NCBI GenBank assembly: GCA_964506575.1 | Contig: CAZDLY010000002.1 | Location: 64,440 to 128,439 of the forward strand | Origin: an uncultured Akkermansia sp. | GTDB lineage: Bacteria > Verrucomicrobiota > Kiritimatiellia > RFP12 > JAAYNR01 | Length of the DNA stretch: 64,000 bases | Reading direction: 5' to 3' | Part shown: piece after piece, positions 1 to 64,000 of the stretch | Position numbering within the stretch: position 1 is the stretch's first letter | Layout: the number at the start of each line of letters is the position of its first letter | Position numbers and translations under genes: made by a program | The notes under the pieces: generated by a model | Told to the model about the DNA's origin: nothing | What the model saw: only the letters and a program-made list of their open reading frames with translations | Databases searched by the model: none

Positions 1-1
1 C

Positions 2-1207
2 CTGGCCGCGAGCGAAGAGATTGACGACAAGGGGATTGCCGAGGCCGCCGGTTCCGCGCCGATCATCCAGTTCGTTCATCTGGTCTTGTATAACGCGGTC
101 ATGGCCCGGGCTTCGGACATCCACTTTGAACCGTTCGAGAAGGAGTTCCGCATCCGCTACCGTGTGGACGGCGCGCTCTATGAGATGGCGCCGCCACCGC
201 GACGCCTGGCCACGCCGATCATTTCGCGCGTCAAGGTCATGTCCGGCCTGAATATTGCCGAACGCCGAATGCCGCAAGACGGACGCATCGCCATCACGGT
301 CGCCGGCCGGCATATTGACTTGCGCGTCTCCTGCCTGCCGACCCGTTTCGGCGAAAGCGTGGTGCTGCGCGTGTTGGACCAAAGCGTGATCTCGCTGAAT
401 CTCGACACCCTCGGCATGCCGGAAGATGTCTTGAACGACATCAGCAATGACGTCGAGAAGCCCAACGGCATCATCATCGCGACCGGCCCGACCGGCTGTG
501 GCAAGACGACCACGCTGTATTCCTGCCTGCGCCGGATCAACACCATCGACCAGAAGCTGCTGACCGCCGAGGAGCCCGTCGAATACGACATTGACGGCAT
601 CGTCCAGGTGCCCATCAATCCGCTGACGGGCAACACGTTCCCCCTGACGTTGCGGGCGTTCCTGCGTCAGGATCCCGATGTGATGATGATCGGTGAAATC
701 CGTGATCTGGAAACCGCCAAGATCGCCATCGAAGCCGCGTTGACGGGCCACCTGGTCTTCAGCACGCTGCACACCAACGATGCCGCCGGCGCCATCACGC
801 GCCTGATCGACATGGAGGTCGAACCCTATCTCATCGCCTCGACGCTGGAGGCTGTTCTGGGCCAGCGGCTGATTCGCACCATCTGCCTGAATTGCAAGAC
901 GGCGTACGAGCCGGACGACGACACGCTGCGCAGCCTCAATCTGACGCGGCCCGACATCGGATCGCGCCCGTTTTATTACGGTCGGGGCTGCCAGAAGTGC
1001 AACAGCACCGGCTACAAGGGGCGCAAGGGCATCTACGAGTATCTGCGGGTCTCGAACGATATCCGCGAGCTGATCAACGAGAAGAAGCCCACCCTCTTCC
1101 TCCGTGAAAAGGCGCGGGAGAAGGGCATGCGCACGATGCGCGAGGATGGCATACGCAACGTGCTGGACGGCTACACGACGGTGGATGAGATCCGCCTCTA
1201 CACCTAA
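2..1207 (+). CDS. Type II secretion / type IV pilus assembly ATPase (GspE/PilB family), 5'-truncated by the window edge
   Basis: The frame is open from nt 2 (…APIIQFVHLVLYNAVMARASDIHFEP). Walker A GPTGCGKTT is present. A C-terminal tetracysteine CLNC…CQKC is typical of GspE/PilB. Confidence 0.9.
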   Translation: MAASEEIDDKGIAEAAGSAPIIQFVHLVLYNAVMARASDIHFEPFEKEFRIRYRVDGALYEMAPPPRRLATPIISRVKVMSGLNIAERRMPQDGRIAITVAGRHIDLRVSCLPTRFGESVVLRVLDQSVISLNLDTLGMPEDVLNDISNDVEKPNGIIIATGPTGCGKTTTLYSCLRRINTIDQKLLTAEEPVEYDIDGIVQVPINPLTGNTFPLTLRAFLRQDPDVMMIGEIRDLETAKIAIEAALTGHLVFSTLHTNDAAGAITRLIDMEVEPYLIASTLEAVLGQRLIRTICLNCKTAYEPDDDTLRSLNLTRPDIGSRPFYYGRGCQKCNSTGYKGRKGIYEYLRVSNDIRELINEKKPTLFLREKAREKGMRTMREDGIRNVLDGYTTVDEIRLYT

Positions 1208-1228
1208 CCGGACGCGGAGAAGCTTGTT

Positions 1229-2149
1229 ATGGAAAACGTGGTGATTGTCGGAAGCGGACCCGCCGGATTGACGGCGGCCATTTATTGCGCGCGGGCGAAT
1301 CTGCGTCCGCTGGTGATCGAGGGCCAGCAACCCGGCGGACAACTGACGCAGACGACCGATGTCGAAAACTATCCGGGATTCGAAAGCGCCATCAACGGTT
1401 ACGACCTGGTCATGGCCATGCGCAAGCAGGCCGAGCGCATGGGCGCCCGCTTCACGATGGATCAGGTGAGCGCGTGCGATTTCAGCGGCGGCGTGAAACG
1501 GCTTTCGCTGGCGGCCAACGGCGAGCTGCTGTCGCGCACGGTGATCATCGCCACGGGCGCCGTCGCCCGCTATCTGGGTCTGCCGTCCGAGCAGGCGCTG
1601 ATCGGCCGCGGCGTCTCGGGGTGCGCGACCTGCGACGGCGCGTTTTACCGCGGCCAGGATGTTGCGGTCGTGGGCGGGGGCGACACCGCGATGGAAGATG
1701 CGTTGTATCTGTCGCGGATCGCGCGAACCGTGACGCTGATCCACAGGCGCCGCGAATTCCGCGCGTCGAAGGTCATGGTGGAGCGGGTGCTGGCGGCGCC
1801 CCACATCCGGGTGATCTGGGACAGCGTCGTGGCGGAGGTGCGCGATCCGCGGAAGAACGAGGTCACCGCCGTCGTGGTGCGGAACATCCAGACCGATGCG
1901 CGGAGCGAACTACCGGTCTCCGGCCTGTTCATCGCGATCGGCCATACGCCCAGCACGCAGCCGTTCCGGGCGGCCGTCACGTGCGACGACGCGGGGTATA
2001 TCGTGACGCAGAACACGCGGACCTCGGCGGACGGCGTGTTTGCGGCCGGCGATGTCCAGGATCCCGTCTACCGGCAGGCGGTCACGGCCGCGGGAACCGG
2101 CTGCATGGCGGCGCTGGAAGTCGAGCGGTACCTGGCCGCCAAGGGCTGA
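1229..2149 (+). CDS. trxB: Thioredoxin-disulfide reductase
   Basis: N-terminal FAD motif VVIVGSGPAGLTAAIY, redox-active CATCDG and NADPH motif VVGGGDTAMEDA. Length is 306 aa. Confidence 0.9.
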   Translation: MENVVIVGSGPAGLTAAIYCARANLRPLVIEGQQPGGQLTQTTDVENYPGFESAINGYDLVMAMRKQAERMGARFTMDQVSACDFSGGVKRLSLAANGELLSRTVIIATGAVARYLGLPSEQALIGRGVSGCATCDGAFYRGQDVAVVGGGDTAMEDALYLSRIARTVTLIHRRREFRASKVMVERVLAAPHIRVIWDSVVAEVRDPRKNEVTAVVVRNIQTDARSELPVSGLFIAIGHTPSTQPFRAAVTCDDAGYIVTQNTRTSADGVFAAGDVQDPVYRQAVTAAGTGCMAALEVERYLAAKG

Positions 2150-2178
2150 TCCCTTCTATCGTTCCCTGTAGGGCCGCC

Positions 2179-3234
2179 ATGCAAACGTCCGATTTCGACT
2201 ATGTGTTGCCGCCGGAACTGATCGCGCAGGAGCCGCCCGCCGTGCGCGGGTCTTCGCGGATGATGGTGCTGGACCGCCAGACGGGCGCGCTGGCGCATCA
2301 TCGGGTTGCCGACCTGCCCGACTTGCTTCAGGCCGGCGACCTGCTGATCCTGAACGACACCCGGGTGTTTCCCGCCCGGTTGCTGGGCCGGTGGGCGGAT
2401 ACCGGCGGCGCGGTGGAGTTTCTGCTGCTCGAACGGGAGGGAACCTCCGATGCGCAGTGGCGTGTGCTCGTGGGTTCCGGCAGACGGGTGCGGTCCGGCT
2501 TGCGCGCGGTATTCGGCGACGGGGCGCTGATGGCCGATATCCTGGCGCGGGGCGAGGGCGGGCAGGCCGTGATCGGGTTCGATTTGCGCGAACCCCTGGA
2601 GCCGCTGCTCGAGCGCTTCGGCGTCACGCCGCTGCCGCCCTACATCCATCGCGCGGCCGGCGATGACGCCCGGCAGCCGCTCGACCGCGCGCGGTATCAG
2701 ACGGTTTATGCGCGGAATGTCGGCGCCGTGGCCGCTCCCACGGCCGGCCTGCACCTGACCGAAGCGCTGCTCGATCAGATCCGGGGCCGGGGTGTCACGT
2801 GCGCGACGGTGACGCTCCATGTCGGGATCGGGACGTTCAGGCCGGTCACCTCCGAGACGGTGGAGGGGCATCGCATGGACGCCGAACGCTACACCGTGCC
2901 GATCGAGACGGCCGACGCGATCCGGGCGTGCCGGGCCCGGGGCGGCCGGGTGGTCGCGGTCGGCTCGACCTCCGTCCGCACGCTGGAGACCGTCGCGGCC
3001 GCGCATGACGGCGCGATCGAGGCGTGCTCCGGACGCAGCGACCTGTTCATCCATCCGCCCTTCACCTTCCGCGTCGTCAACGCCATGCTCACGAATTTTC
3101 ATCTGCCCCGGTCGACCCTGCTGATGATGGTTTCGGCATTCGCCGGACAGGCCCGCACACGGGACGCCTATGCCGCCGCCATCCACGCAGACTACCGATT
3201 CTTCAGTTACGGCGACTGCATGCTGATTCAGTGA
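2179..3234 (+). CDS. queA: S-adenosylmethionine:tRNA ribosyltransferase-isomerase
   Basis: MQTSDFDYVLPPELIAQEP start, LTNFHLPRSTLLMMVSAF near the C-terminus and FFSYGDCMLI at the end. The ORF-track start at 1285 is an upstream in-frame extension that overlaps trxB. Confidence 0.9.
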   Translation: MQTSDFDYVLPPELIAQEPPAVRGSSRMMVLDRQTGALAHHRVADLPDLLQAGDLLILNDTRVFPARLLGRWADTGGAVEFLLLEREGTSDAQWRVLVGSGRRVRSGLRAVFGDGALMADILARGEGGQAVIGFDLREPLEPLLERFGVTPLPPYIHRAAGDDARQPLDRARYQTVYARNVGAVAAPTAGLHLTEALLDQIRGRGVTCATVTLHVGIGTFRPVTSETVEGHRMDAERYTVPIETADAIRACRARGGRVVAVGSTSVRTLETVAAAHDGAIEACSGRSDLFIHPPFTFRVVNAMLTNFHLPRSTLLMMVSAFAGQARTRDAYAAAIHADYRFFSYGDCMLIQ

Positions 3235-3323
3235 GCCGCGTATGGGTTTATGGATTATTGACTTTGTGACGTGGGCATGAGACCATTCGTCCGTTTTTCA
3301 CACCCCGTCACTCTGGAGGAACC

Positions 3324-4430
3324 ATGATCAAGAAAGCGAAAGTGGGCATTATCGGCTGTGGTTCAATCTGCGACATTTATTTCAAGAACCTGACGCAGAC
3401 CTTCGTCAACACCGAAGTGATCGCCTGCGCGGATTTGTTTCCCGAGCGCGCCGAGGCCAAGGCCTCCCAATTCGGCGTGCCCAAAGCCTGTTCAGTCAAG
3501 GCGCTGCTGGCCGACCCCGACGTGTCGATTGTCGTCAATCTCACGGTTCCCAAGGCGCATGCCGCCGTCGCCCTGGCCGCGATCCGCGCGGGCAAGCATG
3601 TGCATGGCGAGAAACCGCTGGGCATCTCCCGCCAGGAGGGTCTCGCGATCCTGCGGGCGGCGGCGAAGGCGGGCGTCCGCGTCGGTTCGGCGCCCGACAC
3701 GTTTCTGGGCGGCGGCATCCAGACCTGCCGCAAGCTGATTGACGACGGGTGGATCGGAAAGCCGGTCGCGGCCCATGCGTTCATGCTGTGCCACGGCCAC
3801 GAGACCTGGCATCCCTCGCCCGAGTTCTACTATGAGCGCGGCGGCGGGCCGATGCTCGACATGGGGCCTTACTACCTGACCGCGCTGGTCAATCTCATCG
3901 GCCCGATCACACGCGTCACCGGCTCGGCGCGCGCCACCTTCCCCACCCGGACGATCACGAGCCGGCCGAAGTTCGGCACGGTCGTGAAGGTGGAGACCCC
4001 GACTCACATCGCGGGCGTCCTGGACTTCGCCAACGGGGCGGTGGGGACCCTTGTCACCAGTTTTGACATCTGGGGCCACACCCTGCCCTGCATCGAGGTT
4101 TACGGCACCGAGGGATCGATCTCCGTGCCCGATCCGAACGGGTTTGGCGGACCGGTCCGCGTCAAGCGCCATGACACACCCGATTGGATGGCGATGCCCC
4201 TCACGCACGGCTATGCCGAGAACAGCCGCGGCATCGGCGTGGCCGACATGGCCGCCGCCATCGCCGGCAGACGGCGCCACCGCGCTTCGGGGGAGCTGGC
4301 GATGCACGTCCTGGATGTGATGCTGGCCGTTGAGGAAGCCTCAACATCGGGCCGGGCCGTCACGATCCGGTCGGCGTGCCGGCAGCCCGCGCCCCTGCCG
4401 CTGGGTCTGCGCAACGGGCAGCTGGATTAA
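3324..4430 (+). CDS. Gfo/Idh/MocA family NAD(P)-dependent oxidoreductase
   Basis: N-terminal Rossmann motif KVGIIGCGSICDIY and an EKPL motif (HGEKPLG). GGAGG lies 5 nt upstream of the ATG. Confidence 0.8.
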   Translation: MIKKAKVGIIGCGSICDIYFKNLTQTFVNTEVIACADLFPERAEAKASQFGVPKACSVKALLADPDVSIVVNLTVPKAHAAVALAAIRAGKHVHGEKPLGISRQEGLAILRAAAKAGVRVGSAPDTFLGGGIQTCRKLIDDGWIGKPVAAHAFMLCHGHETWHPSPEFYYERGGGPMLDMGPYYLTALVNLIGPITRVTGSARATFPTRTITSRPKFGTVVKVETPTHIAGVLDFANGAVGTLVTSFDIWGHTLPCIEVYGTEGSISVPDPNGFGGPVRVKRHDTPDWMAMPLTHGYAENSRGIGVADMAAAIAGRRRHRASGELAMHVLDVMLAVEEASTSGRAVTIRSACRQPAPLPLGLRNGQLD

Positions 4431-5011
4431 TGGCCACCTGCATCCTCACGCCCACCTCGATCACCGAGCCGTTGCCGATCGACACGATCTTCGCGCCGGG
4501 CGCGCCGCTGGAGGTGGACGTCGGCGCCGGCAAGGGACGATTCCTGCTGGCGCGCGCCTCGGCCAACCCCGACGTGTCCTACCTAGCCATCGAGCGGATG
4601 CTGGGACGCGTCCGCAAGATCGACAGCAAGCTGACGCGCCATGGGCTGGCCAATGTGCGCATCATCCGCCTGGAGGCGTTCTACGCCCTGCAGTTTCTTC
4701 TGCCGCCCCAACGCATCCGGACCGTCTACATTCACTTCCCCGACCCGTGGCCGAAGCGCCGCCACCACAAGCGGCGGCTTTTCTCGCCGGAATTCCTCGA
4801 CATGCTTCACGACCGGCTGGAGCCCGGCGGCACGGTGCAGATCGCCACCGACCACCTCGACTATTTCGAGGCGATCCGCCAGGCGTTCGCGCGGGACGCG
4901 CGCTACCGGGACGTCGCGCCGATTCCGCGCAGGCCCGAGGAACAAACCGACTTCGAACTGATCTTCCGCGGCCACGGGCAACCCATCGGCGAGTGCGCCT
5001 ATCGCGTCTGA
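4430..5011 (+). CDS. trmB: tRNA (guanine46-N7)-methyltransferase
   Basis: EVDVGAGKGRFL SAM motif and the signature FPDPWPKRRHHKRR. The ATG overlaps the upstream stop (TAATG). Confidence 0.85.
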   Translation: MATCILTPTSITEPLPIDTIFAPGAPLEVDVGAGKGRFLLARASANPDVSYLAIERMLGRVRKIDSKLTRHGLANVRIIRLEAFYALQFLLPPQRIRTVYIHFPDPWPKRRHHKRRLFSPEFLDMLHDRLEPGGTVQIATDHLDYFEAIRQAFARDARYRDVAPIPRRPEEQTDFELIFRGHGQPIGECAYRV

Positions 5012-5051
5012 CCGGTTACAACCGTTCCCGCTTCGGGTCCCCATCCGCCGT

Positions 5052-7244
5052 CTAGCGCAGCAGGTTGTCCAGCTCGCGAACCTGCCGCACGCTCAGTTGA
5101 TCGCGCCGCGTGTTCAGAAGCTCGAGAACCTGGCGGCAGGCCTGCGTCTGACCGCGCGCCTGCAAGGTCGTGGCCAACAGCAGGTCCAGATCGGGCGAGC
5201 GCAACGGCTCGGGTGTGTTGCGGATCAGATCGATCACCGCATCGGGCTGCTCTTGTTTCACGAGCACCCGGGCCAGCAGAAGATACGCATCGCCCGAGAC
5301 ATCCGGCTGCCGCAGGGCCGCCTCCAGGGTCGTCCGGGCCAGATCAGCCTGATCGGTGCGCCAATAGGCCTCGCCCATCGCCGTCAGGATCGGTCCGTTC
5401 GTGACAAACGTCAGCGTATGGGAGAGATGGATGACGGCCATGCGCAGGGACGAGCGCTTCAGCAGCGCCTGGCCCAGCACTTCATTCGCGCGCACATGCA
5501 ACGGATTGAGCTTGAGGATGGTCAGGCAATCGCGCTCCAATATGTTCCAGTCCTGCTTGGCGATCCCCGCCTCCAGCATCCAATCCCCGATGCGGTCCTG
5601 CTCCGGCAGGCCGCGCGGCAGCAGGCGTAAAAACAGAATGCGGGCCGAATCGAGATTGCGACCGCCACGCGCGAGCAGGATGCGTGCGCGAAGCAGATCC
5701 ATCCGGTCACGATTCAACGCCGGCCTCATTCTGGCCAGATGGGGCAGGATGACCCGTTCGACCTCGCCCGCACGGCCCTGATCCAGCAGGCGCATGGCCG
5801 ACACCGCCACCGCGGCCGCATCCGCCGACGCGTCGAAGACGAATGCCTCCGGTCGGGCCGCGCCTGTTCCCGCAGGATTCGTTACGCTACCATCCCTCAC
5901 CGTATATTCGTTCATACGAACGGGATTCACCACGTCCCAATTCAATCCGGGCTGAATCACGGCCACGGCGGCGGCCAGAATGAACCCGCCCGCGCCGAAC
6001 ACACGCAACAGGATCCAGCCGAACATCCCTTCCCGATCCGCGACGTCCGCAACGGAGTCGTCGTCAGCGGCATCGCCGCCGCGCGGACGATGAACCGTGG
6101 CCACCAGAAACCAGCGGCTGATGAAATAGCCCGCCGCAAACACAATCGCCAGCGCCGCGATGAGCGACACCTCTCCACGCCCCCGCCAGTCGGCACCCGG
6201 CGTGTAGGGAAAGTTCAGCAGCACCACGCCCAACGCACCCGTGCCCAACGTCAACAAGGCGAGCGTGCCCAGCCGGTGCTCGCGCTGATGGCTCAATGAG
6301 AGGCACAGCGCCAGAATGAACGGGATGCCGGCCCAGAGCATCGTCCACATCCAATGCGGTGATGAACCGACATCCTGCAGCGCGCCCAGATGGCCTGCCG
6401 CCATGGCGCGCACGACCCGCGACACCGGAATCGCCGATCCGAGCGATTCGCGCAGCAACAGCGAGGCGAGGCCCAGCTGCACCGCGAAGCCGAGGCAGGC
6501 GCTGCCGATGGCGGCCACGAAATAACGCTGGAACGGCAGCTCGAAATGGATGATGGCCCGCACATAAAAAAAGATCAGCGCACCCGCCACCGCCAGGAAG
6601 ACCGGGCTCTCCGCGATCCCGATCCCCGCCACCGCGCTGACCAGACAGGCGCCACCCAGAGACGGCCGCAAACCAAACGACGTGGTCAGCCAGACCGCGA
6701 CCAGCAGCAGCAGCGCATCGAACGCGCCCGGGCCGGCACGCGTGGCCATGATCCAGAATGACGCGCTGAAGGCATACACCAGCCCCGCGCCAATCGTTCC
6801 GATCGCGAGCGCCATCCGCTCCCGCCGTGTAAACTCCGCAATCATGAGACTCAGCGCCTCATGCGCGCTCCCGACCTGTGGCAGGGGCCTGTCGGGGTCC
6901 TCATTCCCCTGTAGCAGATAGAGCGTGGAAACATCGACCCGGCTCATCCCGCAGGCCAGCAGCCGCCTGAAAACGACCAGAAAGCCGCACAGACCGGCCC
7001 CCGAAAACAACGCGCTCAGCGCGTTGATCGTGGCCTCGGGATTGGCCAGCTTGAGCGCGACGGCCGAGCGGGCGCTCAGCAGCCACACCTGATGGAGCGC
7101 GATGGTCTGCGGATCCAGCTTCAGAACGAGTCCGCCCATTTCAGCGGGGAGCCCCGCGTGAAAGGCGTCGGACACGCAGAACAGCAGCAGAAAGGCCGCA
7201 TAGGCCAGACCCGCAACGATGGCCACAATCTGAAACAGCTTCAT
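5052..7244 (-). CDS. Polytopic membrane protein with C-terminal TPR-like repeats, function unknown
   Basis: 730 aa. The N-terminal ~450 aa contain many hydrophobic helices. The C-terminal ~250 aa are helical-repeat/TPR-like. The start overlaps the nadB stop by 4 nt. Confidence 0.6.
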   Translation of the reverse strand: MKLFQIVAIVAGLAYAAFLLLFCVSDAFHAGLPAEMGGLVLKLDPQTIALHQVWLLSARSAVALKLANPEATINALSALFSGAGLCGFLVVFRRLLACGMSRVDVSTLYLLQGNEDPDRPLPQVGSAHEALSLMIAEFTRRERMALAIGTIGAGLVYAFSASFWIMATRAGPGAFDALLLLVAVWLTTSFGLRPSLGGACLVSAVAGIGIAESPVFLAVAGALIFFYVRAIIHFELPFQRYFVAAIGSACLGFAVQLGLASLLLRESLGSAIPVSRVVRAMAAGHLGALQDVGSSPHWMWTMLWAGIPFILALCLSLSHQREHRLGTLALLTLGTGALGVVLLNFPYTPGADWRGRGEVSLIAALAIVFAAGYFISRWFLVATVHRPRGGDAADDDSVADVADREGMFGWILLRVFGAGGFILAAAVAVIQPGLNWDVVNPVRMNEYTVRDGSVTNPAGTGAARPEAFVFDASADAAAVAVSAMRLLDQGRAGEVERVILPHLARMRPALNRDRMDLLRARILLARGGRNLDSARILFLRLLPRGLPEQDRIGDWMLEAGIAKQDWNILERDCLTILKLNPLHVRANEVLGQALLKRSSLRMAVIHLSHTLTFVTNGPILTAMGEAYWRTDQADLARTTLEAALRQPDVSGDAYLLLARVLVKQEQPDAVIDLIRNTPEPLRSPDLDLLLATTLQARGQTQACRQVLELLNTRRDQLSVRQVRELDNLLR

Positions 7245-8896
7245 CGCGTACCCCCCTCTCGCGCCCCGGTCGGCGGCGCAACATGCGACCCCGCCGACGG
7301 CGTATGGATGCGGCGGCCGGCGATCACGGTGGGCTTCACCGCCTCACTCCGGTCCGGATAGTCCAGCGTGTAGTGCAAGCCACGGCTCTCCTGGCGGCGG
7401 GTCGCGCTGCGGATGATCAGCGCCGCCACATCGGCGATATTGCGCAGTTCGAGCGTGTCGGGCGTCACCCAGTAATCGAAATAATACTGGCGGATCTCCC
7501 GGCGCAGGTTGGCGATGCGCCGCAGGGCCCGTTCGAGCCGCTTGCCGGAGCGGACGATGCCGACGTAGTCCCACATGCACGTCCGGACTTCGTTCCAGTT
7601 GTGCGACACCACCACCCGTTCGTCGCTGACCACCGCGTGCCCGTACTGCCAATCCGGAATCATCACATCGACCCGTTTCGCCGGCTCCCGCACGACCCGC
7701 TCCGCCAGGGCATGCGCGCAGACCAGCGCCTCCAGCAAGGAGTTGCTGGCCAGCCGGTTGGCGCCATGCAAACCCGTGCAGGCGCACTCGCCCACGGCCA
7801 GCAACCCCGGCAGCGTCGTCTCGCCCGCGACCGTGGCCTGGATGCCGCCGCAGCAATAGTGAGCCGCCGGAACCACAGGAACCAGATCGGAGGCCATGTC
7901 GATGCCGAAGCGCAGCGCGGTCGCATAAAGCGTGGGAAACCGCGCCTCGATGAATGCCCGGGGCTTGCTGCGCATGTCGAGACAGCAGTAGGGCGCCGCG
8001 GTCCGCTTCATTTCGGCATCAATCGCGCGGGCCACAATGTCCCGCGGCGCCAGGGCTCCGCGCGAATCGTATTTCAGCATGAACGGACGGCCCTCGCGAT
8101 CCACCAATTCCGCGCCTTCGCCCCGCACCGCCTCGCTGATGAGGAAGTTCTTGGCCTGTGGATGGTAGAGGCAGGTCGGATGAAACTGGATGAACTCCAT
8201 GTTGGCGATGTCCGCGCCCGCCCGCCAGGCGATCGCCACCCCGTCGCCCGTGGCAATGTCGGGGTTGCTCGTGTAGAGATACACCTTGCCGCACCCGCCG
8301 GTCGCCAGGACCGTCCACGGCGCCCGGACCGCGCTGATCTCGCCGGTCGCCTCGTCCAGAAGATAGGCGCCGATGCACCGGTTATGCCCGGGCAGGCCGA
8401 GCCAGCGCGTCGTGATCGCGTCGATCACCATCGTGCGCTCGCGGACCACGATGTTGGGATGCTCCAGCACGCGTTCCAGCAGGACGCTTTCCACGCGCCG
8501 CCCGGTGATATCCCCCGCGTGCAGCACACGCCGCCGGGTATGCCCCCCCTCGCGCCCCAGGTCATAGCCGCTGACGCTCTCGGCGCTGGCGCTGAACTGC
8601 ACGCCCATCCGCTCCAGATCGGCAATCCGCGCCGGGCCGTCCGACACGATCCGCCTCACCACCGCCTCGTCACATAACCCCGCGCCCGCATCGAGCGTGT
8701 CGGCCACATGCTGTTCGAAGGTGTCCCCCGGCTCCAGCACGCAGGCGATGCCGCCCTGGGCGTAATTGCTGTTGCTTTCGGCCGATTCCTTCTTGGTCGC
8801 CAGCAGGACGCGCCCGCTGGACGCCATCCGCAACGCGGCGGACAGCCCGGCAATGCCGCTTCCCGCAATAAAGTAGTCAACTGACTCGATGCGCAT
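7241..8896 (-). CDS. nadB: L-aspartate oxidase
   Basis: DYFIAGSGIAGLSAA FAD motif, HPTC motif region (FIQFHPTCLY) and RxxGANRLASNSLLE motif. The start was chosen at MRIESVDYF; the ORF track extends it 10 codons upstream. Confidence 0.9.
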   Translation of the reverse strand: MRIESVDYFIAGSGIAGLSAALRMASSGRVLLATKKESAESNSNYAQGGIACVLEPGDTFEQHVADTLDAGAGLCDEAVVRRIVSDGPARIADLERMGVQFSASAESVSGYDLGREGGHTRRRVLHAGDITGRRVESVLLERVLEHPNIVVRERTMVIDAITTRWLGLPGHNRCIGAYLLDEATGEISAVRAPWTVLATGGCGKVYLYTSNPDIATGDGVAIAWRAGADIANMEFIQFHPTCLYHPQAKNFLISEAVRGEGAELVDREGRPFMLKYDSRGALAPRDIVARAIDAEMKRTAAPYCCLDMRSKPRAFIEARFPTLYATALRFGIDMASDLVPVVPAAHYCCGGIQATVAGETTLPGLLAVGECACTGLHGANRLASNSLLEALVCAHALAERVVREPAKRVDVMIPDWQYGHAVVSDERVVVSHNWNEVRTCMWDYVGIVRSGKRLERALRRIANLRREIRQYYFDYWVTPDTLELRNIADVAALIIRSATRRQESRGLHYTLDYPDRSEAVKPTVIAGRRIHTPSAGSHVAPPTGAREGGTR

Positions 8897-8919
8897 GGTA
8901 CAGCCTTTTCCACTCACGC

Positions 8920-8949
8920 TTGACAAGACCGGTGGGGAGGCGTCATATT
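8920..8949 (+). promoter_or_regulatory. Possible sigma-70-type promoter for argC (TTGACA-N18-CATATT)
   Basis: TTGACA at 8920-8925 and CATATT at 8944-8949, in the nadB/argC divergent intergenic region. Confidence 0.3.
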
Positions 8950-9040
8950 ATCACGAATCGGACGGATTGGAAGAGCGGACTTGCAGCTTTTTTCGTCCTC
9001 ATCGGATCGCAGACGAAACCTTTCTGAGGTGATTCACAGC

Positions 9041-10096
9041 ATGATCACGGTCAAAATCATCGGCGCCACGGGCTATGGCGGAGTCGGCATCATTGAATTG
9101 TTGCTCCAACACCCGCAGGCGCGCCTCGTGACCCTGGTTGCGCGGGAGGACATCGGCCTGCCCCTGAGCGCGGTGTATCCGCACCTGACCGGCTTCTGTG
9201 ACCTCCCCATCCTCGCCCCGGATGACCCCGCCGCCGCCGAACCGGCGGATGTCGTCTTCTACTCCACGCCGGATGGCGTAGGCATGACCCGCGCCCGCGC
9301 CGATCTTGCCGGCGGGTCCAAGATCATCGATTACAGCGGCGACTTCCGCTTCACCACGCCCGAAGCCTACGCGGATTACGCCACCCGCATCGGCCGCAAC
9401 CCCGTGCATGCCGCGCCGGACCTGCTCGGCGGCAACGCCTACGGCCTGGCCGAGCTTCACCGCGAGGAGATTCGCAACGCCCGGATCGTGGGCAACCCCG
9501 GCTGTTTTGCGGCCAGTTGCATCCTGGGCCTCGCGCCCGCCGCCCGCGCCGGCTTGATTGATCCATCCAGCGTCATCTGCGACTGCACGACCGGGGTGTC
9601 CGGGGCGGGCAAGAAAGTCGCGCCCACCTTTCACTACCCGGCCCGCTATGAGCAGTTGAACGCCTACAAGCTCGCCGGCCATCAGCATGTCTGCGAGGTC
9701 GAGCGCGAACTCACGCTCCTCGCGGGCCGTGAGCTGCGCGTCACGTTCACCGCACATGTGGCGCCCGTCTGCCGCGGCATCATGTCCACCCTCTACGGCA
9801 CGCTGACCGCGCCGCTGACCGAGGATCAGGCGCTCGAGTGCTACCGCGCGTTCTACGCCGGCAGCCCCTTTGTCCGCGTCTTCCCCAGCACCGCCGCCAT
9901 CGGCACGCTCCACGTCCGCGGCACGAACTTCTGCAACCTGGTCGTCAGCGTCGATCCCCGCACCAACCGGCTTCGGGTTGTCTCGTACATCGACAACCTG
10001 ATGAAGGGGCAGGCCGGTTCGGCGCTGCAGAACATGAATCTGATGTGTCACTGTGATGAAACCCTCGGTCTCAACCGTCCAGGAAACTACCCGTGA
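9041..10096 (+). CDS. argC: N-acetyl-gamma-glutamyl-phosphate reductase
   Basis: MITVKIIGATGYGGVGIIELL start and active-site GNPGCFA motif. About 351 aa. Confidence 0.9.
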   Translation: MITVKIIGATGYGGVGIIELLLQHPQARLVTLVAREDIGLPLSAVYPHLTGFCDLPILAPDDPAAAEPADVVFYSTPDGVGMTRARADLAGGSKIIDYSGDFRFTTPEAYADYATRIGRNPVHAAPDLLGGNAYGLAELHREEIRNARIVGNPGCFAASCILGLAPAARAGLIDPSSVICDCTTGVSGAGKKVAPTFHYPARYEQLNAYKLAGHQHVCEVERELTLLAGRELRVTFTAHVAPVCRGIMSTLYGTLTAPLTEDQALECYRAFYAGSPFVRVFPSTAAIGTLHVRGTNFCNLVVSVDPRTNRLRVVSYIDNLMKGQAGSALQNMNLMCHCDETLGLNRPGNYP

Positions 10097-11130
10097 GTAA
10101 AAAGAAAATCGCGCCCGCGCAAAAAAAACCGGCCGCATCCCCCGCTGCCAAAGGACGCCACGGCTTGGGCCGCGGTCTGGGCGCGCTCATCAGCGCCGTG
10201 CCCGCATCCGTTGACGCCGCACACGCGCCGACTGCGACCGCCGTTCCGGCGCCTGAGACTGCGTCAGCGACACCCCCCGCCGCTCCCCTGCCCCTGCCGC
10301 CGGGCCAGCAATCGGTGCAGTCCCTCCCCGTGGGCGAAATCGCGCGCTGCCCGTGGCAGCCCCGTTCCGTCTTCGATCAGGAGGCGCTGCGCGAGCTCGC
10401 CGACTCGATCAAGGCTCACGGCGTGATCCAGCCGCTCATCTGCCGCACATCGGCAGGCGGAGGCTTTGAGCTGATCGCCGGCGAACGCCGCCTGCGCGCG
10501 GCGATCGAAGCCGGACTTGGCCGTGTGCCGGTGATCGTCCTCGATGCCGCCGACCGTGACGCCGCCGAGATGGCCGTCATCGAAAACATCCAGCGCGAAG
10601 ACCTCAACGTCATCGAGGAGGCCGAGGGCTATCGCACCCTCGCGGAGACCTTCAACCTGACCCAGCAGGAGGTCGCCGATCGTGTCGGCAAGTCGCGCCC
10701 CGCCGTCGCCAACGCCCTGCGCCTCCTCGACCTGCCTGACGAGGTCAAACAACTGCTCTCGTCGAGCTTGCTTTCCACCGGCCATGCCAAAGTCCTGCTC
10801 GGCATCGCCGATCCCGTCGAGCAGACCCTCCTCGCGCACAAGTGCCTGACCGAGGGCATGACCGTCCGCAGCCTGGAACGCCTGGTGCTTCGACGCAAGA
10901 ACGCCCGGAACGCCGACGCCCTCGCGCGACTGCCCAAGCCCGACATGCCCGAGGCTCACCTCCGGGATCTCGCGGACCGCATGAACCGCCACTTCGGCAC
11001 CCATGTCCGCCTCACCGCCAGCCAGACCTACGCCAACGGCAAACGGGCCAAGGGCTGCATCGAAATCGACTTCTACGACAACGACGACCTCGACCGCCTC
11101 CTCTCGCTCCTCGGCATCACCGTGGACTGA
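10093..11130 (+). CDS. parB: ParB/Spo0J-type chromosome partitioning protein (no adjacent parA)
   Basis: GLGRGLGALI box, ParB N-domain IQPLICR…ELIAGERRLRAA (CTP-binding GERR box), an HTH region and a C-terminal dimerisation-like tail. The GTG start overlaps the argC stop (GTGA). Confidence 0.85.
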   Translation: MSKKKIAPAQKKPAASPAAKGRHGLGRGLGALISAVPASVDAAHAPTATAVPAPETASATPPAAPLPLPPGQQSVQSLPVGEIARCPWQPRSVFDQEALRELADSIKAHGVIQPLICRTSAGGGFELIAGERRLRAAIEAGLGRVPVIVLDAADRDAAEMAVIENIQREDLNVIEEAEGYRTLAETFNLTQQEVADRVGKSRPAVANALRLLDLPDEVKQLLSSSLLSTGHAKVLLGIADPVEQTLLAHKCLTEGMTVRSLERLVLRRKNARNADALARLPKPDMPEAHLRDLADRMNRHFGTHVRLTASQTYANGKRAKGCIEIDFYDNDDLDRLLSLLGITVD

Positions 11131-11162
11131 TGATGTGATGAGCGGCTGCAAGGAGAGACAGG

Positions 11163-11369
11163 ATGTCCGTAGACATGTCCTCCCAAGCGATCACCACTCG
11201 TCTGCGCTGCGTGAGCGATTTACGCCGCGTCTGCCGGGCGCTTTCCGTTCGCGTGCCGCCAACGGAAGTGCGGGAGGGGGAGACCGGTTACGCCGCCCGG
11301 CCGCACTCACGCACGGAAACCCGCCCACGCTGTGAAGCCGACGGTATCCCCTGTGCAGACGGAGACTGA
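11163..11369 (+). CDS. Hypothetical small protein (68 aa), uncertain
   Basis: The ATG is preceded by AAGGAG with a 7-nt spacer. There is no recognisable family, and third-position GC is only moderately elevated. Confidence 0.25.
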   Translation: MSVDMSSQAITTRLRCVSDLRRVCRALSVRVPPTEVREGETGYAARPHSRTETRPRCEADGIPCADGD

Positions 11370-11393
11370 ACGAGGTATCAGACCGGGTACCGG

Positions 11394-11978
11394 CTAAAAC
11401 TGAATGATCGAAATCTGCAGCAACCCGTTGCTGCAGACGCTTTTGGAAATGCGCTTTTTTTCGCCAACCGGGAGCCGCAGCCGCACGCGTGAAGTCTTCC
11501 CCGTACCCGCGCCGGAGCAGATGAAGAGAACATCCCCGGTGAGCGTCAAGTCCATCTCATCCAGATCCCAGCCGGGAAGCCGGCAGGTCACGCGGTAGCC
11601 TTCGTCGGTCTCTTCCACGTTGATCCCAGGTGCGGACGGCGCCATCAGCCACTCTCCCTGTACCACGCCTCCCTCGGACCACGCACGCATCCGATTATCC
11701 CGCTTCGCTGCCAAGCCTCCGTAGGAAACCCATTCGGATGCGGTTGGAATCGCCACCGCATGCTGGCGCGCCATCCGCACCTGTTCCTGAATCGGATACT
11801 GAATGGCGGCGTGCGAACCCTCCCCACCGCCACCTCGCCCTTTCGGCGCGCCGCGCCGATCCGATACCGCCCGGACGAACAGATACAGGCTCAGCAAAAC
11901 AGAGCCGGCCACCAACAGACGATCGGCCCAGTCCCACACATTCCGTTGATCCCACCGTCTCACGATCATCCCTTTCAC
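11394..11978 (-). CDS. Membrane-anchored Hsp20/alpha-crystallin domain protein
   Basis: The C-terminal ~90 aa match the alpha-crystallin pattern (INVEETDEGYRVTCRLPGWDLDEMDLTLTGDVLFI…LRLPVGEKKRISKSVCSNGLLQISI). The N-terminus has one hydrophobic helix (LLVAGSVLLSLYLFV). The ORF starts with GTG at 11978; an alternative ATG lies at 11969. Confidence 0.7.
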   Translation of the reverse strand: MKGMIVRRWDQRNVWDWADRLLVAGSVLLSLYLFVRAVSDRRGAPKGRGGGGEGSHAAIQYPIQEQVRMARQHAVAIPTASEWVSYGGLAAKRDNRMRAWSEGGVVQGEWLMAPSAPGINVEETDEGYRVTCRLPGWDLDEMDLTLTGDVLFICSGAGTGKTSRVRLRLPVGEKKRISKSVCSNGLLQISIIQF

Positions 11979-12007
11979 CGGTCACCGTCCGTCTGCGCAG
12001 CAAAAAT

Positions 12008-12023
12008 AGCAGAATATGTGCCA
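12008..12023 (-). promoter_or_regulatory. Sigma-54 (-24/-12) promoter match upstream of the Hsp20-like gene
   Basis: The minus strand reads TGGCAC-ATATT-CTGCT with GG-N10-GC spacing. The predicted TSS is about 20-30 nt upstream of the start codon. Confidence 0.6.
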
Positions 12024-12067
12024 CCCGGGGCACCCTTGATCCCGTTGGCGGCTGCGTATGCCAGTCA

Positions 12068-12102
12068 GACAAGATGTCCGACAGTGACACGACAAAATGT
12101 CG
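12068..12102. promoter_or_regulatory. Cluster of GACA/TGTC half-sites (candidate enhancer-binding-protein UAS)
   Basis: The sequence is GACAagaTGTCcGACAgtGACAcGACAaaaTGTCg. It includes the inverted repeats TGTC-c-GACA and CGACA-aaa-TGTCG. It lies roughly 70-110 nt upstream of both predicted sigma-54 start sites. Confidence 0.4.
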
Positions 12103-12155
12103 CATGCAATCACCCAAATATGCTACATTTGTTCCCCGTCAGCGGATTTCTGACA

Positions 12156-12171
12156 CGGCACACCCCTTGCT
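12156..12171 (+). promoter_or_regulatory. Sigma-54 (-24/-12) promoter match upstream of the histidine kinase/response regulator operon
   Basis: cGGCAC-ACCCC-TTGCT with GG-N10-GC spacing. The predicted TSS is near 12181, so the true kinase start may be the second Met at 12217. Confidence 0.55.
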
Positions 12172-12186
12172 GGATACGAGACACGC

Positions 12187-13542
12187 ATGGCCTTGACACG
12201 TCACATCGATAAGAGCATGCCTCGCCGCTCCTCGCTGGCGTGGCAGGCCTCCGCCATTCTGGCCTTTGCCGCCGTGGCGGCCGGTCTGGGGCTCTTTTGG
12301 CTTCATCGCTTTCAGGCGCACGTGGCCCATGTCGACGCGACCCGCTCGGTGCTTGCGCAGGGGGATCGGCTGATGGATCTGCTGGCCGACCCGGGCACTC
12401 TGGCGAACAGCACCAACATGACCGCCACTGAATGGCGCCTGTTTGGCGCGCATGTAGAGGGACTCCGCGCGGCGCAGGCCGAGTTGGAATTCGTCTCGAT
12501 CACGCATGGCGGCGAAACTGTCTTTCACCGGCAGATTCCCGATCGGTCACCGCATCCGCATGTGCCCGTGCCCTCCCGCACCTCCGTCTCGACCCTCAAC
12601 ATCCCCACCGGTCCGGACGCGACGACTCCGGTGATGGTCTTCACGCGAACCGTCATCCTTCCCGACCGGACCGAAGCGACTGTGGAGATCGGGTTTGACG
12701 CCGGGGTTGTCGACGCGGCCGAATCGAGCGCCTCGCGTTCAATCCGCACGCTCCTGCGCTTCTCAGCGGTCGCCGTCGCCGCCGCGTTTGGCTTTTGCCT
12801 GCTGCTGGTCATCGCCGTCGTCCGCCACGACCTGGCCCGGCAGGCGCGGGGCCGGCGCGAGGAGCACCTCGCCTTTTCGGGCGTCCTGGCCAATGGCATC
12901 GTCCACGATTTCCGCAATCCGATGTCCTCCGTGAAGCTCGACGCCCAGATGCTTGCCCGCGAGGCCGACCGCGATGGCGGGCCCCGCCCCGCGCGCCTGG
13001 CCGAGCTGGCCGGCCGCATCGGCCGCACCGTTGAACGGATGGATCAGGTGTTCAAGGAGTTCCTCTATCTGGCCAGACCCGATCACGAGGCGTTCGAGAC
13101 CGTCGCGCTGGCGGCGTGCATCCGCGAATGTGTCGAGACCCTCGCCCCGCGTCTCGAGGCGGCGGGCGTGGTGATTGAAGCCGCGCCCACGCCGCTGGGC
13201 GTCCGCGCCGCGCCATTTGCCCTGCGCCGCGCGCTCCTCAACGTGCTCACCAACGCCGTGCAGTTCTCGCCCCGCGGCGGCACGGTCGGGGTGGTCTGCG
13301 CGGCCCAGGGTTCGTCCGTCCGCATCGACATCGCCGACCGCGGCCCCGGCGTGCCGCCGCGCGACCGTGAGCGCATTTTTGAGATGTTTGTCTCGTCCCG
13401 CCCGGAAGGGACGGGTCTCGGCCTCTTCCTCGCCCGCACCGCCCTGCGCAAGTGCGGCGGCGACATCATCGCGCGGCCGCGGGAGGGCGGCGGCTCGATC
13501 TTCAGGATCACCCTCCCGGCCGGCACGGAGACCGCGTCATGA
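12187..13542 (+). CDS. Sensor histidine kinase (two TM helices, periplasmic sensor, HisKA + HATPase_c)
   Basis: H-box [13 protein letters not shown]-box [12 protein letters not shown] and G-boxes DRGPGV / GTGLGL. Two hydrophobic segments flank a ~150-aa presumed periplasmic domain. Confidence 0.85.
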
Positions 13543-14885
13543 AGCCTGTGATTCTGATTGTTGAAGATGACCCCGACGGCGCGCGCTCGATGATCGACGC
13601 CGCCGAGGACGCCGGGTTCGCGACCGTACTCGCCGGGACTGCCGCCAAGGGTCTCGAATGCTTCCGCGAGCAGACGCCCGACCTCGTGCTCACCGATCTC
13701 GTCCTGCCCGACTTCGACGGCATCGAGCTGCTGGCCCGGATCAAGCGGATCAACGCCGCGATCCCGGTGATGGTCATGACGGCGTACGGCTCGGTCGAGT
13801 CATCCGTCAAGGCGATGCGCGCCGGCGCCTATGACTACGTGATCAAGCCGCTCGACCTCGACGACATCCAGTCCAAGCTCCGACGGGCCGCCGAGACCAG
13901 CCGTTTGCGCCGCGAGGTCACCACGCTCGCCGCCTCGGCCCGCGCCCGGCACACCGCCGCGACGATGGTCGCCGAGTCGCCCGCCATGCGGGCGGTGATC
14001 AGCCAGATCGAGGCGCTGGCCGACACCACCGCGACGGTGCTGATCCAGGGCGAGTCCGGAACCGGCAAGGAACTGGTGGCCCGGGCGCTGCACGCCGACA
14101 GCCGGCGTGCCGACGCCCCCTTTGTCGCGGTCAACTGCGGCGCTTTTGCCGAGTCGCTCCTCGAATCGGAACTGTTCGGCCATGAGAAGGGCGCCTTCAC
14201 CGGCGCCGCCACCCGCCATGCGGGCGCCTTTGAACGGGCCGATGGGGGCACGCTCTTCCTCGATGAGATCGGCGACGCCCCGCCCTCTGTCCAGGTCAAG
14301 CTCCTCCGCGCCATCGAAGAGCGCGAAATCCACCGCGTCGGCGGACGCGAGCCCTTTGCCGTCAACGTCCGCCTCGTTTCCGCGTCCAACAAAGATCTGG
14401 CCGGGCGTGTCGCCGAGGGGGCGTTCCGCGAAGACCTGCTGTACCGGTTGAATGTCGTCACCATCTCCCTGCCGCCCCTTCGCCGCCGCCGGGAGGACAT
14501 CCGTCCGCTCGCCGACCGCTTCATCGCTCGCGCCGCCGCCGACCATGGCCATGCCATCACCGGGATCGATTCCGCCTTCTACACGCGGCTCGAAGCCTAC
14601 GACTGGCCCGGCAATATCCGCCAGCTCCGCAACGTCATCGAGTCGGCCGTCCTGCTCACCTCGGGCACCCACCTTCGCGCCGAGTCCCTCGCCCTTCCCG
14701 GCGATACCCTCCCCCGGGCCGCACCCGCCTTTCCGGAGAACCTCACACTCGCCGCCATCGAGCGCCTCGTCCTCGAACAAACCCTCGCCCGCTGCGACGG
14801 CAACCGCACCCTCACCGCGGAGAAACTCGGCATCTCCATCCGCACCATCCAGCGCAAGATCAAAGAACACAACCTTCCATTCTGA
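13539..14885 (+). CDS. Sigma-54-dependent response regulator (NtrC family: REC + AAA+ + Fis-type HTH)
   Basis: REC domain (ILIVEDDPD…[11 protein letters not shown]), Walker A GESGTGKE, the sigma-54 contact motif GAFTGA and a C-terminal HTH ([17 protein letters not shown]). The ATGA overlaps the kinase stop. Confidence 0.9.
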
Positions 14886-14894
14886 GTGATCCTG

Positions 14895-14910
14895 TGGCAT
14901 ACTTTCTGCT
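14895..14910 (+). promoter_or_regulatory. Sigma-54 (-24/-12) promoter match upstream of the ABC/Bat gene array
   Basis: TGGCAT-ACTTT-CTGCT with GG-N10-GC spacing, 45 nt upstream of the ABC ATPase ATG. A strong AAGGAG SD lies in the leader. Confidence 0.6.
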
Positions 14911-14954
14911 TTTTCAAATCCGTTGATTGATGTCCCCACGCAAGAAGGAGAATC

Positions 14955-15698
14955 ATGCTAACCGTCACGAACCTGAAGAAGAGCTTCGGCCCGTTTCAGG
15001 CAGTCAAGGGGGTGAGCTTCACCGTGAAAAAAGGTGAGGTGCTCGGCTTTCTTGGCCCCAACGGCGCCGGCAAGACCACCACGATGCGGATGATCACCGG
15101 CTTTCTGGCGCCCAGCGATGGCACAGCCGAGGTCTGCGGCTGCGATATCCGGCGGGATCCCGTCGGCGCCAAGCGGAGCATCGGCTATCTGCCCGAAAAC
15201 GCCCCGAGCTACCACGCGATGACCGTCGTGGACTTTCTCGACTTCGCCGCCCGCATCCGCGGCTACACCGGATCCGAACGGCGGGATCGCCTCGACCGGG
15301 CGATCGTTCAGGCGCGACTGGAGAGCGTCCGCGACCAGACGATCGAAACCCTCTCCAAGGGTTACCGCCAGCGCACCTGCTTCGCCCAGGCCATCCTGCA
15401 TGACCCGCCCGTGCTGATCATGGACGAACCGACCGATGGACTCGACCCGAACCAGAAATACGTGGTCCGGGAGATGATCCGCACCATGTCGGCCGAGAAG
15501 GCGATCATCATTTCGACGCACATCCTCGAAGAGGTGGACGCTGTCTGCACCCGCGCAGTGATCATCGCCAGCGGCGCGATCGTCGCCAACGGCACCCCGG
15601 CCGAGTTGAAGGCCCAGGACCCCTCCGGCCGCCTGGACGAGGTGTTCCGCAAACTGACCCTGACCGGAGAGGAGAAGACCCGCCATGTCCGTTCGTAA
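14955..15698 (+). CDS. ABC transporter ATP-binding protein (ABC-2 / GldA-like subfamily)
   Basis: Walker A GPNGAGKTT, signature LSKGYRQR and Walker B VLIMDEPTDGLD. Confidence 0.9.
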   Translation: MLTVTNLKKSFGPFQAVKGVSFTVKKGEVLGFLGPNGAGKTTTMRMITGFLAPSDGTAEVCGCDIRRDPVGAKRSIGYLPENAPSYHAMTVVDFLDFAARIRGYTGSERRDRLDRAIVQARLESVRDQTIETLSKGYRQRTCFAQAILHDPPVLIMDEPTDGLDPNQKYVVREMIRTMSAEKAIIISTHILEEVDAVCTRAVIIASGAIVANGTPAELKAQDPSGRLDEVFRKLTLTGEEKTRHVRS

Positions 15699-16422
15699 TA
15701 TCCAGACGCTTTTCCGGCGCGAGTTCCGGTCCTATTTTCATTCCCCGGTGGCCTGCGTGTTCCTGGTCGCCTTCCTGATCCTGGTGAATTTCCTGACCTT
15801 CCGCGTCTCGTCGTTCTACGAGGTTCGCCAGGCGTCGCTGGAGCGCTTCTTCATGTGGCACCCGTGGGTCTACCTGCTGCTCGTCCCCGCCTCGACGATG
15901 GGACTGTGGGCCGAGGAGCGCCGCACCGGAACGCTGGAGCTGCTGCTGACCTTTCCGGTTACGCTCACCGAGACGCTCATCGGCAAGTTTATGGCCGCCT
16001 GGGCGTTCATTGCGATCGGGTTGGCCTGCACCTTCCCGATCGTCCTCACGGTCGGCTGGCTCGGGTCGCCCGATTTCGGCGTGATCGCCAGCGGTTATGT
16101 CGGGTCACTGCTGCTCGCCGGGGCCAGTGTCGCCATCGGCGCCTTCGCCTCGTCGCTCACCCGCAGCCAGGTCATCAGCTTCGTTGCGGCGCTCAGCGCC
16201 TGCCTCCTGTTGACGCTCGCGGGATTCGAGCCGGTGACAGGGCTGTTTGCTTCGTGGGCGCCGTGGCTGGCCAACGCCATCGCCGCGTGCAGCCTCCTCT
16301 ATCACTTCAACGCCCTGTGCCGCGGCGTCCTCGACGTCGCCGACATCGCCTACTACCTGAGCGTGATCGTCTTCATGCTGGCCGCCGCGCACCTGGTCAT
16401 TGACAACCGCAAGGCGTCGTAA
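15685..16422 (+). CDS. ABC-2 type permease (GldF/NosY-like)
   Basis: 245 aa with about 6 hydrophobic helices. It overlaps the ATPase gene by 14 nt. Confidence 0.8.
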   Translation: MSVRNIQTLFRREFRSYFHSPVACVFLVAFLILVNFLTFRVSSFYEVRQASLERFFMWHPWVYLLLVPASTMGLWAEERRTGTLELLLTFPVTLTETLIGKFMAAWAFIAIGLACTFPIVLTVGWLGSPDFGVIASGYVGSLLLAGASVAIGAFASSLTRSQVISFVAALSACLLLTLAGFEPVTGLFASWAPWLANAIAACSLLYHFNALCRGVLDVADIAYYLSVIVFMLAAAHLVIDNRKAS

Positions 16423-16452
16423 CCCGTATCAACCCCTTTTTGGACAACTGCC

Positions 16453-18360
16453 ATGAATACCTTCAAACGAATCTCTTCCGGCGTCGCGGGTCTCGCACTG
16501 CTTCTGGTCAGTCTCGGCGGCGCGTGCGTGATCATCACCAACCTGCGCATCCGCGCCGACCTGACGGAGGAGCGGCTCTTCACCCTCTCCCGCGGTTCGC
16601 GCGACCTGGTCTCCAAGCTCGACCAGGACGTCACGCTGAAATTCTACTTCAGCACCTCCTCGTCTGAAGTTCCCAACATGATCAAGATCTATGCGCGTCA
16701 CGTGCAGGACTTTCTGCGTGAATACGAGTTGGCAGGAAAGGGCCGGGTCATCATCGAGACCTATGATCCCAAATCCGACTCCGACGAGGAGGAATGGGCG
16801 CAGAAATTCGGCGTGGCTCCTCAGACGCTCTCGCCCTTCGCGCCGCCGTTCTATTTCGGCCTGGTGGCCGTCTGCGGCGGGCGCGAGAATGCCATCCCGG
16901 CCTTCTCGCCCGCCACGGAGCGCACGCTGGAATTCGAGGTCTCACGCCTCATCGCCCGTGTCGCATGGCCCGAAAAACCGGTCATTGGCGTCATGAGCCC
17001 GTTCAGTGTCCTGGGCGGCGGCGACCCGATGCAACGGATGATGGGCCGCAACCGTCAGGCGGATCCGGCTTGGGCCGCCTTCGCCGAACTGCAACGCGAC
17101 TACACCCTTCGCGCAGTCACTCCCGATGCCGCCCGGATTGATGACGACATCACGACGCTGGTGCTGGTCCACCCGAAGAACCTGTCGAATCAGGCCCTCT
17201 TCGCCATCGACCAGTTTGTCCTCCGCGGCGGGCGCCTCCTGGCCTGTCTCGATCCCTTCAGCGTTCAGGACTTCAGGGCCTCCCAGGCACAGGGCCTGAT
17301 GATGAGCATGCAGGGACCTGCAGGCCCCGGCCCCTCCACGCTGGGCAAACTCCTGGATGCCTGGGGCGTCGGATTTGATCCTACCAAGGTTCTGGCCGAC
17401 ATGCGCGCCATCACCCGGCTCGATGGCGGAAACGGAAGCATTGATGAAAATCCCGTCGTGCTTTCCCTGTCCGCAAAGAACGCCGCCGCGTCCGAGGTCC
17501 TCACCGCCCAGCTCAAACAACTGATTTTTCCGTTTGCCGGCGTGTTCACGGAGAAGTCGGCCCCGGGGATCACCTATACGCCGCTGATCACGTCATCGGA
17601 CAACGCCTGCCTGGTCGACACGATGGCGGCCCAATATGGCACGGCCATGCTGCGCAACCAGCTTAAGCCCGACGGTCTGAAACACACACTGGCCGTCCGG
17701 TTGGCGGGTACATTCAAGACCGCCTTCCCCGCGGGCGCGCCGGCCGATGAGAACCCCGGCCCCGATGGCGCCAAAAAGCCTGCCGATCCGTCGCCGAAGC
17801 CCCCCCTGACTTCCGGTACGGGCGCCGTGGTGCTGATTGGCGATTCGGACTTCCTGGCCGACGGTTGGAGCGTGCGCACCTCCTCGTTCTTTGGATACCA
17901 GACCACCGAGGCGATTAATGACAACCTAGCCCTGCTGGCCAACGCGGTCGAGCAACTCGCCGGACGCAGCGAGCTGATCGCCATCCGCTCGCGCGGCAAT
18001 TCCACGCGCCCCTTCACGGTGGTTGACGAACTGGAATATCAGGCGCTCATGAAATGGAGCGAGACCGAGAAGGCTTTGCAGTTCAAGCTCGACGAGACGC
18101 GCGCCCGCCTCGCGGAGATGCAAAAGCAGAAGCAGGGCAAGCAACGCGCGATCCTCACGGCCGAGCAGGAAAAGGCCATTGCCACGTTTCAAGCGGAGGA
18201 ACGCAGCACCAACCGCCAGCTCAAGGACCTGCGCCGGTCGCTCAACGCCGACATCGAAAACCTGGGGGTTCGGGTGAAATCGATCAACATCGCGCTCATG
18301 CCCGCGCTGATTGTGGTGGCATCCTTCACACGGTTATGGATCCGCCGCCGTCGCGGCTAG
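16453..18360 (+). CDS. GldG-like ABC transporter auxiliary protein
   Basis: 635 aa with N- and C-terminal TM anchors and a large periplasmic domain. The position after the GldA/F-like pair is typical, and there is a coiled-coil segment before the last TM. Confidence 0.75.
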   Translation: MNTFKRISSGVAGLALLLVSLGGACVIITNLRIRADLTEERLFTLSRGSRDLVSKLDQDVTLKFYFSTSSSEVPNMIKIYARHVQDFLREYELAGKGRVIIETYDPKSDSDEEEWAQKFGVAPQTLSPFAPPFYFGLVAVCGGRENAIPAFSPATERTLEFEVSRLIARVAWPEKPVIGVMSPFSVLGGGDPMQRMMGRNRQADPAWAAFAELQRDYTLRAVTPDAARIDDDITTLVLVHPKNLSNQALFAIDQFVLRGGRLLACLDPFSVQDFRASQAQGLMMSMQGPAGPGPSTLGKLLDAWGVGFDPTKVLADMRAITRLDGGNGSIDENPVVLSLSAKNAAASEVLTAQLKQLIFPFAGVFTEKSAPGITYTPLITSSDNACLVDTMAAQYGTAMLRNQLKPDGLKHTLAVRLAGTFKTAFPAGAPADENPGPDGAKKPADPSPKPPLTSGTGAVVLIGDSDFLADGWSVRTSSFFGYQTTEAINDNLALLANAVEQLAGRSELIAIRSRGNSTRPFTVVDELEYQALMKWSETEKALQFKLDETRARLAEMQKQKQGKQRAILTAEQEKAIATFQAEERSTNRQLKDLRRSLNADIENLGVRVKSINIALMPALIVVASFTRLWIRRRRG

Positions 18361-18397
18361 ACAGTCAATCTGGAAAGTCAGGAGACACACACCAGCC

Positions 18398-19483
18398 ATG
18401 AAAAAAGCAAAACTGTTCGGACTTGTCCTCGCTGCCGTCGTCCTCGGGCTTCTGGCCTCGTGGACGGGGCGATCCCGTCAACCGCAAAAACCGGGGCAAC
18501 TCGGAAAACCCGTCCTGCCCGGCCTGTCAATCAACGCCATCGGGCGCATCGAGATCGCGCAGCAGAGCAAGACCGTCACACTGGCCAATACCGATGAGGG
18601 ATGGGTGGTGCCGTCGCTCTACAATTACCCGGCCGACGTCGCCAGGATTCGCGAGAACCTGCTCGCGCTTCGCGATCTCAAGATCGGAGCCGTGCAGCGG
18701 GGCGCCAGGATCGACAGCACCAATGCCACGCTCGTCGATCTCCAGGATGAACGCGGCAAACCGCTTGCCTCCATCCGTCTGGGCGATGTCCGCACCAGGC
18801 CCAACTCGCAATATGGATGGGACATTCCCGATGGCCGCTCGGTTGCGGCCAACGCCAACGACACGGTCTATCTCGTCAAGGAGTCGTTGAGCGCCTTTGA
18901 GCCCGATGCCAAGTCGTGGGTCAACACCGAGGTGTTGAACGTGCAGGCGTCGGACGTCGCCCGGGTCGTGCTATCGGGTCCGGACGGCGCGGCGACCCTG
19001 GATCGTTCGTCGGGTGCGCTTACGCTCACCGGGCTTGCCGAAGGCGAATCCTGCGACGCCTCAAAAGTGTCCGGCGTCGCGTCCGCCCTGGGCTATCTCC
19101 GGTTTTCCGATCTCGCCGACCCCGCGCTCACCGATGCGCAGACCGGCGTGGCCACGGGCCACACCTTCACCGTGACCACCACCGACGGGACGATCTATGC
19201 CGCCCGCATCGGCGCCGCCGCGCCGGACCGCAGCGACCGTTATCTCCGGATCGCCGTCAGCGCGCAGCCGGTCTCCACCAACGCCGCCGAGCGGGCGTCG
19301 GTGACGCAGCAGGCGGCCGAGCTCAACCGATCGGTCAGCCCCTGGCTCTTTCTGATCTCTTCCTGGAACGCCGACAACATGACCCGTTCCCGCGCCTATT
19401 TCATCCAGGCTCCCACGCCGCCCCCCGCATCACCGGAGCCTCCGCCCGAACGCGCTCCCGAGGTGCCCGCCGCCGGATCCTGA
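18398..19483 (+). CDS. DUF4340-like secreted/anchored protein
   Basis: MKKAKLFGLVLAAVVLGLLASW signal/anchor with GGAG upstream. The position downstream of gldG is typical of DUF4340. The C-terminal tail is Pro-rich. Confidence 0.55.
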   Translation: MKKAKLFGLVLAAVVLGLLASWTGRSRQPQKPGQLGKPVLPGLSINAIGRIEIAQQSKTVTLANTDEGWVVPSLYNYPADVARIRENLLALRDLKIGAVQRGARIDSTNATLVDLQDERGKPLASIRLGDVRTRPNSQYGWDIPDGRSVAANANDTVYLVKESLSAFEPDAKSWVNTEVLNVQASDVARVVLSGPDGAATLDRSSGALTLTGLAEGESCDASKVSGVASALGYLRFSDLADPALTDAQTGVATGHTFTVTTTDGTIYAARIGAAAPDRSDRYLRIAVSAQPVSTNAAERASVTQQAAELNRSVSPWLFLISSWNADNMTRSRAYFIQAPTPPPASPEPPPERAPEVPAAGS

Positions 19484-19545
19484 TGTGCGGACGGGCCTCG
19501 TGCCCGCCCCCGATTACCGCCACCCTCCAACCCCAAAGGCCCGCC

Positions 19546-20529
<984 letters not shown>

Positions 20530-20579
20530 TCCCCAGCATCCAGTTTCAGGTTTCCAGTTCCCGGTTTCCAATCTTTTCC

Positions 20580-21470
20580 ATGCTCGACACCGCCCAACTC
20601 ATGGCCCAGGTCGCCGGCATCCGCATCCTCACGACGCGGCTGCTGGATGACCGGCTTTCGGGCGATTACCACTCGGTCTTCAAGGGCCGGGGGATTGAGT
20701 TTGACGAAGTGCGTCCGTACATCCCCGGCGACGATGTGCGCGCGATCGACTGGAACGTCACCGCACGCACCGGCCACCCGCACATCAAACGGTTTTCGGA
20801 GGAGCGTGAACTGACGATTGTTTTTCTCGTCGATGTCTCCGGCTCGCAGGTGTTTGGCTCCGCCACCCGCACCAAGTCGGAACTGGCCGCCGAAATCACC
20901 AGCCTCCTCGCCATGACCGCCATCCGCAATCAGGACAAGATCGGCTGCATCCTCTTCAGCGACCGCATCGTCAAATCCATTCCGCCGCGCAAGGGACGCA
21001 CCGCCGTGATGCGCCTCGTACGCGAGGTGCTCGCGGCGGGCGAAACCCGCCACGGCACCGACATCGCCGGCGCCATCCGCTTTCTCAACAACGTTCAGAA
21101 GCGCCGCGCCGTGGTCTTCATCGTCTCCGACTTTCAGGACTCCGGCTTCGACCGCGCCCTGCGCGCCCTCGCCCGCCATCATGACGTGATCGCTTGCCCC
21201 GTCTCCGATCCGCGCGAGTCGGCGCTGCCCAATGTCGGCCTCGTCCAGATGCAGGATCCCGAGACGGGCGAGTTGGTCATCGTGGATACCGCATCGCGCG
21301 CCGTCCGGGAGGCCTTCGCCGCCGAGGCGTCGACCGCTGATGCCGAGCTGCATCGCAACCTGCGGCGCTGGGGCATCGATACGCTTGATGTGTCCACCGG
21401 GCGCCCCTACATTGACGACGTCCGCGCCCTCTTCCAGCGTCGGCGCGCCCGCGCCAGGAGGTCGGCATGA
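20580..21470 (+). CDS. DUF58 (VWA-like) protein, MoxR partner
   Basis: GDYHSVFKGRGIEFDEVRPYIPGDDVRAIDWNVTAR is the hallmark DUF58 motif. Confidence 0.85.
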   Translation: MLDTAQLMAQVAGIRILTTRLLDDRLSGDYHSVFKGRGIEFDEVRPYIPGDDVRAIDWNVTARTGHPHIKRFSEERELTIVFLVDVSGSQVFGSATRTKSELAAEITSLLAMTAIRNQDKIGCILFSDRIVKSIPPRKGRTAVMRLVREVLAAGETRHGTDIAGAIRFLNNVQKRRAVVFIVSDFQDSGFDRALRALARHHDVIACPVSDPRESALPNVGLVQMQDPETGELVIVDTASRAVREAFAAEASTADAELHRNLRRWGIDTLDVSTGRPYIDDVRALFQRRRARARRSA

Positions 21471-22420
21471 ACACCCCCGGCCGTGTGTTCCGTGCCTGTG
21501 CCGTTGCCGGCGCGCTCGCCGCACCCTGCGTCCGCGCCGCATTCACCGCCGATCTCTCCTGGGGCGACGTCTCGCTCATTCTCGCCGCCGAGTCCGATGC
21601 CGTCGATCCCTCGCGCGATTTCTTGCTGACCCTCGTTCTCACCACGCCGCCCCACCTGACGGTCGCGCTGCCCGATCTGCGCGGTCGTTTCTCCGGATTC
21701 TCCACCGCCGAAGATCTGGCCCGTGATCCGGTCATCACGCCGGACGGTGTCCGCCGCGAATTCCGCTGGCGGCTGGTCCCCGAACTGGAGCGCGAATACC
21801 GGCTGGCGCCGTTTGCGGTGACCGTCACCGACACCCGCCGCGTGCCGGCGCTGGTCAGCGCCTTCGCCACCCGCGCGGTCTACTTCCCCGCCGCCGCGCG
21901 CGCGCCCAAAGCCGACGGCGACCTCGAACTCGCTGCAAAACCGGTTTACGTCGCCCCCTCCGCCCGCACCGTCACCGGCTGGGTGTTCATCGGCCTGGCC
22001 GCGGCTGCCCTGCTGGCGGCCGCGCTGTGGGGTCTGGCCCATGTCAAACGCCGCGTCCGCGAAGCGCGCCTGTCCCCCGGCGAACGGGCGCTCGCCGAGT
22101 TGGAGCGTCTCCTCCGCCGCCGGCTGGTCGAAAAGGGGCTTTACAAGGATTTCTACATTGAACTCACCGGCGTTGTCCGGCGTTATATCGAGCGGACGCA
22201 CGGCATCCACGCCCCCGCTCAAACCACCGAGGAGTTCCTCAAGGCCGCCGTGTCGCACCCGGCTTTCGCCGCCGCGACACTCGGTCCGCTCCGGGATTTT
22301 CTGGAATCGGCCGACCTGATTAAATTCGCCGGTCAAACGGCCACGCCGGCCCTGGCCGATGCGGCCGTCTCGGCGGCGCGTTCATTTGTGATGGTACCAT
22401 GCGCTTCGCCTGCCCCATAG
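21467..22420 (+). CDS. Secreted domain + TM + DUF4381-like cytoplasmic tail
   Basis: Signal-like N-terminus, a central TM (WVFIGLAAAALLAAALWGL) followed by KRRVREARL…ALAELERL…TTEEFL…ADLIKFAG. That pattern matches what I recall for DUF4381 in Bat operons. Confidence 0.55.
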   Translation: MNTPGRVFRACAVAGALAAPCVRAAFTADLSWGDVSLILAAESDAVDPSRDFLLTLVLTTPPHLTVALPDLRGRFSGFSTAEDLARDPVITPDGVRREFRWRLVPELEREYRLAPFAVTVTDTRRVPALVSAFATRAVYFPAAARAPKADGDLELAAKPVYVAPSARTVTGWVFIGLAAAALLAAALWGLAHVKRRVREARLSPGERALAELERLLRRRLVEKGLYKDFYIELTGVVRRYIERTHGIHAPAQTTEEFLKAAVSHPAFAAATLGPLRDFLESADLIKFAGQTATPALADAAVSAARSFVMVPCASPAP

Positions 22421-23445
22421 TTGTTCTCCTGTTCATTCCCTGGCTCATCGCTGTCTGGCGCCTTTACCGCCGCAGCGAGCGGGCTGGGGTGCTCTTTGCG
22501 CCGATCCGGCGGCTGCCGGTCCGGACGGCGGGCTGGCGCGTGTGGACATCGCGCATGCTGCCGGCGCTGTTTCTCGCCGGAGTCGCGTTGCTCATCATCG
22601 CCGCCGCGCGTCCCCAGACGTTCATCGCCCGCGAACGCCGCACGGTCGATGCGATCGCCATCGCCATGACCGTGGACGTGTCGGGCTCGATGGAGGCGCT
22701 CGATCTCTCGCCGCGATCGGCCCTGGGCGTTGTGACCGAGAAGACGCGTCTCGATGTCGTGAAGGAGACCTTTGCCGAATTCATCCGCCAGCGCCCCGAC
22801 GACCTGCTCGCCCTCATCACCTTCGGGGGCTATGCCTCGACCCGGAGTCCCCTCACCGCCGACCATCGCGCGCTGCTTCACGTTTTGAACGGGGTGAAAA
22901 TTCCCACCGCCGACATGGACGATCAGGGCCGTCCGGTTTCTCAGGAGGAAATGCTCACCGCCATCGGCGACGGACTGGCCACGGCCTGCGCCCGCCTCAC
23001 CGACGCCGAGCCCAAAACCCGGATTGTTGTCCTGCTGAGCGACGGCGAATCCAACACGGGCATCATCACGCCGGAACAGGCCGCCGGGGCGGCCAAGAAA
23101 CTCGGCATCCGCGTCTACACCATCGGCGTCGGCAGCACGGGCCGCGCCCCCTTCCGCACCCGTGACGTATTCGGTCGCTCGGTCATCGGATGGGGCGAGG
23201 TGAGTCTGGACGAGACCCAGCTCCGCGCCATCGCCAGCGCCTCGGGCGCCCGCTATTTCAACGTGCGCGATCCCGGCGGCCTTAAGACGGCCCTCGACGA
23301 GATCGGCCGTTTGGAAACCACCCGCGTCGACCGCCAGATCCTGATGCGGTATCACGAATGGTTTGTGTGGCCCCTCCTCGCCGGCGCGATGCTCGTTTTT
23401 GCCGCGCTCACGCTCGGCATGCTTACCCTCCGGAGGCTGTTATGA
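22399..23445 (+). CDS. batA: BatA-like von Willebrand factor A domain membrane protein
   Basis: N-terminal TM pair, VWA MIDAS DVSGSM, and a C-terminal TM. Confidence 0.8.
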   Translation: MRFACPIVVLLFIPWLIAVWRLYRRSERAGVLFAPIRRLPVRTAGWRVWTSRMLPALFLAGVALLIIAAARPQTFIARERRTVDAIAIAMTVDVSGSMEALDLSPRSALGVVTEKTRLDVVKETFAEFIRQRPDDLLALITFGGYASTRSPLTADHRALLHVLNGVKIPTADMDDQGRPVSQEEMLTAIGDGLATACARLTDAEPKTRIVVLLSDGESNTGIITPEQAAGAAKKLGIRVYTIGVGSTGRAPFRTRDVFGRSVIGWGEVSLDETQLRAIASASGARYFNVRDPGGLKTALDEIGRLETTRVDRQILMRYHEWFVWPLLAGAMLVFAALTLGMLTLRRLL

Positions 23446-25994
23446 TTCGATTCGTTCAGCCTTATCTGTTGCTGCTGCTGTCGCTCATCCCGTTGGCGGG
23501 ACTCGCCTGGTGGTGGGCCGCCGCCCGTGCCGAGGCGCGCCTGGCCGATCTCGTCGCACCTGCGCTCCAGTCGCGCCTCCTGCCGCCGCGCTCACGCGCG
23601 CGCACCCTCGCGCAGATCATCCTGGCGCTCGCCGCCCTGATCCTGCTCACCGTCGCCGCCGCCCGTCCCCAGTGGGGCCGTCGCACTGAAACGGTCTTCA
23701 CCCGCGGCAGCAACCTGCTTATCGCCCTCGATGTTTCCCGCTCCATGCTCGCCAGTGACGTCCACCCCAACCGCCTCGAGCGCGCCAAGGTCGACATCCT
23801 CGACCTGATCGCTGAGCTCAAGGGCGACAACGCCGGCCTGCTGGCCTTCCGCCGCAGGGGCGTCCTGCTCTGTCCGCTGACCACCGACTACTCGTTCTTG
23901 CGGCAGGCGATCGACGGCGTCTCCCCCGAATCCGCTCCGCGGGGCGAGACCGACCTCGCCGATGCGATCAAGAAATCGATGGAGGCCCTGGAGGGAATGC
24001 CCGACGATCATAACGCGATTCTCCTGATTTCCGATGGCGAGGAACTCACCGGTGATGCCGCGGCCGCCGCCCGCGAAGCCGGAAAACGCCGCATCCCGAT
24101 ATTCACGGTCGGCATCGGCGACCCGGCCGGCGCCAGCATCCCCGGCGATTCCGGCGCCGATTCCCTCCGCTTCCAGGGCCAGGTGGTGCGGACCCGCCTC
24201 ATGGACGCAACCCTAGCGGTGATCGCCCGCGAGTCTGGAGGCTCCTACATTCCGCTCGCCACCGCCGGGACCGCCCACACCACCCTGGGCGCAATCTATC
24301 GCCGCCACCTCCGTAACATCTCCGCCCGGGAGAACCGGGAGACGCTCGAAAATCAGCACGTCGAGCGCTACCTCGTCTTTCTGCTGCCCGCCATCCTCTC
24401 GTTCATCGCCGCAGCCTGCCTCTCGCGCGGCCGCCTCGCCGGCGCCCGGATCCGCCCCCCGGCCAGGCCCCCCGCCGCCCGTGCACTCGCCCTGCTCGCG
24501 GCCCTGACCCTCTCGTGCGGCGCACGCGCCGGCGATACCGCCACCGCGCCGACCAACGCCGCGGGACCCAATGAGACGGTCACGCTGCCCGGAGGCCGCG
24601 ACACGGCCCGTCGCGCTCAGGCGCTCCTGCGCCGGGGGCGCTACGAGGAGGCAGCCGCCGCCTTCGTTGCAGCCGCCCGCAGCGCCGACACCGAAACCTC
24701 CGCCGCCTGGCTCTACAACGCCGCGCTCGCGTGGATCAAGGCGGGCAAACCGAACGAAGCGGACGCGCTTCTGCGCCCCCTCACCCAGTCGCGAACCGTT
24801 GGCCCGCGTGCGGCCGAACTCCTCGGGTCGGTCGCCCTCGACCAGTCACGCGCCATCAAGGAGGGGGAGGGCGCCGACGTCCGGGTCACCCACCTCGAGA
24901 CCGCCGCATCCGCGCTTCAGACCGCCTTGCGTGAAACGCCCGACGACCCCCGCCGCATCCGCAACCTCTCCCGTGTCGCCCCCGCCCTTCCCGACGCCCG
25001 CGAAAACGCGCACATTGAATCGGTGCTGAAAGCCAACCCCAAGCCTCAACCGGATTCCCTGCTGGAAACCCTCTTCCGCGGGCAGCGGGCGCTGCTTGAT
25101 GAAATCCCGGCCGTTTTCACCAACGAGGCCCCGCGCCTGATCACCGCCGCCGAGGCGCTGGCCGCCCGGCAGCAGACAGCGGGCGACCTCCTTATCCCGC
25201 TCAAGCGCGTGCTTCTCGAATCGGGCGCGATCACCAACGAGCAACAGCGCGCCGCCCTGGCCGCGACGTTCGAGACCGCCCGCGACGCCCTGCGCGACTC
25301 CACCCGCAAGCTGCGCGACATCGATCCGTCGGCGCTGAAGGATGTGGCCAAGATCGAGCCTTTTGCCTACGCCCTCTGGAAGCAGCTCGCCGCCCCGCCG
25401 CCGCTGGTCGGCGAGGCGATCACCACGCAGTCCAACGCCCTCGATTCAGCCGCGCAGCGCCCGATCCGTCCGCCGCAGCCCGAGTCGCTGTCCCTCACCC
25501 GGCTCTTCCGGGAGCGCTTTCCCGAATGGGCCGATCAGGTTCAGCAGCAGGCCCAGGCAGATACCAACGCCCCGACCCTCACACCTGAGGCTCGCGCCGA
25601 GATCGAGCGGCTCGCAGAAGAGACCGAACGGCTGCAGACCGAGGCCCTGCGCTCGCAGGTGCCGCGTCCCCACCAGCAGCAGGCGCTCGAGAAGCTCATG
25701 CGCATCCGCGAATTGCTCCCTAAAAATCCACAGTCGGGATCTTCCGGCCAGCCGCCGCCCCAGCCGCAGCCGCAGTCAGACCCCAAGCCATCGGATTCAA
25801 AAGATCCGCCGCCTCCGCCCGAGAAGAAAGAGCAAGAAAGCCCCAAGCCCGAGGATCAGAAGAAGCCGCCGCCGCCGCCGCAGGATGTCCAGGAGATGCT
25901 CCGCCGAGCCCTGGAACGGGAGAAAGAGCAGGACGAGCGCAAACGCGAGCAGATGCGAAACCTCCCCATGTCGCCCTCTGAACGGGACTGGTGA
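23442..25994 (+). CDS. BatB-like VWA protein fused to a BatC-like TPR region, with a long helical and Pro/Lys/Glu-rich tail
   Basis: N-terminal TMs, MIDAS ALDVSRSM, a TM after the VWA domain, then TPR-like repeats (GRYEEAAAAF…AWLYNAALAWIKAGKPNEA). The C-terminus is PPPQPQPQSDPKPSD…KKPPPPPQ. The ATGA overlaps the batA stop. Confidence 0.75.
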   Translation: MIRFVQPYLLLLLSLIPLAGLAWWWAAARAEARLADLVAPALQSRLLPPRSRARTLAQIILALAALILLTVAAARPQWGRRTETVFTRGSNLLIALDVSRSMLASDVHPNRLERAKVDILDLIAELKGDNAGLLAFRRRGVLLCPLTTDYSFLRQAIDGVSPESAPRGETDLADAIKKSMEALEGMPDDHNAILLISDGEELTGDAAAAAREAGKRRIPIFTVGIGDPAGASIPGDSGADSLRFQGQVVRTRLMDATLAVIARESGGSYIPLATAGTAHTTLGAIYRRHLRNISARENRETLENQHVERYLVFLLPAILSFIAAACLSRGRLAGARIRPPARPPAARALALLAALTLSCGARAGDTATAPTNAAGPNETVTLPGGRDTARRAQALLRRGRYEEAAAAFVAAARSADTETSAAWLYNAALAWIKAGKPNEADALLRPLTQSRTVGPRAAELLGSVALDQSRAIKEGEGADVRVTHLETAASALQTALRETPDDPRRIRNLSRVAPALPDARENAHIESVLKANPKPQPDSLLETLFRGQRALLDEIPAVFTNEAPRLITAAEALAARQQTAGDLLIPLKRVLLESGAITNEQQRAALAATFETARDALRDSTRKLRDIDPSALKDVAKIEPFAYALWKQLAAPPPLVGEAITTQSNALDSAAQRPIRPPQPESLSLTRLFRERFPEWADQVQQQAQADTNAPTLTPEARAEIERLAEETERLQTEALRSQVPRPHQQQALEKLMRIRELLPKNPQSGSSGQPPPQPQPQSDPKPSDSKDPPPPPEKKEQESPKPEDQKKPPPPPQDVQEMLRRALEREKEQDERKREQMRNLPMSPSERDW

Positions 25995-28186
25995 AGCGTA
26001 TGAGAGCGAAGCCGGCACATCTTATTTCGATCATGTCGATCCTATCGATCCTATCGACTTCAACCGCCTTCGCTCAGCCGATCTCCCTCACGGTCCGGCC
26101 AGACCGTGACCGCATCTTGGTGGATGAGCCCTTCCGCATCACGCTGGCCATCGCCATCGCGCCGCTTCCGCCGCCCTATCACGACATCGAGCCGATCCAC
26201 GTCAACCGCCCGCCGCGCCTGGAGGCCGATTTCTTAACGATCGCGGACATCAAGGGATTGCAGCAACCGGATATCCGGGCCTTTCTTGAAGCGCGCGCGC
26301 GGGCCGCATCCGGTCGGCAGCCCTCTTTCCTGATCAACAACTATGCCGATTTCTTCCAGAATCCCGCCCGCTTCCGCCTCGACCCCCTCCGTGAAAAACG
26401 GGGCGGCACGAACCTCTGGGTCTACGCCCAGGAATTCACCTACACGCCTCAGGCCGAAGGCGACTACACCTTCGGCCCCATGATCTTCAAGGGCGCGGTC
26501 ATTACCGGGGTGAATCCGGATAAGAGTGCCCGGATCGAGGAGATATTCGCCGTCGCCCCGGCGGTCACCGTTCGTGTCACACCCCCGCCGGAGACTGGGC
26601 GCCCCGCGTGGTTCATCGGCACCGTCGGACGCAACCTGACGGCCCATGCGGGCTTCGACACCGATGTCTGCAAGGTCGGCGACCCGCTCACCCTCACGCT
26701 CGACCTGACCGGCGCCATCAGCCTCTCCAATCTCCGTCCGCCGCTGCTCGCACTGCAGGAGGAGTTGACCCGCGACTTCCGCATCTACGACGACAACGTC
26801 ACAACAACCGCGATTGAATCGGGAAAACGGTTCACCTGGCGCGTCCGACCCATCCGGGCCGGAACGCTCGAGTTTCCGCCCATTCGCGTCGCCTACTACG
26901 ACACGGCCTTGAAATCCTATCAGACCGTCTCGACGCAGCCCATTCCCATCCAGGCGCGGGCCACCACGCAGGTGGTCAGCGATGCGCCGGAAACACCGGG
27001 TTCCGCGAGTCTCTTCCTCCGCTCCGACAACGCGCCCGTGCCTGCGGCCGCCACCCTGTCGGACGTCCCCTCGCCGCTCCTCCCTCCCGCCCGGCTGCTG
27101 CTTCCGCTTTTTCTGTCCGGACCTGCCGTTCTGCTGCTCGCGGTCACCGGCCGGTCCCTCTGGCGTCGTCGCGACATCCGGCGCCTGGCGCGCCATCGCC
27201 ACCGCGCCGCCGCCCGCGCCCGGCGCCGCCTCGCCGACGCTTCAGCGCCCGGCGCCGCGGCCGCCGTGCTCCGCGACTATCTCACGGATCGTCTCGCGGC
27301 AACCGGTCATTCGCTGACGCCCCCGGAGGCCTGTCGGCTTCTCGTCGCCAACGGCGTTTCGGACCGGCAAGCCGACGCCTTCCGCGCCCTGCTCGAGCGT
27401 CTCGACGAAGCCCTCTACCGGCCTGGCGCCGAAGGCGGGGCTTCGGCCCAGGAGGCGGCCGCCCTCCTCGCCGCCATCGAGGCTGCGCTTGCCGGCCGTC
27501 GGCGGCGGGCGGGCGACAACCTCTCGATAGTGTCGATAGTGTCGATAATCTCGATATCCTTTCCCGTTTTCGCCTCCGAACCCTCATCGATCGCGTTCGG
27601 CTGGGAACGGGCCAACGCCCGTTTCGCCGCCGCCCATTCACCCGGGGATTTTCTTGAGGCCGCCCGGATCTACAACCGCCTGGTCCTCGATGGCGACACC
27701 CGCGGCGCGCTGTTCTACAACCTCGGCACGGCGCTGCTGCTCGCCGGTGACGCTCCCAACGCCATTGCGGCGCTGAATCGCGCCGAACGCCGTCTCGGCG
27801 CGACCCCCGCCTCCCGCGCCAACCTGCGCCTCGCGTACGGTTTGCTGGATGCGCCGCCGGCCACCGATGACGCGCCGCAGACGCTCCCGATGTCGCTCGC
27901 ACCCCCCGCCCCGCTCCCGTGGACCCATGCCGCATTTTTCTGGCATTATGAATTCCCCTGCCGCCACCGGGCCGGCGCGGCCGCGGCGGGGTGGGCGATT
28001 CTTTTCGCCGGCCTCCTCCTCCGGCTGCTCCGCCCCGCCGCCGCACGTCCCCTGCTGTGGGCCGGCCTGTTTCTCTTCACCGTCTTTGGCGCGAGCGCCG
28101 CCATCACCCTGCTTCAGGAATACCATGACAGCCGTTCCTGGCCCACGCGCGTCTTCACCAGCAACGGCGGGGAGGTCGCTTCATGA
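25991..28186 (+). CDS. BatD-like protein fused to a TPR / multi-TM C-terminal module
   Basis: Signal peptide …LISIMSILSILSTSTAFA-QP and BatD hallmark PAWFIGTVGRNLTAHAGFDTDVCKVGDPLTLTLDLTG. A TM with an Arg-rich segment follows. A second signal-like segment RRRRAGDNLSIVSIVSIISISFPVFA-SE comes next, then TPR-like repeats and C-terminal TMs. Confidence 0.7.
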   Translation: MKRMRAKPAHLISIMSILSILSTSTAFAQPISLTVRPDRDRILVDEPFRITLAIAIAPLPPPYHDIEPIHVNRPPRLEADFLTIADIKGLQQPDIRAFLEARARAASGRQPSFLINNYADFFQNPARFRLDPLREKRGGTNLWVYAQEFTYTPQAEGDYTFGPMIFKGAVITGVNPDKSARIEEIFAVAPAVTVRVTPPPETGRPAWFIGTVGRNLTAHAGFDTDVCKVGDPLTLTLDLTGAISLSNLRPPLLALQEELTRDFRIYDDNVTTTAIESGKRFTWRVRPIRAGTLEFPPIRVAYYDTALKSYQTVSTQPIPIQARATTQVVSDAPETPGSASLFLRSDNAPVPAAATLSDVPSPLLPPARLLLPLFLSGPAVLLLAVTGRSLWRRRDIRRLARHRHRAAARARRRLADASAPGAAAAVLRDYLTDRLAATGHSLTPPEACRLLVANGVSDRQADAFRALLERLDEALYRPGAEGGASAQEAAALLAAIEAALAGRRRRAGDNLSIVSIVSIISISFPVFASEPSSIAFGWERANARFAAAHSPGDFLEAARIYNRLVLDGDTRGALFYNLGTALLLAGDAPNAIAALNRAERRLGATPASRANLRLAYGLLDAPPATDDAPQTLPMSLAPPAPLPWTHAAFFWHYEFPCRHRAGAAAAGWAILFAGLLLRLLRPAAARPLLWAGLFLFTVFGASAAITLLQEYHDSRSWPTRVFTSNGGEVAS
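26037..26068 (+). repeat. Intragenic 9-bp tandem repeat (TCGATCNTN x ~3.5) encoding (S-I-x)n
   Basis: tcgatcatg tcgatccta tcgatccta tcgac; it contains three GATC sites. Confidence 0.8.
27524..27559 (+). repeat. Intragenic 9-bp tandem repeat (TCGATANNN x 4) encoding (S-I-x)n
   Basis: tcgatagtg tcgatagtg tcgataatc tcgatatcc; it uses the ATA Ile codon, which looks atypical for this GC-rich backbone. Confidence 0.8.
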
Positions 28187-29448
28187 TATCCACCTTCCGT
28201 CTTCTCCAGGTGCTTGGCCTGGTCCTCGTCATTCCCGCCAGTGCTCGGGCCCAGATCCAGCAGGCCACGCTGCGATTTGATCCGTCGACACCCTTTGTCG
28301 GGCAGCCTTTCACCCTGACACTGGACGTCGCGGTCAACCCCGGCGTCGAACTGGAGAATCTGAATATTGAGGGATTGCCCGATGCTTCGCATGCCCGTTT
28401 TGTCAACTTCGCGGCCGCCGGACGCCAGGTTCTCCGCCCCGGCGGCGGCCGCGCGGCCGATGTCCTGCGTTACACGGCTGAAGGCCGGGCCACGCACGCC
28501 TTCGTCACGACCGTCTCGTGCATGCTGCACGGGCAGGTCGTTGAGCGGGTCTCCCTGGGCTTCTTTTCTCAAATGCGTTCCGTCCCGTTCTCCTGCCGCA
28601 TCTCGTCGGCCCGGCTCGACGTCCGCGACCTGCCCAGTCAGGACCGTCCGGCCGGTTTCTCCGGTGCGATCGGGAGATTCACACTCTCCGGTGACGCCTC
28701 GCCGCGGACGGTTGCGCCTGGCGATCTCGTGACGCTCTCATACACGCTCACTGGAAGCGGCTGGCTGGCCGACGCCGCTCTGGTGCCACCCGATCCCGGA
28801 TCCGGTTTCAAGACCTATCCCGCGCAAGAGACCGCGCGGGAGGCCAGTCCGCCGCGCCTGTCGATCCGCCAGGTTGTGATTCCCCTCTCCACCAATGCCG
28901 CCGTCGTGGCCGGGCCCCGCTTTGTCTATTTCGATCCCGACGCCGTCGCCTACCGCACGGCGACGATCGAGCCTTTCCGTCTCACCTTTGCCCAGACCAC
29001 GACGACTGAACCGGCCATCCGCCGGATCGACGCCATGCCCGCCACGGGTCCCGCCGATGCGGACCTGGCCCGGCCATCCGAGTTCGCGCTGGCCGAGGCC
29101 GTCGCCAAGTTCCGCCAATTGATCCCCCTGGCAGCCGCGCTCCTTCTTGCGGCGGCTGTCACCGCCATGCTCTTTCGCGTCCGCCGCATCCCCGCCGTGA
29201 TCGTCGGCATCCTCATTCTCGCACTCGGCGTCGCCGCGTCGCGCCGCTTCAGCCGGGCCGCCGAGGCGCAGGCGCTCAAGGTGGACGGATCGGTTACCGC
29301 CCGGCTCGCACCCTCCGAGCGCGCGCTTCCCCTCTTCGACCTCCATCCGGGATCCTTCGTCCTCCCCCTGGAACACACCCCCGGCTGGGTGCGTGTCCGT
29401 TCCGCCGACCGCGAAGCCTGGATACCCGTGACGAGCGTGACGAAATAG
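28183..29448 (+). CDS. BatD-like protein with C-terminal TM and SH3-like domain (BatD/BatE-like)
   Basis: Signal peptide …VIPASARA-QI and BatD hallmark DRPAGFSGAIGRFTLSGDASPRTVAPGDLVTLSYTLTGSG. Two TMs follow, and the C-terminal TPGWVRVRSADREAWIPVTSV resembles a bacterial SH3 domain. Confidence 0.65.
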   Translation: MISTFRLLQVLGLVLVIPASARAQIQQATLRFDPSTPFVGQPFTLTLDVAVNPGVELENLNIEGLPDASHARFVNFAAAGRQVLRPGGGRAADVLRYTAEGRATHAFVTTVSCMLHGQVVERVSLGFFSQMRSVPFSCRISSARLDVRDLPSQDRPAGFSGAIGRFTLSGDASPRTVAPGDLVTLSYTLTGSGWLADAALVPPDPGSGFKTYPAQETAREASPPRLSIRQVVIPLSTNAAVVAGPRFVYFDPDAVAYRTATIEPFRLTFAQTTTTEPAIRRIDAMPATGPADADLARPSEFALAEAVAKFRQLIPLAAALLLAAAVTAMLFRVRRIPAVIVGILILALGVAASRRFSRAAEAQALKVDGSVTARLAPSERALPLFDLHPGSFVLPLEHTPGWVRVRSADREAWIPVTSVTK

Positions 29449-29529
29449 CCGTCGGCCTCACGACCGGGTGCCCCTTCCTGCTCACTCGGCTACTGACAGA
29501 CCACTCGGTTTGTCCTATACTGACGGCGC

Positions 29530-30327
29530 ATGACAAACGAATCTCAACTCCCCACGCCCTCCGCTCTTCTTGCCATCGCCCGCCTGGCCGCCCGTCGCGC
29601 GGGCGAGCACGTACTGGCGAACCTCAACCGCCGGGGCGAGATCGACTCGCTCACGCGAAGCGACGTGAAACACCGTCTGGATGTCGAGGCGCAGGAGGTG
29701 GCGACGGCCACCATTCTCGCCGCCTGCCCCGACTACCCCATTCTCGGCGAGGAGACCTGCGACCAACCCCTGCCCGACGCACCCGTGCGCTGGGTGATTG
29801 ACCCGATTGATGGCACGGTCAATTTCTTCCACGGCTCGCCCTGGTGGTGCTGCTCGGTCGCCGCGCAGGTGAATGGCCGTTCCGTGGCGGGCGCGGTCTT
29901 CGCCCCCGAGTTCGGCTGGCTCTTCGAGGCCACCTCCGATGGCCCGGCCCTGTGCAATGGCGCGGTTCTGCGCGTCTCGACCGTCTCCGAGACGCAGCTG
30001 TCGCTCATTCATACCGGAGCCGACAAGTCCGATCTCGGCGAACACTCCTTTCGTTTCATGCGGACCGTCGCGGCCCTGGCCCAGCGGGCGCGCATCACCG
30101 GCTCCGCCGCGCTCGACATGTGCCTCGTCGCATCCGGAAAGGCCGAAGCCTATTTCGAACCGGGCATCTACATCTGGGACGTCGCGGCGGCGGGATTGAT
30201 CATCGAGCGCGCCGGCGGGACGTGTGAGATTCTGCGCGAATTCGGCGCCCACCGCTTGGCCGTTCTCGCCTCCAACGGCCTCCTTCACGGCCGCGTTCGC
30301 GATCACCTGCTGCCGATGTTGGTTTAA
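29530..30327 (+). CDS. suhB: Inositol monophosphatase family protein
   Basis: ILGEE motif, WVIDPIDGTVNF motif and a later WDVAAAGLI motif. Confidence 0.85.
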   Translation: MTNESQLPTPSALLAIARLAARRAGEHVLANLNRRGEIDSLTRSDVKHRLDVEAQEVATATILAACPDYPILGEETCDQPLPDAPVRWVIDPIDGTVNFFHGSPWWCCSVAAQVNGRSVAGAVFAPEFGWLFEATSDGPALCNGAVLRVSTVSETQLSLIHTGADKSDLGEHSFRFMRTVAALAQRARITGSAALDMCLVASGKAEAYFEPGIYIWDVAAAGLIIERAGGTCEILREFGAHRLAVLASNGLLHGRVRDHLLPMLV

Positions 30328-30339
30328 CTTTCTTGCAGC

Positions 30340-30369
30340 TTGCCAACACCGGCCTTCGCTTGCTATCAT
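30340..30369 (+). promoter_or_regulatory. Possible sigma-70-type promoter (TTGCCA-N18-TATCAT)
   Basis: Hexamers at 30340-30345 and 30364-30369 in the 158-bp intergenic region upstream of the acetyltransferase/rnf genes. Confidence 0.3.
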
Positions 30370-30384
30370 ACGCCCCTAATTTGC

Positions 30385-30400
30385 TGGAATTTCCATTGCT
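30385..30400 (+). promoter_or_regulatory. Weak sigma-54-like match (TGGAAT-TTCCA-TTGCT)
   Basis: GG-N10-GC spacing is correct and the -12 TTGCT is perfect, but the -24 element matches only TGG-A-. Confidence 0.25.
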
Positions 30401-30485
30401 TGATCGATCCCTGATTCGCCGCTGGTTGCACGCTGCTGATTGCGCGCTGTCCATCATCCTGTAAACCGTTGCGGGGAGCTTGCTT

Positions 30486-31568
30486 ATGCCAAGTTATCAA
30501 GATATTGAGGATGCCATCTCTTTTTCTGATTTGTCTTTTGGCCAGGGAAGCGCCTACTATGACCCCGCGCGCGACGCCATCTACCTGAAGGGGTCTGAGT
30601 TGGATGAGGATCAAGCCCTGATTCCTGCGGATGTCAATTGGGACGCCTGCATCGCCATTCCCGGGGAAAAGCAGCTTGATCTGGGTCGCGCGCTCGTCGA
30701 GCGCTTTGTGCGGGAATTCCGGCCGGATGATTATGGGCAGATCAGAAGCTTTTTCAACCGGCGCGGGGCGTACCGGCGTTTCCGGCAGTGGACGGTTGAA
30801 GCGGGACTGCTCGACCATTGGCATGCCTACCGCGCCCGTTTCGAGCGCGAAGCCATTGTCGCGTGGTGCGAGGAGAGGCATGTTCCGCTGACGGATATTC
30901 CCAATCCGCCGGTGATCCCGGAGCCCCCGGCACCGACCGGGCCCGCGCCCAGTCAGATTCATCCCCTCCCCACAGGCGACAAGCGTCTTACCTACATCGC
31001 CAACACCGTCAAAAACCCGAATATCATCGTCGGCGACTATACCTATGCGGATGATTGCGAAGGGCACGAACCCTTCGAAAAGCGCGTCCTGTACCACTAT
31101 CCCGAGATGGGCGACAAGCTGATCATCGGCCGTTTCACGGCCATCGCCAGCGGCGTCCGTTTCATCATGAACGGCGCGGCCCACAACACCGACGGCTTCT
31201 CCGCCTATCCGTTCAGCCTGTTTGGCCAGGGCTGGGAGGCGTCGTCCCCCGGCGCCGGCGCCCCCGCGTCCAGGGGCGACACCGTCATCGGCAATGACGT
31301 GTGGATCGGCTATCAGGCCGTGATCATGCCGGGGGTGCGCATCGGCGACGGGGCCATCATCGCCGCGCGGGCGGTCGTCACCCATGACGTGCCTCCGTAT
31401 GCCGTGGTCGGTGGCGTGCCCGCGACCCTCATCCGCACCCGCTTCACCGAGGCTGTCATCTCCGAGCTTCTGACGATCGCCTGGTGGAACTGGGACGCCG
31501 CCAGGATCACACGCAATCGCTCCGCCATCACCTCAGCCGATCTCGACGCCCTCCGAGCGGCGAAATAA
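30486..31568 (+). CDS. Fusion protein: N-terminal UPF0158-like domain + C-terminal Vat/XAT-type hexapeptide acetyltransferase
   Basis: The C-terminal ~210 aa align by eye to streptogramin A acetyltransferases ([17 protein letters not shown]…[17 protein letters not shown]…[31 protein letters not shown]…WWNW). The N-terminal ~150 aa have [10 protein letters not shown]…HWHAYR, reminiscent of UPF0158. A Pro-rich linker joins them. The ORF track starts at TTG 30480. Confidence 0.8.
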
Positions 31569-31583
31569 CCCAGAGGACTCGTT

Positions 31584-32159
31584 ATGGACTACGTCTTGAT
31601 GATTATCGGCGCTGTACTGGTCAACAACTTCGTGCTCAACCGGTTTCTCGGAATCTGCCCCTTTCTCGGCGTGTCGAAACGGATACCGACCGCCCTGGGG
31701 ATGTCCGGCGCCGTGATTTTTGTGATGGGGATGGCCGCCGCCGTCACGTGGTGCGTGCAGGCCTGGGTCCTCGAGCCGTTCGATTTGGAGTATCTGCAGA
31801 CGATTGTCTTCATCCTGTTGATCGCGGCATTCGTGCAGCTCGTGGACATGGTCATGAAGCGCTTTGTCCCCGCGCTGCACCGCGCCCTGGGCATATTCCT
31901 GCCGTTGATCACCACCAACTGCGCCGTGCTCGGTGTCGCGGTCATGAATGTCAAGGCCGCGTCGGGGTTCACCCGGTCGGTGGTCTTCTCGCTGGCGGCG
32001 GCCGTGGGCTTTGCCTTCGCCCTGCTGCTGTTCACGGGGCTTCGCGAGAAGATCGAGCGCGCCGATCCGCCGCGCGCGTTCCGCGGTGTCGCGCTGGCCC
32101 TGGTCACCGCCGGGCTGTTGAGTTTGGCGTTCATGGGTTTCACCGGGCTGGTCAAATGA
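31584..32159 (+). CDS. rnfA: Rnf electron transport complex subunit A
   Basis: It is close to E. coli RsxA along its whole length (VLVNNFVLNRFLGICPFLGVSK…GIFLPLITTNCAVLGVA…LAFMGFTGLVK). Confidence 0.9.
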   Translation: MDYVLMIIGAVLVNNFVLNRFLGICPFLGVSKRIPTALGMSGAVIFVMGMAAAVTWCVQAWVLEPFDLEYLQTIVFILLIAAFVQLVDMVMKRFVPALHRALGIFLPLITTNCAVLGVAVMNVKAASGFTRSVVFSLAAAVGFAFALLLFTGLREKIERADPPRAFRGVALALVTAGLLSLAFMGFTGLVK

Positions 32160-32187
32160 CAACCGACCGCATGAGAGGGTTCGCACA

Positions 32188-32976
32188 ATGAGTTACTGGT
32201 TGTTCTCCATTCTTTGGATCGGCGGCATCGGCGCCCTCTGCGGCACGGCGCTCGCCTTTGCCGCCCGCTATCTCAGCGTCGAGGAGGATCCGCGCATCGA
32301 GCAGGTGACCGGCGAACTCCCCGGCGCCAACTGCGGCGGCTGCGGTTTCGCCGGTTGCGCCGACTACGCCAAGGCTCTGGTCACCACGGACGTTGCGGCC
32401 AACCTCTGCCCCATCTGCAACAGCACCGCGCTCGCCCGCATCGCCGCCATCTTCGGTCGGACCGTCGAGGCGGTCGAACGCAAAGTCGCCCGGGTCCATT
32501 GCGGCGGCAGCGACTCCGAGGCCCTCCGCCGCTTTGCCTACAATGGCATCGCCGATTGCGCCGCAGCAGCCGCGACCGGCGGCGGTGACAAGGCCTGCTC
32601 CTATGGCTGCCTCGGCTACGGCGCCTGCGCCCGCGTCTGTCCGGTCGGCGCCATCGCCATTTCCGACGGTCTGGCATCCGTGAATCCCGCAACCTGCATC
32701 AGTTGCGGCAAGTGCGTTCCCGCCTGCCCCCGCGGTCTCATCACGCTCGTGCCGGCGGCGGCCAGAATCCATGTGCTGTGCAGTTCCAAAGACAAGGGCC
32801 CCGTCGTGAAAAAGGTCTGCGGTGTCGGCTGCATCGGGTGCGCCCTCTGCGTCAAGCTCTCCGACGGAGCCATCGCCATGGACGGTTTTCTCGCCAAAGT
32901 CGACTACTCCAAACCGCTGGCCAACGACGTTCTTGTCGACAAGTGCCCGGGACACTGCATCCTAAAGATCGGCTAA
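32188..32976 (+). CDS. rnfB: Rnf complex subunit B (ferredoxin-like, multiple 4Fe-4S)
   Basis: N-terminal TM, the CGGCGFAGC cluster and several CxxCxxCxxxCP ferredoxin motifs. Confidence 0.9.
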   Translation: MSYWLFSILWIGGIGALCGTALAFAARYLSVEEDPRIEQVTGELPGANCGGCGFAGCADYAKALVTTDVAANLCPICNSTALARIAAIFGRTVEAVERKVARVHCGGSDSEALRRFAYNGIADCAAAAATGGGDKACSYGCLGYGACARVCPVGAIAISDGLASVNPATCISCGKCVPACPRGLITLVPAAARIHVLCSSKDKGPVVKKVCGVGCIGCALCVKLSDGAIAMDGFLAKVDYSKPLANDVLVDKCPGHCILKIG

Positions 32977-32981
32977 AAACC

Positions 32982-34328
32982 ATGAAAACCCGTGTGTCAC
33001 CCTTCTGCTTCAGCGGCGGCATCCATCCGGCCTACAACAAGGATCTGACCCGTAGCGCGGCGATCCGGCCGCTCCCCTGCCCGCCGCAACTGGTGATCTC
33101 CCTCTCGCAGCACCTCGGCGCGCCGGCCGTCGCCATCGTCAAGGCGGGGGACACGGTCTCGGGCGGACAGCGGCTCGCCGACGCGGCCGGTGTGATCTCC
33201 GCCCCGATCCACGCCCCGACGTCGGGCAAGATCCTGCGCATCGAGCCCGCGCCGACCCCCCTCGGACGCCCCGCCCCGGCCATCATTCTCGAACCCGACG
33301 GACGCGATGCGTGGGGGGCGCCTCTCGACCCCCTGCCCGATTGGAGCGGCCGGGATCGGAAGTCGCTCGCCGAGCGAGTCGGCGCAGCCGGCGTCGTCGG
33401 GATGGGCGGCGCCGGCTTTCCCACGCAGGTCAAACTCTCCCCGCCCGCCGACAAGCCCATCGACACGGTGATCATCAACGGCGCCGAATGCGAACCCTAC
33501 CTCACCGGCGACCACCGGCTCATGCTCGAACACGCCGCAGCCCTCTGGCAGGGCGCGGCGATCATCCGCCACATCCTCGGCGCCCAGACCCTGCGCATCG
33601 CCGTCGAGGACAACAAGCCCGACGCCATCCAAACCCTGGAGTCGGCGCTGCCCGGCGATCTGGGTGACGCGGCCGTCTGCGTCCTCAAGACCAGCTATCC
33701 GCAGGGAAGCGAAAAACAGCAGATCTATTCGGTGACCGGACGGGTCGTCCCCACCGGCGGTCTGCCGATGGATGTCGGCTGCGTGGTTGAGAACGTCGCC
33801 ACCACCCTCGCCGTCTGGGACGCCGTGGTCAACGGCCGCCCACTGGTCAGCCGCATCATCACCGTCAGCGGCGACGCGGTCGCCGCGCCGGCCAACCTCC
33901 TCGCTCCGATCGGCACCCCGTTCGCGGCCCTTGTCGATGCGTGCGGCGGCGCGCGGGGGCGCGTCGCAAAAATCATTTCGGGCGGTCCGATGATGGGTTT
34001 CGCCCAGGCTTCGCTGGATGTCGCGATGAGCAAGACGTCGTCGGGGCTGCTGCTCCTCTCCGCCAGCCGCGTACCCGGTTTCACCTCCCAGCCGTGCATC
34101 GCCTGCGGACGCTGCATTGAGGCATGCCCGATGCGCCTGATGCCCGCCGAGCTCAGCCAATGCATCGAAGCCGACGACATCGATGCGGCCGAGCATAACT
34201 TCGTGATGGATTGTTTTGAATGCGGCTCCTGCGCCTTCGTCTGCCCCGCCCATCGTCCGCTCGTCCAGCACATGCGCCGCGCCAAGGCGGTCATCCTGTC
34301 CAAGCGCCGCGCCGCCGGCAAGAAATAA
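32982..34328 (+). CDS. rnfC: Rnf complex subunit C
   Basis: FSGGIHP start region, NADH/FMN-site GMGGAGFPT, and C-terminal 2x[4Fe-4S] CIACGRCIEACP and CFECGSCAFVCP. Confidence 0.9.
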   Translation: MKTRVSPFCFSGGIHPAYNKDLTRSAAIRPLPCPPQLVISLSQHLGAPAVAIVKAGDTVSGGQRLADAAGVISAPIHAPTSGKILRIEPAPTPLGRPAPAIILEPDGRDAWGAPLDPLPDWSGRDRKSLAERVGAAGVVGMGGAGFPTQVKLSPPADKPIDTVIINGAECEPYLTGDHRLMLEHAAALWQGAAIIRHILGAQTLRIAVEDNKPDAIQTLESALPGDLGDAAVCVLKTSYPQGSEKQQIYSVTGRVVPTGGLPMDVGCVVENVATTLAVWDAVVNGRPLVSRIITVSGDAVAAPANLLAPIGTPFAALVDACGGARGRVAKIISGGPMMGFAQASLDVAMSKTSSGLLLLSASRVPGFTSQPCIACGRCIEACPMRLMPAELSQCIEADDIDAAEHNFVMDCFECGSCAFVCPAHRPLVQHMRRAKAVILSKRRAAGKK

Positions 34329-34377
34329 GGGCTCCCTTCCGTTTGTCCACGCACCCGGCACCACTCCGATACACCTT

Positions 34378-35376
34378 ATGAAACCTCAATCCACCGCCGA
34401 CCTCATCCTCGTCAGTTCCTCGCCCCACGCGCACTCGGGCGCGTCGGTCAGCCGGATCATGGCCGATGTCCTGATCGCGCTCGCTCCCGCCTTTGCGGCC
34501 GCCTGCTGGTTCTTCGGCTGGGACGCGATCCGGCTCACGGCGGCCTGCGTCGCCGCCTGCCTCGCGAGCGAATGGCTCTGCCGCAAGGCCATGCGGCGCG
34601 ACAACACGCTCTCCGACCTCAGCGCCGTGGTCACCGGTGTGCTGCTGGCCTTCAACCTGCCGCCCGCGTTGCCGACCTGGATGGCGGTCGCCGGCTCGGT
34701 CGTCGCCATCGCCATCGCCAAGCAGACCTTCGGCGGCCTCGGCTACAACCCCTTCAATCCCGCGCTCATCGGCCGCGCATTCCTTCTGATTTCCTGCACC
34801 GGCCCCATGACCACGTGGAGCGCCTCGACCTGGCTCGGAGCCGACGCCCTGACCACCGCCACGCCGCTTGGACTCGTGAAAGAGGCGCTGAAGGCCGGCC
34901 AGCCCCCGCCGTTCACGCTGACGCCGGGCATGACGTGGGACTTCTTCATCGGCAACATGAACGGCTGCATCGGCGAGGTTTCCGCTGCCGCGATCCTCCT
35001 GGGCGCGGCTTATCTGCTCGTCCGCCGGGTCATCACCTGGCACGTCCCGGTCGCCTATCTCGGCACGGCCGCCCTCTACGCCGCGATCCTCTGCCTCACA
35101 TCGGCCAACGCCATGCCCGTCCCCTTTCATCTATTCACCGGGGGCCTGATGCTCGGCGCCTGCTTCATGGCCACCGACATGGTCACCACGCCGATCACCC
35201 GTTCCGGGCTGGTGATCTTCGGTGTCGGCTGCGGCCTCCTCACCATGGTCATCCGCACCGTGGTCAACGGCGCCTACCCCGAGGGCGTCAGTTTTGCTAT
35301 ACTGATCATGAATGCATTCACTCCGCTCATCAACCGGGCGACCAAGCGCCAGCCGTTCGGAGCCAAATCGAAATGA
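34378..35376 (+). CDS. rnfD: Rnf complex subunit D
   Basis: SSPHAHS motif, polytopic membrane profile, and the FMN-attachment region FMATDMVTTP. Confidence 0.9.
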   Translation: MKPQSTADLILVSSSPHAHSGASVSRIMADVLIALAPAFAAACWFFGWDAIRLTAACVAACLASEWLCRKAMRRDNTLSDLSAVVTGVLLAFNLPPALPTWMAVAGSVVAIAIAKQTFGGLGYNPFNPALIGRAFLLISCTGPMTTWSASTWLGADALTTATPLGLVKEALKAGQPPPFTLTPGMTWDFFIGNMNGCIGEVSAAAILLGAAYLLVRRVITWHVPVAYLGTAALYAAILCLTSANAMPVPFHLFTGGLMLGACFMATDMVTTPITRSGLVIFGVGCGLLTMVIRTVVNGAYPEGVSFAILIMNAFTPLINRATKRQPFGAKSK

Positions 35377-35963
35377 AAAACATCCTCAAGCTCGCGGGCA
35401 TCCTGACTCTGATCTGCACGATCTGCACTGTCATTCTCGCCGCCGTCAACGCGGTGACCGAAGCGCCGATCGCCCAGGCCAAGGAGAAGAATATTCTTGA
35501 AGCGGCCAAGAAGGTCCTCCCGCCCGGCACGGAACCGGTTAAAGCCGAAGCGTTGACCGCGTTGGCTAACCAGGGGGTTCGGACGAATGTTGTCTTTGTC
35601 GCCAAGGATGCCTCCGGCCGGGTGGTGGCTGCCGCCGTCCAGGGAACTTCGAAGAAAGGCTACGGCGGACCGATCGTTCTGATGGTCGGCATCGCCGCCG
35701 ATGGCACGCTGATCAATTTCGATGTGATTGATCAGAGCGAAACACCGGGCCTGGGAACGAAAATCAAGGACGAGCCGTTTCACACCAACCTGATCCGGCG
35801 CCCCGACGGAACCCCGCGTCCCATCGCCGGCACCGAATGGAAGGTTAAACGCGACGGTGGCGATATCGACGCCGTCACCGCCGCAACCATCTCATCCCGC
35901 GCCGCGACCGAAGCCGTGCGGGATGCCATCGCCACGTATGAGGCCGTGAAAGGGCGTCTGTAA
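35373..35963 (+). CDS. rnfG: Rnf complex subunit G (FMN-binding)
   Basis: N-terminal anchor and FMN_bind motif DAVTAATISSRA. The ATGA overlaps the rnfD stop. Confidence 0.85.
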   Translation: MKNILKLAGILTLICTICTVILAAVNAVTEAPIAQAKEKNILEAAKKVLPPGTEPVKAEALTALANQGVRTNVVFVAKDASGRVVAAAVQGTSKKGYGGPIVLMVGIAADGTLINFDVIDQSETPGLGTKIKDEPFHTNLIRRPDGTPRPIAGTEWKVKRDGGDIDAVTAATISSRAATEAVRDAIATYEAVKGRL

Positions 35964-36034
35964 ACCGAACGCGCACCGATGTGCCGGACGTCGCGTTATT
36001 TCTCATCAACGATCACTACACGTGGAACCTACTC

Positions 36035-36556
36035 ATGAGCCTCTTGCGCAGCCGGCCCGTTCGCCTCGCGTTGTTTGCCTCTATGCTGTATGCCCTGACC
36101 GGATGCACGACCTGGCAGAACAGCGACACGCCGTTTCAGGTTTCCGCCTCTTCGTTGAATTGGACGGAGATTCTCTACTCCACATCGGACGGCTCGCGCG
36201 TCGTCCGCATCTCGCTCATCGGCAACGGCCAAATCGTCATGCGCCGGGGGAGCGGCAGCCGGGTGCTGGACGAATTCGCCATGGACGTGGAGAGCGAGAC
36301 GTGGACCGATATCGAGCGTGACGAGATCAATCTCCCTCGCAAGGACGTTCAACAGATATTCCAAATCCTGGTCAATCGCGGCGCCTTGAAACGTGCCAAA
36401 AAACTTCCCCCCGGCGCGTCCACGGTTGTGCAATTGCACGGACGGATTGACGACAAGGTGTTTGCCGGCGTGTCTGTTGACCCGCCGCTGATCCAGGCCG
36501 TCGAATCGATCATCGCCCTCTTTCCGCCGCCACAGGCAGCACCCCCAAAGAAGTGA
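36035..36556 (+). CDS. Hypothetical lipoprotein
   Basis: Lipobox MSLLRSRPVRLALFASMLYALTG-C. No family was recognised. Confidence 0.55.
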   Translation: MSLLRSRPVRLALFASMLYALTGCTTWQNSDTPFQVSASSLNWTEILYSTSDGSRVVRISLIGNGQIVMRRGSGSRVLDEFAMDVESETWTDIERDEINLPRKDVQQIFQILVNRGALKRAKKLPPGASTVVQLHGRIDDKVFAGVSVDPPLIQAVESIIALFPPPQAAPPKK

Positions 36557-36562
36557 CCGTGG

Positions 36563-38440
36563 ATGCTCATGAAAATGGCCGGGACATCGCACGCGCAGAA
36601 GCGGATGCATTCAGCCCACAGCCGTCGGACGGCCTGGCTGTCCGCCAGACGATTGCAGATCGCAGCCCTGCGGGTTTGCGCCGCGGCCGCGTTCCTGCTA
36701 ATCCCCGTGCAGGTGCAGGCCCAAATCCGCCAGCAGACGCCGTCAGCGGAGTTCATCCCCGTCGGACGCCTGGAGACCCGCAACTACCAGCACCTCGCCT
36801 ATGGTCTCGCCGCCTTCAGCAGCCAGGCTGGTCTCGGACATACGTTGGACATCATTAAACAGCAGGCCGCCGCCCTTCTCTGCGTTCCCAACCTCGACGG
36901 CATCGCCCTCAATGCGCCCCTGACCATTCACTACCTGATTCCCAAGCCGGTCGCCGACGCTAAAGATCCCGCTGTCGCGATACGGCGTGTCGCCACCGTC
37001 ACGCTTGAAGACAACGGCGCGCTGCTTTTTGACATGTTGCGCACGGTCTATGCCGAATTCACGCAACATCCGTGGGGCGTTACCTTCTCGCAGTTGAAAA
37101 GCGGCTATGATTGGCCCTATCCGCAGGTAACCGTCAGTTTGCAGGGCAAGCGCGCGTTTCTCTCCGTCGCCCCCGATGCGGTCGAATGGCTCGCCACATC
37201 CGGAAACGTGCTGCAACTGGGACAATCCACCGGCGACCCGCTCTCCAGCAGTTTCATCCCGGAAACGCTGGCATCCCTCCTGCGCAGCGTTCTGCCGCAG
37301 AAAGCCGCCGCCCGTTCCACACCCGTCATGCATCTCTTCGCCCGCCTGATTGCGGCCTCGCTCCGCGATCTGGACGCTGTTGACTTCACCGCCCGGGCCG
37401 ACGGCGTCTCGCTGATGCTCACCGGCGCGCTCCGCCCCAAACCTTCCGGCCAGCCCGTCGCAGTCGTCCCACGATCATCAGGCACCGCGCTGGGCCTGGC
37501 CTGCGCCGCAGCCATACCCGCCGAGGCCGTCTACGCCTCGGCCGAGGCGCCCCCCTCGCCGCACGGGGACTGGCTCTCCAACGTGTTCGGCGGCGCGGCG
37601 GCCGGACTCCCGACCCTCAAGCAGCTGGTCGATGCGCCCGCCACCGCGCATGTTGCCTACATTGAGCCTTCCGCCAAGGGCCAGTCCCTGATTTACGTCT
37701 GCATCCTCGAAACCGCTGATCCCGCATCGCAACTGCCTGAGGTCACCCGGAAACTGACCCGGTCTCATCTGGGCGCCGGTCTGGGCTATCGCCCCCAGCC
37801 CGACCGCCGGTCCGGAAAAAGCCTGATCCGGGTTTTCCACATGGAACGCGACGCCGCCACCCAGGAACAGCCCGCCGCTGCCGCGCCGTCCGCCACGATC
37901 TCCGCCGAGACGCTCCCTCTGCTCCTCGCCCTGGCTGCGGGAGGTCTGACCTGCGAGCTGACCGCCACTGATCGTTACCTGGTGCTGGCACTTGGCTCCG
38001 AAGGCGTCATCGACGATGTCCTGCCCGCGCTCGCCGCCGCGCGACCCGCCCCTTCGCTCCTGCGCGCCCGCTGGCAGCCTTCCGGCATGCGCATTCCCGA
38101 CAACGCCCGATCGGTGACCGTCCTCTATCCGGTCCGCCTGTTCCGCCAGCTTGTCACGATCCTCCCCGGTTCGCGCGGTGATCTGGTCCGCCGCATCCCG
38201 ACCCTGGGCGACGGCATGCTCGCCTTCCGCACCCCGACCGGCGAGGACGGCCGCTTCGAGTCGGTGCTGCGCATTGCCGCCAACGAATTGAACAGTTTGC
38301 AGCTCGCCTTCGAGCATGGCCAGCCCATCATCCAGGAACTCCTCCTCAATCGCGCCATCCAGTCCATGATCAAGAAACCGCTTCCACCGAACACCGACGA
38401 CGCTCGCAACCCCGGCCAGGAGCCATCAGACCCCAAATAA
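36563..38440 (+). CDS. Hypothetical secreted protein (625 aa)
   Basis: Signal-like AAAAFLLIPVQVQA-QI and coding-like composition. No family was recognised. The start is uncertain; an alternative Met lies at 36605. Confidence 0.55.
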   Translation: MLMKMAGTSHAQKRMHSAHSRRTAWLSARRLQIAALRVCAAAAFLLIPVQVQAQIRQQTPSAEFIPVGRLETRNYQHLAYGLAAFSSQAGLGHTLDIIKQQAAALLCVPNLDGIALNAPLTIHYLIPKPVADAKDPAVAIRRVATVTLEDNGALLFDMLRTVYAEFTQHPWGVTFSQLKSGYDWPYPQVTVSLQGKRAFLSVAPDAVEWLATSGNVLQLGQSTGDPLSSSFIPETLASLLRSVLPQKAAARSTPVMHLFARLIAASLRDLDAVDFTARADGVSLMLTGALRPKPSGQPVAVVPRSSGTALGLACAAAIPAEAVYASAEAPPSPHGDWLSNVFGGAAAGLPTLKQLVDAPATAHVAYIEPSAKGQSLIYVCILETADPASQLPEVTRKLTRSHLGAGLGYRPQPDRRSGKSLIRVFHMERDAATQEQPAAAAPSATISAETLPLLLALAAGGLTCELTATDRYLVLALGSEGVIDDVLPALAAARPAPSLLRARWQPSGMRIPDNARSVTVLYPVRLFRQLVTILPGSRGDLVRRIPTLGDGMLAFRTPTGEDGRFESVLRIAANELNSLQLAFEHGQPIIQELLLNRAIQSMIKKPLPPNTDDARNPGQEPSDPK

Positions 38441-38577
38441 TGCCAAACGATGCGACTGGAGCCTTCCCCGATGCAAGATGAGAATTCCCCACACAAACCC
38501 GGAAGGACCTGCGCACGCTCCGCACACGCGTGTGAGACCGGCTGGATTCAGGCGTGACTGAAACGTCCCGTCGGTTT

Positions 38578-39591
38578 TCACCGGGCTGTCCCGCACACCA
38601 GCCAGTGTGGCATCGGCGGCGGCGCCGAACGGGTCTCGCCCGCATCAAACCCCGCCTCCGCGAGCCATCCTTTCAACTCCACGTCGGAGAATACCCATCC
38701 ATTCCGGGTGGTCAGCGCCATGTTGACGGCAAACAAAGCCGAAAAGGCCGGACGGGTGTGCGTGGCGTCCGTCATCATGTCCAGGATGAAGATGCGTCCG
38801 CCCGGCTTGAGCGCCGCACGGGCCCGTTTGAGGATGGAGACGATCTGCTGCGGCGACTCCTGATGCAACGCGCCAAAGAGGGTTACTGCATCAAAGGCCC
38901 CCGCCTCATAGACATCGGTGTGATAGTCCCCGGCCTTGCATAGCACGCGTTGCGAGAGTCCCGCCTCACGCACGAGCTCTGTTGCAACCGCCGAGACGGC
39001 CGGCAGATCAACCGTTACGCAGGTCAGCGACGGATGCGCCTGCGCCAGCAGCACGGCGTACGTCCCGGGCCCGCCGGCCAGATCCAGCAAGCGCCCGCAT
39101 CCGGCCAAATCCAGCATCGGCACGACCGAGCGGCCGATCCCCAACGCGCGACCATGCATGGACAACACGAACCGGCGCGTGCGCCCCGCGTCCTCACCGA
39201 GGTGGATCTCGGGCGCTTCGACGGGACGCCCGGTCTTCACCAACTCCGTCAGCCGGCCCCACGCGGAATAGACATCGCGGTTGTAGCGTATAGCGCGCGT
39301 CAAATCATGCGGCGCACCCGCAACCAGGGCGGCATTGCCCGCCGCCGTATTGGAATATCGATCCCCCTGCTTGATCAACAGCCCGACGGCCACGCAGGCA
39401 TCGAGCAGCAACCGCAAACCGCGCGCATCCAGACCCGCCTGATTCGCCAATGCTGCGGCATCGGCGCTTCCACCCGCGCGACGAATCGCCGTGAACAGAT
39501 CCACGTCCAAGGCGGCGAACAGCGTCGCCGAACCGTAGTACGCGCTCGCCAACGCAACGATTCCATCAATGGGTAGTGTGTTTTCGCTCAT
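38578..39591 (-). CDS. Family-2 O-methyltransferase (dimerisation domain + SAM MTase)
   Basis: N-terminal winged-helix dimerisation region (LDVDLFTAI…) and SAM motif LLDLAGGPGTYA. The start at MSENTL is preceded by GGAGGGAGAGG. Confidence 0.8.
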   Translation of the reverse strand: MSENTLPIDGIVALASAYYGSATLFAALDVDLFTAIRRAGGSADAAALANQAGLDARGLRLLLDACVAVGLLIKQGDRYSNTAAGNAALVAGAPHDLTRAIRYNRDVYSAWGRLTELVKTGRPVEAPEIHLGEDAGRTRRFVLSMHGRALGIGRSVVPMLDLAGCGRLLDLAGGPGTYAVLLAQAHPSLTCVTVDLPAVSAVATELVREAGLSQRVLCKAGDYHTDVYEAGAFDAVTLFGALHQESPQQIVSILKRARAALKPGGRIFILDMMTDATHTRPAFSALFAVNMALTTRNGWVFSDVELKGWLAEAGFDAGETRSAPPPMPHWLVCGTAR

Positions 39592-39636
39592 GTGTGCCTC
39601 TCCCTCCATCCTGTTTGTCGCCATCATAGCAAACTA

Positions 39637-39659
39637 CGATTATGATTACGATTACGAAT
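39637..39659. repeat. Short tandem hexamer repeat GATTAY (gattat gattac gattac gaatc)
   Basis: Read directly in the intergenic region at the left island boundary. Confidence 0.7.
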
Positions 39660-39733
39660 CCAACGGAACTGCGGCAGCCCCCTACCCCGTTTATACTTGG
39701 GAATCATAATTGACATCACACTCAGTATGTGTT

Positions 39734-39750
39734 ACAAACATAGTGTTTGT
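39734..39750. promoter_or_regulatory. Perfect 7-3-7 palindrome ACAAACA-TAG-TGTTTGT (candidate operator) downstream of a TTGACA hexamer
   Basis: TTGACA lies at 39710-39715. The palindrome overlaps the expected -10/TSS region, 28 nt upstream of the ATPase ATG. Confidence 0.35.
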
Positions 39751-39777
39751 TAAACATAAGAGAGGTCATTCTTCTCC

Positions 39778-41151
39778 ATGACAGCGAGGTTTCTCAACAG
39801 GGATGATGAACAGAAGCGGCTGAAGCGGGCCATGAAAGCCCCTGGCGGCGCTCTGGCGGTCATTTACGGTCGGCGTCGCTGCGGCAAATCAACGCTCCTG
39901 CAGCGCGTGATCTCTGGCCCGGACGTGTACTATCTGGCTGACCAGAAAGAGCCGGCCCTGCAGATCCGCGATCTGGCCGCAGAAATCGACAAAACCGTGC
40001 CTCATTTTTCCTCTGCCGGTTATGCCACATGGGATTCCTTGTTGCTGAACCTCAATGATCGCCTGGATCGGCGAATCTCGCTGTGTCTCGACGAGTTTCC
40101 GTACCTTGCCCAAGTGTCGCCGGCTTTGCCCAGTATGTTGCAGAAGTATATTGATCGTCCTGGAATCAAGAGACTGAATTTGATTTTGTGCGGGTCATCG
40201 CAACGGATGATGCACGGACTGGTCCTGGATCGAACCGCGCCGCTTTACGGACGTGCACTCGAAATTCTAAAGATTGAACCCCTGCAGGCGGGCTGGATTC
40301 GCGACGGTCTGGGGCTTAAAGGCGAGAAAGCGGTCGAGTCCTATGCTGTCTGGGGAGGAGTGCCTCGCTATTGGGAATTGGCGTCGCCGTTCGCCGGGTT
40401 GGATGAGGCGATTCGCGAGCTGGTTCTGGATCGCAACGGGGTGCTCCACGAAGAACCGATGGGGTTGCTTTTGGACGACATGCGCAGTGCCGTTCAACCC
40501 TATTCCCTGTTGTCCGTCATCGGCCAGGGGTGTCACCGGCTATCCGAGATCGCCGGACGGCTTGGGAAGCCCGCCACGAGCCTGTTACGGCCTTTGATGC
40601 AACTTGCGGATCTGGGCTATGTGCGGCGGGAAACGCCATTCGGCGAGAATGAAAAGTCGACGCGGAGGACGCTCTACAAGATTCGGGATCCGTTTCTCTT
40701 GTTCCACTTCAGATTCGTACAGCCCAGCAAATCGCAACTTGAGGTCGGCGGAATCTCGGCGGTCGCGGCTAAAGTCAACAAACAGTTGTCGCTGCATGTG
40801 TCGGTTATCTGGGAGGAATTGGCCAGGGCCAGTGTTCCGCACTCCGGGATTGGCGGGTATGAATGGGGTCCGGCCCGCCGGTGGTGGGGGACTGGAAACG
40901 ATGGCGTACCAATGGAAGTGGACGTTGTGGCCGAGTCTCTGGATGGGAGCGCGGTCATGGTCGGCGAGGCCAAGTGGAACGATGCCGAAGTCCACCTCGG
41001 CGAGGCGAGAGCCCGGCTGGAGGCGGTGGCGAGGAACGCCCCATGGGCGCATGGGCGGATTGTGGTTCCGGTTTTGTGGGTCAAACGTGGCCGGCGAAGC
41101 CCAAACTTTCACATTCAGACGCCCGACGAGGTGCTGGATTGCCTCAAGTAA
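39778..41151 (+). CDS. AAA ATPase (archaeal-ATPase/ATPase_2-like) with wHTH and a C-terminal DUF234 PD-(D/E)xK-like domain
   Basis: Walker A GRRRCGKST, Walker B ISLCLDEFPYL and a winged-helix-like LSEIAGRLGKPATSLLRPLMQLADLGYV. The C-terminal PMEVDVVAE…VMVGEAKW carries a D…ExK nuclease-type motif. Confidence 0.8.
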   Translation: MTARFLNRDDEQKRLKRAMKAPGGALAVIYGRRRCGKSTLLQRVISGPDVYYLADQKEPALQIRDLAAEIDKTVPHFSSAGYATWDSLLLNLNDRLDRRISLCLDEFPYLAQVSPALPSMLQKYIDRPGIKRLNLILCGSSQRMMHGLVLDRTAPLYGRALEILKIEPLQAGWIRDGLGLKGEKAVESYAVWGGVPRYWELASPFAGLDEAIRELVLDRNGVLHEEPMGLLLDDMRSAVQPYSLLSVIGQGCHRLSEIAGRLGKPATSLLRPLMQLADLGYVRRETPFGENEKSTRRTLYKIRDPFLLFHFRFVQPSKSQLEVGGISAVAAKVNKQLSLHVSVIWEELARASVPHSGIGGYEWGPARRWWGTGNDGVPMEVDVVAESLDGSAVMVGEAKWNDAEVHLGEARARLEAVARNAPWAHGRIVVPVLWVKRGRRSPNFHIQTPDEVLDCLK

Positions 41152-41185
41152 TGAGTGATCCCTACGGCCAGCTTACAGGGGGAAT

Positions 41186-42028
41186 ATGTCAATAGTCTTG
41201 GTCAGCGTCGTTATTCCCACGCGCAACGAGGAGCACAATATTGCCTCCTGCATAGATGCGTTTCGGGGTGCCGTTGCCGAGGGCTGGTGTGAGGTTCTCG
41301 TGGTCGATAACTTTTCTGAGGACGGGACGGTTCAAGTGGCACGCGAGCGGTGTGCGCGAGCCTTCCAGCAGGGGCCGGAGAGAAGTGCCCAGCGTAACAG
41401 GGGGTGGGCCGAGGCGCAGGGAGAGTACGTTCTTTTTGTTGATGCGGACATGCGTCTGCCGTCTGAGACCCTTGAAGAGATCAGAACGGCGCTGTTTCGG
41501 CCTTCGCCCCCGGACGCCCTGTACATCCGCGAGAAACGTACGGGTGACAGTTGGTGGACGCGCGTGCGGAACTTTGAACGCAGTTTTTATGACGCAACCT
41601 GCATCGACGGGTTACGCGTCATTCGGCGCCCTCTCCTGCAGGCTGTTGAAGGGTTTGACGAGCGTCTTTTTGCCTGCGAGGACTGGGATCTGGACCGGCG
41701 CATCCTGGCGGTCACGCAACATGTGGCGCTGACCAAGGGCCATCTTCTTCATGACGAACAGCGGCTGACCTTCTGGCGGCATCTGCGCAAAAAACGTTAC
41801 TACGCCAAATGTTTCGACGCCTACATCAGCAAATGGGGACGTGACGCGGTCACACGTCGCCAGTTCGGTTTCTTTTATCGCTTTATCGGCGTCTTCCTTG
41901 AGAACGGAAAATGGCGACGGGCGCTTGCGCATCCTGTTTACCTGTTTGCCATTTGGGCAGAGCGGATTTGCGTTGGCGTCATCTATGTTGCCTCCCGGAT
42001 GTTGATGAAGCAACGTGCTTCTGACTGA
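41186..42028 (+). CDS. Glycosyltransferase family 2
   Basis: VSVVIPTRNEEHNI start and the DxD region FVDADM. Confidence 0.85.
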   Translation: MSIVLVSVVIPTRNEEHNIASCIDAFRGAVAEGWCEVLVVDNFSEDGTVQVARERCARAFQQGPERSAQRNRGWAEAQGEYVLFVDADMRLPSETLEEIRTALFRPSPPDALYIREKRTGDSWWTRVRNFERSFYDATCIDGLRVIRRPLLQAVEGFDERLFACEDWDLDRRILAVTQHVALTKGHLLHDEQRLTFWRHLRKKRYYAKCFDAYISKWGRDAVTRRQFGFFYRFIGVFLENGKWRRALAHPVYLFAIWAERICVGVIYVASRMLMKQRASD

Positions 42029-42045
42029 TTCTGTAACCCTTTCTT

Positions 42046-43206
42046 ATGGCGACACCAATAATGAAAGTAATTACCCGGCCTTTAGGTGTGCTTGTATTGT
42101 CTCAGACTTACCCGCCGGATGTGGGTGGGGTGGAAACGCACTTGTCTGATTTGACAGCAGCGTTTACGAAACATCCGGACTGGCGCGTCTGGATGGTTAC
42201 GTATAAGCCGATTGTCACGGATGTGAACACCTATCATTCATTCGAACAGCAGGGTAATGTGACCATCAGGAGATTCTGGTGGTTTGGCGGAAATCTTTTC
42301 CGCAAATTGGAACCCTGTCCACCTCTGATGTTCCTTTATATCGTACCTTACTTCATGTGTCGTCTGTTCTTCTACATCTTGCCGAGGATGAAAGAAATTG
42401 ATGTCATCCACGTCCATGGAATCAACATGGCCGTTGTAGGATGGGTCTTCGGCTCACTTTTTCATAAACGGGTTGTTTTTCAGTCCCATGCGCTTTATGC
42501 GTTCAAGCAGGGAAGTGCCTTCGCGAAAGTTGTCGCCTTTCTATTGAAGCGCATGAATGCGATCCTCGCGCTTTGCATGGCATCCAAGGAGGAATTCATC
42601 ACTCTTGGCGTACCGGCGGAACGGATTTCCGTTTACCGATACTGGATTGACTTGAAACGTTTCACCGCGAATGAGCGAACGCCAAACGATGTGTTCACGG
42701 CGTTTTTTGTGGGGCGCCTCATCGGTATCAAGGGCGAAGATTGGGTCATTGAATTGGCGAAGCGCTTTCCTGATATTCTATTTAAGATAGCGGGCGGCGG
42801 TCCCAACGAGAAGAAGGTCATTGCCGCCGCAAAGCAGATTGCCAACCTCGACTATCTTGGGCTTATTCCCAATAACCAACTGCACAATTATTATCGTACG
42901 GCGGATGTGCTGCTTGTCCCCTCACAATACCCAGAAGGTTTCGGACGTGTCATCTGCGAGGCGCTCGCCTGCGGCACGCCTGTCATCGCATCCAATATCG
43001 GTGGCATTCCCGATGCGATGGACAACACGGTCGGCGTGCTGTGTGATTTGGATATCGAGAACTTCGTAGCGGCATTGCTTCAGATGAGCGAAGATAGGGC
43101 CTGGCATCGGGCTTTGAAGGCGAATGCCCGCCTGTTTGCGGAGCGACAGTTCAGTGATCGGAATGCGGAGGCCATTATGCAAAGTGTGGAGGGTGAAAAT
43201 GTCTGA
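42046..43206 (+). CDS. Glycosyltransferase family 4 (GT-B)
   Basis: PPDVGGVETH N-terminal motif and C-terminal EGFGRVICEALACGTPVIAS motif. Confidence 0.85.
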   Translation: MATPIMKVITRPLGVLVLSQTYPPDVGGVETHLSDLTAAFTKHPDWRVWMVTYKPIVTDVNTYHSFEQQGNVTIRRFWWFGGNLFRKLEPCPPLMFLYIVPYFMCRLFFYILPRMKEIDVIHVHGINMAVVGWVFGSLFHKRVVFQSHALYAFKQGSAFAKVVAFLLKRMNAILALCMASKEEFITLGVPAERISVYRYWIDLKRFTANERTPNDVFTAFFVGRLIGIKGEDWVIELAKRFPDILFKIAGGGPNEKKVIAAAKQIANLDYLGLIPNNQLHNYYRTADVLLVPSQYPEGFGRVICEALACGTPVIASNIGGIPDAMDNTVGVLCDLDIENFVAALLQMSEDRAWHRALKANARLFAERQFSDRNAEAIMQSVEGENV

Positions 43207-43849
43207 TTCTGATTTTTACAACGAGTATTGGAAAGGCAATATACAGGGTGGCGTTTTAAATGAACCTCCGACTTGGACAGAGGATAACTTGAAATGGCAC
43301 CTGGATTATTTCAAACCGTTTTGTAACGGGGATGTTCTGGATATTGGTGCTGGAAACGGATGTTTTGTTCATGCTATCAAAGAACAAAACGCCAACATTA
43401 AGACCGCGACAGCGCTAGAACTTTCAACTGTCGCCATAGAGCAGGGCCAGAAAGCATTCCGAAACATACAATTCAGACAGGGAAGTTGTGATGACATCCC
43501 CTTCAGTGACGCAACATTTGACACTGTTTTTGCGATTGAGGTTGTTGAACATATTCTGGATATCGACAAATGTCTCTCCGAGGTGTATCGGGTACTAAGA
43601 CCCGGCGGTTATTTTGCCGTGACAACAACCGATTTTAACTGGCTTAAGCAAGTAGTAATCGCCATGTTCTTCTGGGAGAAGTTTTTTTATCCCAACAATC
43701 CACACATTCGGTTTTTTACCCGCAGAACATTGGCTGACCTTGCAAGAAAGCACGGATTAATCCCCGTCGCACATAAATGGAACAGAAGTTATTTTGGAAT
43801 CATGCCCAAAGGGCAGATGGCGGTATTTCAGAAAGAAGCATCCACATAA
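43199..43849 (+). CDS. Class I SAM-dependent methyltransferase
   Basis: VLDIGAGNGCF motif I and FDTVFAIEVVEHILD. The start at MSDSDFY overlaps the upstream gene by 8 nt. Confidence 0.85.
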   Translation: MSDSDFYNEYWKGNIQGGVLNEPPTWTEDNLKWHLDYFKPFCNGDVLDIGAGNGCFVHAIKEQNANIKTATALELSTVAIEQGQKAFRNIQFRQGSCDDIPFSDATFDTVFAIEVVEHILDIDKCLSEVYRVLRPGGYFAVTTTDFNWLKQVVIAMFFWEKFFYPNNPHIRFFTRRTLADLARKHGLIPVAHKWNRSYFGIMPKGQMAVFQKEAST

Positions 43850-43852
43850 TGC

Positions 43853-44803
43853 TCAACGTGAATGTCCGAACAAATAACTGTTTTCTCCCATGTGTGTAAT
43901 CCGTTGCTCGACCCATGCCACATCCTCTCTTGTTTTCGTAAACCTTTCGAAAAACGCGACATTGTCAATTTCGTTAAATCGATACTGGTAGGCAATAAGA
44001 AAGTAGTTGATATTTATCAACAGCGGCACGAGTTGCTCTCGTATTGAGATTGGCGCTTCACTTAATGACCATGTTGCTATAAACAAACACTTTCCCGACT
44101 TCATGTTATATCCAAGAGCCCGCCGAAGTTGGTCCATATCCGAAACGCAAAGAACACCTCGGTCAGCCAAAAGAAATTCATCTAACGTCAGCACGGGTAA
44201 TCCAACTGTCTTAAGATAATAATTCTGTAGCGCAGAGAAAGCGGGAAGATCAAAAATAATATATTTCCCTGAGTATCCGAGCCGATGTACGAGCCGACAT
44301 AAGCAACCATAGCCTCCACCAAACTCAAAAATAACCTCCATATTTTGAATCTGTTGCTGAGTGTGATTTTCAAATGCAGAAACATGATATGCCAAGTGAA
44401 TAATATTTGTGCTGCTCCGTGGATAAAAGACGCATCGGATCGGATAACCTACGTCTGACTCTGCAATTGCTTCATACCAGCGTGATCTCCAGTCCACAAG
44501 AAAGCGTAGGCGGGCCAACTCCTTAAGGACATAAGGTTTGATGACAGGGAACATCGTATATAATACAACATCCCAGCGAAGAAACTTTCTTGGATTATCA
44601 TTTGTAACAAGATCTTTAAGGCGGTTCATGTTAGATAACCATTCCCGCTCCGAAGACTTCGGCAAATCGCCTATAGAAGTAAAAGGGATCGACTGAAAAG
44701 CATCTTTCAGTTCAGACAAGAACTGAGATTCCCTTTCTGTGGCAACCGGTAAACGGTTTGAACTAATTAGGCCGAGAAGTCGAATTATCAGTTTTCGGAT
44801 CAT
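43853..44803 (-). CDS. Hypothetical protein, possible methyltransferase-like (Gly-rich FEFGGGYG loop)
   Basis: 316 aa in a very low-GC stretch. It has a VIFEFGGGYGCLCRL…IIFDLP pattern resembling SAM motifs I/II. The family is not securely recognised. Confidence 0.45.
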   Translation of the reverse strand: MIRKLIIRLLGLISSNRLPVATERESQFLSELKDAFQSIPFTSIGDLPKSSEREWLSNMNRLKDLVTNDNPRKFLRWDVVLYTMFPVIKPYVLKELARLRFLVDWRSRWYEAIAESDVGYPIRCVFYPRSSTNIIHLAYHVSAFENHTQQQIQNMEVIFEFGGGYGCLCRLVHRLGYSGKYIIFDLPAFSALQNYYLKTVGLPVLTLDEFLLADRGVLCVSDMDQLRRALGYNMKSGKCLFIATWSLSEAPISIREQLVPLLININYFLIAYQYRFNEIDNVAFFERFTKTREDVAWVEQRITHMGENSYLFGHSR

Positions 44804-44808
44804 GTGAG

Positions 44809-45846
44809 TTATTCTCCCTTAAAAGAACCCGCATGGCGAATCATGGCTAGAAGTCGATATCGCTCAAAATACGGGAGACAAATCCATGATATGCTTTTCA
44901 ACATAGCATATCGTTTTTTCCTCAATAGTTCTAATAAGATCACTTGATGAATAGACCGTTTAATATCGCTGAACACCTCAATATCAACAGCGGCAAGCAA
45001 TTTTGACAAGTCAGCAAAAAGCGTTCTCGAACTCCTTCCACGCCCTCCGATCATGATGCAAACCTGTAAGAAACCAACAACGGATTGTAATAATAAAGAT
45101 TTTCGCTTCTGGTCAGGCACTCGATGCTTTTGCATGGCTGATGAAAGCGCCTTTATTGCTGTCAAAAAGTTGGCTACATATGAACTTGATACAGTGCGGG
45201 AAGTCGATTCTTGATTTTCACGTATGGCGTACAATACAACATCACAATACGCCCATGTCTTGACTTGATAAGCTAGTTCATACATGAATACAATGTCTTC
45301 GCCACCAGAAATTTCGGGTAGAAAGATGCCAATAACGGCTGCTGTCTTGAAAATACGTTGCCAAACAAAACAAGAATATTGGCCGCCTCCCAGTATAAAT
45401 TGCTCCGGATGAACGATAGAAACAGGTCGGACTTCTAATGACCGAACATCAATTACAGCAGGCTTGAATTTGCCGTAGTAGACGCGTGTCCGCTCAAAGG
45501 TCAGGATGTCGGCTTGGGAGGCTTCAATAAGGGTGAGGGCGACTTCAAAACATTGCGGATGCAGCCAATCGTCCTGATCGGCAAACATGATATACGGCGT
45601 TTTCACATTTGCCAGACCAACATTCCGAGCCGAGCCCGTCCCTCCATTTATTTTCGTTATAAGCTGGAACCTCGGATCGCGACTCATAAAATCGCGAATG
45701 ATGACTTCAGAATCATCCGTACTTCCGTCATTGACGCACAGGCAGGTCCACGCGGAATACGTCTGCGCACAAACCGTTTCCAGCAACTCCGCGAGATAAC
45801 GGCTCCCGTTATAAACAGGAACGATCACTGTTATTTGAGGCTGCAT
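44809..45846 (-). CDS. Glycosyltransferase family 2
   Basis: ITVIVPVYNGSRYL…VNDGSTDDS…FADQDD motifs. Confidence 0.85.
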   Translation of the reverse strand: MQPQITVIVPVYNGSRYLAELLETVCAQTYSAWTCLCVNDGSTDDSEVIIRDFMSRDPRFQLITKINGGTGSARNVGLANVKTPYIMFADQDDWLHPQCFEVALTLIEASQADILTFERTRVYYGKFKPAVIDVRSLEVRPVSIVHPEQFILGGGQYSCFVWQRIFKTAAVIGIFLPEISGGEDIVFMYELAYQVKTWAYCDVVLYAIRENQESTSRTVSSSYVANFLTAIKALSSAMQKHRVPDQKRKSLLLQSVVGFLQVCIMIGGRGRSSRTLFADLSKLLAAVDIEVFSDIKRSIHQVILLELLRKKRYAMLKSISWICLPYFERYRLLAMIRHAGSFKGE

Positions 45847-47015
45847 AGGTTCACCAGCACATCCGCCGCTGTTTTCCAGTCAAAGTTCTTCGCATACTCT
45901 CTGCCTTCACGAGAAAGCAGGGTTCTCTTTGGAGTGTCCCGGAGTAAATCCGTGATGGCGCACGCCATGGCGGCATTATCCAGATAAGGCACCTTGATGA
46001 CACCCTTTCGGTGATCCTGATAAATCGGCAGATCATACTCCACCACCGGAACCCCCAACGTGATCGCCTCCAGATAGACGATCCCGAAACTTTCGTGGTA
46101 GCTGGGAAACACAAAAACCCTTGATTGGCGTATGAGTTCGCACTTCTCGGCACCACGCTTAAAGCCGACGAGATTTATGGATGTGTCCAATCCAAGTGCG
46201 TTGATCTTGGCAATAACTCGTGATCCAACCGCATTGTGGTAATCACCGATTGCAACACACTTGAGATTGGGAAAACCCGATTGAACAATCCGATGCACAA
46301 CATCCACAAACTCCAAGATGCCCTTCTGTTCGTGAAACCGTCCCAAGAAACACACGTCATATTGCGGATCGGAAACAGGTTCGTGCCCGATCGCATACGC
46401 GGTTACTTCCGGATCCGCACAGTTGCTGATGATCGCCACATGCTGATTGTGTTTCTTCAAAACCGGCACATAGCCACTGTTCACACTAACCAATGCGTCA
46501 GCTTTTCGCTGCAGCACAAAAAAAACACGCTGACTCAGCCAGAAGTATAAGCCCCTGAGCGAGGGGACCGTCCATCTTCCCGGCACGAACTGCCATTTAG
46601 CTCCTTTGAAGGGGTTCGGCGCCAACATGTGGCAGAGCGCCAGCCATTTCATGTCTGGATTCTTCCGTTTCATCCAATAGGCGAACACTACGGACGGAAA
46701 GAAATCGGAATGAGAAATCATCACATGCTGTTCGTCCGGACTCAATCGTTTTACAAAACGCCGAGACTCCCACGTTCTGCAGACCCAGCTCGCCAGGATG
46801 CCGAAACGCTTTTCAACCGCATATTGGCCGATAACAACATAAGCGACATTGGCTCCTACCGCGCCATTCTTCCGAAACTCCTCTTCGCCGTGATCGGGCG
46901 TGTAAATAATATTCTGATGTGTCTTTCTCAACTCACCGATCAACCCCAGCATGCAGGTGTCACCGCCGGACCGCCCAAGGCCCGCTTTTGTGATTTCGAT
47001 GTGATGAAAAACCAT
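45831..47015 (-). CDS. Glycosyltransferase family 4 (GT-B)
   Basis: C-terminal FVFPSYHESFGIVYLEAITLGVPVV motif. Confidence 0.8.
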   Translation of the reverse strand: MVFHHIEITKAGLGRSGGDTCMLGLIGELRKTHQNIIYTPDHGEEEFRKNGAVGANVAYVVIGQYAVEKRFGILASWVCRTWESRRFVKRLSPDEQHVMISHSDFFPSVVFAYWMKRKNPDMKWLALCHMLAPNPFKGAKWQFVPGRWTVPSLRGLYFWLSQRVFFVLQRKADALVSVNSGYVPVLKKHNQHVAIISNCADPEVTAYAIGHEPVSDPQYDVCFLGRFHEQKGILEFVDVVHRIVQSGFPNLKCVAIGDYHNAVGSRVIAKINALGLDTSINLVGFKRGAEKCELIRQSRVFVFPSYHESFGIVYLEAITLGVPVVEYDLPIYQDHRKGVIKVPYLDNAAMACAITDLLRDTPKRTLLSREGREYAKNFDWKTAADVLVNLCSLK

Positions 47016-47041
47016 CGTGACCCTGCCTTTTGATCTTCCTC

Positions 47042-47710
47042 TCAGCGTTTAGGCTTCTTCGCCTCCATAATCAACGACTTTCCCAGACTCGGAAACCAAC
47101 GTGCCAGGCGCACACTTTTCAAGCGGCGCGAAGAAGTGAAATAGACAATATCCGATGTGCATCGACGAATCTCAAATCCGTGGCGCTTCAGAAAATCCTC
47201 CAAAGTGCTTCTAATAAAATAACGGACATGCCCCACCGCTGTCGGATCTGCCGGGCTGTTTTCAATATACGGATTGCGATTGCACAAAAGCAGCGCCCGG
47301 CGTCCCAGTGACGCGAGATTCGGTGTTGTGACAACGAGTGATCCTCCTGGACGAAGCACCCGCAAGATTTCCGTCGCGACATGATCAACATCGCCGACAT
47401 GTTCAATGACTTCCCCCGCAAAGACAACATCAAACGAAGCATCTGCAAAGGGGAAAACCGAGTTCAAGTCAGAGCACACGGCATTTAAACCACGCCCCCG
47501 TGCCTTTTCGACCGCAGGCCGAGACGCATCAATCCCCGACACACGATTTCCCTGTTTAATAAATAATTCACCAATCATGCCATCCAGGCAACCTAAATCC
47601 AACACATCACGATTTGTGCCGATCCAAGGAAGAATGACCGGAAAGCGAGGATCCGTAGTGTCGCACCAAGAATCGACATACTTTTTGCTGTTGAACGTGT
47701 ATGCATCCAT
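47042..47710 (-). CDS. Class I SAM-dependent methyltransferase
   Basis: VLDLGCLDGMIG motif I and FDVVFAGEVIEHVGD. Confidence 0.85.
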   Translation of the reverse strand: MDAYTFNSKKYVDSWCDTTDPRFPVILPWIGTNRDVLDLGCLDGMIGELFIKQGNRVSGIDASRPAVEKARGRGLNAVCSDLNSVFPFADASFDVVFAGEVIEHVGDVDHVATEILRVLRPGGSLVVTTPNLASLGRRALLLCNRNPYIENSPADPTAVGHVRYFIRSTLEDFLKRHGFEIRRCTSDIVYFTSSRRLKSVRLARWFPSLGKSLIMEAKKPKR

Positions 47711-47783
47711 AAATCAATACCTCCCTATTGTTCCCGCCAACCCGTAGCCAGCGATGCAAGGGCTACTGGCTGGCAAGAGCGTC

Positions 47784-49790
47784 TTAACGTGTCTTATCCT
47801 TAGCAACTGCTTGAGCACACTCATGGGCGAATGCCATCCATGGGCTCGACAAAGACGTAGCGAATGTGAGCGTATGCCATCCGGCGGAGAGACTATCTAG
47901 AGGTATTCTAATACAGGAAACATTCATGGCCAACACAAACTGCATACCATCTGCCACAAGATAGTCAGGATTGGGGAGACCTTTAAACTGTTGATGTTTA
48001 GGAATGTAGTATCCTTGTGACTCCGTGATCGGAAGTGGGATTTTGTCTTGAAGAGGCTTCCCGTCCAGTTGAACTCGCATGTCTTGAGTACGATAGGAAG
48101 CCAACTCGAGCGTAAAGGTATAAGCGTTCTTTTTGGCTCCAGGCGGAATATATACGTCGAACGAGCTGGAGTTCGATCCATTCTTAGAAAGAAGCGCAAA
48201 CGTTACCTCTCCTTTAGGGTTACGGAAAGCAACTACCTTTAGCCCAGAGGCTGGCAAGGAAACCGCTTGCCCCGTGGCATTCGCGGTAGAGACAAGCGAA
48301 TCACGAGTACTATAAAAGAACGCAGGTGCCGCGACGAGACCGCCTGGCTCGGGATAAAGATGCGACATAAAGGCCAGATGGAGAAGCCGTGGCCACTGAT
48401 ATTGGAATCTGTTTTCCACACCGAGACGCGCCTCCATAATTTCATCGTACCTTTCCGCATTACTGGCTAAGAGAACAATATCGGGTATTAATCCGCAGAG
48501 TCGTTGCATACCACGAATCCTTGCATCTTTACCCTCTTCCCAGGTCGCTGGCGAAATAAGCGTCCCTTGGTTAGGAATTGTATAATAGCCGCCAAAAAAT
48601 CGGTTTTCATAATAATTAATCGAGATAACGCTACGCTCTATTTCTAAAGACGAGAGATGGTTTTGAAGCTTTTTATACGGTGCGTTACGCCCGTCAGCCG
48701 CAATCAGCCCAATGCACACAAGCATATTAGCACCGAAAAATAACCCCCAAACCAACAAGCCAAGGCCATTGAGAATCCGGTATTTTAACGTCCACGACTG
48801 GATGGCATAAATACCCAGGCCAACCAGAGTCAGCGCGGGCGCTACAGCAAATATCCAGTAACGAGGGGAGGAATACCCATAATCACGAAGATATGTATAA
48901 GTTAAAAATAAGGAAATTGAAAAAATCATTCCTAACGAAAGAATGGCATATTTTCGAAACTCTCTTTTCACCACAAAAAGATAAACAACGCCTGCAACAA
49001 AAGGAACCAAGCCGAACCACCAACCGCCCGTTAGAGAAGGGAAGAGCGGCTTCATATAGCCCAGAATTTGTAGCGGAATCATTCCCAGTTTGTCCCAATG
49101 CAAGGCGCTAGATCCAAGATGCTGAGGGGCTTTTGATGCCGAGACATACATGGGAATATTAATAATCACCGGAATCGCGAGCACATGGATACGATAAAGA
49201 CACGATTTCCATCCTAAATATAGCCAAGTTCCCAAAAAAAATGCAGCAGATATGCCGATCCATATAAAAATTCCAGCAAAATGGACGCTATTATAGAGAG
49301 TTGCTACGCAAATAATGGTGATTGCATCACGGAATCTTAGCGCATCCCACCTTGTAACCATTAGGGCAAAAGAAATTGCAGCGCAGACCGACCAGAGACT
49401 ATAGAATGCCAACTCAGATCCATAATAAACAAGAAATGGGTTTGATGCGACAATCAGACATACAATGCAGGTTGGATTTCTGCCCATAATATGTCGGAGA
49501 GTTACTAGAACGGAACACGTAACTACAGCAGCACACAGGGCAGAAAAGATAAACCCCCCGGTTTCCATGCCGAAAAGCAATTGCCAAGGTCTAAAAATGA
49601 GATAGGCAACCGGGGATTGCGTACAAAAATACTTAAGATGTTCATAGCGAAATAGCTGATCAAGCGTCATACGTTGACCAAAAATACGAAGCATTTCATC
49701 ACACCACAACGCACGTCCAGCAATTCCGCTTGCAAGAATCGAAAGAATAAAAGTTAACCCGGAATAATATAAAGCAGTATACCGTTTCAT
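47784..49790 (-). CDS. GT-C-fold (ArnT/PMT-like) polytopic membrane glycosyltransferase candidate
   Basis: 668 aa with about 12 TM helices and a ~250-aa C-terminal soluble domain. An acidic DE pair lies right after TM1 (RALWCDEMLR), as in the GT39/GT83 families. Confidence 0.55.
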   Translation of the reverse strand: MKRYTALYYSGLTFILSILASGIAGRALWCDEMLRIFGQRMTLDQLFRYEHLKYFCTQSPVAYLIFRPWQLLFGMETGGFIFSALCAAVVTCSVLVTLRHIMGRNPTCIVCLIVASNPFLVYYGSELAFYSLWSVCAAISFALMVTRWDALRFRDAITIICVATLYNSVHFAGIFIWIGISAAFFLGTWLYLGWKSCLYRIHVLAIPVIINIPMYVSASKAPQHLGSSALHWDKLGMIPLQILGYMKPLFPSLTGGWWFGLVPFVAGVVYLFVVKREFRKYAILSLGMIFSISLFLTYTYLRDYGYSSPRYWIFAVAPALTLVGLGIYAIQSWTLKYRILNGLGLLVWGLFFGANMLVCIGLIAADGRNAPYKKLQNHLSSLEIERSVISINYYENRFFGGYYTIPNQGTLISPATWEEGKDARIRGMQRLCGLIPDIVLLASNAERYDEIMEARLGVENRFQYQWPRLLHLAFMSHLYPEPGGLVAAPAFFYSTRDSLVSTANATGQAVSLPASGLKVVAFRNPKGEVTFALLSKNGSNSSSFDVYIPPGAKKNAYTFTLELASYRTQDMRVQLDGKPLQDKIPLPITESQGYYIPKHQQFKGLPNPDYLVADGMQFVLAMNVSCIRIPLDSLSAGWHTLTFATSLSSPWMAFAHECAQAVAKDKTR

Positions 49791-49956
49791 TTGAATTTAC
49801 TTGATAGTGCCGAGATCTTCGGCCTTCTGCGGCTGCCTGACGTCGCCCGTCCAGCACACTGCTGAACTGAGACAGCAGGACACAAGCCAACCGTTTGGCG
49901 TTCATTGTACAGGAGGGGGTGGATAGAATCAACCACCGGTTCTCAATTTCTTTTCA

Positions 49957-49991
49957 CCCCGCTCCCCCCGGTCCCCCCGGCCCCCCCGCCC
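49957..49991. repeat. C-rich tract with C4, C6, C6, C7 runs (G-quadruplex-type motif on the minus strand)
   Basis: ccccgctccccccggtccccccggcccccccgccc, in the 363-bp divergent intergenic region. Confidence 0.8.
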
Positions 49992-50153
49992 GTTTTCCTT
50001 GTCCCGTCCTGCGTTACGGCAATGAACTGCCTGTACTGGCCCTCAAGCAGACAGGCTGCAATTGACAGATCGGCAAATCCTCGGAGTTCTTTTCCCTAAT
50101 TATCCGCGATATTACCAATTGCCTCAGGGGCTAAATTCGACTAATATGGGTAA

Positions 50154-50855
50154 ATGAAGCTGTCAATAGTGATTCCTGTTTATAATGAAGTTGAGACGAT
50201 TCTTAGTCTTTTGCAAAGGGTTATTGATGCCCCTTCGTGTGGCCTTGACAAGGAAATCATTGTCATTAACGATTGTTCGACGGACGGGACTGATACGTTG
50301 TTAAACAACATGTCTATGAGCCATCCCGAGTGGCTAATAGCGCATCACACGGTTAATCAGGGAAAAGGAGCGGCGCTTCGAACAGGAATTAAGATGGCTA
50401 CTGGTGACTTGATTCTGATTCAAGATGCTGATTTAGAGTATAACCCCAAAGACTATCCACGGTTGCTGAACCCAATTTTGGAGGGCAACGCGGATGTCGT
50501 TTACGGATCGCGGTTTTTGGGTGGTGGTGAGCATCGAGTTGTGTTTTTCTGGCATTCGTTAGGTAATAAATTGTTAACGCTGTTGTCTAATATGATCACT
50601 GATTTAAACCTGACGGATATGGAGGTGTGCTATAAAGTTTTTAAAAAGGAAGTCTTGGCGGGGATCAGCATTGAAGAAGATCGGTTTGGTTTCGAGCCAG
50701 AGATAACAGCTAAAATAGCTAAACATAAAAAATGGAAAATCTATGAGGTGCCGATCTCCTATTACGGTCGCGCATATGAGGATGGGAAAAAAATCGGATG
50801 GCGAGATGGGTTCAGGGCCATTTGGTGTATCGCGAAATATGGATTCTTCCGATAA
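50154..50855 (+). CDS. Family 2 glycosyltransferase, polyprenyl-phosphate sugar synthase-like (Dpm1/ArnC/GtrB catalytic domain, no TM tail)
   Basis: [14 protein letters not shown]…INDCSTDGT…[10 protein letters not shown]…YGSRF pattern. 233 aa. Confidence 0.75.
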
Positions 50856-50898
50856 ACACGGCCAGGCTTTCCACCCACGAATGTAGTCCGGACAAACG

Positions 50899-51966
50899 AT
50901 GAACAGACGAATCATATTCTACACGAGCACCCGCATCACCAAGGTCAAGGAGACGGACACCGCCGAGACGCACTTCGCGACATGGCCTTTCAGCCTGGGG
51001 GCGATCCGGTACAATCTCGAGAAACTGGGGTGGACGACACGCTATGTGACGTTGACGACGGCGAAAAGTCTCCTGCGCACAACCCGGCTCATCGACAGTT
51101 TCAAGCCGGACATCATCTATACTTACGGCAGCACGGTCGCGCTCAATCCACTCATCTGCAGGCCGTTTTGCCGCCACAAGGCCTTTCAGGTCATCCACGG
51201 CTGGGACGATGTTTACGGAGAGGTCTATGCGGAGGTTTTCGGAAAAATACCCGGTCTTTTCATGGATTGGATGGAGCGGCGCATCATCCAGAATTCCGAT
51301 GGCGTGGTGACGCTGAGTCACTACAATCTGGCACGGGGACGGGAATGGGGCGTTGAAAGCCATTACATTCCTAATGGCGCAGACGTGCCCGTGATTGATC
51401 CGGCACAGCGGACGATCAACCTCGCCGGGCGCTTCAATCTTGTTTATACAGGATCGACAGCGCGCTGGAAACGCACCGACGAAATTTGCGAAGCCATGCG
51501 CCATCTGCCAATGGACATCAAACTCTATATCACCGGTGACATCCATCCGTATTTGGAGCCATACCTGTCGGAGAACTGCATTTACCTGGGTTATGTTCCC
51601 AAGCAGGTTCAACTGAATGTCATGGCGCAAGCGGACGCTTTTGTCGTGACCGCCGACCAGGACTGTAACGCCAAACTTCAGGAGTATCTCCGATTCAAGA
51701 AGCCCATCCTCGGCTATGACGGACGACTCAACCGCTTCTTCACAAACGGCCGCAATGCCCTGCTGACCCGCGACTACGCGGCTTCCATCCGGCGCCTGGT
51801 CGACGACCCCGAGCTCAGGCAGTCCCTGGCCGACAACGCCGCGAAAGACATCCCCGTCTACACATGGCTGGAGATCGCGCAACAGTTCGACGCCTATCTG
51901 TCAAGCACTGCGCAAATGATCCAGACCGGCAACACCTCACATGAACCTTTCCGAGAAAGCCAATGA
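50899..51966 (+). CDS. Glycosyltransferase (GT-B, GT4-like)
   Basis: GT-B-like layout with an IPNGAD motif and a C-terminal nucleotide-binding half. The antisense ORF at 50812..51882 is Arg/Gly/Val-rich and is treated as a shadow. Confidence 0.65.
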   Translation: MNRRIIFYTSTRITKVKETDTAETHFATWPFSLGAIRYNLEKLGWTTRYVTLTTAKSLLRTTRLIDSFKPDIIYTYGSTVALNPLICRPFCRHKAFQVIHGWDDVYGEVYAEVFGKIPGLFMDWMERRIIQNSDGVVTLSHYNLARGREWGVESHYIPNGADVPVIDPAQRTINLAGRFNLVYTGSTARWKRTDEICEAMRHLPMDIKLYITGDIHPYLEPYLSENCIYLGYVPKQVQLNVMAQADAFVVTADQDCNAKLQEYLRFKKPILGYDGRLNRFFTNGRNALLTRDYAASIRRLVDDPELRQSLADNAAKDIPVYTWLEIAQQFDAYLSSTAQMIQTGNTSHEPFRESQ

Positions 51967-53018
51967 CCACATCCGCTCCACGGCAGAAACTGCTCCTCTT
52001 TGATCACGCCTGCCATGCGTCAACGCAATCGGCACGCTTCTTCAATGATGTGATGGCTTCCGGATTTGACCTAACCGTACACACGTATGACCGCTTCTAT
52101 CGATGCGGCGTCCCGCTCAAGACGGCGCAGACATATGATTTTCTCGTCTATTTTGAATTCTTGCCCGGTCGCCTCCAACTATTTTACCCTCATACGCGAT
52201 CTATCTATGTCCCGATGTATGACAATGAGTGGGGATCGAAATGGCGCTGGCGGCGCTTGGCGTTGGCAGGGATACCCATCGTTTCTTTTTGTTCACGCGT
52301 ATCTCAGTTCGCACGCGCACACGGAATAACCCGCTGCCTTGATGTCCGCTTTTTTCCAGACCCGGCGCCGTTCATCGACATGGCAGGCGATCCTCAGATT
52401 GTATTGCTATGGGAGCGGGGTCAAATTTCATTTGAAACGGTAAAAGCTCTGTTCCGCCCGCATGATCTAAAAAAAGTCATCTTGCTGCGTCATCCGGAGG
52501 AGCGACTGTCTTACCGTCCTATTTCTGAATCTGACATTCTGGCTTATCATGTCGATATTGTTGACACATCCTTTCTGCCTTTTCGTCAATACCTCGAAGT
52601 GATGAGACCGGCTGGAACCGTGATCGCCCCCAGAAAGAGAGAGGGCATCGGAATGGCGTTTCTGGAGGCTATGGCGATGCGCAAGTGTGTTATTGGTCAT
52701 CAAGACGCCACGATGGACGAATACATCAAACACGGTCATAACGGCCTTTTGTTTGACGCAGACGCACCCCGCCCGATCTCCATCGACGAGGTCATACGCA
52801 TCCACAAAAACCTGCCGGATCCAGCCACGCATTACGCACGCTGGACTGAGGATAGAAGCAAGATCGTTCCTTTCATCCAAGCCACCTCGCAGATCATGCC
52901 TCCGCCTTTGCGCAAGAAATTGGACTTCCTCTACTATCTTTTTTTTGTTGTTGAAACGCTGCTGTTCCGCATGGGGCAGTCGGGTTCCATGCCCCCCAGG
53001 GGTCCGCGCACGCCATGA
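51963..53018 (+). CDS. Glycosyltransferase (GT-B, GT4-like C-terminal half)
   Basis: EGIGMAFLEAMAMRKCVIGHQDATMDEYIKHGHNGLLF resembles the GT4 EX7E region. It overlaps the upstream gene by 4 nt. Confidence 0.6.
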   Translation: MTTSAPRQKLLLFDHACHASTQSARFFNDVMASGFDLTVHTYDRFYRCGVPLKTAQTYDFLVYFEFLPGRLQLFYPHTRSIYVPMYDNEWGSKWRWRRLALAGIPIVSFCSRVSQFARAHGITRCLDVRFFPDPAPFIDMAGDPQIVLLWERGQISFETVKALFRPHDLKKVILLRHPEERLSYRPISESDILAYHVDIVDTSFLPFRQYLEVMRPAGTVIAPRKREGIGMAFLEAMAMRKCVIGHQDATMDEYIKHGHNGLLFDADAPRPISIDEVIRIHKNLPDPATHYARWTEDRSKIVPFIQATSQIMPPPLRKKLDFLYYLFFVVETLLFRMGQSGSMPPRGPRTP

Positions 53019-53827
53019 CTGTCAAAACATGCCCCATCGATGGCTCCGCCATGGACGACGTCTTCTCGGCACGCGTTCTTTCGAAGCATGTGGTGCGCTA
53101 CTACCAATGTCCGCGGTGCCGTTTGCTCCAAACCGAGACGCCTTATTGGCTGGAAGACGCCTACCGCGAGTCATACACAAGCGCCGATACCGGGCTGGCC
53201 GCGCGAAGTCTGCACAATCGGCTGCGGCTTGAGGCCGCGTTGCATCTGCTTTTCGCGGCCAAGGGGCGCTATCTGGACGTGGGCGGCGGCTGTGGCCTCT
53301 TTACCCGACTGATGCGCGATATCGGTTTTGACTGCTACACGACTGATAAATACGCACGTAATCTGCTCGCTAGAGACTACGAGCCCAATGACTCGTTCAA
53401 GGCCACGGCTCTTTTCGCATTCGAGGTGCTGGAGCACGTGGTCAGCCCCCGGGAGTTTCTGACCGAGATGTTTGAGAAATATGCTTGTCGTACGCTTTTT
53501 TTCACAACAGAGACTTTTACGGAGAAAGCACCCGGTCTTGAATGGCCGTACTATGGGTTTCATCACGGACAGCACGTCTCGTTCTATGCAGACGAGACAT
53601 TGGATGGTCTTGCGGCCTCGTTGGGGTGCCGACATATGCACCTATTTTCGGATCTTCACCTCATCACACCTCTACAAATGAGCCCTTTGCAACGTTTTCT
53701 TTTGACGCACCGGTTGCCCTATTTTGCGTATGCGCTTGTTGTTCGCGCCAGAAGATGGGGCTGTAGCAAGACCCAATCCGACTCTCAGGCGGCCGCCGGA
53801 CCACCGCCCCAGCCTATGAAATCGTGA
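53015..53827 (+). CDS. Class I SAM-dependent methyltransferase with N-terminal Zn-ribbon-like CP…CPRC
   Basis: CPIDGS…CPRCRLLQ followed by YLDVGGGCGLF motif I and FAFEVLEHV. Confidence 0.75.
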   Translation: MTVKTCPIDGSAMDDVFSARVLSKHVVRYYQCPRCRLLQTETPYWLEDAYRESYTSADTGLAARSLHNRLRLEAALHLLFAAKGRYLDVGGGCGLFTRLMRDIGFDCYTTDKYARNLLARDYEPNDSFKATALFAFEVLEHVVSPREFLTEMFEKYACRTLFFTTETFTEKAPGLEWPYYGFHHGQHVSFYADETLDGLAASLGCRHMHLFSDLHLITPLQMSPLQRFLLTHRLPYFAYALVVRARRWGCSKTQSDSQAAAGPPPQPMKS

Positions 53828-54756
53828 GAACCATGCAGCCGATATCCCCCGTGCTAATCATGGCCTACAACAGGCCCAAGCAATGCGCAGCCGTCTTCGA
53901 GGCGCTGCGCATGCATAGGCCCCGGCAGCTTTTCTTTGCCGTGGACGGACCCCGGATATCCTGTTCGACCGACCGGGAAGCATGCCTGGCCACACGGGAA
54001 CTCGTCCGCTTGGTGGACTGGCCCTGTACCGTCCACACGTTCTTCCGCGAAACAAACCGGGGGTGCAAGCATGCCCCACCCGAAGCCATCAGTTGGTTCT
54101 TTGAGCACGTGCCGGCCGGAATCATCCTTGAGGATGATTGCGTGCCAACGGCAGATTTTCTTGCCTTCGCCAGCGAACTTCTGGACCGCTATTCCGCCGA
54201 CGAGCGCATCGGCATGATCAGCGGCAACAACCATTTCCGTTTTCAGACAGACCGCTCTGCGGCCTACCACTTTTCGCAACACGCCTCAATCTGGGGGTGG
54301 GCAACGTGGCGGCGGTCCTGGCAACTCTACGACATTGACATGAAACCTTATGTGACCAATCTAGCTTCCATTCGAGAGCGTCTGGGCCACTCTGAACGCT
54401 ATCGCGCCTACTGGTGGCGGTACGTTGAGGCGATACAAAAGGGCATGAATACTTGGGATATCCAATGGATGATTGCCTTGCGCGCAAACGACAGGCTGGT
54501 CATTCGACCGATCTGTAACCTGGTTTCAAATATCGGTTTCACGTCGGACTCAACACACACGACCTTCGAATATGGCGCCGACAACTACCTGCGCACGCAG
54601 TCGCTCACTTTTCCTCTTGTCCACCCACCCACCATCACCCTTGACGATTCCGCTGACCGGCAATACGAAGCGCGCGTCACCTCCTATTGGCGCCGCGGGT
54701 TGACGTTCGCTGGCTCCAGAACCAAAAACCTTGTAAGATGTGTTTTGGGCCACTAA
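53824..54756 (+). CDS. Nucleotide-diphospho-sugar transferase-like protein (GT-A fold candidate)
   Basis: VLIMAYNRP…FFAVDGP…IILEDDCVP (EDD motif). The family is not securely recognised. Confidence 0.5.
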   Translation: MRTMQPISPVLIMAYNRPKQCAAVFEALRMHRPRQLFFAVDGPRISCSTDREACLATRELVRLVDWPCTVHTFFRETNRGCKHAPPEAISWFFEHVPAGIILEDDCVPTADFLAFASELLDRYSADERIGMISGNNHFRFQTDRSAAYHFSQHASIWGWATWRRSWQLYDIDMKPYVTNLASIRERLGHSERYRAYWWRYVEAIQKGMNTWDIQWMIALRANDRLVIRPICNLVSNIGFTSDSTHTTFEYGADNYLRTQSLTFPLVHPPTITLDDSADRQYEARVTSYWRRGLTFAGSRTKNLVRCVLGH

Positions 54757-54807
54757 CAGAAATACCACGACACATCATTGCATCGAGGAATCTGAATTGG
54801 CACAACC

Positions 54808-55857
54808 TTACGCAGACTGCCGTAATTCCTTAATGCGGTTAATAATCAGGCGGATCGTTATCAAGAAGTGGTGGCTAAAATGCTTCCTGGGTGTGCAAAA
54901 CTGCACAAGCAGCGAAATCGGATCTTTAGCAATAGCTGTTTGCTTGAACCACTTCCACCACACAATAAAATTCCTATGAGCAAGGCATCCCAGCGGATAC
55001 CAAGGTTTCGGCAACCCTGGAAAATGCAGAATGGTTCTTTCCATATCGATTGCACTGACCGCGTCATATTGTGGAAACAAAAGACGGTTCCAAGAATCGT
55101 CCAATGATTGGACACTGCCGCCGAGTACAAGGTTCAGCACAGTTTGGTCAGGACATAATAAAGAATCGTTTTCGAATTTCTTAAAATATAGCAAACAACA
55201 TGATTCGACCTGCATGACACGCCATTTTGCTAATGAAGCAAAGAAAATGCCGGAATGAAAATAATTGCAAGCCTGCTGCTCAGATGCGAGTGCAGCACTC
55301 AGAATGGCATAATCCGGAGAATGCTCTTGAAGAGAAGTCATATTTGCCATTATTGCTGAGTCATTATCGGTCAAACCGAGAAGTTCATTTACATCTCGCA
55401 AGACAAGCAAATCACAATCCAAATATAGACAATAATCGTAGTCTGAAAGAAGTGTTGCAAGAAATATTCTTGCGTTTGCCGTCATGTTCCCGTGAAACGA
55501 AGGAATACCGACAGGCCAAGAGATGGATAGTTCTTTAATCTCAAAAGTGTGAAAACTTCCCGACTTTGACACAGTCTGGAAGAGTAATCTCTTTTCGCGC
55601 TTCGTTAGTTTGTCAGAAAACACAATAACATGTAATGGCTTCGATTTGGCATAGTATAATAACGAAGCTAAAGCTGCATGTAGCCCACATAGCATCCATC
55701 GGTCTGAAAAAAACACGACCGTCAACTTTTGTTGATTGATATACACACGAAACTCCAAACTTTCTACACAATGAGCAGTGGTCACAGAACTACGCCAAAT
55801 GGTTGGATCTGGGCGGCACGCCTTACCATCCGCAACCCGCGTCGGTGGGCGATTCAT
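54808..55857 (-). CDS. Glycosyltransferase family 8
   Basis: VVFFSDRWMLCGLHAALASLL N-terminus, YLDCDLLVLRDVNEL DxD region and a later HFPGLPKPW motif. The start is uncertain because the first ~40 codons are GC-richer than the rest. Confidence 0.7.
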   Translation of the reverse strand: MNRPPTRVADGKACRPDPTIWRSSVTTAHCVESLEFRVYINQQKLTVVFFSDRWMLCGLHAALASLLYYAKSKPLHVIVFSDKLTKREKRLLFQTVSKSGSFHTFEIKELSISWPVGIPSFHGNMTANARIFLATLLSDYDYCLYLDCDLLVLRDVNELLGLTDNDSAIMANMTSLQEHSPDYAILSAALASEQQACNYFHSGIFFASLAKWRVMQVESCCLLYFKKFENDSLLCPDQTVLNLVLGGSVQSLDDSWNRLLFPQYDAVSAIDMERTILHFPGLPKPWYPLGCLAHRNFIVWWKWFKQTAIAKDPISLLVQFCTPRKHFSHHFLITIRLIINRIKELRQSA

Positions 55858-55940
55858 GCAGAAATCTGCTGCGGTGGCTCCTTAATCCGCTTATTGTGAG
55901 TATGCGACGCAACCGCTCATGATGCTTGATTCTCATGGGG

Positions 55941-56630
55941 CTAGCCCGGATTTGCTGTGTCATTACCGGTATCCAGAGAGTCCTGCCTCATGACCCAACC
56001 ATGCACGGTTTTCGCCAATCCGATACGGTCAAACCATACCATCGCATGCCGGAAGAGATCGTGCCGGGAACATGTTCGCCACGATTTCTCCTCGCACGAC
56101 CGATTGATTCGAATGTTCATCATGACATATTTGTCCGTTCTGACAACATGCTTCTCAAGCGGGTTCAGATGATCAAAGTACCTTTCGCTGATGTAGGCGC
56201 GATGCGTTTCCAGTGAGTTGCCATAGACCGCATTCTGGCTGACGTCAAATAAAGGCACAACCAGTATAATTTCATTGAACCATTTTCGTGCTTGGCGGAG
56301 TGTCTGGAAAATCTCACGCCTACTCAAATGCTCTAACACATCGCCAAAAATAGCGAGATCGTATTGCCGAGTGTTTGAGGCCAGCCACTCGCCGATTAAT
56401 GCACAGCAAGCCACATCATAATCCTTGTTCCGGCTCAAATACTCAGCGGTCTTCACAAAACCATCGACGGCCGTAATATGGCAGTCCTTGCCACGAACGG
56501 CACGTATGAGGCGCCCATATTTGCCCGCCCCCGCACCAAAATCAACGACGCGAGCCGGAGCCACGGACTGAATCTGGGCTTGAGATATGTAATCCAGTGT
56601 CGTATCGCTTGACCCCAAGTCTTGCACCAT
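55941..56630 (-). CDS. Class I SAM-dependent methyltransferase
   Basis: VVDFGAGAGKYG motif I and DLAIFGDVLEHL. The start at MVQDLG is preceded by GGAAGGAG. Confidence 0.8.
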   Translation of the reverse strand: MVQDLGSSDTTLDYISQAQIQSVAPARVVDFGAGAGKYGRLIRAVRGKDCHITAVDGFVKTAEYLSRNKDYDVACCALIGEWLASNTRQYDLAIFGDVLEHLSRREIFQTLRQARKWFNEIILVVPLFDVSQNAVYGNSLETHRAYISERYFDHLNPLEKHVVRTDKYVMMNIRINRSCEEKSWRTCSRHDLFRHAMVWFDRIGLAKTVHGWVMRQDSLDTGNDTANPG

Positions 56631-56634
56631 CACT

Positions 56635-58014
56635 TTACTCCTTCCGATGCGCCAACTCTCCGTGCCTCGATAGTCGTTGCGCCACAATCTGGGCACCCAT
56701 GCAGACCAGAACGGTCAGCGTGCTCCACAGCATCACACCCAACACAAACTCAAGTCTGGAAGGATTGAGCGCATCGACCCATCGGATCCAAGACGCAGGG
56801 ACCCATGGCGCGAAGAACGAAAACCCGGTGATCCCGTAAAGGAAAAGGGATTCGATCATCGTGATCGCGCCCGAATACCAGTAAAACCCAAAGCGGGCAT
56901 GTGCAATCTCATGAGACATAAAGCAGTTGATGGCGCTGCGCATGGCAATGATCACGGTCAGGAGGGCCAGATGCGGCGCAAAGGCCGCATAGGGACGCCA
57001 TGCGGGTGTCAGATTCAACAGCGGGCCGCCCCATAGCCGGAAAGCAAGCGCCAACAGGCTGCCAGCCAACAATGCGCCAGACATGCTCTGCAGGATCAGT
57101 TTGTGCGAGCGTTTACCCTTCTCGTGCTGTTCAGACGCCAGTGGGAACATGACCACCATCATGCTGAGGCCAACGTAGGCCCCCATCTCGGCAAACCGTG
57201 AGATCATGTAGTACCCCGCAGAGTCAAGATCGGGCAACCGGTGCCGGATGACGAAGGCCTCCACAAGGCCTTGCGGCATTCCGCAAAGACTCCCCAGCAA
57301 GACCGGCCATGCAAACCGCAACATGCTGCCTCCGTCCTCACGAAGATAGGGCATTGCCCTGAGTCGCTTGTTGAACAGGATCGTTCTGAGACCGAACAGC
57401 GCCGCCCCGATGCCGTAAAGTGTCGGCACGATCTGCCCGACAAAGTAGCCAGAGAGCGCGCGGATCGGCAGAACTATCAACAGGGTTACCAAACGCAAGG
57501 GCGCCCCAATCAGACTTGACAGAGACAACACCTTGAAGTGTTTCAACGCCTGCAAGGCGTTAGTAAAGAATGTCGATGCGATCCCCAACACCCCAGAAGC
57601 AACCACCAGCATACCCAAACGACCGTCGGCCACACGCATCCGCTCAAAGACCAATGGCAAGAAGAAACGGGCATAGAGCATCACCGCGAAGAAGAAAATT
57701 GCCGCGAGGCAAAACACATCTCTGAGCAGACTCTTGACCTTGCCATATTCACCACGTACGGCAAACAGGTTGACATATTTGATAAACACAACCGCAAGAA
57801 TCGAGAGAGGAAAAGCCAATACACTCCCCACCTGTGCCAAAGGCAAGAGTGCGCCCAACTCCTCCTGCGGCACATACTTCGGCACCAGCCACAGCCCGAT
57901 AAAGGCGTTGATGGCGTCGCCAAGCCGCTGCACGATAAAAAAAACGGCCGTGTACCACCAGAGATCGCCGAGGCGGAGCTTGATCATCGCGAATATGGAT
58001 TGGATATTGGTCAT
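56635..58014 (-). CDS. Wzx-like oligosaccharide flippase (MOP superfamily)
   Basis: About 460 aa with about 12-14 TM helices and an N-terminus typical of polysaccharide biosynthesis flippases. The start was chosen at MTNIQSIF. Confidence 0.7.
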   Translation of the reverse strand: MTNIQSIFAMIKLRLGDLWWYTAVFFIVQRLGDAINAFIGLWLVPKYVPQEELGALLPLAQVGSVLAFPLSILAVVFIKYVNLFAVRGEYGKVKSLLRDVFCLAAIFFFAVMLYARFFLPLVFERMRVADGRLGMLVVASGVLGIASTFFTNALQALKHFKVLSLSSLIGAPLRLVTLLIVLPIRALSGYFVGQIVPTLYGIGAALFGLRTILFNKRLRAMPYLREDGGSMLRFAWPVLLGSLCGMPQGLVEAFVIRHRLPDLDSAGYYMISRFAEMGAYVGLSMMVVMFPLASEQHEKGKRSHKLILQSMSGALLAGSLLALAFRLWGGPLLNLTPAWRPYAAFAPHLALLTVIIAMRSAINCFMSHEIAHARFGFYWYSGAITMIESLFLYGITGFSFFAPWVPASWIRWVDALNPSRLEFVLGVMLWSTLTVLVCMGAQIVAQRLSRHGELAHRKE

Positions 58015-58036
58015 ACCTTTCAGAATGTCGTAGTGA

Positions 58037-58549
58037 TCAATCAGCGGTTTTGTAAATTTTGAATTCGATCTCATCCGTGGGCAGGCCCAGCCCATCCCAT
58101 TGGTTGGGAGCGATATTTGCGAGTTTGTTGAATAACCACGCCACCAGTCGTTGGGGATAATGAAAATTCAATTTAATCGTTACGTCCTTGAATAGTTGTT
58201 TTCCGTTCCAGAGATAAGGGAAAGAACTTACCAGAAGTTGAGGTGTATAAACACTAAAGGCGTACTTGTGAAGATGCCAAATAGCCACAGGCGCCCGGAA
58301 ATGAGGGACTTTTGCATGAAAGAGTCCGTCAGGCTTTAAAACCCGATGAGACTCCTTAATTGTTTTTTCGAAGTCATCGACATGCTCCAACCAGTGCTCT
58401 GAAAAGATTTCGTCAACCGAGTTATCCTCCCAGGGCCAGGGAAATTGATTCAGGTCGCACCGGAAGTCGGGATCTCCAAAGAGGTCAACATTCAGATACC
58501 CCTCTTTTTTCTTTGACCCGCAACCCAAATGAAGCCGTTGAGTAGTCAT
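58037..58549 (-). CDS. Class I SAM-dependent methyltransferase (Methyltransf_11-like)
   Basis: LHLGCGSKKKEGYLNVD and VDEIFSEHWLEHV…LKPDG. Confidence 0.8.
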   Translation of the reverse strand: MTTQRLHLGCGSKKKEGYLNVDLFGDPDFRCDLNQFPWPWEDNSVDEIFSEHWLEHVDDFEKTIKESHRVLKPDGLFHAKVPHFRAPVAIWHLHKYAFSVYTPQLLVSSFPYLWNGKQLFKDVTIKLNFHYPQRLVAWLFNKLANIAPNQWDGLGLPTDEIEFKIYKTAD

Positions 58550-58565
58550 GTCATGTAACCTTTCT

Positions 58566-61061
58566 TTAACGCGGCTTGGCAAGCACTGCAAGACTACAGG
58601 CTAAAACCACCAGCAGGCTTGTTCCAAAAGAGAGCATATTCATCCAGCCGGCGAACCGGGTGCGACAGGTGACGGCGTGCCTCCCGGCCGGGACCTGCAG
58701 GGCGCACCAGATACCGTTGGCCTGATGCAGAGGCACTTCTTTGCCGTCAAGGGTGGCGACAAGGTCGGGTGAATAACGCTCATTCCAGATGAGCAGTCCG
58801 GGACGCGGAAGATCGACTTCTGCGCGGCTGACGAAAACACTTTTCGCGCCGCGCATCTGTTTGAACGGGACGCTTTGGGGTGGCTGATCGTCTGGCTTGA
58901 CCGGCGACGCCGCATCGGTGACGTGCAAGGCCTGGCCGGGCTGTATCAGTTGATCAATTTGTCTGTCCGGAGCGACATCGCCTGTCCAGTTGAAGTAGAC
59001 GCACGGAAAAGCGGACTGTTGACGTTCGAGAAGGATGATCGTCTGGGCGGAAGGAGTCGCTGTTTTTCGGACTCCGCCATTGCCGAAGTCGTACATGGCA
59101 ACCGGAACAGCGGCCTTTTGCTTGATGAGCGGTTCGGCCTGCTGGATCTGCAACAAGAGGAAGCGCACCCCCATGACGTCCCAGTGCCGCAGCGGATTAT
59201 TTTGGAAGGCGGAGGCGATCTGATATTCTTTCGTAGTCAAGTCGCCTTCAGTAGGAAGAATGGGGGTGATCCCATGTACATAGAAAGAGGTGTTCAACCA
59301 GTCCTGCAACCAGACATTACGCGTCACGTAGTTCGCCATGTGAGAAACCTGCTTGGCAGTCCTTTGTGATATTTCTCTTGTGACGGCGTTCTCCGCGTGG
59401 AAAGCCTGTAAATTGATCGGATTGACGTATCGCCGGGCGACCGCCGCGAGGTCAAAGACACCCACCAGCACAATGCCCGCGACAACCAACGAGATCCGGG
59501 CCGTGTTTTGCTGTTGCGCTTTCCAAAGATAAAGCAATGCCGACAAGCCGAGCGCCAGTCCGATCGCGCGCAGGCAGTTATAGGAGGTGTATCCGTGCAA
59601 TACGCCGGCGACTTGGCCCAGTCCAAGTGTGCGGATATGCGCTTCCATTCTGGGGCCGCTGACGAGAACAACCCATGCTATCAGGACCAACAAGACGATG
59701 AGACCGACCGAGCCGATCAGCATGCGCTTCTTTGCCTTATCGGAGAAGGGGGATGCCAATAAGGCTTGAAGGCCAAATCCGGCCAACAGCCCGGTCGCCA
59801 ATTCCGTAAAATGCAGGAATTTGACCGGGGCGCGCAGATAATCCATATAGGGGATCGCATAAAAGAGACGGTAGAAAGGGGTGTAGCGCCCTAACGCCAG
59901 AATCAGGCAGATAACCCAGACCACGCACCAGAAGGGGACGTCGGAGTAGACAGAGGGCAGGGATCGGAGGTCGGAGGTCGAAGGTCGGAGAGCGGCTGTG
60001 GGTGAAGGACGATTCTTTCGAAACGACAACCAGGCGAACACGCCGAAGAGTGCGAGCGTGATCGATACCAGACCCAGATAGATCGTATGCTGGCGGTAAT
60101 TGGGCATCATCCTGCCCGGCAGGAACGCGTGGGGTCGTCCCAGAGCACCCCAGTAAGGATAGGGGGGGCGCATGGAGTCATTGCCAAAAAAGCCGGGAAT
60201 GGCCAGTTCGATGCAGTCGGCTGGCGGAAGACTCCAGCCGGTCGCAAAGTCCCACCGCTCTTGCGAGTTTTTCTGGTTGATGTCGGTCTGCGGGCCGTCG
60301 GTTGCGGGACGAGTCGATTCGGCGATCTGTTTGTCACGGCCCGCAAGATGTTGCGTGAATACCGTATGGACGCTTCCGGCGCCAACCAGACCGGCTACCA
60401 GAAGCGTCAGCAAAAACTTCGGCAGGAGTTTCAGGAAAATCGGGCGAACCGACCAAAGCCGCTTCAGCGCGTAACAGGCCAGAATGAGTGCAAAGAGGAG
60501 CCAGACATCGGGTTGACCCGGCTGCGCCCACATCACAACGGCGCCCAACATCGCAAAGTGCCGGAGCTTCCCCTGCTCGATGCACCGGTTGAGCAATCCA
60601 AAGGACCAGAAGAAAATGCCCATGAGAAAGAAAAAGCCCATATGTCCCGCGCAAAATAGCGTGAATATGTACCCTGAAAAGGCCAGCAACAAGCCCGAAC
60701 CATATGCGGCCAGACGTTCAATCCGTAATGTCCTGAAGTAATAGACTCCAGAGAGCCCGAATAAGAACATGGCCACTATGTAACGCGCTTCATGGAATGC
60801 GATGGGAGGCAGGAAATTAACAAGTCCAAAAGGCGTGAACGGGGTCTTGCCTGAAAACCAGGCGTCTAGTAAGACGACCTGATAGTTCTGAAAGTAAAAA
60901 GGCGCATCATCGGGCGATGAAATACAGAGCCAAGGTTTGAAAACGTCGATAAAGACGAAAAGCATGGCGGCAGAAAAGACTGATAAAAAAAACAGGAATG
61001 TTTTGTTTCGTGTCAGCCAGGTGTTATTGCTTTGTTGAGTATGTGATGCTGCGGTATTCAT
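58566..61061 (-). CDS. Large polytopic membrane protein, YfhO-like GT-C glycosyltransferase candidate
   Basis: 831 aa. It has many N-terminal TM helices, a large C-terminal extracytoplasmic domain and a final C-terminal TM. That architecture matches the YfhO family as I recall it. Confidence 0.5.
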   Translation of the reverse strand: MNTAASHTQQSNNTWLTRNKTFLFFLSVFSAAMLFVFIDVFKPWLCISSPDDAPFYFQNYQVVLLDAWFSGKTPFTPFGLVNFLPPIAFHEARYIVAMFLFGLSGVYYFRTLRIERLAAYGSGLLLAFSGYIFTLFCAGHMGFFFLMGIFFWSFGLLNRCIEQGKLRHFAMLGAVVMWAQPGQPDVWLLFALILACYALKRLWSVRPIFLKLLPKFLLTLLVAGLVGAGSVHTVFTQHLAGRDKQIAESTRPATDGPQTDINQKNSQERWDFATGWSLPPADCIELAIPGFFGNDSMRPPYPYWGALGRPHAFLPGRMMPNYRQHTIYLGLVSITLALFGVFAWLSFRKNRPSPTAALRPSTSDLRSLPSVYSDVPFWCVVWVICLILALGRYTPFYRLFYAIPYMDYLRAPVKFLHFTELATGLLAGFGLQALLASPFSDKAKKRMLIGSVGLIVLLVLIAWVVLVSGPRMEAHIRTLGLGQVAGVLHGYTSYNCLRAIGLALGLSALLYLWKAQQQNTARISLVVAGIVLVGVFDLAAVARRYVNPINLQAFHAENAVTREISQRTAKQVSHMANYVTRNVWLQDWLNTSFYVHGITPILPTEGDLTTKEYQIASAFQNNPLRHWDVMGVRFLLLQIQQAEPLIKQKAAVPVAMYDFGNGGVRKTATPSAQTIILLERQQSAFPCVYFNWTGDVAPDRQIDQLIQPGQALHVTDAASPVKPDDQPPQSVPFKQMRGAKSVFVSRAEVDLPRPGLLIWNERYSPDLVATLDGKEVPLHQANGIWCALQVPAGRHAVTCRTRFAGWMNMLSFGTSLLVVLACSLAVLAKPR
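59954..59980. repeat. Heptanucleotide tandem repeat TCGGAGG x4 (one TCGAAGG variant) inside the YfhO-like CDS
   Basis: tcggagg tcggagg tcgaagg tcggag. On the minus strand it encodes …RPSTSDLRSL… in a loop. Confidence 0.8.
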
Positions 61062-61318
61062 GATTTTACCGATAAGGTGGGTATGACCAAACTGATGGTG
61101 ACAGGAGGCCTATCCGGGTTCCACGCGTTTGCCGGTGATAATATACTGCTTTTCATTGAAGATAAAGGCAAATCGTGCGTCCAAAATCCTGCGGGGTCGT
61201 TGAATATCTTGACATTTCAGCTCATCTTAATCACACTTCACCGCACGTATTTCGACGGAGTTGGTTTCCATGGCTGCACATAAGAGGACGTTCTCATCGT
61301 GATCCGCGTCCACAGAGC

Positions 61319-62698
61319 ATGAAGGATATTCTTAAAAAGGCGCGCAAACGGGTCATCCTGAAGCCCCAATGGCTGATCGCCGGTGCTTTTGCCGGAACCA
61401 TTCTGATCGGCACCGTGTTGCTCATGACGCCGTGGGCTTCGGCGACGGGGCAGTGGACGGATGTGCTGACGGCCCTTTTCACCGCGACGAGCGCCTGTTG
61501 CGTGACCGGTCTGGCGGTGGTCGACACGGGCACCCATTTTTCGTTTTTCGGACAGATCGTCGTTCTGTCCCTGATCCAGTTCGGTGGCATCGGCATCATG
61601 ACGCTGGGCACTTTTCTCCTCGTCTTGGTCGGCCGGCGCCTCAGCGTGCAGAACGAATTCGTGCTGATCAACTCATTCGGCATCGAGGATGTCCGCGGCC
61701 TTCCGTCGCTGTTGCGGCGCTCGCTGCTGTTCACCCTGGTCTTTGAAGGCGCGGGCGCGGCCATTCTCGCCTGGCGCTACATGGGGGCTGGCTACGCCAC
61801 CGAACCTGCCGCCTACTACGGGATTTTTCACGCGGTGAGCGCGTACTGCAATGCCGGGTTTGCGCTCCACGGCGATTCACTGATCTCCTTTCAAAGCGAT
61901 CCGATCTATCTGGGCACGATTTGCGCGCTCATCGTATTTGGCGGGCTCGGTTTTCTGGTCATCTATAACCTCAGTTCGTTCAAGTTCTGGCGCCGAAACC
62001 GCAAGACCCGCGGCCGGGTATCCCTCCACACCCGGCTCGTTCTGGTCACCACGGGGTTGCTGCTGCTGATTTCCACCCTCCTGTTTCTGGCCACCGATTG
62101 GAACGGGGCCTTTGCCGGGATGCCGACGGAGACCAAGTTGACCAGCGCCATTTTCAGCGCCGTGACCCCCCGGACGGCGGGGTTTAACGTCGTGCCGATG
62201 GAGTCCTTCTCGGTCGCCGGCCGCTTTTTACACATCCCCCTGATGTTCATCGGCGGAGCGCCGGGGTCGACGGCCGGCGGCATCAAGATCACCGCCCTGG
62301 TCGTCCTCATCCTCACCATTGCGGCGATGCTTCGCGGCCGCCGCGAAACCCATCTGAATGATCGCACCATACCGCTCGCGGTGGTGCGTGAGGCGACCGT
62401 GATTTTCGCGCTGAGCATTTTCGCGGTCTTGTTTTTCTTCAGTCTGCTCCTGCTCACCGAAGCCCCGACCGTCGGCACCGACGTCTCAGACCGTCTGTTG
62501 TTTGAGACCGTCTCGGCCTTCGGCACGGTCGGGCTTTCGCTCGATACGACACCCACGCTGTCATCGGCCGGCCGGCTGGTCATCATTCTGTGCATGTTCA
62601 TCGGCCGGCTCGGGCCGCTGACCGCGGCGCTGGTGATCGGCACCCAGGACGTTGGCCAGCGGATCCGCTACCCCGAGGAAGAGGTCGTCGTCGGCTGA
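61319..62698 (+). CDS. trkH: TrkH/KtrB family potassium uptake membrane protein
   Basis: MKDILKK start, repeated pore-loop GxG-like motifs (TGLAVVDTG, NAGF, RTAGFN, VGLS), polytopic. Confidence 0.9.
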   Translation: MKDILKKARKRVILKPQWLIAGAFAGTILIGTVLLMTPWASATGQWTDVLTALFTATSACCVTGLAVVDTGTHFSFFGQIVVLSLIQFGGIGIMTLGTFLLVLVGRRLSVQNEFVLINSFGIEDVRGLPSLLRRSLLFTLVFEGAGAAILAWRYMGAGYATEPAAYYGIFHAVSAYCNAGFALHGDSLISFQSDPIYLGTICALIVFGGLGFLVIYNLSSFKFWRRNRKTRGRVSLHTRLVLVTTGLLLLISTLLFLATDWNGAFAGMPTETKLTSAIFSAVTPRTAGFNVVPMESFSVAGRFLHIPLMFIGGAPGSTAGGIKITALVVLILTIAAMLRGRRETHLNDRTIPLAVVREATVIFALSIFAVLFFFSLLLLTEAPTVGTDVSDRLLFETVSAFGTVGLSLDTTPTLSSAGRLVIILCMFIGRLGPLTAALVIGTQDVGQRIRYPEEEVVVG

Positions 62699-62731
62699 AC
62701 GGATTATGCAAACACAACGAGGGATACAACC

Positions 62732-63400
62732 ATGAAACGAATCGGCATCATCGGCGCGGGACGCTTCGGACAGTCACTCGCGGGATCGCTTGCTGAGAAG
62801 GGGGCCGAGGTCCTCTTGATTGACCAGAACCGCGAGACGGTTCAGGAGATGTCGGAATATGTGACCAAGGCCGTTCAGGGCGACGCCACCAATCCCCGCG
62901 CGCTGACCGACGCCGGCTTCCAGGATTGCGACACCGTGGTTGTCGCCATCGGCAGCAACGTCGAAGGCAGCATCATGGCCACGGTCAATTGCAAGGAACT
63001 GGGCATCCCCACGGTCGTCGCCAAGGCCGTCTCCGACATGCACGGCAAGGTGCTGAAGCGTGTCGGCGCCGACATCGTGGTTTATCCGAACAAAGACCGC
63101 GCCACCCGTCTGGCCCGCTCGCTGCTCGCCCGCAACCCGATCGACCTGTTCGAAATCGCCGACGGGGTCAGCGTCGCCGAGGTCGCGGCACCCGATTTTC
63201 TGGTCGACAAGACCCTGGCCGAGGCCACCGTGCGCCAGAAATACGGCGTCACCGTGCTGGCCATCCGCCGCCTGGCGGAGGACCCCCGGCTTCCGCGCCA
63301 GCTCCTCATCGCCAACGGCGACGAGAAGATCCAGCGTGAAGACCGCCTGCTCGTATTCGGAGCCGACAAGAAGATCGACGATCTGGCTCACGATAACTGA
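62732..63400 (+). CDS. trkA: TrkA/KtrA-type RCK protein (NAD-binding TrkA-N + TrkA-C)
   Basis: IGIIGAGRFGQSLA Rossmann motif and a C-terminal TrkA-C-like domain. 222 aa. Confidence 0.9.
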   Translation: MKRIGIIGAGRFGQSLAGSLAEKGAEVLLIDQNRETVQEMSEYVTKAVQGDATNPRALTDAGFQDCDTVVVAIGSNVEGSIMATVNCKELGIPTVVAKAVSDMHGKVLKRVGADIVVYPNKDRATRLARSLLARNPIDLFEIADGVSVAEVAAPDFLVDKTLAEATVRQKYGVTVLAIRRLAEDPRLPRQLLIANGDEKIQREDRLLVFGADKKIDDLAHDN

Positions 63401-63426
63401 GAACTAACCCCGCGAAAGTTCCTCCC

Positions 63427-63972
63427 ATGCTCACACCCTTCCACTGGTCTCTCATTCTGGGTACGCTTCTAACCGTCCCGGGGCTCTTCCTGCTGGTTGG
63501 CGGCCGCCACGCCACCGCCGCCCTGCAACACTTTCCCCGCAGCGTCTGGGCGGGCCGCCTGCTGGCCGTGCTGGCCTGGACGGGCGCGGGCTGGGCGGCG
63601 TGGGCCATGCCGCTCAGCTTCCTCGATCCGTTCAAGCGCTTTCTGCCGCTGGTGGTTCTGGTCTGCATCCCGCTGAGCTGGTATTGGCTGGACGACCTGC
63701 TCGCCTGTCGCGCCTGGGGCGGCATCCTGATGCTCTTTCCAGCGCCTCTGCTGCTGGTCTGCCGCTCGCACCCGTCGTCCTGGCGTCTGGTGCTGGTCGT
63801 CCTCGCCTATCTGGCGCTCATCAAGGGAATGATCTTCATGCTCTACCCGTGGTACGTGCGGAGGGCCTGCCACGCCGCCGCGCGTTCGCCGGCGCTCCGT
63901 CTGACCGGCGGAGTCCTCTCGCTGCTGATCGGCGCGGGCCTTTTCGCGACCGGCTTTCTCGCGCTCCGGTAA
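63427..63972 (+). CDS. Hypothetical small membrane protein
   Basis: 181 aa with 4-5 hydrophobic helices. No family was recognised. Confidence 0.45.
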   Translation: MLTPFHWSLILGTLLTVPGLFLLVGGRHATAALQHFPRSVWAGRLLAVLAWTGAGWAAWAMPLSFLDPFKRFLPLVVLVCIPLSWYWLDDLLACRAWGGILMLFPAPLLLVCRSHPSSWRLVLVVLAYLALIKGMIFMLYPWYVRRACHAAARSPALRLTGGVLSLLIGAGLFATGFLALR

Positions 63973-64000
63973 ACGACGCCCGGGGGGGGGCGATCCTAAA

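Follow-up and report, generated by a model that had tools for sequence, protein, structure and literature searches.

The 64-kb window, i.e., the whole stretch of DNA that was analyzed, likely encodes a two-component circuit that depends on sigma-54, is self-contained, includes a membrane-anchored alpha-crystallin effector, and belongs to uncultured PVC-type bacteria. The effector gene (11394 to 11978, minus strand) specifies a 194-aa protein, or 191 aa if the start is the ATG at 11969, and diverges from the plus-strand genes of a sensor histidine kinase (12187 to 13542) and an NtrC-family response regulator (13539 to 14885). This module probably serves as a stress circuit dedicated to the membrane or envelope and represents a type so far undescribed; the envelope-stress function is what we infer for it.

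The 208-bp gap between the effector and kinase genes holds two sigma-54-type promoters with GG-N10-GC spacing, each directed at its own gene. The effector promoter TGGCACATATTCTGCT (TGGCAC-ATATT-CTGCT; 12008 to 12023, minus strand) has a predicted transcription start at about 11997, and the promoter of the kinase/regulator operon, CGGCACACCCCTTGCT (CGGCAC-ACCCC-TTGCT; 12156 to 12171, plus strand), has one at about 12182. The original prediction had described both elements with correct coordinates, and they are the only near-consensus pair in the 64 kb: TGGCACN5TTGCW, with at most one mismatch allowed, matches the window twice, both times in the gap, with about 2.1 matches expected window-wide. 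Arithmetic from this window chance rate gives approximately 0.003 chance matches per strand in the gap. The pattern YGGCRYN5YTGCT places three of its four window matches inside the module (0.92 expected). A search of positions 11000 to 15200 found no sigma-70-like promoter and no terminator accounting for the region, and neither the window nor three related loci contained an Rfam family. The window encodes no RpoN-box protein.

Between the two promoters, the six previously noted GACA/TGTC half-sites (12068 to 12102) resolve into two 11-bp palindromes, which are candidate activator sites. The palindrome distal to the kinase promoter is GACAAGATGTC (12068 to 12078); the proximal one, GACAAAATGTC (12091 to 12101), lies within ACGACAAAATGTCGC (12089 to 12103), the best match in the window to GCGACAN3TGTCGC (one mismatch). 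The simpler pattern GACAN3TGTC occurs three times in the window versus 0.76 expected. Conservation across other genomes is confined to the two palindromes and does not extend to the central GACA copies at 12080 and 12086.

The order promoter-palindrome-palindrome-promoter recurs in 15 nonredundant loci from uncultured relatives, some of them labeled Kiritimatiellia or Lentisphaerales. In all 15, TGGCnn-N5-CTGCT precedes the effector start by an estimated 15 to 45 nt, and the kinase-side CGGCAC-N5-YTGCT is kept in the other loci. On the kinase side, the promoter lies a fixed 45 to 55 bp from the first GCGACA-N3-TGTCGC palindrome in 14 loci; the two palindromes are 20 to 23 bp apart, and the effector-side promoter lies 55 to 308 bp beyond them. 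There is one tandem palindrome per locus, confined to the effector-kinase gap. The triad of effector, kinase, and regulator, whose conservation had been put forward for comparative checking, is present wherever the effector family occurs, and at every locus with enough flank, the effector gene diverges from those of the kinase and regulator. Outer neighbors vary (parB, trpA, ArsP, queC). Across loci, identity reaches 50 to 54% for the kinase (approximately 50%), 70 to 76% for the regulator (approximately 72%), and 20 to 30% for the effector. Representative genomes of GTDB yielded no match when scanned with an alignment of close homologs and five loci with a tighter subfamily alignment. Conservation of this layout in 15 loci excludes chance as its origin.

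The protein that this region would control consists of a short N-terminal tail, a membrane helix (residues ~12 to 41), a disordered linker (~43 to 117), and a minimal alpha-crystallin domain (119 to 193). Its own match to Pfam HSP20 (PF00011) scores 17.4 bits (E = 0.005), below the gathering cutoff of 20.8 bits, so that the assignment rests on family-level matches and on the predicted fold. HSP20 is matched at E ≤ 0.01 by 14 of 19 family members, at best with 1.3e-11, and the precomputed Pfam column of the database gives PF00011 for many relatives. HSP20 and ArsA_HSP20 are the only Pfam matches of the effector, which has no PspA/IM30 domain. Since the effector profile gave no significant match among PDB sequences, a fold comparison was needed. 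In the AlphaFold2 model, built on a 35-sequence alignment, the alpha-crystallin domain has pLDDT values of 73 to 89, and the top 50 Foldseek matches in the PDB are all alpha-crystallin domains of small heat shock proteins (sHSPs) or the HSP20-like domain of Get3d; the best is 4rzk_A (TM-score of 0.72, rmsd of 2.6). These models and matches support the proposal, already made from the letters of the DNA, of a single-pass membrane protein with a true, if minimal, alpha-crystallin domain. They also bear on the view that the promoter and site matches arose by chance and that the 194-aa reading frame is not a genuine alpha-crystallin protein. The subthreshold HSP20 score and the nonsignificant PDB sequence search are what this view can draw on, and against it stand the recurrence of all elements in 15 loci, the family-level HSP20 matches, and the uniform Foldseek result, which together refute it; we assign it practically no probability.

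Two elements typical of the sHSP fold are missing from the effector. In bacterial and plant sHSPs, the beta6 loop serves dimerization and the C-terminal IXI/V motif serves oligomer assembly. The effector model has seven strands and no beta6 loop, with only about eight residues between the strands at 150 to 155 and 163 to 168, and the protein stops at its last strand (..LLQISIIQF) without an IXI/V tail; most relatives end in ..LRVCVAK, likewise without an extension. The usual oligomeric chaperone activity is thus not assured. Outside the domain, the linker carries the conserved motifs REVDxGRVGVRPVSF and W..RGV.P.EW, which suggest a specific partner. The family is small, with 21 representatives among 1.84 billion proteins and 36 clusters among 5.8 billion. 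In the literature, of which our coverage was incomplete, neither a transmembrane bacterial sHSP nor such a triad was found described. A mycobacterial sHSP, 'Acr3', may also carry a membrane segment.

These features could also be read as those of a protein whose main task is to regulate the kinase as an accessory, i.e., a third component in the manner of ZraP or CpxP that damps or tunes signaling by touching the kinase in the membrane or the periplasm and acts as a chaperone only secondarily. The strict pairing of the effector with the kinase and regulator at every locus amid varying outer neighbors, the linker motifs, and the absence of canonical oligomer elements all speak for such a role, and ZraP itself combines the roles of chaperone and ZraSR repressor (work cited in PMC4987338). 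However, the effector evolves much faster than the kinase (20 to 30% versus approximately 50% identity), and the extracytoplasmic parts of the two proteins may not share a compartment. Overall, we regard a predominantly regulatory role as unlikely, and we favor an effector that acts as a holdase or membrane stabilizer.

Where the alpha-crystallin domain resides relative to the inner membrane bears directly on this issue. The K+R counts flanking the effector helix tie (2.36 versus 2.44), and the first helix of the kinase locally breaks the positive-inside rule with an arginine-rich periplasmic flank, so that such flanks are evidently tolerated in this lineage. Cysteine counts in the effector family are mostly 1 to 3 and uninformative about orientation, and the hosts may be anaerobes. 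We tentatively entertain, at less than even confidence, an arrangement in which the domain is periplasmic and works as an inner-membrane-tethered holdase, whose expression the adjacent sigma-54 two-component system would induce and which would feed back on the periplasmic domain of the kinase in the way of ZraP and CpxP. To our knowledge, the sHSP fold is thought to function only in the cytoplasm. With a periplasmic domain, this protein would be the first bacterial holdase of the sHSP type to work in the periplasm, and extracytoplasmic chaperones would prove more diverse than is now known; the design of a sensor plus a periplasmic chaperone would then have been invented independently, with an alpha-crystallin fold.

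The kinase has a periplasmic domain of about 150 aa enclosed by two membrane helices, with HisKA and HATPase_c on the C-terminal side. The periplasmic sensor domain has no significant match among Pfam families or PDB sequences, and a protein search with its first 225 residues gave no matches, an outcome probably due to alanine-rich words crowding out other candidates. The regulator combines a receiver (Response_reg, 1.1e-25), a sigma-54-interaction AAA+ domain (Sigma54_activat, 3.7e-70), and a Fis-type helix-turn-helix (HTH_8, 1.1e-12); the GAFTGA loop and the Walker A motif GESGTGK attributed to it are both present and form the sole signature of a bacterial enhancer-binding protein (bEBP) within the window. 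The label 'Zra-like' that had been attached to the module holds for its design and fails for descent. Although ZraS (NF007688) is the best NCBIfam match of the kinase, it scores 134.3 bits versus a cutoff of 479, and the match starts at the second membrane helix. The regulator reaches 422.7 bits with the ZraR model (NF007689; cutoff, 760) and is matched better by AtoC (457) and NtrC (427), all below their own cutoffs; GlrR scores 342 (cutoff, 763), and PspF models match its AAA+ core. With scores this far below the equivalog cutoffs, ZraS/ZraR orthology is ruled out, and 'Zra-like' denotes design, not membership.

A third sigma-54-type promoter, TGGCATACTTTCTGCT (TGGCAT-ACTTT-CTGCT; 14895 to 14910, plus strand), not part of the original prediction, came to light downstream of the regulator gene in this analysis. 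It ends 45 nt upstream of the start codon of an ABC ATPase, with an AAGGAG ribosome-binding site in between. This gene opens an ABC-2/GldG-like transporter operon (14955 to 19483, plus strand) that further encodes an ABC-2 permease, a GldG-like auxiliary protein (ABC_transp_aux with DUF7088), and a DUF4340 protein. The promoter is kept before the same operon in L006, L011, L013, and L014; the operon itself lies downstream of the regulator gene in the window, at these four loci, at L019 to L021, and on the P0025 contig, and is not found there at L010 and L017. The transporter operon is a possible further target of the circuit. No copy of the palindrome was found near the third promoter, which makes its link to the regulator weak.

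This missing palindrome also lends something to the idea that the promoters are real and are driven by an enhancer-binding protein encoded elsewhere, e.g., that of a general sigma-54 heat shock regulon, their adjacency to the regulator gene being merely historical. At least one promoter may indeed depend on a different activator or on a remote site, and sigma-54-associated chaperone genes, COG0071 among them, are reported to be enriched in Planctomycetota (PMC12316311). Nevertheless, each locus has the tandem palindrome in this gap alone, at a constant 45 to 55 bp from the promoter of the regulator itself, the triad is kept in all loci over deep divergence, and no second bEBP signature occurs in the window. 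We therefore consider control of the gap promoters by a remote activator quite improbable and retain the adjacent regulator as the activator of choice.

On the basis of these predictions, a circuit driven by its own regulator could operate as follows. The kinase would sense an extracytoplasmic or membrane condition through its periplasmic domain and, as its intact domains and those of its partner suggest, phosphorylate the NtrC-type regulator. The latter would bind the two conserved GCGACA-N3-TGTCGC palindromes, about two helical turns apart, and activate sigma-54 RNA polymerase at the two conserved divergent -24/-12 promoters. Output from the kinase-side promoter would drive the regulator's own operon, i.e., positive autoregulation, and the effector-side promoter would drive the monocistronic gene of the membrane-anchored alpha-crystallin-domain protein. 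Judging from its family, this effector would most likely be an ATP-independent holdase or membrane stabilizer at the inner membrane. In the weakest step of the scheme, the third promoter probably puts the ABC-2/GldG-like operon under sigma-54, and the same regulator may act on it from a distance.

Almost nothing is known of stress signaling in these uncultured PVC-type bacteria, some relatives of which are labeled Kiritimatiellia or Lentisphaerales. For them, the module offers a clean, fully predicted sigma-54 unit (promoters, activator sites, and spacing). It also brings out a small family of alpha-crystallin proteins that are anchored in the membrane, had no name before, and are linked to a sensor system of their own. 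The module has few parts and could be rebuilt in Escherichia coli, which possesses sigma-54, as a test of what a membrane-fixed sHSP-type domain does without the usual oligomer-building elements.

Among known systems, GlrKR (QseEF) is also a sigma-54-dependent two-component system, and its site is listed as TGTC-N10-GACA (table in PMC4987338). The TGTC/GACA half-sites are common to both, and where the tandem palindromes are spaced by 21 bp, their inner half-sites form TGTC-N10-GACA; here, however, the conserved unit is the GCGACA-N3-TGTCGC palindrome with a spacing of 20 to 23 bp. Sigma-54 control of small heat shock genes is not new in itself. A sigma-54 promoter is known at E. coli ibpB, an Hsp20-family gene that thus also stands behind a -24/-12 element. 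The same holds for COG0071 among the sigma-54-associated chaperone genes of Planctomycetota (PMC12316311). The sHSPs specified by those genes are soluble, reside in the cytoplasm, and carry N- and C-terminal arms, and the genes have no dedicated kinase and regulator beside them, whereas the effector described here has a membrane helix, no IXI tail, and its own sensor system. Oenococcus Lo18 and Synechocystis Hsp17 are further alpha-crystallin proteins with a proposed membrane role, stabilizing membranes as well as proteins (PMC11269701 and PMC2629775). Both are soluble and bind lipids peripherally, and sHsps are described as having no signal sequence and no transmembrane region (PMC2629775); this family, in contrast, has a predicted integral membrane helix.

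In E. coli and Salmonella, zraP is divergent from the sigma-54-dependent zraSR operon, with the shared gap as the presumed site of regulator action (PMC4987338), a layout that the original prediction had recognized here and that agrees with this description. The two systems share an effector gene divergent from an operon for a kinase and an NtrC-type regulator, sigma-54 promoters on both sides of a gap that here holds candidate regulator sites, and a kinase built of two membrane helices, a periplasmic domain, HisKA, and HATPase. They differ in the kinase periplasmic domain, which here is unrelated in sequence, in the effector, which is a membrane-anchored alpha-crystallin protein rather than a soluble periplasmic protein of the ZraP/CpxP/Spy type, and in the third sigma-54 promoter with its attached transporter operon. 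In the Psp system, the sigma-54 activator gene pspF lies beside the divergent pspABCDE promoter, and the effector works at the inner membrane; here, too, a sigma-54 activator gene adjoins the divergent sigma-54 promoter of a putative membrane-stress effector. PspF, which has no receiver, responds to PspA binding rather than to a kinase, whereas the regulator described here has a receiver and its effector no PspA/IM30 domain. The likeness of the circuit to Zra or Psp is limited to its design.

The effector gene (194-aa ORF, 11394-11978, minus strand; other gene callers choose the ATG at 11969, giving 191 aa) diverges across a 208-bp gap from a histidine kinase ORF (12187-13542, plus strand) and a response regulator gene whose start overlaps the kinase stop (13539-14885, plus strand). 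The original prediction placed two opposed sigma-54 promoter matches in this gap, and pattern matching confirmed both as described: TGGCACATATTCTGCT at 12023..12008 on the minus strand, facing the effector, and CGGCACACCCCTTGCT at 12156..12171 on the plus strand, facing the kinase. TGGCACN5TTGCW with at most one mismatch has only two matches in the 64-kb window, where about two are expected; what is improbable is that both lie inside one gap, each pointing toward its own gene. A consensus scan between 11000 and 15200 returned no sigma-70-type promoter. The kinase ATG (12187) lies about 5 nt downstream of the predicted transcription start (window 12171-12217), and the distance from promoter end to ATG, 15-18 nt, is likewise found in L006, L013 and L014, three related loci from uncultured relatives. 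This leaves two readings: a kinase mRNA almost without a leader, or translation from the second Met (12217). In another such locus, L010, about 24 bp close to the kinase start (aatagggacggttctccgaaccgt) are duplicated in tandem (5621-5670).

Putative activator sites lie between the promoters. All six GACA/TGTC half-sites noticed earlier at 12068-12102 are present, but only two palindromes among them are conserved in relatives. GACAN3TGTC occurs three times in the window against 0.76 expected, two of the three being in the gap, 23 bp apart, and the tandem palindrome is found once per locus, confined to the kinase-effector gap. A third exact GACA-N3-TGTC palindrome, GACAGGATGTC (11157-11167), overlaps the ATG (11163) of a 68-aa ORF that lies between parB and the effector 3' end and has no Pfam match; this copy may be due to chance or be an extra site for the same regulator.

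A single gap design is common to 15 nonredundant loci. From the kinase side, it comprises a promoter of the form CGGCAC-N5-YTGCT; a palindrome, GCGACA-N3-TGTCGC, at a fixed 45-46 bp from this promoter (55 bp in the window's clade); a second GCGACA-N3-TGTCGC 20-23 bp past the first; and an effector-side promoter, TGGCnn-N5-CTGCT, at a variable 55-308 bp beyond the palindromes and roughly 15-45 nt (partly estimated) from the effector start. The conserved palindrome pair keeps a constant distance to the promoter that serves the regulator itself. In most loci a conserved GTCAAGC box stands about 4-8 bases away from the first palindrome, toward the kinase promoter (L010, ~5804-5810; L011, ~5836-5842; L012, ~1592-1598; equivalent positions in L013-L018), and it is absent in the window and L006. 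The box could be an additional half-site or a site for a bending protein.

Comparison of related genomes also bore out conservation of the triad, the effector being divergent from kinase and regulator orthologues in all loci with sufficient flank. Identity to the window proteins is 50-54% for the kinase and 70-76% for the regulator but only 20-30% for the effector, a membrane-anchored alpha-crystallin protein that is strictly co-conserved with the other two. Genes beyond the effector vary by locus (parB, trpA, ArsP permease, queC), and these differing neighbors argue that the triad moved as one unit. The module is adjoined by argC and parB in the window (8981-11130) and L006, whereas other species have trpA, an ArsP permease or queC in this place. 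The effector family, previously unnamed, is small, with 36 clusters (90% identity) in a set of 5.8 billion proteins. One member is labeled 'Kiritimatiellia bacterium' and one genome locus 'Lentisphaerales'; an origin in anoxic fresh water is suggested by the names of the records (lake and ELA MAGs).

A third sigma-54-type promoter, TGGCATACTTTCTGCT (14895-14910, plus strand), absent from the original prediction, begins ten bases 3' of the regulator stop and is followed by an AAGGAG ribosome-binding site and the ABC ATPase start at 14955. A looser sigma-54 pattern has four matches in the window versus 0.92 expected, three of them being the promoters of this module. The fourth, CGGCATTTTCTTTGCT (55237-55252, minus strand), falls within a 349-aa ORF and is probably a chance match. 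Like the two gap promoters, this third -24/-12 element is conserved, being kept before the same operon in L006, L011, L013 and L014. The operon specifies an ABC ATPase, an ABC-2 permease, a GldG-like auxiliary protein and a DUF4340 protein (Pfam); it lies 3' of the regulator in most species, L010 and L017 excepted, as an attachment to the module that is probably under sigma-54 control. Since no palindrome copy lies close to the third promoter, this promoter would be activated either through the shared sites, which lie 2.8 kb upstream, or by a different activator. A leader of roughly 110-140 nt separates promoter from ABC start in L011, L013 and L014, with similar 3' ends and no Rfam family match; the same leader measures only about 34 nt in the window and L006.

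Both signaling proteins are intact. All domains of an NtrC-family enhancer-binding protein are present in the regulator (Pfam Response_reg, 1e-25; Sigma54_activat, 4e-70; HTH_8, 1e-12), and the GAFTGA loop and Walker A motif GESGTGK attributed to it were both found in the sequence. Scores against named regulators (AtoC, 457 bits; NtrC, 427; ZraR, 423) are all far under the cut-offs, which excludes orthology to any of them. The kinase carries HisKA and HATPase_c domains (Pfam). Its top NCBIfam match is ZraS, yet at 134 bits versus a cut-off of 479 it is not a ZraS orthologue, and the match starts at the second membrane helix. The N-terminal part, about 150 residues flanked by two hydrophobic helices and the presumed sensor domain, is kept among orthologues and matches no Pfam family and no PDB sequence.

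Assignment of the effector to the alpha-crystallin proteins was upheld at the level of family and fold. Its own Pfam HSP20 score is below the cut-off (17.4 versus 20.8 bits) and a PDB sequence profile search gave nothing significant, so the assignment rests on family matches and predicted structure. An all-against-all HMMER search recovered only 21 relatives among 1.84 billion representatives, most with a hydrophobic helix at the N-terminus joined by a linker to a C-terminal domain, and 14 of 19 match HSP20 (best, 1.3e-11). The AlphaFold model, built on a 35-sequence alignment, predicts a helix (11-42), disorder (49-117) and a seven-strand sandwich (119-193; pLDDT 73-89). The best 50 Foldseek matches in the PDB are all small heat-shock protein (sHSP) alpha-crystallin domains or else the Get3d domain that resembles HSP20; Sulfolobus Hsp20.1 has the top TM-score, 0.72. 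A separate AlphaFold model and its Foldseek comparison agree with this. The domain is minimal: it ends at the last strand, the C-terminal IXI-motif arm is absent, and the model has only about 8 residues at the position of the beta6 dimerization loop of canonical bacterial sHSPs. The main rival to a chaperone or membrane-stabilizing role is that the effector serves chiefly to regulate its kinase as an accessory, in the manner of ZraP and CpxP; the missing sHSP assembly elements and the conserved linker motifs count in favor of that rival. Two distant family members with a membrane helix and an alpha-crystallin domain, P0018 and P0020, retain a C-terminal extension with an IXI-like end (VLRLF, AIRLW) and may represent a stage between the canonical sHSPs and this minimal domain.

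Charge does not orient the effector in the membrane. Across 45 family members, the 15 residues that flank the helix on each side carry equal numbers of K+R (2.36 versus 2.44). The first kinase helix, necessarily N-in, has 3.6 K+R on the periplasmic flank versus 2.9 on the cytoplasmic flank; because this contradicts the positive-inside rule, the count is no guide in this lineage. Cysteine counts carry no information on orientation either. A periplasmic alpha-crystallin domain, if true, would be a first and could be surprising.

In the circuit that we propose, with the effector as a protective protein, the kinase would sense something in the membrane or periplasm, and the regulator, once phosphorylated, would assemble on the palindromes and activate both divergent promoters, switching on the effector together with the operon that encodes the regulator. 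The effector protein would hold unfolding proteins or stabilize the membrane at the inner membrane. We regard the regulatory part as highly probable and give the functional part an even chance.

Known systems offer partial parallels. Sigma-54 control of sHSP genes is by itself not new, and E. coli ibpB has a sigma-54 promoter. COG0071 is among the sigma-54-associated chaperone genes enriched in Planctomycetota (2025 survey; PMC12316311). Membrane association is known for soluble sHSPs such as Lo18 and Hsp17 (PMC11269701, PMC2629775), and sHsps have been stated to possess neither signal sequence nor transmembrane region (PMC2629775); the effector differs from these soluble proteins in its predicted integral membrane helix. 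Nothing in the literature searched, whose coverage was incomplete, describes a bacterial sHSP integral to the membrane or a triad of this kind. The GlrR site is TGTC-N10-GACA (PMC4987338); the module shares its TGTC/GACA half-sites, the inner ones fitting it exactly in loci with 21-bp spacing, but its regulator is not a GlrR orthologue (NCBIfam model). Psp likewise relies on a sigma-54 activator to express an effector against membrane stress, but it lacks both a kinase and a receiver domain, and its effector belongs to another family. In ZraPSR, divergent sigma-54 promoters serve an envelope-stress chaperone and the kinase/regulator operon (PMC4987338), as in the module for effector and kinase/regulator operon. 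The 'Zra-like' label holds for this design; three of the four defining ZraPSR features are missing, which sets the module outside that system, and its function we infer. The original interpretation is supported as to design, and the module is best described as a variant circuit on a known plan, a clean and conserved case that lends itself to testing in E. coli.

Follow-up and report, generated by a model that had tools for sequence, protein, structure and literature searches.

Conserved adjacency of a GldAFG-like ABC cassette and a MoxR-DUF58-Bat cluster behind a sigma-54-type promoter in Kiritimatiellia

GldAFG-like ABC transporters accompanied by a DUF4340 protein and MoxR-DUF58-Bat gene sets are both widespread, and both are poorly understood. 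PVC bacteria and other groups commonly carry the four-gene cassette of the former, as seen in the SAR11 preprint (10.64898/2025.12.11.693642) and in the outgroup loci compared here; the same preprint predicts that DUF4340 proteins form a subunit of these transporters. Stand-alone Bat clusters occur in Bacteroides, Leptospira and Borrelia (PMC3557215, PMC5700661), and the bat genes of Leptospira are reported to have independent internal promoters (PMC3557215). In archaea, a GldG-homologous DUF4350 protein (arCOG01314) together with MoxR and vWA proteins was predicted to form a secretion or membrane-remodelling system (Makarova, Galperin and Koonin 2015, PMC5898192).

Here we consider a 64,000-nucleotide stretch of DNA (the window) from a freshwater Kiritimatiellia bacterium, where 11 genes on the + strand, from 14955 to 29448, join these two bacterial gene sets downstream of a gene for a sigma-54 enhancer-binding protein (EBP). 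A sequence-only reading of the window had taken them for a single envelope-associated unit under the neighbouring two-component system, with the linkage itself as the candidate novelty, a claim that was overstated given that the archaeal combination has been known since 2015.

The eleven-gene array

The gene labels of the sequence-only reading agree with Pfam assignments across the array, and both the same-strand order to 29448 and the domain content are as it claimed. The genes are as follows, the last figure being the distance to the next gene (negative for an overlap).

14955..15698, + strand: ABC ATPase, GldA-like (Pfam ABC_tran); -14 nt to the permease
15685..16422, + strand: ABC-2 permease, GldF-like, multiple TM helices (Pfam ABC2_membrane_2); +30 nt to GldG
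16453..18360, + strand: GldG-like auxiliary protein with N- and C-terminal TM anchors, a large ectodomain (DUF7088 and ABC_transp_aux; Pfam 5.6e-49 and 8.6e-20) and a coiled-coil stretch; +37 nt to DUF4340
18398..19483, + strand: DUF4340 protein with N-terminal anchor and mixed alpha/beta ectodomain (Pfam 7.9e-15); +62 nt to MoxR
19546..20529, + strand: MoxR-type AAA+ ATPase, cytoplasmic (Pfam AAA_3 6e-64, AAA_lid_2); +50 nt to DUF58
20580..21470, + strand: DUF58 protein, VWA-like, no TM helix, cytoplasmic (Pfam DUF58 2e-76); -4 nt to the DUF4381-like gene
21467..22420, + strand: DUF4381-family membrane protein with a single central TM helix (residues 173-191), assigned from orthologue Pfam matches; -22 nt to BatA
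22399..23445, + strand: BatA-like, two N-terminal TM helices, VWA domain and C-terminal TM helix (Pfam VWA, VWA_2); -7 nt to BatB
23439..25994, + strand: BatB-like, TM helices, VWA domain, TPR repeats and a long Pro/Lys/Glu-rich tail (Pfam VWA_2 7.8e-20); -4 nt to the BatD-like gene
25991..28186 (alternative start 26000), + strand: BatD-like, its second half carrying a separate signal-like segment as well as a TPR-like stretch (Pfam BatD 6.4e-11); -4 nt to the last gene
28183..29448, + strand: last gene, in the BatE position, with a weak BatD-like N-terminal part, two TM helices and a weak SH3-like C-terminus

With the gene starts used here, six of the ten junctions overlap, by 4-22 nt, and the widest gap is 62 nt, just as the earlier reading had counted; the public gene call starts BatB one codon later (overlap 4) and the BatD-like gene at 26000 (gap +5), so that the number of overlaps is five or six depending on the choice of start codons. 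That no obvious terminator hairpin lies in the array also held up: the scan gave 8 candidates against 10.5 expected, all weak, mostly intragenic and none convincing, and the predicted folding of the junction regions is no more stable than that of shuffled sequence.

TM helices are predicted in nine of the 11 products. The DUF4340 protein gave an AlphaFold2 model with a mean pLDDT of 89, for which the PDB held no solved structural relative (best E=0.01, TM-score <0.2). The DUF4381-family protein alone has no significant Pfam match, and nine of its 16 orthologues match DUF4381 (best 2.4e-6). In the Bat-like proteins several assignments are weak: the BatA N-terminal domain of Pfam (E=0.0031) and the TPR matches of BatB, while the NCBIfam BatA and BatB scores (134 and 78 bits) lie below their cut-offs (380 and 350). 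The BatD-like gene is probably a fusion, judging from its second half. All Pfam matches of the last gene are sub-threshold (BatD 0.024, SH3_3 0.21), and the gene is conserved in related loci L001, L002, L018, L025, L045 and L072.

The promoter and its regulatory surroundings

Upstream of the array lie a sensor kinase, the EBP and a divergent gene for a small heat-shock protein.

11394..11978, - strand: membrane-anchored small heat-shock protein (N-terminal TM helix, C-terminal Hsp20/alpha-crystallin domain), divergent from the kinase-EBP pair, assigned by orthologue profile
12008..12023, - strand: sigma-54-type promoter TGGCACATATTCTGCT of the small heat-shock gene (motif scan)
12068..12101, no strand: palindromes GACAAGATGTC and GACAAAATGTC at 23 bp spacing, flanked by the divergent sigma-54 promoters, candidate EBP sites (UAS)
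12156..12171, + strand: sigma-54-type promoter CGGCACACCCCTTGCT preceding the kinase-EBP genes, suggesting autoregulation (motif scan)
12187..13542, + strand: sensor histidine kinase, two TM helices around a periplasmic domain of ~150 aa (Pfam HisKA, HATPase_c)
13539..14885, + strand: NtrC-type response regulator and sigma-54 EBP with REC, AAA+ (GAFTGA) and Fis-type HTH (Pfam Response_reg, Sigma54_activat 3.7e-70, HTH_8)
14895..14910, + strand: sigma-54-type promoter TGGCATACTTTCTGCT heading the 11-gene array (motif scan and conservation in relatives)

The array promoter begins 9 nt past the EBP stop codon, which ends at 14885, and ends 44 nt short of the ABC ATPase ATG (14955), itself preceded by a GGAG ribosome-binding site. 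A bare GG-N10-GC pattern is uninformative (1161 matches in the window against 1092 expected); TGGCAY-N5-YTGCW gives 2 matches against 0.29 expected and YGGCAY-N5-YTGCW gives 5 against 0.79, three of these inside 12008-14910. The strict motif recurs in 30 of 63 related 300-nt regions upstream of the ABC gene, compared with 0.18 expected from the background motif rate in 1.2 Mb, and because of this excess we regard the promoter, already proposed between the EBP and ABC ATPase genes, as genuine by phylogenetic footprinting. Its conserved core in relatives extends to GACAnnnTGGCAYnnnnnYTGCTA, and it is kept where the flanking DNA has fully diverged, including loci with unrelated upstream genes. 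A recognisable motif is missing in nine MoxR-linked loci.

Three conserved sigma-54 sites surround the kinase-EBP pair, at the small heat-shock gene, the pair itself and the array. Of 15 loci scanned (window included), 14 have a motif of the CGGCACACCCCTTGCT type immediately before the kinase gene, and the minus-strand counterpart of TGGCACATATTCTGCT is found in 10 other kinase-bearing loci. The kinase helices are at residues 21-39 and 194-212, and GAFTGA is legible in the EBP translation. Though the small heat-shock protein, with one TM helix at residues 21-39, matches Pfam HSP20 only weakly by itself (E=0.005), six of nine orthologues match it (best 5.6e-6), and the orthologue profile hits small heat-shock proteins of solved structure (E=2.4e-7); in 9 other loci such orthologues follow a promoter of this same kind. 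The tandem palindromes look like EBP binding sites: exact GACA-N3-TGTC occurs at only 3 sites in the window, all within 11157-12101, and paired GCGnCA-N5-TGnCGC sites (a consensus read by eye from kinase-locus sequences) are present in all 11 kinase loci examined, at 23 bp spacing where checked.

Control of the array by this two-component system, as the earlier reading had it, is upheld in part. In 17 loci from several clades the pair immediately precedes the array, and it has two conserved sigma-54 promoters of its own, but the ABC promoter of the window has no palindrome resembling an EBP site in its vicinity, the candidate UAS being ~2.8 kb away, and many relatives retain the ABC promoter with no EBP adjacent.

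The join in related genomes

Synteny in relatives, which the sequence-only reading had named as a check, bears out the adjacency: of the 74 Kiritimatiellia loci that are informative, 43 have MoxR following DUF4340, and these reach to the deepest branches of the GldG tree, a divergence at which GldG is ~43% and DUF4340 ~30% identical. The four-gene ABC cassette is kept in every related and outgroup locus; it stands without MoxR-Bat beside it in 31 Kiritimatiellia loci, and none of 36 informative outgroup loci has the two together. By this comparison the join is old and specific to the Kiritimatiellia lineage, with at least two or three subsequent losses. In one lineage (L033/L034) MoxR remains beside the ABC cassette, but DUF58 and BatA have moved away, and the interval between MoxR and DUF58 is filled by 6 kb of housekeeping genes.

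The DUF4340/MoxR gap has a median of 64 nt and a minimum of -16. Several lineages have overlapping junctions or gaps of 0-13 nt, and in L009 (checked by eye), L010, L014 and L019 stop and start overlap as ATGA (4 nt). Neither a sigma-54 nor an extended -10 motif was detected at the junction in 41 of the 42 loci having it, window included, though the Kiritimatiellia housekeeping consensus is not established and such scans could miss a promoter. The window carries one structure here:

19487..19511, + strand: weak imperfect GC-rich stem-loop, no U-tract, just past the DUF4340 stop (about -12.8 kcal/mol)

Relatives carry stronger stem-loops at the equivalent position, many also without a U-tract, and hairpins of at least -12 kcal/mol strength are found in 23 of 29 of their gaps of 40-350 nt; these could act as partial terminators. 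The adjacency is widespread and old, and in relatives the spacing is often closer than here, with 4-nt overlaps, which favours co-transcription; since so many relatives have the U-tract-less stem-loop, expression may be segmented at this point. The single unit first proposed is upheld in part, its modules being separable.

It is possible, if on balance doubtful, that the two cassettes are functionally independent neighbours with no joint pathway or complex, sharing a strand, and perhaps a promoter, for no other reason than that the same conditions call for both envelope functions. Each half does occur alone, the ABC cassette in the 36 outgroup and 31 Kiritimatiellia loci and Bat clusters in the stand-alone cases cited above; strong terminators follow DUF4340 where it is the last gene, hairpins persist at the same place in linked loci, and housekeeping genes can split the array. 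Against this, the adjacency has held over deep divergence, several lineages have almost no space at the junction, MoxR stays with the ABC cassette in L033/L034, and a separate GldG-like/MoxR/vWA association exists in archaea (PMC5898192).

It is unlikely that the stem-loop is a working terminator dividing two transcription units, with a MoxR-Bat promoter unrecognised in the DUF4340 3' end or the 62-nt gap. The recurrence of the stem-loops, the unestablished promoter consensus and the internal bat promoters reported for Leptospira (PMC3557215) would agree with it. However, between 19483 and 19546, where an independent promoter or terminator had been suggested as decisive, we found no promoter motif and only the weak hairpin, whose surroundings fold no better than shuffles and which lies only ~33 nt before the MoxR ATG; true terminators in the group are strong hairpins, often with T-runs, and the overlapping genes of relatives leave no space for terminator plus promoter. 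Finally, although GldA, GldF and GldG are the best NCBIfam matches, it is very improbable that the first four genes are true orthologues serving gliding or type IX secretion with the Bat half as accessory, as the scores fall far below equivalog cut-offs (261 vs 403, 175 vs 289 and 75 vs 390 bits), the DUF4340 cassette is widely shared among PVC bacteria and beyond, and the annotated parts of the window show no further gld or spr genes and none for type IX secretion.

A proposed regulon and its relation to known systems

We think it reasonably probable that the array arose long ago as a lineage-specific fusion of operons and belongs to a sigma-54 regulon responding to the state of the cell envelope. 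From their domains, the membrane kinase would phosphorylate the NtrC-type EBP through its periplasmic sensor, and the EBP would activate sigma-54 RNA polymerase at the three promoters; conservation speaks for the promoters, and adjacency for the EBP acting at the third. Transcription from 14895-14910, and with it the putative sigma-54 dependence, would continue into the MoxR gene, given the 4-nt overlaps in relatives and the lack of promoter or terminator signals in the 62-nt gap, while the stem-loop of relatives probably lowers or stabilises transcript levels, giving unequal amounts of the two halves. The products would be nine membrane-anchored and three cytoplasmic proteins: an ABC-2 transporter of GldAFG-like type, accompanied by the ectodomain proteins GldG and DUF4340, and a cytoplasmic MoxR ATPase and DUF58 partner with DUF4381, BatA, BatB and BatD-type proteins. 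Both halves may serve the same envelope-maintenance or surface-assembly process, and would be kept under one promoter for that reason. The join is then a useful functional clue for two widespread membrane gene sets, not a new kind of system.

Compared with GldA/GldF/GldG of Flavobacterium, the first half is the same type of cassette without equivalog status or gliding context, and it differs from the generic ABC-2/GldG/DUF4340 cassette in being extended by seven MoxR/Bat genes. The second half resembles in gene set and order the Bat clusters of B. fragilis, Leptospira and Borrelia (BB0170-BB0176), which share MoxR (AAA_3), DUF58, a small DUF4381-type protein, TM-anchored VWA proteins BatA and BatB, TPR and BatD-type proteins, and an envelope association. 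Unlike those, it is joined downstream of ABC-2/GldG/DUF4340 behind a sigma-54 promoter, its BatB includes the TPR part together with a long tail of low complexity, its BatD-like gene looks fused, its BatE-position gene has only sub-threshold similarity, and its BatA and BatB fall below NCBIfam cut-offs.

A similar regulatory picture is found in the sigma-54/EBP stress regulons Psp (PspF-pspA) and the E. coli sigma-54-dependent ibpB small heat-shock promoter. Here too an EBP lies beside divergent sigma-54 promoters whose targets are stress proteins of the membrane or of proteostasis, a small heat-shock protein among them. Unlike in those regulons, the EBP is an NtrC-type response regulator that is controlled by phosphorylation and paired with a dedicated sensor kinase, a PspA homologue is absent, and the target set is different. 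The archaeal arCOG01314 system likewise places a membrane-anchored GldG-homologous ectodomain protein in an operon with a COG0714 MoxR ATPase and vWA, most of its components being membrane-bound or extracellular, yet it lacks the ABC transporter, DUF4340 and the BatA/BatB/BatD genes and has Ig-like and S-layer-type partners instead, and the archaeal and Kiritimatiellia linkages may reflect convergence rather than homology of the linkage.

Composition of the array

The eleven same-strand genes at 14955-29448 join a transporter half (ABC ATPase, permease, GldG-like protein and DUF4340) to a MoxR-DUF58-DUF4381-Bat half, and follow directly on a gene pair encoding a sensor histidine kinase and an NtrC-type sigma-54 enhancer-binding protein (EBP), in a region of about 65% G+C.

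Genes of the array and of the regulatory pair before it (window coordinates, strand, product, basis of assignment)
12187-13542, +, sensor histidine kinase (ORF listing and Pfam)
13539-14885, +, NtrC-type EBP (REC, Sigma54_activat at 3.7e-70 and HTH_8; GAFTGA readable in the translation)
14955-15698, +, ABC ATPase (ORF listing and Pfam)
15685-16422, +, ABC-2 permease (ORF listing and Pfam)
16453-18360, +, GldG-like protein (DUF7088 and ABC_transp_aux, 5.6e-49)
18398-19483, +, DUF4340 protein (ORF listing and Pfam)
19546-20529, +, MoxR (AAA_3, 6e-64)
20580-21470, +, DUF58 protein (Pfam, 2e-76)
21467-22420, +, 317-aa membrane protein, DUF4381-like (no Pfam match alone; assigned via orthologues)
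22399-23445, +, BatA-like VWA protein (Pfam)
23439-25994, +, BatB-like VWA and TPR protein (Pfam)
25991-28186, +, BatD-domain protein (PF13584)
28183-29448, +, 421-aa product of the last gene (BatD and SH3 similarity, sub-threshold)

Independent gene calls on an identical 101-kb public contig (JGI sample 3300044990) agree with this list but for two start codons, and the closest genomes are Kiritimatiellia MAGs. The transporter genes stand in the order ABC ATPase, permease, GldG, DUF4340, with Pfam domains above gathering thresholds. True orthology to the GldAFG gliding proteins was rejected, since the best matches of the first three genes all fall below the cut-offs of the NCBIfam equivalogs (TIGR03522, TIGR03518 and TIGR03521), with GldA at 261 bits against 403, GldF at 175 against 289 and GldG at 75 against 390; we therefore call these genes GldAFG-like. 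The annotated parts of the 64-kb window showed no genes for gliding or type IX secretion. The structural model of the DUF4340 protein is confident (pLDDT 89) and found no meaningful match in the PDB (best E=0.01, TM-score <0.2), so its fold offers no functional lead.

In the second half MoxR is followed by DUF58, as is typical of Bat clusters, and nine of the 11 array products have transmembrane (TM) helices in a simple hydropathy scan, only the ABC ATPase, MoxR and DUF58 being soluble. BatA and BatB carry VWA and VWA_2 domains above threshold with a 2+1 TM pattern; the BatA N-terminal domain is sub-threshold (E=0.0031) and the NCBIfam models for both proteins score below their own cut-offs. 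The BatD domain is clear (6.4e-11, 43 bits against a cut-off of 24). TPR matches, sought as a separate BatC gene, are weak and lie inside BatB, and the last gene, sought as a BatE with SH3 and TPR domains, matches SH3_3 only (E=0.21). Nine of 16 orthologues of the 317-aa protein match DUF4381 (best 2.4e-6), a family whose members usually occupy this place in Bat-type clusters; its profile matched no solved structure. The BatD-like protein contains two near-identical signal-like segments, one near the N-terminus (ISIMSILSILS) and one at residues 511-529 (LSIVSIVSIISIS), and a TPR-like stretch comes after the latter. The tblastn match of this protein is split in two for several relatives. It looks like a fusion of two once-separate secreted proteins, BatD and a BatC-like part.

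Linkage of the two halves in relatives

We gathered 80 related loci by a DUF4340 profile and mapped all window proteins onto them by tblastn. A diverse DUF4340 alignment (A1) had no conserved stretch and was unusable as a seed for genome scanning, so a narrower one (A2) was used in its place. In a search with the GldG protein, the best 120 matches listed were all close Kiritimatiellia relatives; the outgroup, 80 metagenomic loci with a Verrucomicrobiota-type DUF4340, came from a metagenome DUF4340 scan, and it keeps the four-gene cassette. The cassette is invariant, with the same order in every related and outgroup locus that is long enough. The adjacency to MoxR, for which the sequence-only reading had looked to a survey of relatives, extends well beyond the window: MoxR lies directly after DUF4340 in 43 of 74 informative Kiritimatiellia loci (window counted), and is then mostly followed by DUF58, DUF4381, BatA, BatB and BatD, in the same order. 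Of the 36 outgroup loci that extend 1.5 kb or more downstream of the cassette, 20 of them by at least 5 kb, not one has MoxR, DUF58 or Bat genes there.

In a neighbour-joining tree of GldG the linked state spans the deepest branches (L070 and L071-L079, with about 30% identity to the window in DUF4340 and about 43% in GldG), and the loci without the linkage fall into no fewer than two or three nested groups: one large clade, chiefly MAGs from gut, rumen and faeces (L041-L069), a second group (L030-L062) in which the sigma-54 promoter is kept, and L068. Because the linked state is deep and the unlinked groups are nested, the fusion is, on the evidence of gene order, old and repeatedly lost; judged against the outgroup, it is also specific to this lineage. 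The large unlinked clade has no sigma-54 motif before its ABC gene, and several members (L050, L051 and L069 among them) have TGGTATAAT there, an extended -10 element of the TGnTATAAT type. The promoter class thus appears to have changed along with the loss of the Bat half. Nor is the array inviolable, since in L033 and L034 (L034:5900-12000) some 6 kb of unrelated same-strand housekeeping genes (encoding a methyltransferase, a GDT1/rubrerythrin protein, an HtrA-like protease, MnmE, a 6-phosphogluconolactonase-like protein and D-Tyr-tRNA deacylase) separate MoxR from DUF58. There MoxR is still joined to the ABC/DUF4340 cassette, the surviving junction being DUF4340/MoxR.

Whether the two halves share a transcript can be approached through their junctions. 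Recomputing them for the window returned the six overlaps of 4-22 nt and the largest gap of 62 nt given in the sequence-only reading, with one overlap hinging on the choice of start codon. Its impression that the array lacks obvious terminators also holds: the scan found fewer candidates than in shuffled sequence and none at junctions, scans with sigma-70 and terminator consensus sequences found nothing relevant inside the array, and folds of 19470-19560, 20515-20595, 18345-18410 and the promoter region revealed no structure beyond that of shuffles. Across 42 loci the gap from DUF4340 to MoxR is 64 nt at the median and -16 at its smallest. Four loci (L009, L010, L014 and L019; sequence checked for L009) have ATGA stop/start overlaps at this junction and several others have gaps of 0-13 nt, which is strong evidence, at the level of gene arrangement, for co-transcription across DUF4340/MoxR in those relatives.

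The rival view, that the array comprises two transcription units, draws its main argument from stem-loops at the junction. Where the gap is 40-350 nt, 23 of 29 linked loci (79%) have a GC-rich stem-loop of at least -12 kcal/mol in strength immediately past the DUF4340 stop. In loci that end with DUF4340, strong hairpins come after this gene, frequently carrying T-runs, and from their sequence these are true terminators; the stem-loops of linked loci are mutually unrelated in sequence and have no U-tracts. Stem-loops also occur at 64% of the GldG-to-DUF4340 junctions with gaps of 40-350 nt, and at 7-41% of other array junctions; L020:10087-10230 and L012:4183-4272 are examples from the two junctions. 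That of the window (19487-19511) is weak. Such stem-loops may be intercistronic elements that give the two halves different levels, either by partial termination or by protection of message 3' ends. Short tandem or inverted repeat arrays were also seen between genes in relatives, for instance at L072:976-1386, where GATTAA/GATTAG runs make a long inverted repeat, upstream of the ABC gene in L010 (repeated CGACTAAGTGT units) and L008, and in the DUF4340-MoxR gap of L035 and L039.

Sigma-54 promoters and the neighbouring two-component system

The sequence TGGCATACTTTCTGCT at 14895-14910, which the sequence-only reading had placed between the EBP and ABC ATPase genes as a third sigma-54 promoter, begins 9 nt past the EBP stop, with 44 nt between its end and the ABC ATG, itself preceded by a GGAG ribosome-binding site. 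It agrees with 9 of the 11 specified positions of TGGCAC-N5-TTGCT. The bare GG-N10-GC pattern is uninformative (1161 matches in the window against 1092 expected), and more specific forms are enriched, with two matches to TGGCAY-N5-YTGCW against 0.29 expected and five to YGGCAY-N5-YTGCW against 0.79, three of the latter within 12008-14910. The strict motif TGG[CT]A[CT]-N5-[CT]TGC[AT] is found in the 300 nt before the ABC gene at 30 of the 63 loci, compared to 0.18 expected from the background rate across 1.2 Mb of the same loci; versions with one mismatch add a few more. A core, GACAnnnTGGCAYnnnnnYTGCTA, is kept among loci that differ in their flanking DNA and even in the gene upstream. Judged by this conservation the array promoter is real, and one of three, two more conserved sigma-54 motifs flanking the kinase-EBP pair as the earlier count implied. 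The EBP encoded beside the array has an intact GAFTGA loop, as sought in a cognate activator.

The remaining YGGCAY-N5-YTGCW matches, 49242-49257 (-) and 55237-55252 (-), lie within a stretch (40000-62000) where G+C falls from about 65% to 44-55% and the genes encode mostly glycosyltransferases (GT1/GT4, GT2, GT8) and several large proteins without Pfam matches. This is probably a surface-polysaccharide island, possibly horizontally acquired.

One of the two further motifs (12156-12171, +) lies just before the kinase gene and is kept in 14 of 15 kinase-bearing loci scanned, window counted; the other (12023-12008, -) is kept in 10 other loci. The former stops just 15 nt before the annotated kinase ATG, which leaves two options: a kinase transcript with almost no leader, or translation that truly begins at the next Met codon (12217). 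Behind the minus-strand motif lies a gene (11978-11394) whose product of about 180 aa is a protein with one N-terminal TM helix and a C-terminal Hsp20/alpha-crystallin domain. Small heat-shock orthologues were found in nine other loci, six of the nine matching Pfam HSP20, and the orthologue profile matches solved small heat-shock proteins (E=2.4e-7). Between the divergent promoters, at 12068-12101, are two palindromes 23 bp apart, GACAAGATGTC and GACAAAATGTC; the whole window holds only one other exact GACA-N3-TGTC, and paired GCGnCA-N5-TGnCGC sites are readable in all 11 kinase loci examined. The pair are, from their sequence and placement, good candidates for EBP binding sites. The third palindrome, GACAGGATGTC at 11157-11167, overlaps the start of a 68-aa ORF just after parB (11163-11369), which appears among the genes called on the identical public contig as well. 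This ORF could be a further target of the same regulator, or the overlap could be chance.

The sequence-only reading had put the array under the neighbouring two-component system, and here the picture is mixed. The kinase-EBP pair lies directly upstream of the array in 17 loci from several clades, and for that reason the system is a reasonable activator of the array, with direct control inferred. However, no palindromes like those at 12068-12101 lie near 14895, where an activator site was sought within about 80-200 bp and the upstream DNA is EBP coding region, and in many relatives the ABC sigma-54 promoter persists with no EBP next to it. Searching GCGNCA-N5-TGNCGC with two mismatches did not discriminate in this GC-rich DNA (99 matches against 85 expected), and the upstream regions of the two promoters share no k-mers longer than the promoter core.

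Proposed function and relation to known systems

We propose that the kinase would sense conditions in the periplasm and activate the EBP, which would turn on the small heat-shock protein, its own operon and the array. The regulon would then be an envelope or proteostasis stress response, with a logic like that of Psp, a comparable regulon, or of the E. coli ibpB promoter, which is sigma-54-dependent. The array would yield an ABC-2 transporter with GldG and DUF4340 as ectodomain partners, and a chaperone pair, MoxR/DUF58, for maturing or remodelling BatD and the membrane VWA proteins BatA and BatB. Borrelia BB0173, an inner-membrane VWA-domain protein whose gene lies next to MoxR, has its VWA domain in the periplasm (PMC5700661), so by analogy the topology would allow the GldG or DUF4340 ectodomains to contact VWA domains. 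A single machine made of both halves is a speculative idea. Under CO2 stress, Synechococcus PCC 7002 raises a DUF4340 gene along with hspA and clpB (PMC12789804), weak circumstantial support, by analogy, for stress induction.

Among bacterial gene sets that lack a known mechanism, GldAFG-like ABC-2/GldG/DUF4340 cassettes and MoxR-DUF58-Bat clusters rank with the most widespread. Their fusion, old, conserved and by gene overlap translationally coupled in some relatives, appears to belong to the same regulon as a kinase that senses the periplasm and a small heat-shock protein anchored in the membrane. It predicts that both halves act in the same envelope process; it also supplies proteins to screen in pairs for interaction, and a promoter and activator that are defined and can be manipulated. 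In organisms that are mostly uncultured, it is a guilt-by-association lead, a clue and not a newly discovered system.

That DUF4340 goes with ABC/GldG has been recognised before (preprint 10.64898/2025.12.11.693642), and Verrucomicrobium spinosum has an essential DUF4340 protein (PMC12283558). Work on Bat clusters in Leptospira gave no clear phenotype (PMC3557215), and Borrelia has been a second subject of study (PMC5700661). Literature searches for gldG-moxR or DUF4340-Bat linkage, or for aerotolerance in Kiritimatiellota, found nothing published. There is an archaeal precedent: in 2015 Makarova, Galperin and Koonin described operons in which a MoxR ATPase and a vWA protein go with an ectodomain protein homologous to GldG (DUF4350), and predicted a secretion or membrane-remodelling complex (PMC5898192). 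The window similarly has GldG-like (16453-18360), MoxR (19546-20529) and DUF58 (20580-21470) genes in one array, and two close homologues of its GldG carry a DUF4350 match (PF14258), whereas the Ig-like or S-layer partners of the archaeal system (arCOG02884 and relatives) are absent from the domains of the array. It is conceivable, though we think it improbable, that GldG-type ectodomain proteins (GldG, DUF4350) and MoxR-DUF58/VWA are general partners, which with DUF4340 and the Bat proteins would make a single assembly or export machine that spans the envelope, draws its power from the ABC ATPase and is matured by the AAA+ chaperone, the Kiritimatiellia fusion and the archaeal operons being two views of one principle. 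If true, this would supply a long-missing function for both the Bat operon and GldAFG-like transporters.

The linkage had been put forward as a novelty, and this stands in part. Given the archaeal operons and the DUF4350 matches in close GldG homologues, the notion that a GldG-like ectodomain cooperates with MoxR and a vWA protein is, in general terms, not new; what appears new here, as we found no published description of it, is the version with an ABC transporter, DUF4340 and a full Bat set, under sigma-54 and conserved across the class.

Follow-up and report, generated by a model that had tools for sequence, protein, structure and literature searches.

A strain-variable, methyltransferase-rich glycan cassette of an uncultured Kiritimatiellia bacterium in which two predicted GT-C-fold glycosyltransferases seem to replace polymerase and ligase

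How could a bacterium complete a surface glycan from a locus that is rich in glycosyltransferases and methyltransferases and carries no textbook polymerase or ligase? The question arises from a window of 64,000 nucleotides (the whole stretch of DNA analysed here) of an uncultured Kiritimatiellia (PVC group) bacterium, for which the original prediction described a lower-GC glycan island. The island is a real, horizontally exchanged cassette of ~21 kb, and as a locus it is of an ordinary kind, a strain-variable surface-glycan cassette that has a conserved O-methyltransferase gene on one side and trkH on the other. Two unannotated membrane glycosyltransferases seem to finish its glycan in place of the textbook polymerase and ligase.

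The composition of the DNA breaks over ~39.7–61.1 kb, where GC drops from 0.66 to 0.51. In 500-bp windows, GC is 0.510 ± 0.055 for the island (n = 42) and 0.658 ± 0.036 for the flanks (n = 84; Mann–Whitney p = 1e-19), and 36 of the 42 island windows are lower in GC than any flank window. Measured against the left flank, tetranucleotide correlation falls from 0.96–0.98 to 0.13–0.64, and GC3 is 0.41–0.71 for island genes compared with 0.76–0.86 for the flanking genes checked. All three measures bear out the predicted island; its especially low-GC patches exist as well, at a computed 42–45% rather than the "about 40%" first estimated.

Comparison with two relatives places the island, which has no strand of its own, at 39666–61073, bounded by synteny breaks. 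The window is collinear with locus L012 up to 39665 (85–86% nucleotide identity) and with locus L007 from 61074 on (89.7%), and neither matches it between 39665 and 61074. Just outside the left border, as predicted, lies a conserved family-2 O-methyltransferase gene (38578–39627, minus strand; Pfam Methyltransf_2 and Dimerisation; GC 0.65; 88% identical in L012). At the junction, L012 has NDP-sugar genes in place of those of the island. In L024 a homolog of this O-methyltransferase gene directly adjoins a GT-C homolog. The conserved right flank opens with TrkH (61175–62698, plus strand; TIGR00933, 2.4e-99), followed by TrkA (62732–63400). TrkH, TrkA and the next gene are 89–96% identical to those of L007 at the amino-acid level, whereas the GT-C and flippase of L007 are only 37% identical to those of the window and the remaining island genes are unrelated. 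Within the variable region, an ATPase (ATPase_2 and DUF234 with a wHTH, by Pfam; 39778–41151, plus strand; GC 0.59) is unrelated to the glycan, and locus L105 has fragments of a homolog at its edge.

A distant relative, L173, has part of the island's gene set. Nine island genes and the flippase are 45–79% identical between the window and L173, whereas the housekeeping protein BatD is 42% identical and its neighbour 32%, indicating that the island genes were transferred horizontally. The shared module occupies a different chromosomal site in L173 and its internal gene order is rearranged, which together with the cassette replacement in close relatives upholds the predicted mosaic acquisition. 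The locus might instead be native and vertically inherited, with a composition shaped by local selection or biased mutation; many genomes have low-GC polysaccharide loci, and the island shows neither an integrase or tRNA gene nor direct repeats at its flanks. We regard this as very improbable, given that both borders are synteny breaks in relatives 85–90% identical in nucleotide sequence, that similarity to a distant organism is far higher for island genes than for housekeeping neighbours, and that the L173 module sits at another site.

The island genes form four blocks of alternating orientation exactly as originally placed (41186–43849, plus; 43853–49790, minus; 50154–54756, plus; 54808–61061, minus). 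Gene families were assigned with Pfam and NCBIfam, and the expected nine soluble glycosyltransferases comprise three GT2, four GT4/GT1-type and one GT8 enzyme, with one further protein that is GT-A-like by motif. Two of the GT2 enzymes are a 280-residue protein (41186–42028, plus; Pfam Glycos_transf_2, 2.3e-19), whose PDB matches span the generic GT-A N-terminal part only, and a 345-residue protein (44809–45846, minus; Pfam, 4.3e-30), which matches LPS/EPS-type GT2 families in NCBIfam and is 60% identical to its L173 homolog. Of GT4 type are proteins of 386 residues (42046–43206, plus; Pfam Glycos_transf_1 and Glyco_transf_4; 70% identical in L173, and immediately following the GT-C in L105), 394 residues (45831–47015, minus; Pfam; 63% identical in L173) and 355 residues (50899–51966, plus; weak in Pfam; 79% identical in L173, with homologs between GT-C and flippase in L111 and L129). 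The fourth, GT4/GT1-type protein (351 residues; 51963–53018, plus) is recognised in its C-terminal half only (Pfam Glycos_transf_1, 1.6e-10). The GT8 enzyme (349 residues; 54808–55857, minus; Pfam Glyco_transf_8, 1.5e-24) resembles LPS alpha-galactosyltransferases, with an NCBIfam match to PRK15171 (9.6e-17) that is under the cut-off. A 310-residue protein of unknown family (53824–54756, plus; 59% identical in L173) has no match in Pfam, NCBIfam or PDB and is possibly GT-A-like by its "ILEDDCVP" sequence, which contains a GT-A-like "LEDD" motif.

Methyltransferases are present in each of the four blocks, and the predicted set of five clear class I SAM enzymes and one possible member is retained. 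Pfam supports the five, namely two Methyltransf_11 proteins (43124–43849, plus, 6.8e-22; 47042–47710, minus, 2.5e-20, 68% identical in L173), a Methyltransf_23 protein (53015–53827, plus, 5.9e-15), a weak Methyltransf_12/23 match (55941–56696, minus), whose homolog in L115 comes immediately after the flippase gene, and a small protein (58037–58591, minus) that matches Methyltransf_11 in its C-terminal part. The 184-residue reading frame of the last is intact, with motif I LHLGCG, and translation probably starts at M15, giving the ~170 residues (170 aa) that gene callers report. The sixth is a putative NanM-like sugar O-methyltransferase (316 residues; 43853–44803, minus; 59% identical in L173), which carries motif I as FEFGGGYG and matches TIGR04371 at 2.3e-10 (40.5 bits, below the cut-off of 44). 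The island has ~2.3 methyltransferases per 10 kb, whereas 38 related loci have 0.35 and control loci 0.17, so the density is unusually high; the original prediction had called the ratio of methyltransferases to glycosyltransferases unusual. The end product is probably a methylated cell-surface sugar chain.

The two large membrane proteins were originally called GT-C-like, and AlphaFold2 models searched with Foldseek likewise give a predicted GT-C fold for both. The first (668 residues; 47784–49790, minus; pLDDT 83.9) matches EmbC/EmbB, STT3, PglB, ALG12, AftA and CBM6, and its C terminus is modelled as a CBM6-like beta-sandwich, which suggests a glycan acceptor. D31 and E32, which follow TM1, are near-invariant in its family. 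At E ≤ 1e-30 it matches only 25 representative clusters among 1.84 billion; 33 of 40 more remote matches belong to Pfam PMT_2, by which we classify it as a putative distant PMT_2/ArnT relative.

Back to back with this gene, across a divergent intergenic region of 363 bp (49791–50153, no strand) with promoter-like sequences that are weak consensus matches only, lies the third GT2 gene (50154–50855, plus). Its product (233 residues, no TM segment, DAD motif at 91–93) matches DPMS (PDB 5mlz, 3.9e-23 over residues 1–213), then ArnC and GtrB, and its top NCBIfam families are AglJ (2.9e-30), PpgS, ArnC and PgfS, all under curated cut-offs. It thus resembles a polyprenyl-monophosphate sugar synthase of the DPMS/ArnC/GtrB/AglJ/PpgS type. 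The pairing recurs in L173, where the GT2 homolog (73% identical) divergently adjoins the homolog of the 668-residue GT-C, and in L159 a GT2 homolog comes immediately after a short paralog of the other, 831-residue GT-C family. An enzyme of this type can provide the GT-Cs with lipid-linked donors, or it can start a glycan on polyprenyl monophosphate in the way described for WpsA of lactococci (PMC10821137). The island contains no gene for a small membrane partner of the GacJ/WpsB kind.

The second GT-C-fold protein (831 residues, 799 as called; 58566–61061, minus; pLDDT 86.6) matches ArnT (5.6e-6), AftD, STT3 and PglB, and the first-loop residue D51 is invariant in its family. A weak Pfam YfhO match in 10 of 33 members is the only recurrent family match, by which the protein is a putative distant YfhO-like enzyme. 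Its 690 homologs, where named by organism, come from the PVC group, mostly Kiritimatiellia, with two labelled otherwise. Could it act as an oligosaccharyltransferase, like PglB, AglB or TfpW, and attach the flipped, methylated oligosaccharide to envelope proteins such as pilins or pseudopilins? The STT3 and PglB fold matches point that way, as do the closest homologs (55% identical; L006 and L009), which adjoin T2SS/pilin-like genes (T2SSE, Secretin, N_methyl), and the top match of the GT2 50154–50855 to AglJ, an archaeal N-glycan priming enzyme; TfpW, which a preprint reports as a pilin-glycosylating GT-C, is a precedent (bioRxiv 10.1101/2020.04.19.049825). However, the GT-C families lack Pfam STT3 matches, a WWDYG-like motif occurs in 0 of 33 and 0 of 15 members, the best fold match of the 831-residue protein is the lipid-modifying enzyme ArnT, the CBM-like domain of the 668-residue protein points to a glycan, and the pilin neighbourhood is confined to one subclade. 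We therefore consider protein glycosylation unlikely.

Near the 831-residue GT-C is encoded a candidate MOP/Wzx-type flippase (486 residues; 56635–58095, minus) with 12 hydrophobic segments and short loops. Many of its 765 homologs bear the JGI name "O-antigen/teichoic acid export membrane protein", yet no family member matches a Pfam MOP model, and a PDB profile search, in which one would expect WzxE and MurJ to appear, was empty. Topology, gene context and these names make the predicted flippase probable, not proven. Of 38 close loci, 15 have a flippase gene no more than 2.7 kb from an 831-family gene, as do L007, L009 and L010; across Kiritimatiellia the pair is found repeatedly, next to glycosyltransferase and methyltransferase genes that vary, and is common, not universal.

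Absence of the canonical enzymes is substantiated for the island ORFs, none of which matches Bac_transf/WecA-type, Wzy/WaaL, Wzz, ABC or NDP-sugar families in Pfam or NCBIfam. With E. coli WecA and WcaJ as the only queries and no positive control, phmmer found no homolog in the window's six-frame ORFs of at least 80 residues, nor in the 7270 ORFs that the window and related loci comprise together. "No priming transferase", as originally worded, does not hold: a phosphoglycosyltransferase is absent, yet the GT2 50154–50855 is a possible primer. As these absences cover 64 kb of the genome, genes for a phosphoglycosyltransferase, for Wzy and for WaaL may all be located elsewhere. The locus might then be a classical Wzx/Wzy O-antigen or capsule cluster with those and the NDP-sugar genes at other sites, and the GT-Cs and this GT2 would add no more than single side-branch sugars after polymerisation in a Gtr-type, three-component manner. 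PMT_2-like and YfhO-like GT-Cs do transfer single sugars from polyprenyl-phosphate donors (PMC8035078, PMC11127046), GtrA-like genes adjoin 831-family homologs in L006 and L011, related loci carry the NDP-sugar genes that the island lacks, and a GT9 heptosyltransferase gene in L173 points to LPS. Against this, the 831-residue GT-C and flippase form the conserved core of the loci rather than accessories, the island has one lipid-sugar synthase for two GT-C enzymes, the phmmer searches were empty within the limits given, and the loci whose gene calls carry Pfam annotation showed neither Wzy/WaaL-like nor phosphoglycosyltransferase genes within 10 kb. We hold this to be the less likely account, though a serious one.

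With moderate confidence, we favour a multi-component transmembrane glycosylation locus comparable to the PSP pathway of lactococci or the Agl pathway of archaea. Precedents are lactococcal PSP and GacIJKL (PMC10821137), multi-component glycosylation systems (PMC8035078) and a CBM-bearing GT-C accompanied by a MATE flippase (PMC11127046). For the carrier, step order, donors, acceptors and product methylation we infer the following route. Eight or nine soluble glycosyltransferases would build an oligosaccharide on a polyprenyl-phosphate carrier at the cytoplasmic face, where the six methyltransferases would methylate it while lipid-linked. The GT2 50154–50855 would make a polyprenyl-monophosphate sugar as donor for the adjacent 668-residue GT-C, and might also prime the oligosaccharide, as WpsA and AglJ do. 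The 12-helix MOP-like protein would move the lipid-linked intermediate across the membrane. In the periplasm, the 668-residue GT-C would add a sugar to, or extend, a glycan acceptor, and the YfhO-like GT-C would transfer the product to its final acceptor, perhaps LPS core; the two would thereby take the Wzy and WaaL roles. Because there are two GT-C enzymes, part of the assembly would be periplasmic, in line with the original prediction.

Enterobacterial O-antigen clusters, of which the rfb/wzx/wzy region of E. coli K-12 served here as a source of query proteins, are low-GC serotype cassettes flanked by galF–gnd. The island shares with them a low-GC cassette between conserved flanks, whole-locus replacement among close relatives and membrane-protein genes that diverge deeply between cassettes (37% identity), but it lacks Wzy and NDP-sugar genes, has GT-C enzymes instead and is methyltransferase-rich. 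In the Agl pathway of Haloferax volcanii, a GT2 primes on polyprenyl monophosphate, soluble glycosyltransferases elongate, the methyltransferase AglP modifies the chain, AglR is a MOP-type flippase candidate and a GT-C makes the final transfer. Each of these steps has a putative counterpart in the island, which is bacterial rather than archaeal and whose GT-Cs lack STT3 signatures. Three-component systems (GtrABC, ArnC/ArnT and CsbB/GtcA/YfhO; PMC8035078) likewise pair a polyprenyl-phosphate sugar synthase with a GT-C and, including Citrobacter GT136 (PMC11127046), offer a GT-C that ends in a carbohydrate-binding-like domain, a flippase of the MOP/MATE superfamily or of GtrA type, and an acidic motif in the first extracytoplasmic loop; the island, with eight or nine soluble glycosyltransferases, two GT-C enzymes and no GtrA gene, is not a three-gene add-on. 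From lactococcal Wps/GacIJKL (PMC10821137) the island differs in its PVC-group, presumed diderm rather than Gram-positive host, in having six methyltransferases and no WpsB/GacJ-like activator gene, and in GT-Cs and a flippase too divergent for the corresponding Pfam families. The lactococcal system nevertheless has the parts predicted for the island: a TM-less GT2 of ~230 residues whose DPMS-like catalytic domain makes sugar-P-C55, soluble cytoplasmic glycosyltransferases that elongate and vary in content between strains, a Wzx-type flippase, and two GT-C-fold enzymes that complete the glycan outside the membrane.

The variable region is placed at 39666-61073 because synteny with two related loci stops there: the metagenomic relative L012 is collinear with 30332-39665 at 85–86% nucleotide identity, the relative L007 is collinear with 61074-63975 at 89.7%, and the segment between them has no match in either. 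These comparative borders are almost identical to the span of the glycan island in the original prediction, and the positions that it gave for its four gene blocks of alternating orientation are exact. The sliding-window and tetranucleotide analyses that it called for reveal a compositional break. GC content in 500-bp windows is 0.510 ± 0.055 in the island and 0.658 ± 0.036 in the flanks, with 36 of 42 island windows below the lowest flank window (Mann–Whitney p = 1e-19). Within the island the tetranucleotide correlation with the left flank is 0.13–0.64, down from 0.96–0.98, and GC3 is 0.41–0.71 for island genes and 0.76–0.86 for the flanking genes checked. GC is also mosaic inside the island, as anticipated, with genes at 0.42–0.45 interleaved with genes at 0.55–0.57.

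Related strains carry other genes at the same junctions. TrkH, TrkA and the next gene, which follow the island, share 89–96% amino-acid identity between L007 and the window, and the GT-C protein and flippase at that L007 junction are only 37% identical; its other genes are unrelated (GT10, GT11, GT2, DUF268, Methyltransf_21/23 and DUF5672). The left junction of L012 holds NDP-sugar genes. A third related locus, L173, retains nine island genes and the flippase at 45–79% identity, whereas its BatD and the neighbouring gene reach only 42% and 32% identity with those of the window. The cassette has thus been replaced among relatives and, as had been proposed, acquired horizontally. A native locus that evolved without transfer is contradicted by both the synteny and the identity comparisons, and we consider it very improbable. 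The island lacks the hallmarks of an integrative mobile element: Pfam scans of its ORFs reveal no integrase family, no tRNA target was found, and no meaningful direct repeats flank it. No Rfam family was matched, and the 831-aa GT-C protein and the flippase have zero tblastn matches in 72,556 plasmids. As in O-antigen loci, cassettes were most likely swapped through recombination within the conserved flanks.

At the left edge of the variable region lies an ATPase_2/DUF234 (+ wHTH) gene (39778-41151, +), an ATPase that Pfam relates to no glycan function. Fragments of a homolog edge another GT-C/methyltransferase/flippase locus (L105, 910-1314), and the gene may be either a regulator or a remnant of exchange. 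On the right, a 66-aa ORF called by gene finders (61083-61283, +) sits in the conserved flank between the GT-C gene and trkH; judged against its 459-aa L007 homolog, the listed TrkH ORF (507 aa, GTG start) probably overruns by about 48 residues. The upstream genes scanned (12–38 kb) are mostly housekeeping, include Rnf genes and contain no polysaccharide-synthesis families. A histidine kinase and sigma-54 response regulator (12187-14885) precede a Gld-like ABC system (ABC_tran, ABC2_membrane, ABC_transp_aux/GldG-like and DUF4340; 14955-19483, +). A Bat-type ('aerotolerance') operon at 18916-29448 (+) comprises MoxR (AAA_3)–DUF58–VWA–VWA–BatD. The homologous glycan module of L173 directly follows such a Bat-type operon instead of lying beside trkH. 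The hexapeptide protein encoded at 30480-31568 (+), once taken for LpxD and as evidence of LPS, is a Vat/streptogramin-A-type xenobiotic acetyltransferase over residues 154–359 (PDB 4hur, 1.6e-62). Its true start probably lies near 30940, and in this environmental PVC bacterium it might modify an antibiotic.

Pfam and NCBIfam bear out the predicted gene inventory of the island, which comprises three GT2 proteins (280, 345 and 233 aa), four GT4/GT1-type proteins (386, 394, 355 and 351 aa), one GT8 and five class I methyltransferases. A 316-aa protein, marginally under the TIGR04371 NanM-like cut-off, retains motif I and is a probable sixth methyltransferase. A 310-aa protein matches no family, and its 'LEDD' motif is compatible with a GT-A fold; sequence searches of PDB with these two proteins gave no useful match. 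The methyltransferase ORF at 58037-58591 is intact and carries an LHLGCG motif, and its candidacy as a truncated gene or pseudogene was dropped since motif I is present. For the GT2 at 41186-42028, a role as another polyprenyl-P synthase is unsupported, the similarity being confined to the generic N-terminal GT-A region. An ad hoc class I HMM counts 2.3 methyltransferases per 10 kb of island sequence, against 0.35 across 38 close loci and 0.17 across control loci, in line with the high load first noted; L105 reaches a density comparable to that of the island by the same HMM.

The island was also predicted to lack priming, polymerase, chain-length and sugar-nucleotide genes, and no island ORF matches a phosphoglycosyltransferase, Wzy/WaaL, Wzz, ABC exporter or NDP-sugar family in Pfam or NCBIfam. 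A phmmer search with E. coli WecA, WcaJ, WbbH and WzyE, run without a positive control over 7270 six-frame ORFs (2.1 Mb) from the window and every related locus, returned no match. These searches give no sign of the initiating phosphoglycosyltransferase, Wzy and Wzz expected in or near a Wzx/Wzy cluster. A conventional cluster of this kind could still have its initiating enzyme, Wzy and WaaL outside the window, leaving the GT-C enzymes to add branch sugars only, an arrangement to which we give rather little weight.

The absence of a priming transferase holds only for WbaP/WecA-type enzymes, because the 233-aa GT2 (GT2_233; 50154-50855, +) resembles polyprenyl-monophosphate glycosyltransferases. 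Its match to Pyrococcus dolichol-phosphate mannose synthase (DPMS; 5mlz, E 3.9e-23, residues 1–213) spans the whole catalytic domain and is followed by ArnC and GtrB. The top NCBIfam models, AglJ, PpgS, ArnC and PgfS, all describe polyprenyl-monophosphate glycosyltransferases, and all score under their curated or equivalog cut-offs. A DXD-type motif (DAD, 91–93) completes a putative DPMS/ArnC/GtrB/GacI-type catalytic domain. GT2_233 has no predicted TM segment of its own, like WpsA and GacI, which also lack a TM helix (PMC10821137), and the island contains no small membrane ORF as a candidate GacJ/WpsB-like anchoring partner; such a partner could be encoded elsewhere in the genome. The GT2_233 gene is transcribed divergently from that of the 668-aa GT-C protein, and L173 keeps this back-to-back pair despite a different surrounding gene order. 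A GT2_233 homolog also stands directly after a short paralog of the 831-aa family in the related locus L159.

Three membrane proteins of 831 aa (58566-61061, −), 668 aa (47784-49790, −) and 486 aa (56635-58095, −) have zero Pfam, NCBIfam or PDB matches by sequence. In the AlphaFold2 model of the 831-aa protein (pLDDT 86.6), helices make up the N-terminal module, a predicted extracytoplasmic domain is rich in beta structure and one last helix ends the C-terminus; the Foldseek matches of this model are ArnT (5.6e-6), AftD, STT3, PglB and ALG12. The 668-aa model (pLDDT 83.9) matches EmbC/EmbB, STT3, PglB, ALG12/9 and AftA, and its C-terminal beta-sandwich aligns with CBM6-type modules. Both proteins are thus modeled with the multi-helix membrane module of the GT-C fold, at modest TM-scores of 0.3–0.5. 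The first extracytoplasmic loop of each also has a conserved acidic residue or motif: all 33 sequences of the 831-aa family share D51, and at least 90% of the 668-aa family keep D31 and E32 ('WCDE'). Neither family matches STT3, and the WW[DE][YFW]G motif occurs in 0 of 33 and 0 of 15 members, respectively, which sets both apart from STT3/PglB/AglB.

The two families differ in their apparent kinship. YfhO (PF09586) does not match the 831-aa protein of the window at E ≤ 10, and it gives weak matches in 10 of 33 relatives (best E 0.004); because it is the only Pfam family that recurs among them, the 831-aa protein is at best a distant YfhO-like GT-C. The 668-aa protein has no direct Pfam match to PMT_2 or ArnT-like (PF13231) models, and its family profile extends to proteins of about 500 aa (E 1e-12 to 1e-4), with 33 of 40 belonging to Pfam PMT_2; the proteins so reached also keep the W-x-D-E first-loop motif. 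This family is small: at E ≤ 1e-30, a set of 1.84 billion proteins yields about 25 representative clusters. The 831-aa family has at least 690 homologs, and the organisms named are of the PVC group, mostly Kiritimatiellia. Its 80 genome matches are nearly all PVC-labelled (Kiritimatiellia, Lentisphaerae and 'Verrucomicrobia'), many lacking a taxon name and a few labelled otherwise. The best is only 55% identical, so that collection includes no representative genome of the species; a look-up of the exact TrkA sequence for sister strains returned no record. A haloarchaeal Agl island, suggested by the 65% GC and the 'archaeal' ATPase_2 domain, was dropped, as the proteins are not acidic (pI 6–10) and organism-named homologs are almost all from Kiritimatiellia, Lentisphaerae and other PVC-group MAGs.

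The 486-aa protein had been called a Wzx-like flippase, which we grade as probable rather than shown, since no Pfam MOP model or solved MOP structure matched. Its 12 hydrophobic segments, short loops and position in a glycan cluster agree with the assignment, as does the JGI name 'O-antigen/teichoic acid export membrane protein' on 24 of 120 listed among its 765 homologs. No Pfam model, Polysacc_synt, MurJ and MATE included, matches any of 34 family members, and the family profile gives only spurious PDB matches, none to a MOP protein. An internal N/C-half repeat test is negative, and hhalign comparisons of the family with E. coli WzxE and WzyE, each as a single sequence, were uninformative.

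Flippase and 831-aa family genes recur as neighbours, lying within 2.7 kb of each other in 15 of 38 close genome loci and adjoining in L007, L009 and L010. Often they are separated by variable GT4 and methyltransferase genes, and elsewhere the GT-C gene accompanies a GtrA-like gene, a GT2 or a family-2 O-methyltransferase. A Kiritimatiellaeota MAG (L024, 7563-11029) has the GT-C gene directly upstream of a family-2 O-methyltransferase homolog with no gene between; the same gene types bracket the whole 21-kb island in the window. The closest (55%) genome homologs of the 831-aa GT-C protein lie beside T2SSE, Secretin and N_methyl prepilin-type genes (L006, 827-12496; L009, 391-12490), with a GtrA-like gene directly before the GT-C gene in L006. 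A further GT-C and flippase locus (L010, 13957-22529) includes two radical-SAM genes (one B12-binding), a TPP enzyme, NeuB and a Methyltransf_14-containing methyltransferase, a gene set suggesting that this strain has C-methylated or nonulosonic-acid sugars.

Together, these parts fit a multi-component transmembrane glycosylation pathway. The folds, gene pairings, borders and horizontal transfer are demonstrated, whereas we infer the carrier, order of steps and product, modeling the steps on lactococcal PSP and Citrobacter GT136. An oligosaccharide would be built and methylated in the cytoplasm on a polyprenyl-phosphate carrier, the 486-aa protein would flip it, and the two GT-C enzymes would complete the glycan in the periplasm, with GT2_233 providing the lipid-linked donor and possibly also the primer. 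A cytoplasmic polymethylated polysaccharide like mycobacterial MGLP/MMP is unlikely because of the flippase-like protein and two extracytoplasmic transferases. For the acceptor, the similarity of GT8 to LPS alpha-galactosyltransferases and a GT9 heptosyltransferase in the L173 cluster hint at the LPS core, and the T2SS/pilin-like neighbours of the 55% GT-C homologs hint at pilins; protein glycosylation as such seems improbable. A more far-reaching reading, less likely than not as a whole, is that the variable methylated surface oligosaccharides of Kiritimatiellia are attached without need of Wzy or WaaL. It jointly supposes that a DPMS-like GT2 primes the glycan on polyprenyl monophosphate, that a highly divergent MOP protein flips it, and that two unannotated GT-C families, one lineage-wide and YfhO-like and the other rare and PMT_2-related, polymerise and ligate it, in an archaeal-Agl or lactococcal-PSP type pathway within a diderm bacterium.

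Kiritimatiellia are a mostly uncultured class of the PVC group, common in guts, sediments and lakes. Literature searches found no work on their surface-glycan biology, which is essentially undescribed, and this locus offers a concrete, testable model for it. Low-GC, strain-variable surface-glycan cassettes are a well-known kind, and this swappable one is a probable source of differences between strains in their susceptibility to phages and predators. What is new is the lineage, the high methyltransferase load, and three protein families (two GT-C, one flippase) that go undetected by current domain libraries, along with the apparent replacement of phosphoglycosyltransferase, Wzy and WaaL by a polyprenyl-monophosphate synthase and GT-C enzymes. 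If none of the three is needed, Gram-positive and archaeal glycan assembly logic would extend to a diderm lineage. Multi-component transmembrane glycosylation pathways have been reviewed (PMC8035078), and in Citrobacter GT136 a CBM-bearing GT-C works with a MOP-superfamily (MATE) flippase and polyprenyl-P monosaccharide donors (PMC11127046). The closest worked example for the parts of the island is lactococcal PSP, in which the TM-less GT2 WpsA forms GlcNAc-P-C55, soluble glycosyltransferases elongate the glycan, a Wzx-type flippase exports it, and two GT-C enzymes polymerise and attach it (PMC10821137).
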